Position numbers and translations under genes: made by a program. The notes below the pieces were generated by a model that ran no database searches, was not told the DNA's origin, and was given only the letters and a program-made list of their open reading frames with translations. A stretch of 64,000 bases of DNA from Pecten maximus (Eukaryota): NCBI RefSeq assembly GCF_902652985.1, contig NC_047019.1, positions 21,390,001 to 21,454,000 of the forward strand, written 5' to 3'. Within the stretch, counting starts at the first letter, position 1. Each line of letters begins with the position of its first letter. Below are positions 1 to 64,000 of this stretch, piece by piece.

Positions 1-16
1 ACGACCGTATACAAAG

Positions 17-328
17 ATGGCCGTGTCCAGTGCAGGCGCATCTACGCCAAGGCGGGTGTTCTTTTTGGACAAAAGGCGGTTGTTCTTTTTGGACAATATC
101 TGTTTGATATGTGGGTTTTGGTTTGTCCAAAAAGAAATATCAGCTGAAGGTAAAAAGATAATTACCACATTCACTAATCAGAAACTGAAACTTTCGGCAG
201 AAAGAATCAAAGACATAGAATATGTGGTTGGTGTTATTGAGTGTGAACGGGTTGAAATAGGTGGGGCCATGTTTACATTCGTCAACCAACCGCCGTTTAA
301 AAGAAGGAACGTTTTTATTGGCTGTTGA
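17..328 (+). other. Short ORF with a CxxC motif (CLICGF), possibly a transposon-derived or zinc-binding fragment
   Basis: 103-aa ORF with protein-like composition and a duplicated FFLD segment. No family could be assigned with confidence. Confidence 0.2.
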
Positions 329-838
329 TTTTCGAGTTATGGAAATGATAAAGGTCATCTGCACATGACCTCCTGTTGGTCGCTGTCAGATCCTCAACAG
401 ATAGTATTAGGATCTGTATTTTAATCAGACTGTTGCTGGTCTAACTTCTTTTTCTTAGTTGTTGACAATTTGATCATGAACATGTTGAAAGTCAGTCAAG
501 TTACAGCAATTTTTATTAGAAAATTATTTACTCACCTGGCTCTAATGGCCGGTGAGCTTAGGCAGTGGACAGGCATCAATCATCCCTCCATCTGTCTGGA
601 GCATTATTGGGCAACATATAAAAAAGTCTTGCATTATGTAATCAATTAAGAATCTTAATCTTACGTTGTATCAGTGTAATATGTAATTACTTGATGAAGG
701 GCTCATATTAAATTATCTAATGAGTTTATAAAATTCCATGTTATATTGACAGTGATGAAAGATTCTCTGTGTAATGGTGAACTCTCTGTGTGGCTTTATT
801 GTGTAGGAATATATTCATGTTAGATCATTAATTTGTAG

Positions 839-2613
839 GCATTGTTATGCTGCGAGTGGATGGCATTCTGGATGGCATTGTCACTTCTTCCTTCTCAGAG
901 ACAGAAAATGTCCAGTTGTTCAACGATGATCCTCCCCAGGTCCAAGCTCCAATGGATGATCCTCCCCAGGCCCAAGCTTCAATGGATGATCCTCCCCAGG
1001 TCCAAGCTCCAATGGATGATCCTCCCCAGGTCCAAGCTCCAGTGGATGAAGGTAATTTTGATGTACATCTTTATGAAAGAGATTGGCATAGAAAGGGATC
1101 TATTTTATTCAAACTTAAGTTAGTTATCAGGTTCAGAGTAAATCTGACTTCATTTGTGTGACATATCTTCTCAGTGACAAGACAAAATAGGTGTTTGGCT
1201 GTGTGCTACACTGTCAGGTAATATCTACCTGTATGTGTTAAGGGTTGAATTAACAGGTATTTCTGGTTGCCATCGCTATTTCTTGAAAAGTACTGGAGGG
1301 ATATTTCTCAAACTTCATTGTAGGTTCCTCTTGGTTCCAGGTTGTGCCAATTCAATTTAGATTTTTGATCAGATAAACAAAATGGCCGACAGGCAGCCAT
1401 CTTAGATTTTGAAAATTAAATATTGTTATCACTATTCCTTGAAAAGTACTAGAGGAATAGTTCTCAAACTTCATGTGAAGGTTCCTATTGATACCAAGTT
1501 GTGACAGTTAAAATTTTTATCAGAAAAGCAAGTTTGTTATTGCTATTCTTTTGGAAAGTACCAGAGGGATGTGTCTCCAACTTCACATGTAGGTTCCACA
1601 TGTTCATGCTATCGGATCATTATTTAGAGGAAAAAGAAAGAAGGGAAAAGTAGATGTTCAATCTGACATAGAACCAATAAAGATCATTCAATGATGGCCA
1701 CCAAGATCCCTCTGGGATCTCTTGTTTTGTCAAAATATTAATATTTTGAAATATAGATTCTAACTCAGCCCCTGATACTAGTGTGATGTATAGTGACAAT
1801 GTTAGCTTTACTTTGTACCGATGGTGAACTCATCCCCTAATTCTAGTGTGAGGTATAGTGATTTACAGTGTGAGGCGAGCTTTGTACCGATGGTGAACTT
1901 GCCCCCGTAATGTTAGTGTGAGGTATAGTGATATACAATGTGAGGCGAGCTTTGTACCGATGGTGAACTCATCCCCTAATACTAGTGTGAGGTATAGTGA
2001 TATACAGTGTGAGGTATAGTGATATACAGTGTGAGGCGAGCTTTGTACCGATGGTGAACACATCCTCTAATACTAGTGTGAGGTATAGTGATATACAGTG
2101 TGAGGTATAGTGATATACAGTGTGAGGCGAGCTTTGTACCGATGGTGAACACATCCTCTAATACTAGTGTGAGGTATAGTGATATACAGTGTGAGGCGGG
2201 CTTTGTACCGATCGTGAACTCGCTCCCTAATTCTAGTGTGAGGTATAGTGATATACAATGTGAGGTGAGCTTTGTACCTTTGACCGTTCACTTGTCTTAC
2301 TACCAAAGATGCTTATAGATATATGTACATCAGTAAATGTATATTTAAAGCTTGACTGTGGAGATAAAATAACTCAGACATTGTATATCATTACATTTTT
2401 CACTTTCAATTTTCAGAACTGAAAAGGATTCAGGAAGAGAATGAAGAGTTAAAACAACGGCTATACTGTGGGATTTGTGAAGAAAATGAGGTGGCAATAC
2501 TTTTCCTACCCTGTTATCATATTCTTTGTTGTGCAGAATGTGCACCAGCATGTAAAGTCTGTCCGTCTTGCCAAAGTCGGATCACGGGTGTAGCCAAAAT
2601 CTATCTGTCTTAA
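839..2613 (+). CDS. IAP-like gene 1, 3' part (acidic repeat exon plus C-terminal C3HC4 RING exon); 5' exons not identified in window
   Basis: Exon 839-1051 (tgtag|GC ... GAA G|gtaatt) encodes ~4 copies of DDPPQVQAPM. Exon 2417-2613 (ttcag|AA, phase 1 matches) encodes ELKRIQEENEELKQRLYCGICEENEVAILFLPCYHILCCAECAPACKVCPSCQSRITGVAKIYLS*, a typical IAP coiled-coil plus RING terminus. The RING exon is absent from the ORF track because it has no ATG. Confidence 0.8.
1268..1726 (+). mobile_element. Degenerate Helentron-type non-autonomous element (same family as 5050-6840), 5'-truncated, intronic
   Basis: Diverged 155-bp-type units (ATGGCCGACAGGCAGCCATCTT) and the same 3' end CCAAGATCCCTCTGGGATCTCTTGTT. 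Confidence 0.75.
1765..2280. repeat. Intronic minisatellite, ~69-bp unit with an internally duplicated ~21-bp subunit
   Basis: Repeats of TAGTGTGAGGTATAGTGATATACAGTGTGAGGCGAGCTTTGTACCGATGGTGAAC..., about 6-7 copies. Confidence 0.9.
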
Positions 2614-2926
2614 ACAGCTATCCAAGGATAATTCTATATATATCACATCTTGGACGGGAATAAGAGAGATGGATGACATTAACAATTAAAGCTGACAGTG
2701 CAAGTTAAAAATTCATGATTTACAAGATATACACAGTTTCAGTATTCAGAAATTGTTTCTGAGATGTACCCATATAATGAGAGTATGTTCCATTCATTCT
2801 TCCTCTGTATACTGTGTAACATCGCTGTAATTCTGGTGATGTTGAGATGTTGTTGAGTTTGGAACGCTGAAAGGCTGGTTAGTGAAAAAGTTCTGTTGTG
2901 ATATTCTGCTCATTAGATAAAAACCG

Positions 2927-3127
2927 TCTATGGCCTGCTACGAGTTGTCAGGTGACGAACTAACTCTATGGCCTGCTACGAGTTGTCAGGTGACAGACTA
3001 ACTCTATGGCCTGCTACGAGTTGTCAGGTGAAGGACTAACTCTATGGCCTGCTAGGAGTTGTCAGGTGACGGACTAACTCTATGGCCTGCTACGAGTTGT
3101 CAGGTGATTGACTAACTCTATGGCCTG
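2927..3127. repeat. 38-bp tandem repeat (~5 copies) downstream of gene 1 stop, probably in the 3' UTR
   Basis: ACTCTATGGCCTGCTACGAGTTGTCAGGTGAnGGACTA repeated; period 38 (3001 to 3039). Confidence 0.9.
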
Positions 3128-4239
3128 GTAGTGGTTTATTTCATTACCATTTGCATGGAATACTCCAACTAGTTTTTCCAATCCTGAATTATACGTTTAT
3201 ATATATAAATAGTGTTCTACTTCAGACTTTGTAGACTAAGTGCCATTATCGTGATAGTAAAATGGCCCTTTAGATTTGAGACACATGTTAAGATGGGAGG
3301 AAATATATTTAGAGACTTTCTTGTTCAGGACAGGCTGTGAAATATGTGATAGACACTCATTCCTACTCCAAAGTGAATCATGGTGCTGATATGTCTGTGA
3401 TGTGTTTTGAAATGTTTTTAAACTGTTAAAAATGAAAAGTTGATGTGGAAACATGTTGGATATTGCGTGGGAGATAATAGCATCTTACATTGTGATTCAG
3501 TGAAATCCAGTGGACACTGTTTTTCATTTCAAATGATAAATGGAATCTATGGAAGAATTATTTTTGAAAAGTCTGTCCATAAGTAGTCGTTAGTACATAT
3601 GTCACAACGTTTTGTTAATTATGCTGTTAAGGTTAATTCAAAGCAAAATTTATATTTATAATGCATTTATTTGTAACCAAGTGGTCTTCATTATATGTTT
3701 ATAGGTTTTTTCAATTATAGGGCATAAAATGCACATGTTCTCACTATCTACACAGATGAGTGTTTTCTTAAATGGCCATTTCCTTTGATTCTTTTTCTTT
3801 GTTTAATTTTACATTTGTTTTCAAGATATTTATTTGAGTGTAATACAGTTACAATCAATATATTTGATTCTAGTCTATGCCCTAGTTATTTTAGATAAAT
3901 TTACATGGGAACTGATTTTCAATAGTGTGATTTATAATAGATTTTCAGTCAAGAAAAATATTTTAGATAATAACAATGAAAGTTATTAATATAAATGAAA
4001 TGATATATAGGTTTTAATTAGATAATTCTGTTAATGAACATAGGGACTAAACAACAACTGAATACATATTGACAAAATTAGATGATATGACCATACCTGG
4101 ACATTGTAAAGAGACTTACTTGCCAAAATATAATGATAATTTTGCATTTTATTGTTAAATTAAAGTTTATATCAGGACATATGTTATCATGTATACAACC
4201 TATGTACAACAAATTCATCTACTTTTAACATGGTACAGG

Positions 4240-5049
4240 GTCTGTCATCCTTTGTCTGTCCGTTCTTCAACTTTCCTTTACATCACTACTAGTCCTGAAT
4301 GCCTGAATGGATTTTGATGAAATTTGGTCTGGAGCATTATTGTGTAAAGGAGATATAATGTTGTGTAAATGAAGGGTGTGGCTCTCCTGGGGCCAGAGGG
4401 GCGGGGCCAAATAGGAGAAATTGAGTTAAATCATTAAAATCCCTACTATAGTCCTTAACACTTCAATGGTTTTTAGGTCACCTGAGACAAAATCTCAAGT
4501 GACCTATTCTAACTGCCTTTTGTCCATCGTCTATCCATAAACAATTTACATCTTTGACTTTTGCAAAATTGCTGAACCAAATTCATTAAAATTTGGCAGG
4601 AAGCTTCCAACCAAAAGGTCAACTAAAATTGAGAATTATATGGTCCCGACACCACCAGGGGCCTGAGGAGAGTCAAATTGAATAAAATTTTCAAAAATCT
4701 TCTTCTCAACTCCCCAGTATAGTAGAATAGGTACTCTTTTATCCAAATTTTGAATTGCGAAGACCCTGGGGTCTCAGTTTTGCTATCATTTGTTTGATTT
4801 CTAATGGAAATCATTTTAATTTTAACATTATCAGCATAGGATGACAGCTTAATGGTATGCACATGTTGGCATAAACTGACCCCCAGGAGCATATGGGTGG
4901 GGCCAAAAGTGGTCAAATTTACTGAAACTTCTTCTCAAGATCTAAATAAGGTAGAATCAAATACGCTCCATAGATAGAAGGGTCTTAAGGAGCTCTACCA
5001 AAATTGACTAATGCCTCTTGGTTGATGGGCATGATATAGTCAACCAAGG
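4240..5049 (+). mobile_element. Nested old Helentron-type repeat fragments
   Basis: Head TTTTAGGTCACCTGAGACAAAATCTCAAGTGACCTA (hairpin) at ~4470, degenerate GTCC microsatellite, and GGGGCC-rich diverged units. Confidence 0.5.
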
Positions 5050-6840
5050 TTTTTAGCCCACCATCATCAGATGGTGGGCTATTCAAATCGCCCTGCGTCC
5101 GTGGTCCGTGGTCCGTCCGTCCGTCCGTAAACAATTCTTGTTATCGCTATTTCTGAGAAAGTACTGAAGGGATCTTTCTCAAATTTCATATGTAGGTTCC
5201 CCTTGGTGCCTAGTTATGCATATTGCGTTTTGAGACCAATCGGAAAACAACATGGCCGACAGGCAGCCATCTTGGATTTTGACAATTGAAGTTTGTTATC
5301 GCTATTTCTGAGAAAGCACTGAATGGATCTTTCTGAAATTTCATATGTAGGTTCCCCTTGGTGCCTAGTTATGCATATTGTGTTTTGAGACCAATCTGAA
5401 AACAACATGGCCGACAGGCAGCCATCTTGGATTTTGACAATTGAAGTTTGTTATCGCTATTTCTGAGAAAGCACAGAAGGGATCTTTCTCAAATTTCATA
5501 TGTAGGTTCCCCTTGGTGCCAAGTTATGCATATTGTTATTTGAGACCAATCAGAAAACAACATGGCCGACAGGCAGCCATCTTGGATTTTGACAATTGAA
5601 GTTTGTTATCGCTATTTCTGAGAAAGTACTGAATGGATCTTTCTGAAATTTCATATGTAGGTTTCCCTTGGTGCCTAGTTATGCATATTGCGTTTTGAGA
5701 CCAATCTGAAAACAACATGGCCGACAGGCAGCCATCTTGGATTTTGACAATTGAAGTTTGTTATCGCTATTTCTGAGAAAGCACTGAAGGGATCTTTCTC
5801 AAATTTCATATGTAGGTTCCTCTTGGTGCCTAGTTATGCATATTGTGATTTGAGACCAATCAGAAAACAACATGGCCGACAGGCAGCCATCTTGGATTTT
5901 GACAATTGAAGTTTGTTATCACTATCTGAGAAAGTACTGAATGGATCTTTCTGAAATTTCATATGTAGGTTTCCCTTGGTGCCTAGTTATGCATATTGCG
6001 TTTTGAGACCAATCTGAAAACAACATGGCCGACAGGCAGCCATCTTGGATTTTGACAATTGAAGTTTGTTATCGCTATTTCTGAGAATGTACTGAATGGA
6101 TCTTTCTGAAATTTCATATGTAGGTTTCCCTTGGTGCCTAGTTATGCATATTGCGTTTTGAGACCAATCTGAAAACAACATGGCCGACAGGCAGCCATCT
6201 TGGTTTATTGGCAATTGAAGTTTGTTATCACTATTTCTGAGAAAGTATTTAAGGGATCTTTCTCAAATTGCATATGTAAGTTTCTCTTGGTGCCTAGTTA
6301 TGCATATTGCGTTTTGAGACCAATCTGAAAACAACATGGCTGACAGGCAGCCATCTTGGATTTTGACAATTGAAGTTTATCGCTATTTCTGAGAAAGTAC
6401 TGAAGGGATCTTTCTCAAATTTCATATGGAGGTTCCCCTTGGTGCCTCGTTATGCTAATTGCATTTTGAGATCAATTGGAAAAACAATATGGCCGACAGA
6501 CCGCCATCTTGGATTTTTACAATTGAAGTTTGTTATCTCTATTTCTCAAAGTACTGAATGGATCTTTCTCAAATTTCATAAGTAGGTTCCCCTTGGTCCC
6601 TTGTATTGCATTTTTGGACCAGTCTGTCCTGAAAACAACCTGGCAAACAAACAGCCATTATCGTTAAATCTCAAATTTCTTATATTGCTAGGATTCCTTT
6701 GTTTGAAAAGTACTGGAGGGATGTCTCAATTTGCACAGATTAGTAAAATGAAGGGAAAAGTAGAGAAAAGATCAATCTGACATGGAACCTATGAAGATCA
6801 TTCAATGGTGGGCGCCAAGATCCCTCTGGGATCTCTTGTT
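5050..6840 (+). mobile_element. Full-length Helentron-associated non-autonomous element (HINE/DINE-1/pearl-like) carrying ~10 x 155-bp tandem units
   Basis: 5' TTTTAGCCCACCAT-CATCAG-ATGGTGGGCTA hairpin and (GTCC)n microsatellite. Units have a 155-bp period (CATGGCCGAC at 5251, 5406, 5561, 5716, 5871...). 3' subTIR GGTGGGCG and terminal hairpin AGATCCC-TCT-GGGATCT followed by TT. Confidence 0.9.
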
Positions 6841-8704
6841 CATTTTTGAATAAACATTTTAAACAAAAATCTGTTGACTTGGGTCATCATTGCCTGGATT
6901 ACATAATCAGATATGTACTAGCTGCACTGCTATCCAAGAATATAAACAATAGTATGCCAATAAATGATATTGTCATCAAATGCAATACCTATATAATTAT
7001 GTAACAGTTGGATTTTACATACAACCCAGGTTCTTGATAATATTTAATAGTACCATGTTTTGAATATATAAACCACAAGAATTAGATACAGGTCCTGCAC
7101 TTATTCAATACTATCATTGGCAATATACAACAACTAGTAACCATGACTATTTACAGTACCACAGAATAAAACCATCTTCCACACTATAATATAAGAAGTA
7201 GCTAGAAATAAAAATACAACCAAATGAAGTACCAGCCAACGACTTTTAAAGCTCTATCCAACTTCCCACACACATACATAAAGTAGCACACTTTTCCATT
7301 CACAATGGTGCACATAGATTGGCATACATTGTTTTCAATATAAACTACACAATCATAATTACTCGCACACATTCCCAACCTTAATAATGCTCTCATACTA
7401 CATATATTTTACATTCTGAACACATATATTCACACTCGCAATTGATAATTCAACAAAATACCCTCATACATACACAAATACATTCTTCTGCTAAGGGACA
7501 TAACTCTCAAACAAAGGTACATTACTCGCAAAATCCTTTCAAAGATCTCGTCTTTTTCAAACGAGGCTGAGGTCAAAACAGCTAAAATCATAGACTTTCA
7601 TATTATCTCTATATCTGCCAACAAATCTATTGGTAAACTAATTTAGGAATAATGATGATATTAAAAAAATCAAATGATTGTAAAAGCTATCTTGTATTTG
7701 GTTACAGTCTTTGCCTAAGTTACAAATATGATAAAAGGTTTTTGAACACAATAACAGAGTTCTGGCGTGTAAATGATAAATCATGAGTTGGAATAGAAAC
7801 CTGGATTTACACCAGACCATTGAAAAAGTACAAGGAGAACAAGTCTGTAATGGAAGGTTAGGGATCTGTTTCATCGCCGACACCAGCCATGCAAGTCAAA
7901 GTAAAAATCCAGGTAGATATAAAATTCTCAAAATAAGGACAAGAATGATGACAACGGAACCACCACCGATAGTAACGAACACAACACGTGGAAGTTCAAA
8001 TCACACAAGGACTTCCTAATGAAATCATGAGGTCACGCATAAAAGTTTTCACGGACTCCAGAAATCTGATACCTCATGTTCTTTGTCCACTTGAAAGAAA
8101 TATAAACTTTATTAATTTAAGAACAATTGCGAAACAAGTTAAAACAATTTATATTAATCACTTGTTGGCCTGGATGGAAACACGCAAGGTGTATCACGTA
8201 TTTTGTTCTCTAATTGGCCAACATAAATAATCACGGATCAACCATTATCATCAGATAGGAGTTATGTTTGTGTAGATACGATGACATGTCGGCACACCGG
8301 GAGTGATGTTTACCTCCAATTCTGGCCTCTTGAAAACGTGACGCAAAGATCTCGAGTCCTTGGTCCAGTTGTTAAAAAAGTGATAAGCCTAATCAATTGA
8401 TTAATGGAAAACTAAAGCTCATCTGTCCTTTATTTGAAAACATGTGTGTAAATAGTTTGAAGAGTGTTAGAGGGTTGTAAAATATTGCAAGCTAATTTTA
8501 CCCGAAATGATATAAAAGGATTTTCAATGGTTAAAGTGTGATTAGTCTATACAGAGACCTATATACTAAATTTTGCATGTGTATTATTTTCCCCATTCTA
8601 TCTCCACTCAGGTAAACTAGTCTACACATTTTGTATCCACGTCGTCCTGTCTAGAAGGGCTGACTGAATAGCGACAAGGTTCTCCCATTTACAGTTTTCA
8701 CATC

Positions 8705-9415
8705 TTTAGCTCACCTGGTCCTAAGGATCAGCAAACTTCTGCCATGGCGCAGAGTCCAGCGTCCGCCGTCTGGCCGTCCATCAAGCGTCTGTCATCATTT
8801 CATTTAAATCGTTACTTGCTCTAAACAAATATGGTCTGGAACATACCTGGGCAAGTGATGTAAAAGGCATGGCTCCCCTTAAACCGCAGGGATGGGACCA
8901 AATAGTGGAAATTGGTCAGGTGTAGCATTGGGTAAAGGAGATTCTATGGTGTGAACTGGAGGGTGTGGCTCTATTCGGACCGGAGGGCCCAATTAAGGGA
9001 AATAGAGGTTACTATTTTAAATAGTTACTAGTGATGAATGATTGAATTAATTAGATCAGATTTGGTCTAGAGCATAATTGAATAAAGGAGATCTAATAAA
9101 TGGAGAATGTAGCTCCCGGTGGTCAGTAGTGGTAGGTGAAAAAGGGGAAATAACTTTTATGTTGTTGCTTCTCCTGAGCGGCTGAAAGGATTTTGATCAA
9201 ATTTTTGTCTTGCATTGTTTAGTTGAAGGAGATCCAATGTTGCATAAATCGGGAACAAGTCTCTCAAGCGAACAGAGAGATAGGCAAAATAAAAGAAATG
9301 GAGTTGAACCCTTTAAACCGCTACTAGTCCTAAACGACTAATTCTAATGTGATCAAATTTGATCAGTAGCATTATTTGGCGAAAGTTGTCCAAAGTTGTA
9401 TGAAAGGAGGATGTG
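8705..9415 (+). mobile_element. Old Helentron-type non-autonomous element, 3'-truncated
   Basis: Head TTTAGCTCACCTGGTCC, degenerate CGTC microsatellite, and diverged ~150-bp units (AAATTTGGTCT..AGCATTATTG.. repeated). Confidence 0.6.
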
Positions 9416-9827
9416 TATTTGGAAACACCGACATGTATCATATCTTTGTGGCAGGCGGGTCACAACCCCGTCATCTAATTGTCGTTTAGACACCTGGGAA
9501 CACCTACACAGAAGGTATGTATGTATACCACAAAATCAAATAGATGTTATTTGGTCAAGACAAAATGTACAGCCCATGTACTACCAGATACATACTGTTA
9601 TCATCATGTTCAATCGAAAGCAGGAATAGGCTGATAATTATTCTAATACAACAAAAATAACAATAGTACACATACTTACATGCGCTTTTACAAAACTCTC
9701 TCTCTCTCTCTCTCTCAACCAAGAAACCAATGCAGGTATTATACAGTATAAACCATTAATTCCAAGAATATTAATATTATCACAACCACTTTGTGATAAA
9801 GTAGGCTTCCTAAAAAAAACTACAATA

Positions 9828-10441
9828 TTAAACCCATCTGTGTCCCATATAAAACATTCCCTCTGGATTCGGATACCATTGACGAACTAATAGTAAGACA
9901 CAATCTGGTATTATTTTCCTCCTGGTCCAAACACATTCATCAGCTTCTGTTCTCTGAAATTGTCTCATTTTTCTTCTTTTGTATCTCGGATCTGCCCATG
10001 CCCCTCTTTGAGAAAGAAGTGTCCAGAATTTCCTGTACCGTATTTTTCTTAATCCGGAATTTCTATCGTGTGGGCGTGCACCATTACCAAGCCATGATTG
10101 AATATTAGTTGTTATGCAAGGATTACATAAACAATTTGACATTCTCCATCCTGAACTTCATCTGATAGGTCATCATGATCTCCACCAGCATTACCGGAAT
10201 TACCACCTGCTGAGGAAGAGGTTACATTCCTGTCAGAATTAGTTTCAAGATTTCTGTTGTCTATAATGTGGTCCGTCAGCAATTCCGATGAATCTTCAGA
10301 TGTTGCCCAAGAATTAGTTACAATGGTATCTTCAAAGTTCCAGTTATGATGTCCAAATAGTGCCGAAATAACATCTAACTGTTCTCTTGCGAGTAGAAGC
10401 TGTACATTTCTCTTTTCATCCTCCATTCTCTTTGATAACAA
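9828..10441 (-). pseudogene. KolX-like accessory protein of a Kolobok-type transposon (P2X7 ballast-like Cys domain), frameshifted
   Basis: Two overlapping ORFs (10112-10441 and 9828-10142) join at DGEC/CLCNPCIT. Motifs CIT..., RN..RK..YRKFW, IPDCVL..VR..YPNP.G..YMG resemble, from memory, the KolX/P2X7 C-terminal domain. Oriented head-to-head with the transposase. Confidence 0.6.
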
Positions 10442-11042
10442 TTTATGAAGGAGTATACACTATGTAGATGCTATATCCTGATACTGGACATCACAAAGAG
10501 AAAAAGGGCGCAATAAAATTGGAGGCAGAGACTGGACACTGGGTCAATCTATTCTGTGAGGGTTGTATCAGGTAGGTGTTACATAATATGTAAACCAAAT
10601 CTCACAGAAAAGGCGAGATCTGGTCATATAATTATTTATATATTTATAATGAAATCAATTTTGGTTAAGTGTTAATATAATTTAAATACAATTATCATCT
10701 TTTATATATAATTGGACATAACAATAAAAATGCGGTCCCCATCTCTAAGTTTTATAGGTAGAATTGTCCAGACTGTTCTATTTTTCTAGATGAGGGTGAC
10801 TGAAAAAAAATATATGTATACAGAAAAAAAAATAACAAGAAAATGCCGAAAATGTGATAACATTTTTAAAATAAAATTTAGTCGTCATTAAATTTTTATT
10901 AAAAGTAAAACATACATGCAGATAAAATTGCATGACATTATGGTTGAGTATATCGGCACCCCACGTAATAATGGGTTGATCCATATAGATATATTGTGAA
11001 ATTCATATGAAGAAACAATAAATTTCTAAATTGCTTTCAAAC

Positions 11043-12876
11043 ATGACTGACCAAAATCCACAACCACCAAAGAGAATACGAGAAGAGAATAGAAACGAGA
11101 ATCCAAGAGAAAAACGTGTATCAGACTCAGGAGAAATGATGAAAAGAAGAAATGAAAAGAGAAAAGAATAAGACAACAAGCCTGTCCTTGGCAATGATAG
11201 ATTCTATGTACAGTCAGATGAGAAGGAAACCAAAGTATTCAACAAGACAAAACAAGGCGCAAAATACCGACAAAACAAGGGCAAAATACCGACTAAACAA
11301 GGGCAAAATACCGACAAAACAAGGGCAAAATACCGACAAAACAAGGCGCAAAATACCGAGCAAAACTACTACTGAATAGCAAGATATCAAATGTCACAAA
11401 CACAGAACTTTTGAATCATGTTTTGGATTTATTTCTGAGAACTTATGAAGATACAGTACCAGAAGATAACATTGAAAGTATTCAATTTAGACAGTATCTT
11501 CATTGCGAGAAAGATTCCACACAGCAAGCAATTTACTTTGTTACGGAATCAACCATCAGAAACATTTGTGCTGGAATCCAATTACACAGAAAGGAATGTG
11601 CAAAACTTGTTGATGTTAAAGACGTGCAACGTAGTGGACATGCTGCAAAACTGACTTTTATGTGTGAAGATAAGCATACCTTCAAGTGTGACACATCTCC
11701 TCATATCGAAGGAGGGAAGTATGTAGTCAATTTGAGGATGCTTCATTCCCTACTAGGAAGTGGACTACGTTACACTCGATATGAACGAATCGGAAATGCT
11801 GCTAATTTCGGTGTCTGCCCAGAGTACTACTTTGAAGGCATTCACGAGATATACTGTGACGTTACATCTGAGGTTACAAAAGAGTGTATCAAAGATGCTA
11901 CAAGTGATGAAGTTCCGCAAACAATATTGCAAGTAGAAGATGGAGACTATGAGGGAATTGACATTCTTACTGACGCGCGACATGGATGGAGAAAAAACGC
12001 AGCACAATCGGATATTATTGCTCTGGGATGTATGACACACAAAGTTGTCGGTGCTGTCACAGTAACACGTGATGATGATCCTGTCAGCCAAAGACATGAG
12101 CTTATTGGAGCGAAAACTTTATATAAGCATTTTGATGATTGTGGTGTTAATGTGAACATTCATGGACATGACAGGAACGCATCAATCAACAAATACTTAG
12201 AGGCAGAACAGCCATCTGTAACGAATGCCAACCACACCTGGCATGCTGCAAAGGGGGTAGCAAAAATCATCAAAAGTTTAACAAGTGGACCAAAGAAAAT
12301 GCATGGAAAAACATGGCATGGAGAATTATCTGACAAAGCAGCATCCATAAAAACTCGTTGTTACTATGCGATGAGACATTGTGAAAAGTCTGTGGAAAAA
12401 TTACGGATGCTGCTGGCCAATGTTGTGCAACATTACAAGGACATTCATGATGGTTGTTTGCCGAGTTCCCGCTGCCACACGGACGAAAATTATAAGCCAT
12501 CTAAGGTTATCATCAAGGAATCTGCTGCAGAGAAACTCCTTTTGCAGGCAATCCATGGCTTGCAAATTTACAGAAATGCAGAGGACTATATACATTATAT
12601 TGACACGCATTATGTTGAATCCTTTAATAATGCAGCACTGGTATACCATGACAAGAGAATTTTATTCTGTAATAAGGAATACCAGAGGCGTACAAACATG
12701 GCAGTTCTAGATTGGAACCAAAATGTTGATCGTGACTTCACATCAATAACTTGGTATGAGGATCCCCGCAAACCGCGATAAGATCAGGGCATAAAAACTT
12801 AACTCCAAAAAGTTATACACACCTGGAAAGACTTTGGAACAGTTTTATTTCATACTTATTAAGTTCATATTTCTGA
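11043..12876 (+). pseudogene. Kolobok-type DDE transposase, inactivated (main open segment 11411-12781)
   Basis: Motifs TDARHGWRKN, HDRN, (D>H)TWH, C/H cluster (HYKDIH..C...SRC), THYVESFNN..VYHDKR..F...Y.RR..MAVLDWNQNVDR. The N-terminus from ATG ~11043 is broken by a stop and ~21-bp duplications (11250-11360). A premature TAA at 12779-12781 is followed by in-frame RSGHKNLTPKSYTHLERLW. Confidence 0.75.
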
Positions 12877-13011
12877 CACCTTGATCTTTTTTGTGTCTTG
12901 AATATCAATATTATCAACAGAAGTGATTTAGGATATCTGCTTTATGTACTAATTAAGTAAGTATTACAGTATTGGCACATCAAGGTTTTTGATGTAAATT
13001 ATATATTTATT

Positions 13012-13143
13012 TAACAATTAAACGCTTGGTAGATTGTATTTATTGGCAAGATCAATGCCCTAACGGGCGTCATTCTATTTATCTGTCACCCAGATTGCAT
13101 TGATATTGACAATAAATACAATCTAACAAGCGTTTAATTGTTA
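13012..13143. repeat. Palindromic MITE-like element, ~47-bp arms
   Basis: TAACAATTAAACGCTTGGTAGATTGTATTTATTGGCAAGATCAATGC is the near-perfect reverse complement of GCATTGATATTGACAATAAATACAATCTAACAAGCGTTTAATTGTTA. Confidence 0.8.
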
Positions 13144-14455
13144 TATTTACATTAAGATACGTTAAAGTTTATACGGTGATCAATACCATCTGGTTTAACA
13201 CAGGAGTAATGGGAAACTGTCACACAGAATGTAAATATATATATACAATGTATATATATGTAATTATATATAATTAAGTATAAATATAAGTAATATACCA
13301 TGTATATGTCATCATTGTCACTGATCAGTTTGAATCGGCTAATTAAATATAATAACCTACAGAAAATATGGTGTATTTTGTTTGTAGCAGTAAAGTGTTT
13401 CAATACACCAGCCACTGGTCAGTGTGTGATCTTATCAGTGTGTGTTTACAAACACAGCTGCTGATACTACTTTTATTGCTGTCTGGGAACAGGCCCCTCC
13501 CTTTAAATTATTCACTGACTATGCGGTAGGATCTACCGCTGACTCGCCTTTAAATCAAGGGTTTTCTGGGTGAGAGTTGCCATTCCTCCTTAGTTCTCAG
13601 CATTGTTTGAATTGGACAACTGTTTGTGCTGTCCTCCTGGGTGTCAACTGTTTGTGCTGTCCTCCTGGGTGTCTACGGCAGTATAGGTGAAGTAGCTCTA
13701 TAAATTTCACATCGATTCCGCGCTATCACATGGAGACAAGCACGGAATGCTACAGCCCTCAAAAATGTTAACACAATTCATTTATTCATTCATTAAAGCC
13801 TGCATTGATTCGACGGCTGTTTGCAAGTAATGGGAAAATGGCAATCAAGTTTTAAAACTTTCAGCTCGCAGATATATATATTTTGAAATACAAAAACCTT
13901 ATTTTTAAGTATATGTTAAGTTGGAGTAACTTTTCTAAGAGGACAGAATGTTCTGAAAATGACAATGCACTTAAAAAAACCAATTTGGCACAATAGAAAA
14001 TTGGATAATTTTTTAGGGATTGGTATAGAAAATGAGAAATATTAATTAAAGATTTAGTCAAAGAAAATAACAATGGAAGTTTATACAGGTATCGACTAAC
14101 GTTATTATCAGATGGTTATAAACGCTGTAAAAAGAAGAAATCTTAAATTATTAAACGACCATACATATACCTGCCATTTGTAAAAAAAAAAAAAAAAACC
14201 AGAAAAGGGGAGCAAAATATTTTTATAACTGTTAATGTAAAATAAAACATCTACTGGGAAAAGGAAATGTGAATTAACTACTAACATAATTGACAATCCG
14301 ATTGGCTTATTACGATACGTATATTTACAACCATAAGAAATACCTCACCGTAAAACGTCCAATAATAGCTCCAATATGAACTTAGACGACAATATCATTG
14401 GCTATCATTGTATGCAAATGACCTTTATAGTGGTATGAACTCTGACTTTGAGTAA

Positions 14456-14465
14456 GGGAAATCCC
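14456..14465. promoter_or_regulatory. Consensus NF-kB (Rel) site GGGAAATCCC upstream of IAP gene 2
   Basis: Matches GGGRNWYYCC and lies near an inverted CCAAT (ATTGGC, ~14397). Function is not demonstrated. Confidence 0.3.
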
Positions 14466-14788
14466 CACGATCTAGCAGAGGGTTACTTGATTACGCACAT
14501 CAATCGATATTTATATGCGAGTGTGTACAACGTGGATACGTATCGCGTAATGACGGTAGGTAGACATGCGACTGAGTTGATTTATACATTGTAGACGGAA
14601 CACGAATGTATGTAAGAGGTGCACAATATTCATACTTATTTGACACAATCAGGTACGTACCAACGTGAAAAGCTAGCTGCCCTTACAATTGCTGATTTTT
14701 GCTTTTTAATAACTTATATAAGGGATGTATGTCAATCCAGTGTATTTTGAGTATGACACCTTCGAATGATAGTAACTACATATATGTA

Positions 14789-15620
14789 TAGCCCGAGTTT
14801 TCTCTGGCCCTGTCACCATGTCTGGTGTAGGGCCAGAGCGCACTACTATATGAAAACGTGGAATTATCCGACACCGTTTGGTGTCGCTAAGAATTTGATG
14901 CAAAAACAATAAAATCGGGTGTGACATAACACCTACCTTACATATATGGATAAATGAGATATTTATGTACCCCAAAACACCCATTTAGTCTCATCTAGGT
15001 GTTTTATTTCGTCCGTACAGGCCCTCGCTTTACGCTAGTCAAAATTTCATACTGTTGACCCGCCATTTTGTAAGTGACAGTACGACTAACCACCCAAATC
15101 GGAACGCAATGGACCGAAAAGACCACATATCATTTATTGTGTTTTTCTTCTTACAAAGTTTAAATTATGAAAACTAAGTTGATTATTTCCCAAAAGATGT
15201 TATATTCCATTAAAAAAATCATTATTTATAAATTATAAGCGGTAAAATATATAAAAGTAAATGTTGTATTTTTTTTTCTTTTCGCTCCATCGCGCACAGA
15301 TTAGGGTAATTAGGCGGACCGCGACCTACATAGTTAGCAATATGGCGTCGAGTCAAGTATGAAATTTTGACTAGCGTAAAGCGAGGGTCTATACGGACGG
15401 AATAAAACACCTATATGAGACTAAATGGGTGTTTTGGGGTACATAAATATCTCATTTATCCATATATGTAAGGTAGGTGTTATGTCACACCCGATTTTAT
15501 TGTTTTTGCATCAAATTCTTAGCGACACCAAACGGTGTCGGATAATTCCACGTTTTCATATAGTAGTGCGCTCTGGCCCTACACCAGACATGGTGACAGG
15601 GCCAGAGAAAACTCGGGCTA
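14789..15620. mobile_element. 832-bp non-autonomous foldback DNA transposon with long TIRs and a 9-bp TSD (AcademH-like or MULE-like)
   Basis: Termini TAGCCCGAG...CTCGGGCTA. The outer ~200 bp of the TIRs are essentially identical and similarity extends to ~280 bp or more. Perfect TSD ATATATGTA at 14780-14788 and 15621-15629. Confidence 0.92.
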
Positions 15621-16514
15621 ATATATGTACAGTTTTGTTCTCTTTAGTTTCGTGTGATGTCGCTTATACTATTTTAGTACTACCTACTCGGAAAGGATAT
15701 GCGCTATTTACAATTGATGATGAATGTAAGAAATGCTTGTTTTTTTAATAACTTTTACAAATGATGTATGAATCCAATGTATTTCGAGTTTGACAGCTTC
15801 GAGTAACATAACTTTTGAGTATGACAGCTTCGAGTAACATATATACAATATATAATTTCTTGGTTTTCAGGTCACCACAAAGGGTCCATCTGGGGCTCGA
15901 ATTCGTTTTGAAAACAAATAAGCACAGTAACCATCGTTTAAAATGAAAGAAAAGACAAACATCTAGAAAAGACAAGTGGTCAGAGAATAAAGAAAAGGTA
16001 AGATGTATGCTTTAATATATCTTCTAAACAATTACAAAAACAAAAATTACTAATCAATTTCATATAAATCAGGCTTTAGGGGAGCTTTGACTTGTTTTTT
16101 CCTGTTTTACCATTCAACTTGAACTTGGATCTTCACTGTATCAGTTTTACTGTTGTATTTTTGATTGTGCATAACAGAGCCCTTGTGCATAGCGATGGAC
16201 GTATAATAATATATATAATATATTTGAGATTTATTTATGGGTTTTACGTCCGCTATTATCATACGGCCTTACGGTCTTTCAGCTGACGATTGATGAGATA
16301 TGCCTTACATGTATTTATAGTAACACCATTGACGAAAGGAGAAAGGAGACAACAGGATAACTCATGCCCTGACCGAGTGGCGCAGCTAGGCGAGTTCGTA
16401 TGTATTGTATATTTACATCAGCATATACTATGATAACTTTAATTGTTTTACATAAAAAAAATCCTTATATTTTGATCTCTTAGCACAATAATGCAAGGAA
16501 CCTGCTACTTAACA

Positions 16515-16680
16515 GAGATAGGGAAAATGCCAATGTTTTACCCCATAACCCTATTACCAGCACTGATTGGCTGTTGACTTGCTGCTTGACTGGTGCGCAA
16601 TCAAAACATTATATCTTTTATTTGGATAAGTGCCAGATTCGTCGATTCGCCGGTTTGTAGATTTCCATCTCACGGTAAGT
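16515..16680 (+). promoter_or_regulatory. Putative promoter and non-coding first exon of IAP gene 2
   Basis: kB-like GGGAAAATGCC (16521-16531), inverted CCAAT box CTGATTGGCTG (16563-16573), donor CACG|GTAAGT after 16674. Arrangement is paralogous to 38330-38510. Confidence 0.45.
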
Positions 16681-18783
16681 GAGTTTTGAGATAAGATGTC
16701 TTCTTGCAAACTTTATTTTACAACAAATGCAAAACACCCGACCACCCACTCTTCTTGATCAACAGGCTAGACTATCTTACAGGAGTGTTTTTTCTTTCCC
16801 ATTGCGCCGCTAAAATGATGTGAAAATATAATACGATAAATAATGGAGGTAGGCTGTAAACCTCTATATCCATATCAATCGATAAACCGATGAGTCGTTT
16901 GACTCAAAGTAATAAACAACTGGAACTTGAACTGTATCAATTGATGTTACAATAATTACAATCAGACTGTTTCTTCACACAAGTTTTACATAACTACAAA
17001 CCGGTATATGCATCATTAATTAGCTGATTTTATCAAAATAACACTAACAATTAATCCTTTGCAACACGACATGAAACACGACATATTGTTATTTGGGAAT
17101 GCAAATGTAGCAAACACGACATATTGTTATTTGGGAATGCAAATGTAGCAGTTGACAAAGGAAATTAAACCATATCGTCTGTCTTTAATAGACGAAATGT
17201 AGGGCGTTTAACCTGTTGTTGACATTTCATCGCTCTTACAGTTTATAACTACCGCCGCGCATGTGTGGAAAGCAGTGAGGCCAATTAAGGGTAATCAACT
17301 ATGTCCCTGGTTTTTCATTTCTTCAATGTAATAAAGCATAAAACATATTCACAGAAAATTGAAGGTTGAAAGTGAAATGAAAAATGTTAATAATTGTTTA
17401 GTAGTTGATCTTTCCCCATGTTCATTTATTCTTTCTATGTTTTCATTTTTAATCAACATTTAAAAAAAAAAAAAAAAAAATATGGTACGTAACATCCACT
17501 AATAAAAAAATAAATACAGGTTATTATTGATGAGTGGAAATACTTTATAATAATGATTATTTCAGAGTGAAAATTAGTCGTAAATATTTCAATAAGAAGA
17601 TTCAGTTGTGTTCACTTATAGTATATTCATTAGGTATGTATGTATTCATGACAAGGACAAATTTTTAATACATTAATCTTGTATTTATTTTTTACTGGCA
17701 CATCTTTCTTATGTTATATGTCTGACTAAATTAACGCCCCTGTCAATTCTTCAGCGGACCAAGAAAAACAATAAGCAGTTTTTAGCTTTTTAAAGATTTC
17801 TTTTCACCATTTCATTTTTCATCAACACATCAAAATACCATTTGTTATTTATATTCACATACCTCACATCATTTTGTGATTACTTCAGTATTTATTAAAC
17901 AAAATTACGATATACATTTTCCTCCCTGTTACATAATTCCTTTAACTTTCTATTTCTATTTTATTTTTGTTTAATTTTTCGGAGCTTTGCTCCTGTCGTG
18001 AAATACGTTCGATTATCTATGAAATATAATCCAAATGATATCGCTTTTATCTTATCCTGGTCACCATATCAAACACCAAATTCAATTTGAAATATAATTT
18101 TAAACGTGAAAAATAAGTAATCCTTTGGAAATGCGTGGATTTAAATATATTATATTTATAAAATGTAATGATATTGAATAAAATATATTCTTACTTTATA
18201 TTACAATACCAATATCCATTTACGTTAGAACAGTAGCTAGTATGAACATAGGCTCGTGGTGTGACGTTAGCAGATATCACATATGGAACATGTGCTTTGG
18301 TAAAGTGTTCTTTTGAAGCCTGATGCTTCATATATTCATGATAAAATGACATTCTATTGTCAGAAGTACGATCAATAATCGCCAAACATTTTTAAAACAT
18401 ACGATAATTTTATAGATGCGATCTGCAGACAGGCCGAGATATTTAACTTATTTTCAGCTTTTTATACCTAAATCTATAACGTCTCAGTCATACAAATATT
18501 TATAATGAGCAATGCCCATGCCTTGATAGGATACCAGTATTATGATTTGAAAAAAATATATGCTAAAATCTCTTCATGACTTTATGTACGATAACCATGG
18601 GTTATGCTCGAATATGAATGAAAACAAACATGCTCATGCTCAACACGCAAATATTCATGCAAATTTGAATTATTTGATATTTTAAGTATACCCCCAAAAC
18701 ATGATCTTAGTTTACGAGTACATTGCATAGTTTACATTTACGCTCAAGAAAAAAAAATAGTTTTTATCTGTACGTTTGCAGTG

Positions 18784-19919
18784 ATGAAGAAATCTACCAA
18801 TGACTTGCAGGCCCGGTGCGGGCAGGAAAGAGCAGACTCAAATGGCACGGATTCCACAACACCCCCTGTTGAAGCAGATATGCAGCATGACATTCACAGC
18901 ACTAGGTGTTCTTTTATGAGGAAACAAACCGGCCAAGTCTATCTTGACAGCATTCAGGTCGGATTGCCCACGGTATGTGTATTATTTAATACAGTCAGGG
19001 CAAATTTTCTTATAAGCACCGTTGTAATATACAGATGGTTTTACCGATAATTCGTATCAAAAAATTACATCAGTTTGCGAAAACGTGTAATTTACATGCT
19101 TCAAACGTGTTGAGGCTGCGATTATAATATGTTTCATAACTACTCATAGCCTGACGCTCAGATGGATCCCCTGGATGATCAGGTGTCAGAACAGCCTGAC
19201 GCTCAGATGGGTCCCATGGATGATCAGGTGTCGGAACAGCCTCAGAGTACCCAGGAAGAATTAGGTAATATTCTGCTGTTTATTTAGTGTATAATAATCA
19301 CCGATATATTATATCTAATTGAAAGAAGACGGACATTGATATTTTTTTTTACTTTTCTAATTTGACAGCTGATCTCCCGATATTCGCCGTGTTAGTATAC
19401 TTAACTTATTTGAATATTTATACCGGATGTTATTAGGTTTGATTAATTAGGTCGTTACAATTAATATGTGCAAGAGGACAGGTTTGTAATATATCCATAT
19501 AACAACATATTATTATTGTTATTCAAACCATCATAGCATAATCATTAATTGATTGATTGAAGGAATTTCACCGCCCGTCGACAAATATGGTCATCTTGGT
19601 CAGATATAATGAGTACAGGCGTGATTACAGACATATAAGAATGTTATAAACATTACATTTTACTTGTGAACATAGTTTTATAATACTTCATTACTGACAC
19701 AGTCTGTAAAATTATTTGTCAGATATGAAGCTGTTGTTGGAGGAAAACAAAAGACTGAAGAAACAAAGACACTGCTGTGTGTGTGAGAAGGAAGAACGTA
19801 AGATAATGTACCTACCCTGCACACATTTGGCCTGCTGCGAAATCTGTGATCGGGCTCAGCTTATATGTCCCATCTGTAAAGAAAAAATCAAAGGAAGTAG
19901 AACAATATTTTGGTCATAG
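18784..19919 (+). CDS. IAP-like gene 2: BIR-deleted, RING-only derivative (~165 aa)
   Basis: Coding exons 18784-18972, 19150-19264 and 19723-19919 with phases 0 and 1 consistent. The first exon fuses paralog exon A (MKKSTND...PPVEAD) to the end of exon B (MQHDIHSTRCSF...GQVYLDSIQ). RING CCVC..C.H..CC..C...CPIC..IFWS* is intact. Confidence 0.8.
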
Positions 19920-21541
19920 AGTATGAGGACTAATTGATTACCCGTTTAATATTGTAAATTTGACGAGTACAGGAGAATGTCGATATGTATTACAGGAACT
20001 CACACGTGACCCAATTAGAACATTCCGGTGAATCATCATACGAGTCCGTTGTATTCAAAACATTTATAACACTGCTATGTGTTACAGCATATATGAAATG
20101 AAGTTATAGAACTTCAACTACCAAGCAAAGACTGTGATTGACATTGATCAACATTCCAATTGTTTACTCTATTGTAAGTTTTTATTTAAAAAAAAATAAT
20201 TGAATATTTTGTCTGTTACGGATTTTAAAAGAAGTTATTAATTGTTATCCTTGAAAAGTATGTCACGACGAAGATGGGATCATTTGATAGTAGCCTCTTA
20301 GTTCTATGTGATCATCGTTTAAGAACATTTAACCATTTTATGGTAAGGTTATCCGTCGATTTTTCTATTGCATCCCGTTTTCATCCTTGAAGGCGGGACA
20401 CGAAATCAAAAAGCGAAATCGTTTAACCGATTAACCTATTAAAAGGACGGAGAGTACCCCTGTGTTTGGTTGTTAAGCGGTGGAGATCATGGGTAATATT
20501 ATACTTTATTACATGTTAGCTTTGCAAGATAAATATAAATATTACTATACACTGCCATCCATAAAAACTAAACACACTGTTTCGACTCGCTGAAGTTTTA
20601 AAAGTGCATCACAAATTTTAACTGCACTTTCTAGACGACTATTGATTTATCCGCGATAAAAAAAATCTCCCCTTTTATGAAAGAAAAATCGGCCTTAATG
20701 AAGTTTCAGGGAGGGTCAAGATAGAAACTTCTGTCCAAAAACGCATAAAACTTCACAATGAATTATCAAAAATAAAAACCTAACAAAATCTTTAAAAAGA
20801 CGTGATCTTCAAAAATGTTTTATTTTGTGGGTTTGTGGATCATCAATAACCGTAGTGCCTATTGATAAACTATTTAAACATTATGATCAGAAGATATCAA
20901 GAATAAATACAATGAATTACATTATAATCATATCTAATGAATTTCGAAATATGTGTATAGGAACCTATGGACCGCAGTGTAAATCTAACCATGTTAGGTT
21001 TTTGTCACCTATCATACTAACACGTAAAACGCTGGTAAAGAAAGATGGACCAAGTAATTAAAACATGTTTCAGATTGTTAACCTATCGCGTTTATTAAAC
21101 CATGGTGTACATATTTAAATAATTTAATTTACTTGTTGGGAAAATGTTTTGTTTATATGGATGTTTAATAATCGAATTTTATGCATTTTCTTTTTTGATA
21201 CAAATATATATATATTTATATCCGTTGTACTAATGTTTATCACAAATCTGGTCTGTTCTGTCTTATGATACACCATTGCCATCCACTATGGATGACACAA
21301 ATATAAATACACCATTAAGAAGTAAGAACTTCGATTGTGAAAACTTTAAACGTATCAGATGGACATCGCCTGTACTTAGTTGTGGTGAGTTAGAATTGCA
21401 TGTGATGAAGTGAATCTCAAGCTCGTGCCAATGTTATGCTTAACTTAATTACTTCAAAAACATTTGATAATTAGCAGCATAATGCTATTAAACTCATTAA
21501 ATTCCATATTGCTCTGTCTCTGCTTAATGATACTCTGTGTC

Positions 21542-24500
21542 ACTTACAACATTATACTGACACCATGTCGGAGTAGTACTTACAACATTATACTAACACC
21601 ATGTCGGAGTAGTACTTACAACATTATACTAACACCATGTCGGAGTAGTACTTACAACATTATACTAACACCATGTCGGAGTAGTACTTACAACATTATA
21701 CTAACACCATGTCAGAGTAGTACTTACAACATTATACTAACACCATGTAGGGATAGTACTTACAACATTATACTTACACCATGTCAGAGTAGTACTTACA
21801 ACATTATACTAACACCATGTCGGAGTAGTACTTACAACATTATACTAACATCATGTCGGAGTAGTACTTACAACATTATACTAACATCATGTCGGGATAG
21901 TACTTACAACATTATACTAACACCATGTCGGAGTAGTACTTACAACATTATACTAACACCATGTCGGAGTAGTACTTACAACATTATACTAACACCATGT
22001 CGGAGTAGTACTTACAACATTATACTAACACCATGTCGGAGTAGTACTTACAACATTATACTGACGACACCATGTCGGAGTAGTACTTACAACATTATAC
22101 TAACACCATGTCGGAGTAGTACTTACAACATTATACTAACACCATGTCGGAGTAGTACTTACAACATTATACTAACACCATGTCGGAGTAGTACTTACAA
22201 CATTATACTTACACCATGTCGGAGTAGTACTTACAACATTATACTAACACCATGTCGGAGTAGTACTTACAACATTATACTAACACCATGTCGGAGTAGG
22301 TACTTACAACATTATACTAACACCATGTCGGAGTAGTACTTACAACATTATACTAACACCATGTCGGAGTAGTACTTACAAGCATTATACTAACACCATG
22401 TCGGAGTAGTACTTACAACATTATACTAACACCATGTCGGAGTAGTACTTACAACATTATACTAACACCATGTCGGAGTAGTACTTACAACATTATACTA
22501 ACACCATGTCGGAGTAGTACTTACAACATTATACTAACACCATGTCGGAGTAGTACTTACAACATTATACTAACACCATGTCGGAGTAGTGCTTACAACA
22601 TTATACTAACACCATGTCGGAGTATTACTTACAACATTATACTAACACCATGTCGGAGTAGTACTTACAACATTATACTAACACCATGTCGGAGTAGTAC
22701 TTACATTATACTAACACCATGTCGGAGTAGTACTTACAACATTATACTAACACCATGTCGGAGTAGTACTTACAACATTATACTAACACCCGTTGGAGTA
22801 ATTACTTACAACATTATACTAACACCATGTCGGAGTAGTACTTACAACATTATACTAACACCATGTCAGTATAGGACTTACAACATTATACTAACACCAT
22901 ATCGGAGTAGTACTTACAACATTATACTAACACCATGTCGGAGTAGTACTTCCAACATTATACTAACACCATGTCGGAGTAGTACTTACAACATTATACT
23001 AACACCATGTTGGGACAGTACTTACAACTGTAACTATGGACGAGCTTGAAAGTGCGAGCATAGTGAAGAATGACGCAAAGCTGATATACAATATATACAA
23101 TATTTATTTTTTACAAAATATACATGTCTTTTTGTTATTTTATCAAAATAAAACAAAATACACAATGTCACGCTAATTATTATATACAGCGTACTAGTAT
23201 ACTATACGATAAATCTAACTACAATCGCAAGACACAAGACCCTAATAAAGTTTCTGATCACAACCGCAAATAGTCACAAGTATGTATGTACATCGAACAC
23301 TCGGTGAAGTTATGGGATCCGTGGTCTGTAGTCCGCGGTCGGTCACGCCGTCGCCGTCTGTTCCACCATGTCGATGTCTGCCAATGACACAATCTGTCCA
23401 CAATCCGAAGTAAAGTACAGGCAGCAGATAGCTCACACAGAAACCATCATCCAACTGCGTGCAACAAATAAGGCGTACAAAACCATAAGGTATGTTCACA
23501 AAGAACAGTTACAAATGTAAATAAGACTCACACAGAACCCAGCATAATGTTGTCCACACAGGACGTAAGCTTGTGCTCACAAAGAGCAGTTACAATACAA
23601 ATTTGTTCACTCAGAACCCAGGACGCTGCCCACACAGGAACGTCAAGGAAGCTTCAAAGCCTTTACAACGATTGTTTGGCAGTGTCATCAGATAGCTCGC
23701 TCCACCGTCTGAATTTTGAGCACAATCTGTCGTTTCTGCTCTGAAGTTTATCGAACATGGTCATCTACATGTCTCTGATTGTAATCATAGTGGTTATACT
23801 AATGTCTAAAATCGAACCCGGACAACCGAATTCCGTATTTAAAATACTCAGATGATGAAAATATAAAAATATAGAAAAATACATACGTGACCGTAACAAC
23901 AACATTATACTAACACTATGTTGGGACAGTACTTACAACATTATACTAACACCATATCAGAGTAGTACTTACAACATTATACTGACACCATGTTGGGATA
24001 GTACTTACAACATTATACTAACACCATGTCGGAGTAGTACTTACAACATTATACTAACACCATGTCGGAGTAGTACTTACAACATTATACTGACACCATG
24101 TTGGGATAGTACTTACAACATTATACTAACACCATGTTGGGATAGTACTTACAACATTATACTAACACCATGTCGGAGTAGTACTTACAACATTATACTA
24201 ACACCATGTCGGAGTAGTACTTACAACATTATACTAACACCATGTCGGAGTAGTACTTACAATATTATACTTACACCATGTTGGAGTAGTACTTACAACA
24301 TTATACTAACACCATGTCGGAGTAGTACTTACAACATTATACTAACACCATGTCAGAGTAGTACTTACAACATTATACTAACACCATGTCGGAGTAGTAC
24401 TTACAACATTATACTAACACCATGTCGGAGTAGTACTTACAACATTATACTAACACCATATCAGAGTAGTACTTACAACATTATACTGACACCATGTCGG

Positions 24501-25297
24501 AGTAGTACTTACAACATTATACTAACACTATGTCGGAGTAGTACTTACAACATTATACTTACACCATGTCGGAGTAGCACTTACAACATTATACTAACAC
24601 CATGTCAGAGTAGTACTTACAACATTATACTTACACCATGTCGGAGTAGTACTTACAACATTATACTGACACCATGTCGGAGTAGTACTTACAACATTAT
24701 ACTAACACTATGTCGGAGTAGTACTTACAACATTATACTTACACCATGTCGGAGTAGCACTTACAACATTATACTAACACCATGTCAGAGTAGTACTTAC
24801 AACATTATACTTACACCATGTCGGAGTAGTACTTACAACATTATACTTACACCATGTCGGAGTAGTACTTACAACATTATACTAACACCATGTCGGAGTA
24901 GTACTTACAACATTATACTAACACCATGTTGGGATAGTACTTACAACATTATACTAACACCATGTCGGAGTAGTACTTACAACATTATACTAACACCATG
25001 TCGGAGTAGTACTTACAACATTATACTAACACCATGTCGGAGTAGTACTTACAACATTATACTAACACCATGTCGGAGTGGTACTTACAACATTATACTA
25101 ACACCATGTCGGAGTAGTACTTACAACATTATACTAACACCATGTCGGAGTAGTACTTACAACATTATACTGACACCATGTCGGAGTAGTACTTACAACA
25201 TTATACTAACCCCATGTTGGAGTAGTACTTACAATATTATACTAACCCCATGTTGAAGTAGGACTTACAACATTATACTAACACCATGTCGGAGTAG
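21542..25297. repeat. 36-bp satellite array (~80 copies) interrupted by a solo LTR
   Basis: Unit ACTTACAACATTATACTAACACCATGTCGGAGTAGT spans 21542-23028 and 23899-25297. Confidence 0.97.
23029..23898 (-). mobile_element. 870-bp solo LTR of an LTR retrotransposon
   Basis: TG...CA termini (TGTAAC...GTAACA), perfect 5-bp TSD ACAAC (23024-23028 and 23899-23903), AATAAA on the minus strand near 23105, no internal coding region. Confidence 0.85.
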
Positions 25298-26059
25298 CTT
25301 ATTATAGTTTATCATATCCTGTTCCTGTTTTGTCAGTGTTTATGAGTATGTAGACTTTTCAGGTGTTGATATCTTGTTGTAACCTATCATCATGTTAAAT
25401 GCGTGTTGTGTGCCTTATGAAGTGACAAACGGAAGTTTAGTTTAACAAAGTGTTAATGATTGCTAACATTTATTTTGTATACTGTCGTTTATTTGATGTT
25501 TCGTTAAATATTTAGAATTTCTATATTTATTGATTCTATTCCTGTTTAATGGAGACGGGATTTCAATTTGTAATAAAAAAAATCCAAGCTACTTTTGTTC
25601 AAAATTTTGATATTAAATGTTTCGTTTCTTAACTCACTTGGTCTAAAGGAATTCGACCAAATTTTGTTTGAAGCCTATTTGGGAAGTATTTTTTAACCGT
25701 TGGTCTCATCCACCTACGCCAGAGGGCCCGGAACTTAATGTAAAATAACATTGTAAATCCTTCTAGTAGTTATTGGGTTGTTAGGAATTGTTTCAATTTG
25801 GTCTGCGGAGTCTTAAATAACTGCAAAAAGTTATTTAATTGAAATCTACCTTCTTAAAAAGAACGTTTCAAAGACGCAGTGATGGTCGGCCCGATACCCT
25901 GACATGGTCATCATGATAAGCTATCTTTTAGATAACATACATGAATGTGAATTGTACAAATAATATAATTATTCATCACAACTACGAGAGGAAATTATAA
26001 TCTTTACTTTCGGATGAACAACACACAGTGCACAGTGCATTGTGCTGATAAATAGACAT

Positions 26060-26245
26060 ATAGTAACATGAATGACACGAAGAAAGGTAATTTGATGACT
26101 CGTGTCCTGACCGGGCCTCGAACTTACGATCCGTAACACCTCATCGCCTAGTCAGAAATACCCGCAGCTAATCCCGCTGCGCCACAACAACGTTCATAAA
26201 AAGAACGTTTCAATGGCGCAGTGATGATCTGTGATCTGCCCGATG
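26060..26245 (-). mobile_element. tRNA-derived SINE-like relic
   Basis: Minus strand reads TGGCGCAGCGG (A box) ... GTTCGAGGCCCGGTCAGGAC (B box). No complete cloverleaf. Confidence 0.5.
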
Positions 26246-27589
26246 TCCTTTATAAATGCTATGCATGTTACCGAAGCAAATCAAAGATGCATTAAAAAAA
26301 CCGTTAAAAAATAGAATGCTTTATCATGGGTGCACAAAGATAGATTCTCTACATTAAAATTCGATTGTTCTGCTTATCAACATTGAATGTTGTGTGAATT
26401 GACACACGATCGATATTCAATATCTGTAATATGAATATCGTAATCCATGTCGCGCGATAAGTTGAATATTGCTTGTTGAATGTTAAATGGATTGGGCTGT
26501 TTGCATAAAGTGTGTAAATGGAGGAACGGAGAAATGACTGACAATAAATAAAAACAAAAAGCTACCCCAGTAAATCTGTGTGATCTGATCATAAAGACAT
26601 GGTAACAAGTCACTTAATATTTTGTTCCTGCAAGTACCCGTACAAAGATTATATGACAAGTTTGTAGGAAAATTCTTAAAAAGGAGGCCAACAGTCGTCT
26701 TTCATCTGACAAGATATTACACTGGAAAAATGTAAGCTATAAGGCCACTGAAAAGATAGAGACCCTTTTTCATTGACGAGTAAAAACCAAGCCTATACCT
26801 ATTTATTGTTCCATTTCACCAATCTGACTCAATATGGTTTTATTACTTTTCGGCACATATTTATATGCGATACTAGGGAAATACAGCACCGTGGGAAAAT
26901 CTAATAATAGATCGAACAAAATATAATTTCATTGGCCATTGAGCAATATATGCAGATGACCTTTAGAGGGAAACCGAATATCTCCCCGTTCGTCTTTATT
27001 TACAGACGAAGTCTTCTATTAAGTGGTGAGTTACTTGATTATGGTTATTGATTTGATCTATGTTGGTAAGTAGTTATGAATGGAAGTGGACACCTACCTA
27101 TGTACAATCGAGATGTAGTAAAAACATGTTAATTGATAGATGATAGCTTAGGCTGGGAATGACACCAGAACATCAGCGGTGTAATACAACGTAACAGCTA
27201 GTTACTATTTTCAATTCATTATAGATATATGAATATTGCCTGTTTTTTGTTTGTTTGTTTTTTAATATTTATAGTAATGCAGTGTTTTGAGTATGATACA
27301 TACGAGTAAAATAACTACCGTTTTGTGATTTTTTAACATTCTGTGCGGAGTTCTGATAGTATGTATAGTTACTATTTTAGGATGACCTACTTAGTTTAGA
27401 TGATTTACATGTACATTATGGGCATTCATAACATGAGGCCCCCTATGTTAATGACAATGTTTAAAAAACCCCAGATATAATTAATTACATACTCTTTTTC
27501 TGTATCAGGAATGTTAGCAATAGTGTAAGGTTGTACATTTGAAGACAATATTGAGTATCTAAACTATTTTAACTATATTTTAATTATAT

Positions 27590-28870
27590 TGTTGTTTATG
27601 TATCCCGTAAAATTAAGTTATTTGCAGACGACACTTCTCTCTATGGTATATATGATAATCTTTCAAATGGCTTGACTGATATTAAGCGTTTGACCACAAA
27701 TTTAAAGCCTTATAAAACTGAATATGTTATTTTCTCTTGACTTTCTTGTCGTTACTTTTTAGGATCTTTTACATCTGGATATTAACTTTACTAAATAGAA
27801 CAAACTTGTATTTTGAATTAATGAAAAAACATTTAAAAGAATAAATATATTAAGCTTGTTAAAAAAAACCCAAATTTGATCGAATATCCTAAGCTACTAT
27901 GTATACAACTTTCATAAGATTAACTCTTGTAAAATTATTGTGTGGGACAATTGTACATTAGCTCAAAAAATCTGTAAGAATGTATTACATATCTACGCAG
28001 AGGAACACCGATGATAATCTATACAAAGAATCAGGATGGGAAACTTTGAGTTGCACAAGAAATAAACATTAACTTATTTTGATGTATAGATTAATGGACA
28101 ATGATACTCGAGATTACCTTAGAGAAATATTCAACCATGCGTTCATGGTTAAACTCTAGACTGATATCTCCTCCGAACAAACAGATCATTGATCCCCCAT
28201 TGTGTCGTACTGTAAATTATTTTGAAAGTTTTTTTTTTCGTCCGTGGTTAAATTAATAGCCTTGACCAGATATTAGTAACATCCAGTCTACCTCACAGCT
28301 GACAGATATTAGTAACATCCAGTCTACCTCACAGCTGACAGATATTAGTAACATCCAGTCTACCTCACAGCTGACAGATATTAGTAACATCCAGTCTACC
28401 TCACAGCTGACAGATATTAGTAACATCCAGTCTACCTCACAGCTGACAGATATTAGTAACATCCAGTCTACCTCACAGCTGAAAATGCTGCTCAATAAAA
28501 ACCAGTATATAAGGCCTGAAACAACTGTTTTCAAATTCTGTGGCAATTGTGATATAAATATCTTACTATGCAGGAAATTAAATTTAAAATTAAAGTTAAT
28601 TGAATCTGCAATCTGTGAATGCAACGAGTCTTTTGAAACTGTAACAAATATAATATTAGTTAGACTCTCCAACAAAATTTAAATCATTACTTTCATAATC
28701 ATCTATTATAAATATTATATTACATAGTTGTAATAGAAGTAATGCTATACAAAATACAGATATCTGATCACAAGCTTTTCACGCTTTTTAATGTATTCAA
28801 ACAGATTAAATTGCTATTAAGATTCTGACTTATTCTTAAACTTGTTAAAACATGTACAACTTGATATTGA
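27590..28870 (+). mobile_element. Highly decayed CR1/L2-group LINE, 3' part of RT ORF
   Basis: Fragments translate to IKLFADDTSLY (RT YxDD motif, ~27612-27644), VWDNCT, LYKESGWETL and a C-terminal C-x-C..ETV. Many stops and frameshifts. Confidence 0.75.
28266..28482. repeat. 36-bp tandem repeat x6 inside the LINE relic
   Basis: CAGATATTAGTAACATCCAGTCTACCTCACAGCTGA repeated perfectly; unrelated to the 21.5-25.3 kb unit. Confidence 0.92.
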
Positions 28871-30229
28871 ATGTATATATTGTAATTTTCTCACTTTACT
28901 TGTTTATACCTAGTGAACGGATCTCGCTTTGGGTAGCTTAGATATCTAATAATCATTATTAGGTTGTTCTCTTTTTTTTTTTTATATATATATGAATTAT
29001 AACCATCAATACGAAATAACTCCTTTCAGATTGAGTAAGGAATTATCATATTGTTTTCAAGAGTTGGTGTAACCTTATTAAAAGAACAAAATATTATATC
29101 TATTTGCTGAAATTGGCTTTTGATCCTAATAAAATGGATATTTCCCATACAGGCTGTGTGTGGCAATGGTAATGAGGTATTCGTGTAACAAGTACCATGT
29201 TTATGAATTCCTATGTGTAAATATCCATGTCATAACTATTTTAAATTGATTGATTGTTTTAACTTATATTCATAATTGTTATATTGGTCTAAGGAGACCG
29301 GTAGGGGTATCCCCAACCTCTCCACCATTAGATCAGAAATACAATTATTGTGTTTTTAAAGTATGTTGTTTAATATTTTAAACCTGGTAGGTCTAGTGAT
29401 TCTGTATAGGGCTAATGATAGTTTTACAACTTTCATAGATTGTCTCCCTTGAACCACCTACTGATCCATCCAATACATTTATGATATAGATTTTTGTTGT
29501 GTTTATCCAGTCCAGTTTTCAAGTGAACTCCATCTTTATACATTGGGATGTATCCGAGTACTTGTGAAAGTACAGTTGGTAGTGATATCTATTGTCCCAA
29601 TAGGCAAAATCACATCATGATATGCAATCTAAAGGGATATTGGTAATAGGACGTCCAATTCAGATCCATTCCCTTAGGGTGTTCATAACTTATCATTGTA
29701 AGGATGTTATTGTTTATTAATGTTCACCAATTCATCAAGCCTAATAGTGTGAAAACTAAGATAAGTTAACTCCTAGTTCTTCATAACATAATTAGTGCCA
29801 ACATAGTATTTGCATAATTTTCCACTGACATATATATGCCATATATGCTGGAGCAACGATGTTGATTTAAACTAGTTTTCCAATACATTTAATACAATAC
29901 ATATTTTAAAGTATCTTGGAAATTAAAACTAGAATTGGAAATGCCTGGAGTCATTTCACTTGGCAGGGGAGTATGTAGACAGTGTGTATACATTGGTTTC
30001 CCAATGCATGATCAGGGCCTAGCCTGTCCACGTGTACATGTACATGTTATTGTCATCTGAATGAGAGTGGAATGTATATCATGAAGCCCCTGTGTCTGTG
30101 CATACATCTCGAGGATTCTCGTAGGCGCATCCGCGGCCAGATCGGCTCACACACCCCAATCCCTCGCACGTTCATTCCTAACTATGACAGGGACCAGGGT
30201 ACATGAGTCCCCACTGATGGTTCCCAACT

Positions 30230-31335
30230 ACCTGGCTCTATATTTACCAGAAATATATCAGAAAACCATTCTACAAAGTTTGTGTGATTACATGGCCTCA
30301 CAAGTCTAAATATGCTTCAGGGTAGCCACACCCTCCATTTATACATTTAACTCCCTACAACCAATAATGCGCCAGCTCAAATTGATCAATATTCATTCAG
30401 TCTTGTAGGACTAGCAATGATTTATATAATTTATCTCCGCTTTGTCCTACTTGGCCCCGTCCCTGTGACCCAAGGAGTCACATCAACCATTAATGTTCCA
30501 GATGAAATCTCATCGGAATTGAAATCAGTTCCATCGTTCAAAACTAATACAAATTTCAACTCTTTAGCTCTATTTTCTCTAGTGGCCCGCCCCTATGGCC
30601 TCAAATGAGCCACACCCTCCTTTTATAGAACAATGGATTTCTATTGACAAATAATGATCCGGGACAAATTTGACCAAACTCCATTCAGCTGTTCCTGACT
30701 ACTATCGGACATCGCCATTCGGCCTCGGGGAAGCCACAACATTCGTTTACATAACATTTTTTGTTTTGTTTTGGCAAATAAAGCTCTAGACAAAATTTGA
30801 TCAAAATTCATTTAAATGTTCGGAAAAAGTAATGACATACATTATTTCCCTCTTTCCCTTGTTGTGGCCGCTTCTCCGACCAAACGGTAGCCACACTCCC
30901 CCTGTTATACAAAATTGGACCCCCTTTCTGAATTATTTTCAAGGCCAATTTTAATCAAAATGCATTCAGTTCAGTGCTAGTGGTGACTTAAAGGATTATC
31001 TATTTCCCATATTCAGCCCAGCCCCTCTGGTCTCATGGGAGCCACGCCCTCCGTTTATACAACACGTGATTATTGTTGCCCCATAATGCTTGTGATAAAA
31101 TGATTAAAACTCATAATGTTGTTCAGAAACATTAGCGATCTCAAATATTAACTGATCTATTATCCCTATTGGCCCCCCCCCCCCCCCTTTCTGGGCCTAG
31201 AGGAGTCACACACTCTATACATTTTGATGATTGCCATTTTCAGTAATTACTTATATATTTACTATGTGGTCAAAATCCAATCACCCGTCCAGAATGACGG
31301 TGGTAGCAATTAAAAAAATGTTGACTGACGCTGGC
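30230..31335 (-). mobile_element. Old Helentron-type element with diverged ~150-bp units
   Basis: Recurring GAGCCACACCCTCC..TTTATA and CAAATTTGATCAAAAT.CATTCAG motifs; reverse complement of the family at 8705-9415. Confidence 0.55.
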
Positions 31336-31540
31336 CGGTGTCATGCACAATAATGTTCCTCCTGCACAAATGTATCCGGATTTTTTTTCTTGCATGAAAA
31401 GTATTCGACTATTTTTTGTACTCCTACCAAAAGGTTTCAATCTGCATAAACATATGAAACCTTCCTATACATATAAAAGACACCCTGGTATATTAGCTAT
31501 ATATTACAACTTGTAAGCTGTACGTTGACGTTTTGCAGAA

Positions 31541-34500
31541 ATGAGGAAATCTACTAATCACTCGAAGGCCTATTGCGGTCAGGGAGAAGTCGACTCATCT
31601 GAAATGTGCTCATCTCCACCAGTTGAAGTTGATCTCCTAGTGACAACCTGTAAGAACTCCTTTACGTGTAGGTCTGGTGATATGTCCCTCGACGTCGACG
31701 CCCTGGCTAATGCAGGATGGTGTTGCATAGGTATAAAGACGACTTATCATAATATGACTACAATATGCTCTAATGTACACATATCACAACCAGCATTAAC
31801 AACGTTGATTTAAATCACATGTTTACTGACCAAGCTGTTAGAGCAATTGACATATCTTTATTCTGAAAAAAATGCTTAAGGTAATTAATTCTTTGTCTAT
31901 ACCTATGTCAATATCTTTTACACATATTTTGAATATTTTTCATTTTCCCTATCTGAATCAGCTGTTGTTGCGTATACCGGTTAGTTTTGTAAAATTGTTA
32001 AACGAAATTACGTGACTATGTACTGTTTTTATTATCTGGCGTATTCTTCACCTGAGCGTCATCTTAAATCAAATATCCAAACAACTTTCCTGATATCCAC
32101 ATGCTTATAATTGTATAGTCAATCAAACCAAACGTGAAAAATGATTGCAACGCCCATTGTACCTCATATTATTATTTGATTAATGAGAAAATGTAAGTAT
32201 GCATATTGCTAAAGATGCACGTTATCTATGTTAACTCAGATATATATATTTATTACATTTTTACCAGTGAAATATCAAAAATTATTCATTCTATAAAAGT
32301 GATATTTTTCACTAGTGAAAAATATCATATTTTACTAGTGAAAAATATCACTTTTGCTGATTTGACCAATCAAATTAATGATTAGAAAATACCAAAATAA
32401 TTGACCAATCAGAAAGCCTGACATATATGTCAGCACCTGGACAGGGGAAACTACTTTTTTTGTTTATATTAGGCCTAGTTAGCATACGGGGTAGGTTTTT
32501 CGTTGATAAAAAATGTAATAAACAGAATATCTAACAGTGTCTTCAGTAATACCAAATATATTTCACTCGTGCGGCTAATATTTTGATATTTTTCACTCGT
32601 GCTGCGCACTCTTGAAAAATATCAAAATATTAGCCCCACTCGTGAAATATATTTGGTATTACTGAAGACACTGTTAGATATCCTCTATATCATGTTAAAT
32701 GCTTATATGTAAAATGTTTGTGTACTCCGTAAATATTTGTAACTAGTAAATATATGATTATCTTTTAGAAGATGGACGTATCGAAACATTGTGCTGTCAG
32801 GCTGTCTGGGACAACACGGCTATAGAGGATTTTTGGATGCAACATGTCATTGGTAGTCCTGGATGTCCTTTCCTGAGGCAACAGAAAGGTCAAGCCTACA
32901 TTGATAGTATCCAGGCTGTTTTGACTACAACCACAGATGTGCGTTTATTGAAGTGAAATGAAATGAAATGGCAATGATAAGATTAAAATGTTGTTTATCA
33001 TGGATTAAAAACATATATTGTTAATACGTTTAGATTTACCTTACAAACTTCTAAATTATCTAGAATGCGATTACGATAAACCACCTGACTACCGATAGAT
33101 ATGCTTATTAGAAAATTAAATTTGTTTATGTGTAGGGCGAACCTGTGTCGGAACAGCCTGGAAGCCAGAGGAGACCTCAGGATGAACCAGTGTTGGAACA
33201 GCCTGACGGCCAGATGAAATCCAAATATGAACCGGGGTCGGAACAACCTGACTTCCATATGAGTTCCCAGGGAGAATTAGGTAATTATCATGGCTGTGTC
33301 ATACCGTGGTATGCTATATCTTGGTTATGTTATATGTGAGTTTCACCGACAAATATTTTTAGTTTACCAGTTTGACGTCATATCTCCGTTTCTAATTAGT
33401 TGACGGGACTTTTGTGATTACTCCATTTCTTCTTCTCCTTTATCTGATCGGTCAACCAAGATGGCTGCCACGGCCTCTGATTGGTTAAACATTTTGAAAA
33501 TCTAATTAGCTATAACTGTTTTACTATTAAATGGAATTCTTAAATACTTAATGGGAGATGGTTACCAGATGCACTATTCATGTGTGAAAAAACGTTGAAG
33601 TGAAAAAGCAAATGGCCACCCTAGAGATGAGTTCTAATTTCGTAACTACAGTTTCATATCTTCGCAAAATGGCAAGCATTTCTTGGCTCTTTGCAATTGA
33701 TTGATTGAAATTTAAATATTTCAATGAAAATTATATACGAGTATTAGGGGACTGCGAATTCGAATGGGTTTCGTTGTCATAGCAACTTCACGGATGTTTC
33801 TGATTGGTCAGAATTTGGATATTGTTTTATCTGAATGAAAATTGGTATATATAGATTTTAGGGAATTGCAAATTTAACCGCACGGATTTCGTTGACATAG
33901 CCGCCACATTTCCATCGTAGGGGGTTGTTTCGGGGACTTCGGTAATGGTTTCCTATTATAATTAGTATTTGTTATTGTTATATTTGTGTCAGGTATGGCT
34001 CTACGATAAGAAATTGCAAATCTTAATTGAATCTTAAGATTGAAAGATCCGCATTAGGAATGCTCTCGCCAGTTAAAATTTGCACAAAAGTCGTGACAAG
34101 AATGCTGGATCGGCAAGAGACGGCTTTCCTATAAAGTATTGTTCTTTGATACAATCATGTCATTAGGAAAACAGACATAACAAACATAGACAGTTTTGGG
34201 CAGGGCTGTATTGATACACCGGTGCACCTCGATATAATGAGCCACGATAGACGTGTAGAATCGCATATACATCGATTGTTAACGATAAAGTCATCCATTA
34301 CCTGTTATGATAGGCACATCGGCACATTAGAACAATTAGTCTCAATATAATTAATATTTGCATTCCGTTAAAGTGCAGTTTACTACACCGCCATATTTCA
34401 TCTATTTGGAACTTTTTCGTACAACAGGTAATGTCAGTCGTTGATCGTTGTCACTGGAGTGTTTACAAACATGGCAAACAATTGCACGTAACAGGATATA

Positions 34501-35215
34501 CAAGCGGCACCGGTATCCTTTAGATCGCGTGTTTGGTCAAAATTTGGATTTTAGCAACGAAAGAAAATGATAAACGTTTGTATCAAATCAATTGTAGTGC
34601 GTAAAATTTGTCATGCGGAGATGCGCTACACAGAAGGGACGATAAACATGTTATTCTATTTGATACTTTCGATACAATGACCTATAATGGTTGACCACCT
34701 TAGCTAAAAATAAATCAACAGAACAAGACATTGACACCCAATTTCAGTATTTATTCAGGTTAACTTTAAACATCATAAAATGACCTACCAATGGACATAC
34801 AAGTCGATTTCAACTTTGTAATGAAAAAAAGGTAGCACAAATCATTGTTCTTCTTACTGGTGTTTATTTAATTCATTGCTGTTATATATCATATATATAT
34901 AATATATATTATATCATCAATATAAAGTGTCGTGTCGTGAGTGAGTGATGTAGTGATCGTAGCTCAGTGTGTCGTTTCAACGCAATAAGCATTACAGTTT
35001 ACTGATATCTTCTGTATTTGTCAGAAAAGTTATGGGAGGAAAACGATCTGATGAAGAAAATGAACAACTGCTTTGTGTGCGAGGAGGAACCACGTAAGAT
35101 AACATACCTACCCTGTAAACATCTCGCCTGCTGCGGAATCTGCGATCTGGCTCAGCTTAAATGTCCAATCTGCAAGGAATCAATCAAAGACCGTTTCACA
35201 ACATTTTTGTCATAG
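31541..35215 (+). CDS. IAP-like gene 3: degenerate BIR + acidic linker + RING
   Basis: Exons 31541-31730, 32769-32938, 33136-33280 and 35025-35215, all GT-AG, phases 1/0/1, open frame. BIR-like CKNSF...LANAGWCCIEDGRIETLCCQAVWDNTAIEDFWMQHVIGSPGCPFLRQQKGQAYI. RING ends TFLS*. Confidence 0.88.
32240..32690. mobile_element. Intronic non-autonomous element with a long terminal palindrome (possibly Crypton-type)
   Basis: ~70-bp arms ATATCTAACAGTGTCTTCAGTAATACCAAATATATTTCAC... / ...GTGAAATATATTTGGTATTACTGAAGACACTGTTAGATAT (32528-32681), recurring CACTCGTG/CACTAGTG cores and tandem GACCAATCA. Confidence 0.65.
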
Positions 35216-38200
35216 ATCATCAGGATTTCCCTTAAATGTACTTTTAACAAGAGTGGGAGAGTAACGCCATCCTACCAATAGAGAGTACCTAAACAGCATT
35301 GCCGTACATGGCATTGGTTGTATTGTGTATCCAAAGTCTCCGTTCTTTTGTTTTGTTACAAGCTGTCATATCTTTATGTGTTAATGGTGTTGGTAGTTTT
35401 ACTTTGTTTTTTAGTCCCGAATATACTGCAATAAATATTTTAGCCAATGAAATGACTCATAATCTCTAATCGGGTGATCAGTATGTAATCCATCTTATTG
35501 TGTAATCATTTCTTATATAACTATTCGCAATGTTTTACGTCTGTGCTTCAAAAAGTATTCTTGTTACTTATTCTGTTTACTCTGTTTAGGTATTTAGATA
35601 TTTAAACTAATAAGTTATTAACTAATTGTTATGAAAGCTATATAGACTGTGTGAAAAGCTGCGTAATATAAGCGTTTCAAAGAAGGTACAGCGTTGAAAT
35701 AACATTTCTAGGGGATGTAATGTGTCACTATCTTTGTAATCCGTAATGCGTATTGGTTCGATTGTGAAAGGATACCACCCAGATATTTAACCATCTGTCA
35801 GGTGAATGCAATTGTAGATCAGAGCAGATTAACATCTGCGATAGAACCAATGAACCACACATCAACACTATAGAGATACATTTCTAACGATCAAGGGAAT
35901 GCTACTTCACCAGAGCATGGATATCCTTTATGTTTAACCTCGAAATCAAAAGGCCCAATTTTTTTAAATTCTTGCTTTCCGTAGGTAAGTGAATCAATCT
36001 AAATGCCAATCAACCGGTTGATACACATACCTTGATTGTTTAACGGTGGAGATCGTAGGTAATATATTATACATTATTACGTGTTCATTCCGTTAGATAA
36101 ATTAAAAATAAAACATGTAAAATGTGTATCATCAATAATATTAACAAGTGAAATGCTGGTAAAGGATATAATTATGAATCAAGTCTTTGAACATTCAATA
36201 TCTATATTGTTGGACCAAAATCTCGAGTATTTAATTTAATTCTATTGTACCATGTAGTTTTGTTTTGTTTTTAGATACAGGATTGTACATTGGTTACGTT
36301 ATCTGTTACGGGTGTTTCTTTATTGTATTATTGTACACAAACTGAAACATAATATCTTGTCACTTTAAAGGAAATAAAATTTGAGTTTAACCCTCTGATT
36401 ATTAACATTATAACGAAATGCATCGTATCATGTTTGTGTGTTCATGGGGTTAGTAGAAAAGAAAGGATGTTGATAGAGAGTGTCACGTTGCAATCAATCT
36501 CCATGTTATAAACATTCCACGTGCCTAATACACTAAATATATAATATGACAAGTAGCGAACGTGTGTCGGTTTTGTGTGTTTTGTGTGGGTGTGTGTGTG
36601 GGAGGGTGGGAGCTCTCAGTATTACGGAGTTGTGGACACATAATGGGTGTATGTGTGTGTGTATTCAATGCGTAAGCATTGTCAGTTAGGAGTAGTTCCT
36701 AGTATCAATCGTATTCACAACAGTACTTATATTACATGTATATGTAGAGTTGTTAAGGATGCTGACAGTTTTAATACAAGTACATTTAGTACTTTTGAGT
36801 GGCCAACGTGGGTTGCGTATTACTGACAATCACTACTTTAAAACACGACCCTACGCACTAGAATTGAATTTGTTTCGTGTTCTTTTTCAAACTTAAAACT
36901 ACTGCAACTGTTTTAATTGATGTTTAATGCATAGAAAAGACAGAATAATATATGTTTTGACAAATAAATCCAAACTGCTTTTGTGAAACAGAATAGTATT
37001 AAACAAGAAATGTATACTATGTGCTGTTGTTTTAACTGGGGTTTTGATAGTAAATGTTTCTTTATTGTTTTGCCGTCTTAAAGCAACATTGAGTCAATCT
37101 CATGGCTGAAGCTTCCGAGGTTCGTCAACGCTTTCTTTAAAACTCCTACTCGTCCAAAACGTTGGAGGGAATTGGCTCGAAATTTGATCTGACGCAAGAT
37201 CGATGTTCTCATAATAGGGGATAGACAAATCCTTTAAAATCTATCTCTTTGTGTTGGAATGAACGTTGTCTCTTCAAAATTGGTCGGTGGCGCATCATTG
37301 GTTTGAAAGCAATAATTTAACCATATATATATCTACTGGATCAAGGTTCTGGACAGCTGGGCACAAACGGAGAAAAAACAAATCTGTTAGAATCGCAAGA
37401 CTTTGTCTCAATTTTATCTGAAGGATCCTTGGTTGATGTGAAATTAATATTCTGTGAATGGCGAGGTCTGCTCGTGACCTAATTGGGGAAATACATGTAG
37501 ATGTAAGCCTTTAAGAAAGATCTTAAAATACCTTTTCTTTATAGATATGAAGGGAAATAATTCGGAATCATATATTTTAGTGAAGTGTCCACTCCTTTCG
37601 GATACAGGGAAAAGGTGAAGAAATATAGTAATCTTTCTAGTTCGATCTAGGAATCATTGGCTAATAGGACATTTCAGCAATTTTTCCTAGGGGAAAGAAG
37701 GGCATCTCCCGATCGAGTGATACACAAACACCTTAGAATCCGTCTTGTTTGATACGTACAAAAGGATTTTAATCCAATTTGGCCAAGTTGATTTGAGGAA
37801 AAAAAGTAGGACCCCACAGAGGAAATAAAGAATAATATCAAAATTGACTGCTGTTCAACAGATTTTAATTTGGAGCTTTCTTTGCATAGCAGTGAGCCAG
37901 ATCCCAAAGTGAGAATATGTTTGTGATATACATCGTAAAAAAACATGTTTTTTCGTTATATCGCTGAAAAAGGCGATTGAAGACATCTGGGGCTCTTGAT
38001 AAACCTAATTGTCATTATGAAACAGTGATTGACCATCGTCCTATGATGGACTTCAAGTTCATGGGAATCCAGACTGTCCGGTGAAAAATAAGTTCACTTG
38101 TTAGCGCATTGTAAAATCGTGTGAGTGAATGCACGCATGAAAGAGTGAGTGTGAAAAAATAACATCGAGTTTATTTCGAAAGCGATTTATGAAATAATAA

Positions 38201-38324
38201 TCTTGGACAAGATTATCACCTTGCAAATTCAAAACTGATCAAAGTTTCCCTTATTATAAAATATAAATATAGCTCTTTCTGGCAAGATCCCTTATAGTAA
38301 ACTGTCGTGGCGTTAAGCTTTTAC

Positions 38325-38510
38325 GAAAGGAGACAGTTCCCCTTGTTTTACCCCAACTACTTAAAGTACGCATTGATTGGTTGGGTAAACCACATGACTG
38401 AAACCTCAGTCATAATATTATTGACTTGAGTAGTAGCAGGTCGTCATTCACAAAAGTAAATCACCGGTTTGTGTTGTGACTAGTACTGCAATATTCAACT
38501 AACGGTAAGT
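38325..38510 (+). promoter_or_regulatory. Putative promoter and non-coding first exon of IAP gene 4
   Basis: Paralogous to 16515-16680: TGTTTTACCCCA, TGATTGG box, CCGGTTTGT, donor AACG|GTAAGT after 38504. Confidence 0.45.
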
Positions 38511-40675
38511 GAATTTGAGGCGTAATGACTTCTTAATGAGTCCATACTCTTCTTTATCTGTTTAAGAGTTTTATATTTTTAATAATACTGCTTCAAACTA
38601 ACACGTGGTGTAATTGCACCGCGGTCTCATGTTCCCTTGTAAACATGGCGAGGACAAATGCCGCATGATAAACTCTCACGAATCAGACTTCCATTTCGTA
38701 CAAGTTTTATGTTAACGTTTTAACATATATGATTCCATTCAATATTATTATTTTGACTGATTTTGTAAACTTTATCGATAATAGTGAACTGGCTTCAAAT
38801 ACCGCAGTTTATAGTCTGTACTGAATACTAACGTAAACTATCATGATGAATTGGACAGGTTAGGGCAAAAAATACATTGTGAGTCCATGTTATAATCATA
38901 ATTACGATCAATAAGCGGAAAACACATAGAATAAGCTCTAAACATGTGGTCTGAATAAACTCTAAACGTTTGGTCTGCAGAATGCTGTTTATCTTGACGA
39001 GGAAGAAGAGTTATTTCCCTTACAAAACACGAACCTCTCTGCAAAAGCAACAAATACTTTTAAAAAGAATTTTATAAGTTGTTCTGCCTGTATGATGATA
39101 TATATTAAATACTCTATAGACATTGATATAATCAAATGTGCAATAACAAAGTATATAAGAAATACATAATCAAAAACATATATATCTTTGTCATATGCCA
39201 AACCTTTCATTCTTACGAGAAACTTTTAATATTAAAAAAAAAAAACAAAAAAAAAAAAACAAGCAAACAAAGAAAAAAAGTTTTATATGCTTTATAATGC
39301 TTCAGAAATATCATAGAAAATATTTTAACACAATGCTATTAACCATTCATTACATAGCTAATACCAGTATCTTGATTCTAAGTACTAGATATATTATAAA
39401 GGATGATAAATGAAATTGAGATCATAATCTGTTATGATAGAATAAATATAGCAACACAATGTACCCCAGTTCGGTTTTATCAGATTATTCAACATTTTAT
39501 GATAAATGATTATATACCTTAATAGGTATGCATTGTGTGAATAAAAGAATTTAAAGATATATGCAGTATAAAGAGGTCACTCATGGTGGGTTTTGTTTTC
39601 TTGTATACTTTATCATTTAGTTACTATATATTTTCTTATTTTCTTTAAATATATAAATAAGTTGTACAAGTCTTGACCTTGAGCTACACTTGAACTTTGA
39701 GGATTAAAAAAGCTTCAGTGATATACTTGTAAGTATTCATAAACTCATTATGCATAGGATACGTATCAGAAGTCAGAAACGTTCAGCTCTGTTTACCAGC
39801 ATTATAAACAAACTTTTGGTACGTTACCACGCCTACTTTTACGTGTCGTGTGCCGTAAAAGGGCCTCCTTCTAAGTATGGTGTAGGCCCTGACATCGGCA
39901 TATAACTACAAGTGGGTAATTATCGATTATATTTTGTTTAATAGCAGTTTAACGTTATTCACGAATACAGCATTGTTTTATGTATCAATAAGAAATGTGA
40001 ATTTGAATCAGTGAGATGTTGTTATATCATGATATGAATATGAAAATGGATAAGTTATATGTTGTCGTAAATAATGTATATCTCCATTGGTGAATGTAAG
40101 CCCAGTCACCCCCAGTACCGTTGAGAGAAATCTTGAACCTACACACACACACACCCTTAAAATATTCTTTTTTTTTTTAATCGTTAGAACAAAACAGATT
40201 AACTGAAAATCATTTTGAATAAGTAAGGGAAACCGTTAGATTTCCTGGTGTGAAAACAGGGATAATACAAAATATCATGTCCCGAGAGTGCCTATTATTA
40301 TATTATCATCTTCGCTATCTGTTGGAAATTAAGTTTCTTTAATGAGAGGTTGTCTGTGAAAAGTATTAAACAGCTTAAATGTTACCAAGAATATACATAC
40401 GACAATGATTGTATACATAATTATGGTGTTGTTGGAGAATCACAGTGTACTTGAACTGGTTCTGATCGTGTTATACACAGAGAAAAATATAAATGAGTGG
40501 TCTTGGTTTCCATCAGAATTTTTTTAACAAAATGCTCAACCACAAACAAATATTCAAGTAAATTTGAATAATGAAATATTTGAAGTACCCCAAAATAAGT
40601 ATATGTATAATTTCCAGTCAATTAATGTTCTGAGACACAATTAAAAAGTTGTACTTATCAGTATGCTTTGCAGAA

Positions 40676-53510: not shown

Positions 53511-54689
53511 ATAACAAAAATGATCACAGGAAATGTATAGTCATAGATTAGCCTCTCGTAGACCGAGGCTGACTAGTACGGACTAGAGTGTATCTGTAAG
53601 ATGAACGAACATTGTGAAGGCTTCATGATACCCGACAATCGTGCTGATGTTCTCTTTGAACCATTAGTGAACTTGATGCCTAATTTTTGTTGTTGTTTAT
53701 GTTTTTTTTTTTTTTTTTTTGTAAAACGATTTGTTAGTTTGAGGGCATATGGGTACAGCTATGATACCGTAGTCCGTGTTGCAGTCCGTATGTTTTGATT
53801 TTCTACGACCACAGCTAGAGCCTACACCCGTTCATATCCTGCCTTGATTGACACAAAATAACATCAGTGTAGTTGGTAAGTAATTGTTGAAAAGATTTTT
53901 TTTTAATTATTGAAGATTTTAGACTTTCCTCCATTGATAGACTGTCATTTATTGCTCTCCAAGTGCAATCAGTGCCTACATCTTGGATTTATGTCATTGG
54001 GTAGTAGTAAGCATGCATTTTGACGAGTTAACCTCACATCATTGTTGCTGGATTTGACATTAGACAATGGACTTGTTAATGATATAATGCAACCTTTAGA
54101 CTGCTTACCTTATTTGAAATTAATGCTATTTCTCTTTCACAATTTGCAAGATAAGATTCCTATTGATCAAACGCGTAAAGAGCGCCCATGTGCGTCCCAG
54201 TTCCCGGTAGTGCACTACATACATTTGTGAAAGATATATATGTCAAAAAACTATGTCAGTACAATCGACAGTTTCTGTAGTTAACTTAATTAGTTCTAAT
54301 TTATTGCATAATTACAATCAACTGTAGTTATTATATAAGCAGTATGCCATGTACGGATGAATGGCATGATGAGTGAATGCGATATTTTGCGTTTGTTACT
54401 ATTTTGGGAAGGATTTTCATTGGTTGAGTAACGATTATACATGTATGTGTGTTGTGACGTTTTTGTGTCAGAGGTTGGGGTCGCAAAGTTCACTTTAAAT
54501 ATCCCTTTACAATATAAGGTCTTCAATTTTAATATCTAGGGTATTCGCTAAATGGTTAACAGAGTTTTGTTGTTCATTTTCTCATCGTCTAAATAAAATA
54601 CCACACGACGTTAAACTGAATTTTGCTTCGGATAAAAGATACACTTTAAAGACAGTTTGTTATATCAAATAAAATGTAAAATATACCAA

Positions 54690-55149
54690 GGCCCGGTTTC
54701 ATCAACGTTCCTTAACTTTTAGGAGCTCCTTAAATCAACATTTTCCTTAAATCTAAGGAAAATTCCTTAACTTAAATAAAATGCGTTCATGAAATTTCCT
54801 TAACTTAAATATGTCCATAAACTTAAGGAATTCCTTTAATATTTAAGGCCGCATTTTCCCCAGCATTAAATCACTAAGGAGCTCCTTAAGCTAGTAAATG
54901 TGGCGTTAATTCATATTCAACGAGCAAGGCTACGCCAATAAGAAGAAAACAAAGAACATTTCGGAGATTGGGGAATCGTTTGGAAAAGGGCAACGAACAA
55001 ATATTCGCTCGATTTAGATTCTCATATACAACATTACTCCAATAATAGTACAGGTTAAGTTTTTAAGATAAGGAATTTTTCCTTAGATTTAAGGAAAATG
55101 TTCATTTAAGGAGCTCCTTAAAGTTACGGAACGTTGATGAAACCGGGCC
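54690..55149 (+). mobile_element. PIF/Harbinger deletion derivative (MITE)
   Basis: ~85-bp TIRs GGCCCGGTTTCATCAACGTTCC.. / ..GGAACGTTGATGAAACCGGGCC and imperfect 3-bp TSD CAA/CAG. The interior translates to RTFRRLGNRLEKGNEQIFARFRFS, resembling a Harbinger transposase N-terminus. Confidence 0.8.
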
Positions 55150-55473
55150 CAGTAGTCTCAGAACAGACTATATCTATTATTATGAGTTTCACAATTTGAA
55201 TGATTGGAAGTTACTATTACTCCCTTATCTTCTCTAAATGAAAAGTAAAAAAATAACAGGTACCCCGAGATCTTATTCATGGGACAATAAAATCCTTTAC
55301 AAAACAAGTTTACTTTCCTGTTTGGAGCACACTTTAAAAGGCTTCATGAAGGATTAATGAAGAAATAAGTGATGAAATTATCTGGGTATATTAGAAAAGA
55401 TCAGTGTCAGAAATGAAAAGACACTGAATCCAGAGAATATAATTTAAGCATATATTTACCTTTCAGAATCACA

Positions 55474-56266
55474 ATGATGCAAGCCTTGGATGACGTTGCT
55501 ACTACAAATATACTTGACAGTCGTGGACGGGAAGCAAGCTTTAGGGAGTGGCCTCATTCAAACATTCCTACAGGACCACTGGTGGTAGCTGGATTTTCCT
55601 ATACGAACTCAGGATCATCGACAGTAAAATGTATAGCATGTGGATTGGAGGTAGACGCTTCAAGTTTAAACGGGACAAATCCTTATGTTTTCCATGTGTT
55701 ACGGTCTCCAGAATGTTCGTTCTTCTATCCAGCCAATCCTTATAGGCGGGAGTCGGACCGCAGACAGACCTTCCTCTATTGGATAGGATACGATGGGGCC
55801 CCGGATGTTGATGATCTAGTTTCGGCTGGATTTTATGTAGCAGGTAGGCCTATGACATCATCTTTGCAAACTTTTAACCACTGTGCTATAGAAAACCTAA
55901 ATACGTCTACACTGATGGATATATTATTTATCCACGATAGAATTATCTGCATCAGCTAAAACACCTTCAAAAGATCAGAAGTATGCTTTTTAAACAATAA
56001 ATTTGTCAAGTTATATAAAACAGATTATTTTCTGTCATACTGAAACTATTTTTGAGATAAAATTCCCACATATGTATATAAGAAAAAATGTTTTTTTCTT
56101 TAATGCAGAATTTGGAGAGGACAAACTTCGATGTTTCTGTTGTGATTTAAATATATTGTCTCCGAATCAAACGGCAGAATTAAGACAGGAACACGCTCGA
56201 CTGAGCCCGAACTGTGTCTTTATAAGGAACTGGATGTTGCAGGAATCAAACGGTCGGGGCCGGTAA
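55474..56266 (+). CDS. IAP-like gene 6: two tandem BIR domains, no RING (~175 aa)
   Basis: Exons 55474-55843 and 56109-56266 (phase 1). BIR1 REASFREWP...AGFSY...VKCIAC-x17-H-x6-C. BIR2 RRQTF..W...LVSAGFY...LRCFCC-x16-H-x6-C. Stop follows shortly after. Confidence 0.88.
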
Positions 56267-56945
56267 AGACATAACAGTTTTCTTTGCCGCGTCCGCCTGA
56301 AAATCATTGGGACAAAGACGGATATTTGGCTTTTATTTTTGTTAGAATATCTTTGTTTTTATTGCCATAAAAGGTAAGGGAAAGTTTTGATAAGATCATA
56401 ATTTCTGCAGATGCCCTTGAGGTCTCACGAGTCTGCGTTATAAAGCGGAACTTATCATTTCAATCATATTATTTGTAATATTTAAATATTCATACGATTA
56501 TGTCTATTTGACATGTATGTTCTGAACTGAATGATATATATTATCATTTTTTTCAGTAACATATGCTGAAAAAACGGTATAATTACAATAGATATGCATT
56601 ATTAAATTTTGTTGTACATTTAAATCCAGATGAAATAAAACAATTTCAAATATAAGACATTGTCTTTACTCTCATTTATTTTTCAATATTACCAGACGTT
56701 GTATAATCTCAAATGTTGATGCCGTTACCAGGCCAACTACAAAATTAAACAGAGTGCTAAACGTGTAAGTATTTGGTGAATTCTTCCTCTTTAATGATAT
56801 TTGTTATTCCTTACATTAATGAAAAAATAGTTTGTCTCTAATTTCGTTTTGATGACATAGGTTGCAAATTCCATTTTCTCTAGGGATATTATTAAACCTG
56901 CCATGTTCGAAATAAAGTAACAGTATTTTTCTTAAACTAAATCAA

Positions 56946-57262
56946 TGGAGGCACAAGTATCTAGCGGTTGGACGTAGGGCTACTTGACCGAAGGGTCGCT
57001 AGTTCGAATCCCACAAATGGCACAAACACAGTGTTGCATCCTTGAACTACAAGATACCTTACTTCGTTGTGTTTCAGTCGACACAACTGTAAATGAGTAC
57101 AAGATAGGACAACGCAAGAAATGCTAGCGCCCAAACGCCAGCTCCGGCTGTTTGTTCCCAAGGGAGTCAAGAAAGGCATTCGTTGGTTGCTAAAAGTTCG
57201 ATAATTATGGATAGTAATTTGTAAACCGCTTTGAGACGGATGCATTGCTTTAATAGAGCAAT
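56946..57262 (+). mobile_element. tRNA-derived SINE
   Basis: tRNA-like head with B box GTTCGAATCCC, central CAGTCGAC.CA.CTGTAAATG.GTAC block, and LINE-like tail TGTAAACCGCTTTGAG. Confidence 0.75.
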
Positions 57263-60230
57263 TCTTATTATGTAGGAAATATAACCTCTCGATTGACAGT
57301 AAATTAGACCTCTTTGAAAAAGCTATTAAACAAAAAAAGCGTTACAAATTGTTTAAAGGCGAACAGAGGACCACGGAATATGGAGGTCAATTTAAACAAA
57401 ATATCCTTCAAATATCAAATAAAATAAATAAATAAATTCATATATTACATATTCCCTGGATAATATGTCAGACAGTTTGAGAGTGTTTTTGGCATTGAGT
57501 TAATGGCTGGGTGAAATGAGGGAAGAAGGAAGGGAGGAAACAATGGTTGAACACATGTGTGAATAAGTAATTACACATATAAATCTTTTTCTTGGCCGTG
57601 AAAAATGGGAGAGAAAAGTTTTGAACTATATCGAAAAAATAAATGAATAAAATCATATATTAATATCAAGTGGAAATATACTATCAATATAATAATTATA
57701 TCCAAATTTTCATGACCAAGAAAAATATTAAACCAAAATAAATAATTAGATATGGTTCACTCTGATACACAGAGTTCCTATTTTATGACATCATGTCAAC
57801 TAACTTAATATTTCTACCAATATAGGACATGTTCAGTAAACCTCCCGCCCCCCCCCCCCCCGTTCTTCTAATTATTCATTATCGAAACAAATTAATAATC
57901 ATGGAATAGAAGCCGAAAAAGATCAATATTGTTTTATTTGTTTGTTTGTTTCAATAAAAGGACATTTGTAGTGCTCTAGATCGATTAAATTTACAATACC
58001 TTATTTTCTGTTATGATTTGACTTTATCTGAAGCCAGTGTTTTTCATTGGCTGACCGCGGCCTTTAACATGCCGACTGATAGTAAGAGCTGTCCCTACAA
58101 TAACCACGAGGATATTTCGGGAAGGGAAATCAATTTTCTATAAAATATAGGTCTGATCCACTTGGGGTCGGTGGGCGGGGCCTAAAATAGGGTAATTAAC
58201 AAATCCTTTTAAATCCCTATCCTGTGTTTAGATGTAAGGAAGTGTTCAAAACGACCGTTGGAATCGTAGGAGAACTAATAACATTTAATGCATATATTTT
58301 ATCTTAAACTCTTAACCACTAAGAAAAAAAAATATAGTTGATTTCAAAAGGAATATCCATGAGCATTGTACTAATGGTTGGGGTTACTTTTCTTTGAAGA
58401 TGATTCATAATGTACAAGTGAATCCCAATACTCCGGGTAGGGCGGAGCTTAATTTACGTTGTACGAGAACTTACCCGCTATCACGTCGGGGGCGGAGCCT
58501 AGCTGAATGACTTCTGAGTTATTTGTCACAGTTGGGCTCATTAACTAGATTTCCAGTTTTTCCAGGATACTTGATGCCAAATAAAATGTCACATGACAGT
58601 TGTTGAAGAGTACCAGGGCTACCAGTTATGTCATGGAAGGACTGATGGCAAACAATAAAACAATGCTATTTATTTGACATTTAGCAGCGAGGTTTGTTCA
58701 ATGAAAATATAAGATACACAACAAAATATTTCCAATACATCTTTCTCGTGAATGACAGTCTGTCATACACAGCAGAAAAATTTAAGTTCCCCAATTCACT
58801 TCACACACAGCATGTTTACATGTACAGTATCTCAAACGAGTTATACCACTAATGTCACGAATACTAATAAACACATGTGCAGAGTAACGACTTCAACTAA
58901 GGTAAGCTGAATGGGTGATGATGCAACGTGACACCGAATACATAAGTGAAGGGGCGGGGATTCGACACACTGCGTAGCTAAGCGTTGTTCGTGCGGTCAA
59001 AGGTCACGACGTCTTCCGCTCGAAATAAACTCCATCGAAGCTGTCAGTATTACTGTCAGACATAGAAACCATTGGTCGTTAATTCTTTAAGAAATTCGCC
59101 GCATCCTAGGAAGCTAGCAGGTGAGTCTTTAGGACAAGCTGGTGTCGTTTCTGCTAAATAATATTTTGACAGATAAACAATATTCAGTATAAGCGGTACT
59201 GTTTTTAGTAAGGACACGTGTTCGTGGAATTGACAGCAATCAGCTGAGTAGAAGCGGAAAGCATTTTTGATATAAAGTATGTTTTAATTTGCAAGGATGA
59301 CATTATTGATATCGAAGACTAGTTATTTGAACGATTTACAGAAATATCTCCTTCACTGTCTCTCGACCTCGGTTGTCAGTGTCATTGTTTTCATCATAGA
59401 ATTCTAGATGCTATTTTTAACCCCCCAGGGTACCGCAACAACCAGGTACTGCAACATGTTTCGTCTCTGATTAGTGTAAAGGGAGTCAATATCATACTCG
59501 CCATGAAAAAACACAATAGTTGATTACGGTCAAGAATTGCAATTCACAAATCATGCGATTACGGTCGCATGCTGAATGTGGACTAAATATAAATAACGAT
59601 TTGTTGATGTTGTGGTGGTTTTAGTAACCATTGTGGTCCCGGTGGTTTGATTACGTTTGTGGAAAACAAAATATTTAAAACGATCAATAGCATACAGACG
59701 ACAACAGAAATATCACTACAGCGTATCACACAAACCAGCTTCTAGCTATATTTATTTTTCTCGTATTTATTTGTTATGTATTTGTTTATTAACCGGTGTT
59801 TTCGACTGCCATAACGGCCTAGTTTCTGATGAGAAACATGCGGGGGCTTCCCCGTTCTATTTTTAGCGACTTCCTATCCTACCAGTTATTGTTGTGTATT
59901 TTATTAAAATCCATAACGATCTGCTGAGTAGTTTAGTTATATATGATAAAAAGCAAAACATTGATAAATTAAAATTTGGTTAACAATTAACAGATATTGA
60001 CTTGTAACAACCGAACTCCAGTTTTATCAATGCAGTCTTTAACTTGAAGTCTCTTCATGATTTATAATTTCAGATAAATTCCAAAACTAAGATATTTTAC
60101 TTATATCTAATGTTTGTTTACTTTGCAAAGCTTAAGGCACGTTGACGAAACTGAGCCCGAGGAATGTAGCATAAACTAGTTAATTTTAACCTACAAAGCA
60201 TAAAAAATAATGATTATCTCTTAAGATAGG

Positions 60231-60582
60231 CTGAATAAGTACAGACCATGTACATTGTATAGTTATTGTGCGGTCTGAATAAGTACAGACCATGTACATT
60301 GTATAGTTATTGTGCGGTCTGAATAAGTACAGACCATGTACATTGTATAGTTATTGTGCGGTCTGAATAAGTACAGACCATGTACATTGTATAGTTATTG
60401 TGCGGTCTGAATAAGTACAGACCATGTACATTGTATAGTTATTGTGCGGTCTGAATAAGTACAGACCATGTACATTGTATAGTTATTGTGCGGTCTGAAT
60501 AAGTACAGACCATGTACATTGTATAGTTATTGTGCGGTCTGAATAAGTACAGACCATGTACATTGTATAGTTATTGTGCGGT
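60231..60582. repeat. Perfect 44-bp tandem repeat x8
   Basis: CTGAATAAGTACAGACCATGTACATTGTATAGTTATTGTGCGGT; 352 bp equals 8 units. Confidence 0.97.
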
Positions 60583-60818
60583 CCTCGAGTGACAATGATT
60601 TTATAACACCCGATAGACTATATGACATAAGATCTGAAGGCCTCACATTAACATTGGTTAAATATGTTTAAAGTTTTAACAGTGTGATGATATTTTGACC
60701 TTGGCCTCGGACTCTGTAATACGGACTTGATTAACATTTGTAGCCTAGGTGTTATTATTCCTAAACTCAGACTCTGTCTTTACAATGTAATGTTTCCAGT
60801 GTGCCGTTATCAGGAAAA

Positions 60819-61564
60819 ATGGATTTCAAGAAGACATTCAACAGACGGGAAGCAAGCTTCAGACAATGGCCCCATCTGAACATTCCAACGGGACCACCCA
60901 TGGTAACCGGATTTTCCTATACCAACTCCGGATTATCTACAGTAAAATGTACATCCTGTGGATTGGAGGTAGACGTTGCAAGTTTAAAAGGGACTAGTCC
61001 TTATGCCTTACATGTTTTACGATGTCCTGGATGTTTGTTCTTCTATCCAGACCATCGTTACAGACTGGAGTCGGACCGCAGACAGTCCTTCCTGTACTGG
61101 ATAGGACACAATGGGGCCCCGGATGTGGACGATCTAGTTGCGGCTGGATTTTATGTAACAGGTCATATGTCTTTTTTTTTTTATTTATTCTACATGTAAA
61201 ATCTGAGGTAACCCCCGGAATATCGAGGAAGGTGTTGTAGATAAAAATATTATGCTCACGTACTTTTGTAATTTACTGTACAAATGAAAATAGTTTTAAA
61301 AAATCAATGAAAAAAATGATGAAACAAGTTAACTAGGAAATACGGCTTTTAGCAAAACATGTAAATGCATGATTAAAAGCATGTGTTTTGTTCTTCACTA
61401 CAGATTGTGACGAGGACGAACTTCGATGTGTTTGTTGTGATTTAAGTCTATCGTCACGGAATCAAGCGACTGACATCAGACAACGACACGCTCTCCTGAG
61501 CCCGAACTGTGTCTTCATAAAGAACGCAATATTCCGGGACTCAAACGGTGGGGGCCAGTATTGA
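60819..61564 (+). CDS. IAP-like gene 7: two tandem BIR domains, no RING (~167 aa), paralog of gene 6
   Basis: Acceptor at 60799; exons 60819-61161 and 61404-61564 (phase 1). The second exon encodes DCDEDELRCVCCDLSLSSRNQATDIRQRHALLSPNCVFIKNAIFRDSNGGGQY*. Confidence 0.86.
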
Positions 61565-61744
61565 CTTATTCTTTATCCCCACGTCTGCTGTTTTCTAAAT
61601 CCTTAGTATCCATATTAATTCTATCGATTCAAACTGATTAGTGGCAATGATGCTGTATTGCATACCTGTATATATTAGTTATTTTTATAATTAATTACAT
61701 GTATATACATTTACCACATACATATATATATATATTTATATGTT

Positions 61745-62148
61745 TTGCCACCAAAACTTGGATTTGCCAATACTGTAATACTTACTTAATCAAGTACATA
61801 AAGCAGATATCCTAAAATTCACTTATGTTGATAATATTGATATTGAAGTCACAAAAACGATCAAAGTGTCAGAAACACCAAGTTATTGAAGTGAAGTCAC
61901 GATCAACATTTTGGTTCCAATCCAGAACTGCCATATTCGTACGCCTCTGGTATTCCTTATTACCGAATAAAATTCTCTTGTCATGGTATACCAGTGCTGC
62001 ATTATTGAATGGTTCAACATAATGCGTGTCTATACAATGGATATAGTCCTTTGCATTTTTGTAAATTTGTAAGCTATGGATTGTCTACAAAAGAAGTTTC
62101 TCTACAGCAGATTCCTTGATGGTAACCTTAGATGGCTTATAATTTTCA
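61745..62148 (-). mobile_element. Second fragment of the Kolobok-type transposon (transposase 3' end plus downstream sequence, internal deletion)
   Basis: Reverse complement matches ~12485-12750 (ENYKPSKVTIKES...DTHYVE..FNNAALVYHDKR..WNQNVDRDFTS) and ~12870-12990. Confidence 0.88.
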
Positions 62149-63047
62149 GGAGCAATGCTAGCTATAAGGTTGATCCCTCTAATACTGTTTGTGTAATAAA
62201 AAAGTAAGAGACCTTGAAATGAAATCAAACTAATAAAATATTTCAATATTCTCAATATAATAAATAAACATTATTTTTTAATATGATGGGTAAACAGATG
62301 AATCAACATTATATACTGTATAATATTGTAAACTTTATCGGAGTGGGTTATTCTCATGAAAATTTGCTACTGTCACTGACAATGAATAATCTCTAAGGAA
62401 TTCCAAAGTTTAAGTTTCTGATTCACTTATGATATTATTACAATTCAAAAGAGTGTGTATAACTGTTTAATGATGACAGGGTACATTTACTTCCATGTTA
62501 TTGGGCGATACAAACACTGACATTTAAACAATAAATGGGCGATACAAACACTGACATTTAAACAATAAATGACATCTTTCGTCAATATATAATGCATGTT
62601 AAAGGACGGTTGGTTTTGTATTGGTCTTATGTAGCTGAATTTTTAAATTATTGATAATAGATGGATTGATAACAATAATATAGCAAAATTATTTTTTCAT
62701 CACAAATTTAGTAAAATTCAGTATGTCTCAATAGTGTCAATTCAATAGCTAATAAACATTACATTACGCTGTACTGAAATGATAACGACACATGTCCACA
62801 TCATTGTTGCTGTTGTTACTGGGGGAGATTTTCATTATGAAAAGTTGATAAAAGTTTAAAGTTAAGTTTTTACATCTAGGTCACGCATGTCCCCCTATAA
62901 ATAATACACCTAATAGGGTTTCATTCACGACATTTTGTTACTTAGAGTTTAGATCTTAACTTTCTCTATTTATTTAACAACGATTTCGGAAGTTCTATAA
63001 ACTAATATCAATTACTCTTGTTGGCCCGGATGGTAGTAACCCAATCC

Positions 63048-63145
63048 TGAGAGATCACGTGGATATTTTCCATGAGAGATCACGTGGATATTTTCCATGA
63101 GAGATCACGTGGATATTTTCCATGAGAGATTACGTGGATATTTTT
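63048..63145. repeat. 25-bp tandem repeat x4 containing an E-box CACGTG
   Basis: TGAGAGATCACGTGGATATTTTCCA repeated; the last copy varies. Confidence 0.9.
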
Positions 63146-63170
63146 ATATTTTTTAATATAATTGATTAGT

Positions 63171-64000
63171 GACGTATTTCATGTATCATTATATGTCTCG
63201 GATTAGTTATCTCGTGATTAGGGACGTATTTCATGTATCATTATATGTCTCGGATTAGTTATCTCGTGATTAGGGACGTATTTCATGTATCATTATAGGT
63301 CCCGGATTAGTTATCTCGTGATTAGGGACGTATTTCATGTATCATTATAGGTCTCGGACTAGTTATCTCGTAATTAGGGACGTATTTCATGTATCATTAT
63401 AGGTCTCGGATTAGTTATCTCGTAATTAGGGACGTATTTCATGTATCATTATAGGTCTCGGATTAGTTATCTCGTGATTAGGGACGTATTTCATGTATCA
63501 TTATAGGTCTCGGATTAGTTATCTCGTGATTAGGGACGTATTTCATGTATCATTATAGGTCTCGGATTAGTTATCTCGTGATTAGGGACGTATTTCATGT
63601 ATCATTATAGGTCTCGGATTAGTTATCTCGTGATTAGGGACGTATTTCATGTATCATTATAGGTCTCGGATTTGTTATCTCGTAATTAGGGACGTATTTC
63701 ATGTATCATTATAGGTCTCGGATTAGTTATCTCGTGATTAGGGACGTATTTCATGTATCATTATAGGTCTCGGATTAGTTATCTCGTGATTAGGGACGTA
63801 TTTCATATATAATTATATGTCTCGGATTAGTTATCTCGTGATTAGGGACGTATTTCATGTATCATTATAGGTCTCGGATTAGTTATCTCGTGATTAGGGA
63901 CGTATTTCATATATCATTATAGGTCTCGGATTAGTTATCTCGTAATTAGGGACGTATTTCATGTATCATTATAGGTCTCGGATTAGTTATCTCGTAATTA
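63171..64000. repeat. 52-bp satellite array (~16 copies), continuing beyond the window
   Basis: GACGTATTTCATGTATCATTATAGGTCTCGGATTAGTTATCTCGTGATTAGG repeated to the window end. Confidence 0.97.

What the first reader, a model, noticed from the sequence alone, without database searches (positions are those of the whole stretch)
839..61564. Seven-gene IAP array split into RING-only, degenerate-BIR+RING and BIR-only modules
Seen: all genes are co-oriented. None of the six complete models is a canonical BIR(s)+RING IAP: gene 2 has RING only, genes 3-5 have an altered BIR plus RING, and genes 6-7 have two BIRs and no RING. Established: IAPs are strongly expanded in bivalves, and IAP RINGs act as dimers. 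Inference: the cluster may encode a combinatorial set of decoys and adaptors, with BIR-only substrate sinks and RING proteins that heterodimerise with and tune or degrade canonical IAPs.
Basis: partly seen in the sequence, partly recalled or inferred. Interest (0 to 1): 0.7.

Follow-up and report, generated by a model that had tools for sequence, protein, structure and literature searches.

The report
Scallop array of truncated IAP genes
This is a real cluster of seven scallop cell-death regulator (IAP) genes, six of them short forms that probably descend from one longer family member and whose RING versions likely act as non-catalytic partners of full-length IAPs; mixed clusters like this are already known in clams and oysters.

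Summary
Gene 1 starts at least 8.8 kb upstream and is an ordinary multi-BIR+RING gene. Gene 5 is spliced in three studies; dN/dS is 0.39-0.49 and below 1; both short types recur in Argopecten, and the BIR-only type also in Ylistrum. Trees trace genes 3-7 to BIR domains of one multi-BIR+RING subfamily on the same chromosome. Genes 3-5 carry Thr at the first zinc cysteine, matching the published oyster 'NZBIR' definition. Genes 6-7 lack the peptide-binding groove residues, so 'substrate sink' is not supported. All five RINGs have lost three residues that cIAPs use to activate E2~ubiquitin, and four keep the tail aromatic supplied in trans, an MDMX-like pattern; heterodimers were not tested. Signs of turnover: gene 2's RING evolves near neutrally, and an allele deleting part of gene 4's RING occurs in 2 of 4 runs. 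Mixed-architecture tandem arrays under purifying selection are published for the hard clam. Verdict: new variant of a known kind, moderate interest.

The parts
839..1051 (+). Gene 1, acidic repeat linker exon; the gene begins at least 8.8 kb upstream (BIR exons at L001:1175-1341, 7379-7529, 7816-7949 or 7985)
   Evidence: Open 302-314 aa 3' model, one intron with a GC donor; both BIR second halves pass the Pfam cut-off; not tested with RNA
2417..2613 (+). Gene 1 RING exon (Glu/Cys/Gln at the three E2~Ub-activating positions, tail Tyr)
18784..19919 (+). Gene 2, RING-only, 166 aa; exons 18784-18972, 19150-19264, 19723-19919; first exon fuses the start of exon 1 to the end of exon 2 of a gene 3-5 type gene
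31541..35215 (+). Gene 3, Thr-type BIR + RING, 231 aa; exons 31541-31730, 32769-32938, 33136-33280, 35025-35215
   Evidence: only unspliced contigs on the RING exon were shown
40676..42121 (+). Gene 4, Thr-type BIR + RING, 209 aa; exons 40676-40847, 41025-41185, 41436-41535, 41925-42121; only member keeping the groove Trp and Asp
   Evidence: contigs on exons 1, 2 and 4
41675..42017 (+). Stretch missing in another allele (replaced by 6 letters); removes the acceptor and first CxxC of gene 4's RING exon
   Evidence: joint in X5 and X1, 2 of 4 runs, two studies
45066..45097 (+). End of an untranslated first exon of gene 5
   Evidence: same loose end in X3, X4, X5, placed at 45066
48046..49603 (+). 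Gene 5, Thr-type BIR + RING, 196 aa; exons 48046-48235, 48528-48694, 49001-49037, 49407-49603
   Evidence: all three coding introns spliced in 3 of 4 runs
55474..56266 (+). Gene 6, BIR-BIR, 175 aa; exons 55474-55843, 56109-56266
   Evidence: only unspliced contigs in 1 of 4 runs
56696..56764 (+). Candidate extra exon that could join gene 6 to gene 7 in frame (371 aa, four BIRs, still no RING)
   Evidence: open frame computed; no RNA joint seen
60819..61564 (+). Gene 7, BIR-BIR, 167 aa; exons 60819-61161, 61404-61564
   Evidence: only unspliced cover in 1 of 4 runs

Best explanation
This is a tandem array of IAP genes whose six short members probably arose by truncation of one scallop multi-BIR+RING subfamily, and whose RING-bearing members likely work as non-catalytic partners that dimerise with active IAP RINGs and tune their ubiquitin-ligase output. 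Shown: gene structures, splicing of gene 5, dN/dS below 1, recurrence in other scallop genera, and the residue changes. Inferred from trees: genes 6-7 kept two neighbouring BIRs of the parent (here BIR-a and BIR-b) and lost the rest; genes 3-5 kept BIR-b and a RING; gene 2 then lost most of the BIR. Inferred from cIAP and MDM2-MDMX structures: the RINGs would bind E2~ubiquitin poorly but could lend the C-terminal aromatic to a partner, so a heterodimer would have one active site instead of two and the altered BIR could retarget it. Genes 6-7 would be groove-less, type I-like scaffolds that compete for the parent's signalling partners, not caspase or Smac sinks. Individual copies turn over (birth and death).
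For: BIR tree without four long rows: genes 3-5, the Argopecten orthologue, BIR2 of genes 6-7 and the parent BIR-b form one side at 97/93; BIR1 of genes 6-7 groups with BIR-a of the gene at C5:19.88 Mb at 99/95 (98/94). RINGs of genes 2-5 plus Argopecten P0009 group at 99/97 (93/92). dN/dS: RING exon 0.39 (p=1e-4), BIR of genes 3-5 0.45 (p=0.002), genes 6 vs 7 0.49 (p=0.004). Two-BIR-only relatives of 166 and 178 aa in Argopecten and Ylistrum. 5 of 5 array RINGs lack all three of cIAP1 Met575, Leu599 and Arg606 equivalents, against 6 of 28 other RINGs of this genome and 8 of 144 fetched RINGs; 4 of 5 keep Phe/Tyr at Phe616. Roles of these residues: PMC6349121, PMC3172091; MdmX binds no E2, contacts ubiquitin through its tail and has Lys at the linchpin (PMC6465955).
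Against: No binding or ligase evidence exists here. XIAP has Tyr at the linchpin and is an active ligase; the Mdm2 442-443EK swap alone left p53 degradation intact. Val573 and Ile604 equivalents are kept in genes 2-4. Gene 5, the best-supported transcript, lacks the tail aromatic (Ile), as do several otherwise canonical RINGs of this genome. The parent subfamily's RINGs also lack these residues, so the loss may be old and tied to another E2. The BIR grouping was unresolved with all 41 rows, the alternative grouping with BIR-c was not rejected (p-AU 0.12), and array-plus-parent RINGs have only 75/71 support. Gene 2 branch dN/dS 1.78, not different from 1 (p=0.52); gene 4 has a RING-deleting allele in 2 of 4 runs.
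Confidence: 0.45

Rival explanations
1. Genes 2-5 are active ligases that use a different E2 or a lysine linchpin, acting as homodimers on their own substrates.
For: All eight zinc ligands, tail length (13 residues) and the Val573 equivalent are kept; Lys at the linchpin is invariant in 5 of 5 clade members including Argopecten; XIAP lacks the Arg; 14 of 144 fetched RINGs have Lys there.
Against: Gln at the Leu599 position occurs in 1 of 144 fetched RINGs, the orthologue itself; the L585A/I590A double mutant abolishes E2 binding in cIAP2.
Confidence: 0.25
2. The array is redundant duplicate material under weak constraint, on its way out, with little specific function beyond fold maintenance.
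For: dN/dS of 0.4-0.5 is relaxed; BIR2 of genes 6-7 (0.64) and gene 2 pairs (0.65, 0.70) do not differ from 1; gene 2 branch 1.78; RING-deleting allele of gene 4; missense alleles in genes 4, 5, 6.
Against: Both short types persist in other scallop genera; gene 5 branch dN/dS 0.20 (p=6e-5); six of six frames are open; a neutral RING would keep all ligands and no stop in only 5% of simulations at 20 substitutions, 21% at 10.
Confidence: 0.22
3. One reading: genes 6-7 soak up caspases or Smac-like antagonists through the BIR peptide groove.
For: Their second BIR descends from a type II-like BIR-b; all zinc ligands are intact in 8 of 8 BIRs.
Against: 0 of 8 keep the groove Trp or acid, which 10 of 10 parent BIR-b and BIR-c domains keep.
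Confidence: 0.05
4. Genes 6 and 7 are one four-BIR transcript, so the count is six genes.
For: An in-frame 371-aa join through exon 56696-56764 is possible with GT-AG introns; four-BIR IAPs are reported in scallop and clam.
Against: No RNA joint; no protein of 215 aa or more matched (a weak search that also missed P0016); relatives in two genera are annotated as two-BIR proteins.
Confidence: 0.1

Closest known systems
Hard clam six-gene IAP tandem array (Song et al. 2021, PMC7831173)
   Same: Co-oriented IAPs in about 90 kb, three architectures in one array, Ka/Ks 0.08-0.45, BIR split over two exons, RING in the last exon.
   Different: That paper required a BIR, so a RING-only member would not be counted; the passages read give no residue-level analysis of RING or groove.
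Oyster NZBIR (Witkop et al. 2022, PMC8917759)
   Same: Thr at the first zinc cysteine.
   Different: Oyster NZBIR replaces the N-terminal type I BIR of long BIRC2/3-like proteins that keep a type II BIR. Here it is the only BIR, is type II-derived, has a one-residue deletion, and keeps two adjacent cysteines in 4 of 4 sequences. Common origin with the oyster domain was not tested.
MDMX in the MDM2-MDMX heterodimer
   Same: Acid after the first CxxC and Lys at the linchpin, tail aromatic kept.
   Different: Not an MDM family protein (RING matches cIAP2 at E 6e-12, MDM4 at 1e-3); heterodimer and inactivity untested; position matching to Mdm2 is by cysteine spacing from recall.
BIRC7/ML-IAP-like (one BIR + RING) and cIAP1 BIR3/RING
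   Same: Architecture of genes 3-5; gene 4 model overlays cIAP1 BIR3 at 1.4 A over 86 columns and cIAP2 RING at 0.9 A.
   Different: First zinc Cys lost, groove eroded in genes 3 and 5, E2~Ub-activating residues changed.

Membership tests
IAP family | At least one BIR domain | tested here: met
   Genes 1, 4, 5, 6, 7 pass the Pfam cut-off; gene 3 aligns with 4 and 5 but was not scanned whole
IAP family (gene 2) | At least one BIR domain | tested here: not met
   RING only; IAP-derived by the RING tree
Canonical BIR | Cx2C...H...C zinc ligands | tested here: not met
   Not met in genes 3-5 (Thr) and gene 1's last BIR (Ser); met in genes 6-7
NZBIR (Witkop 2022) | Thr at the first zinc cysteine | tested here: met
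   3 of 3 array BIRs and Argopecten P0009; 0 of 20 other parsed BIR halves of this genome
NZBIR (Witkop 2022) | Loss of zinc binding | not testable with these tools
   AlphaFold2 model has no metal; adjacent Cys pair, His and last Cys are invariant in 4 of 4
Type II BIR | Peptide-groove residues (Trp 10 and acid 6 before the His; Trp/His 3 after) | tested here: not met
   0 of 8 in genes 6-7 and orthologues; genes 3 and 5 lack the Trp; gene 4 keeps Trp and Asp. Choice of positions follows XIAP BIR3 from recall
Type I BIR | Binds TRAF2/TAB1-type partners without a peptide groove | not testable with these tools
   Groove absent by sequence; no binding data
IAP-type RING E3 | C3HC4 ligands and about 13-residue C-terminal tail | tested here: met
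   5 of 5
IAP-type RING E3 | cIAP1 Met575, Leu599, Arg606 equivalents | tested here: not met
   0 of 3 kept in 5 of 5 RINGs; not an absolute requirement, since XIAP lacks the Arg
MDMX-like pseudo-ligase | Tail aromatic kept for use in trans | tested here: met
   4 of 5; gene 5 has Ile
MDMX-like pseudo-ligase | Heterodimerises with an active RING and has no activity alone | not tested
   Needs biochemistry

The most novel reading that the evidence does not exclude
Scallops have split one multi-BIR IAP into separately encoded modules kept across genera: MDMX-like pseudo-ligase RINGs carrying a BIR whose zinc site is rewired to an adjacent Cys pair, and groove-less BIR-BIR scaffolds. Together they would form a dedicated tuning layer for the expanded IAP ligases, and a real share of bivalve 'BIR+RING' IAPs (6 of 28 other RINGs in this genome show the same triple loss) would be regulators, not ligases.
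Probability: 0.25. Interest if true: 0.68.

Novelty: new variant of a known kind. Interest (0 to 1): 0.42.

Why it matters
Bivalve IAP expansions are usually counted by domain architecture. If many of their RINGs cannot activate E2~ubiquitin, those counts overstate ligase number and hide a regulatory class. The array gives small (166-231 aa) proteins in which three open points are directly testable: whether 'non-zinc' BIRs really lose zinc, whether IAP pseudo-ligases exist, and what groove-less BIR-only proteins bind. If the copies are merely drifting, it is one more ordinary bivalve IAP cluster.

Tried and rejected
Structure of gene 6 from a four-sequence alignment failed (mean pLDDT 37.5) and was not used. 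Search for longer proteins containing gene 6's first exon: none among 639 candidates, weak. RNA contigs gave no cover of most of genes 6-7 in 3 of 4 runs and none of gene 3's first exons; contigs do not show absence. In one search a repeat at about 32.2-32.7 kb filled the joint table (15 shown, 24 hidden), so no splice joint of genes 3-4 was seen. Gene 1 as parent of genes 2-5: its last BIR also lacks the first Cys (Ser), but trees neither group nor reject it (p-AU 0.24); left open. A 413-codon open frame at L002:8286-9524 with a faint BIR-like stretch may be gene 1's long first exon (E 1e-7 to one IAP; no Pfam hit); not resolved. First gene 1 joins had wrong boundaries, corrected. Atlas look-up of the 11.3 kb frame was not available. 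Earlier scan findings: none. Literature searches for pseudo-ligase IAPs in molluscs found nothing relevant ('decoy' and 'linchpin' 0 times in PMC13159474); the library lacks most subscription papers, and no supplements were read, so gene-level tables for this species may already list these genes.
Full report
Setting. The window is G000:C5:21,390,001-21,454,000, in a 918-Mb genome with at least 137 BIR matches. Database proteins identical to genes here are labelled Pecten maximus by their source.

Observation. Seven co-oriented genes are present. Six complete models have open frames and GT-AG introns: gene 2 (166 aa, RING only), genes 3-5 (231, 209, 196 aa; altered BIR + RING), genes 6-7 (175, 167 aa; two BIRs). 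Pfam agrees for the five that were scanned whole. Local profiles run over the window plus 80 kb on each side found the same five RINGs and no further one. Gene 1 extends at least 8.8 kb upstream and reads BIR-BIR-linker-RING over 302-314 aa; its start is not resolved.

Expression. Gene 5's three coding introns are spliced in 3 of 4 runs from three studies, one on record as RNA and two guessed to be RNA, with a shared upstream untranslated exon. Gene 4 has contigs on exons 1, 2 and 4; no joint was visible because a repeat crowded the table. Genes 3, 6 and 7 showed only unspliced contigs. Co-expression is untested.

Selection. With a simple codon model of my own on short alignments: RING exon of genes 2-5 dN/dS 0.39 (63 codons, p=1e-4 against 1), BIR of genes 3-5 0.45 (81 codons, p=0.002), genes 6 vs 7 0.49 (166 codons, p=0.004; BIR1 0.23, BIR2 0.64 and not significant). 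By branch (four uncorrected tests): gene 5 0.20 (p=6e-5), gene 2 1.78 (p=0.52), genes 3 and 4 0.50 and 0.45 (not significant alone). An allele that removes 41675-42017, including gene 4's last acceptor and first RING CxxC, appears in 2 of 4 runs from two studies. So constraint is real but loose, and copies turn over.

Conservation. Argopecten has a Thr-BIR + RING protein (P0009) with the same RING changes, and Argopecten and Ylistrum have two-BIR-only proteins of 166 and 178 aa, 66% and 58% identical to gene 6. The two Argopecten proteins share a contig length, but so do other IAPs, so adjacency is not shown.

Origin. The nearest relative of gene 6's first BIR is in a multi-BIR+RING gene at C5:19.87-19.89 Mb (protein P0016). 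In the BIR tree that pairing has 98/94 support with all 41 rows and 99/95 after dropping four long rows. In the second tree the altered BIR of genes 3-5, the second BIR of genes 6-7 and the subfamily's BIR-b group at 97/93; in the first tree this was unresolved. RINGs of genes 2-5 and P0009 group at 99/97; joining them to the subfamily's RINGs has only 75/71 (six near-duplicate rows were left out). The likeliest history is two truncations of one subfamily, BIR-a+BIR-b and BIR-b+RING, each then duplicated. Gene 2 arose from the second type by an in-frame deletion from exon 1 into exon 2; reads were not used to confirm this junction.

The altered BIR. The first zinc Cys is Thr in genes 3-5 and P0009, against 0 of 20 other parsed BIR halves of this genome (25 loci, 23 parsed). 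This is the NZBIR definition in PMC8917759. One residue is deleted nearby, and an adjacent Cys pair, the His and the last Cys are invariant in 4 of 4, so zinc may still be bound. The gene 4 model folds as a BIR (block pLDDT 83-95; 1.4 A to cIAP1 BIR3), but its alignment was mostly canonical IAPs, which biases it. Only gene 4 keeps both the groove Trp and Asp.

The BIR-only genes. All zinc ligands are intact, but 0 of 8 BIRs in the four proteins keep the groove Trp or acid, which 10 of 10 parent BIR-b and BIR-c domains keep. By the type I/II distinction (PMC3972657) they should not bind caspase or Smac peptides. That removes the 'substrate sink' reading; competition for a signalling partner of the parent is the inferred alternative.

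The RINGs. cIAP1 uses Met575 and Val573 on the E2, Arg606 as linchpin, and Phe616 from the other subunit on ubiquitin (PMC6349121); cIAP2 L585A/I590A blocks E2 binding (PMC3172091). Genes 2-5 have Glu/Gln, Gln and Lys at Met575, Leu599 (cIAP2 Leu585) and Arg606; gene 1 has Glu, Cys, Gln; four of five keep Phe/Tyr at 616. Of 28 other RINGs of this genome, 14 keep all three and 6 keep none; of 144 parsed RINGs among 149 fetched proteins (chosen by likeness to gene 4), 92 keep all three and 8 none. MdmX shows the same logic (PMC6465955). Against it: XIAP lacks the Arg, gene 5 lacks the tail aromatic, and the parent subfamily shares the loss.

Comparison with print. A co-oriented six-gene clam array with three architectures and Ka/Ks below 1 is in PMC7831173 (passages). 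Scallop clusters are in PMC7893105 (passages). Domain loss after duplication across animals is in PMC13159474 (abstract, section 8, first part of section 13, passages). PMC8917759 was read as abstract and sections 7, 8, 15. PMC3172091, PMC6349121, PMC6465955 and PMC3972657 were read as passages. No supplements were read. I found no mention of pseudo-ligase IAP RINGs in molluscs, within the library's limits.

Verdict. The array as such is a known kind; the residue-level picture (type II-derived NZBIR as sole BIR, MDMX-like RINGs, groove-less BIR pairs, all kept across scallop genera) is a new variant with clear tests. Interest 0.42.

Noticed in passing
window 11297-12778 (+): 494-codon open frame with no significant Pfam hit and 102 matches across the genome, several 93-96% identical; probably a recently active DNA transposon between genes 1 and 2 (family not identified).
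   Followed up: partly
window 21542-25297: 104 copies of a 36-base tandem repeat giving long spurious frames.
   Followed up: no
window 14777-15629 and 32518-32690: Self-inverted stretches; the element around 32.2-32.7 kb in gene 3's first intron is very high-copy in all four runs, probably a MITE.
   Followed up: no
window 5138-6601: 9.5 copies of a 155-base repeat with related copies upstream and downstream.
   Followed up: no
G000:C5 2.69, 2.71, 10.55, 19.26, 19.27, 19.87 Mb: RINGs of the multi-BIR parent subfamily all lack the linchpin Arg yet keep the tail aromatic; three more RINGs at 15.33, 15.79 and 26.01 Mb have Gly there.
   Followed up: partly
G000:C5:19,274,283 and 2,693,502: Two RING exons with identical protein sequence 16.6 Mb apart on opposite strands; recent duplication or an assembly duplicate.
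   Followed up: no
window 43852-43951: 100-base assembly gap between genes 4 and 5; could hide further copies.
   Followed up: no
window 49603-51370: Gene 5 has a 3' untranslated region of about 1.8 kb covered in all four runs, with many alleles.
   Followed up: no
window 925-1049, 19148-19242, 33139-33252: The acidic linkers of genes 1-4 are built from 30- or 45-base repeats that vary in copy number; the Argopecten relative has a long repeat linker too.
   Followed up: no
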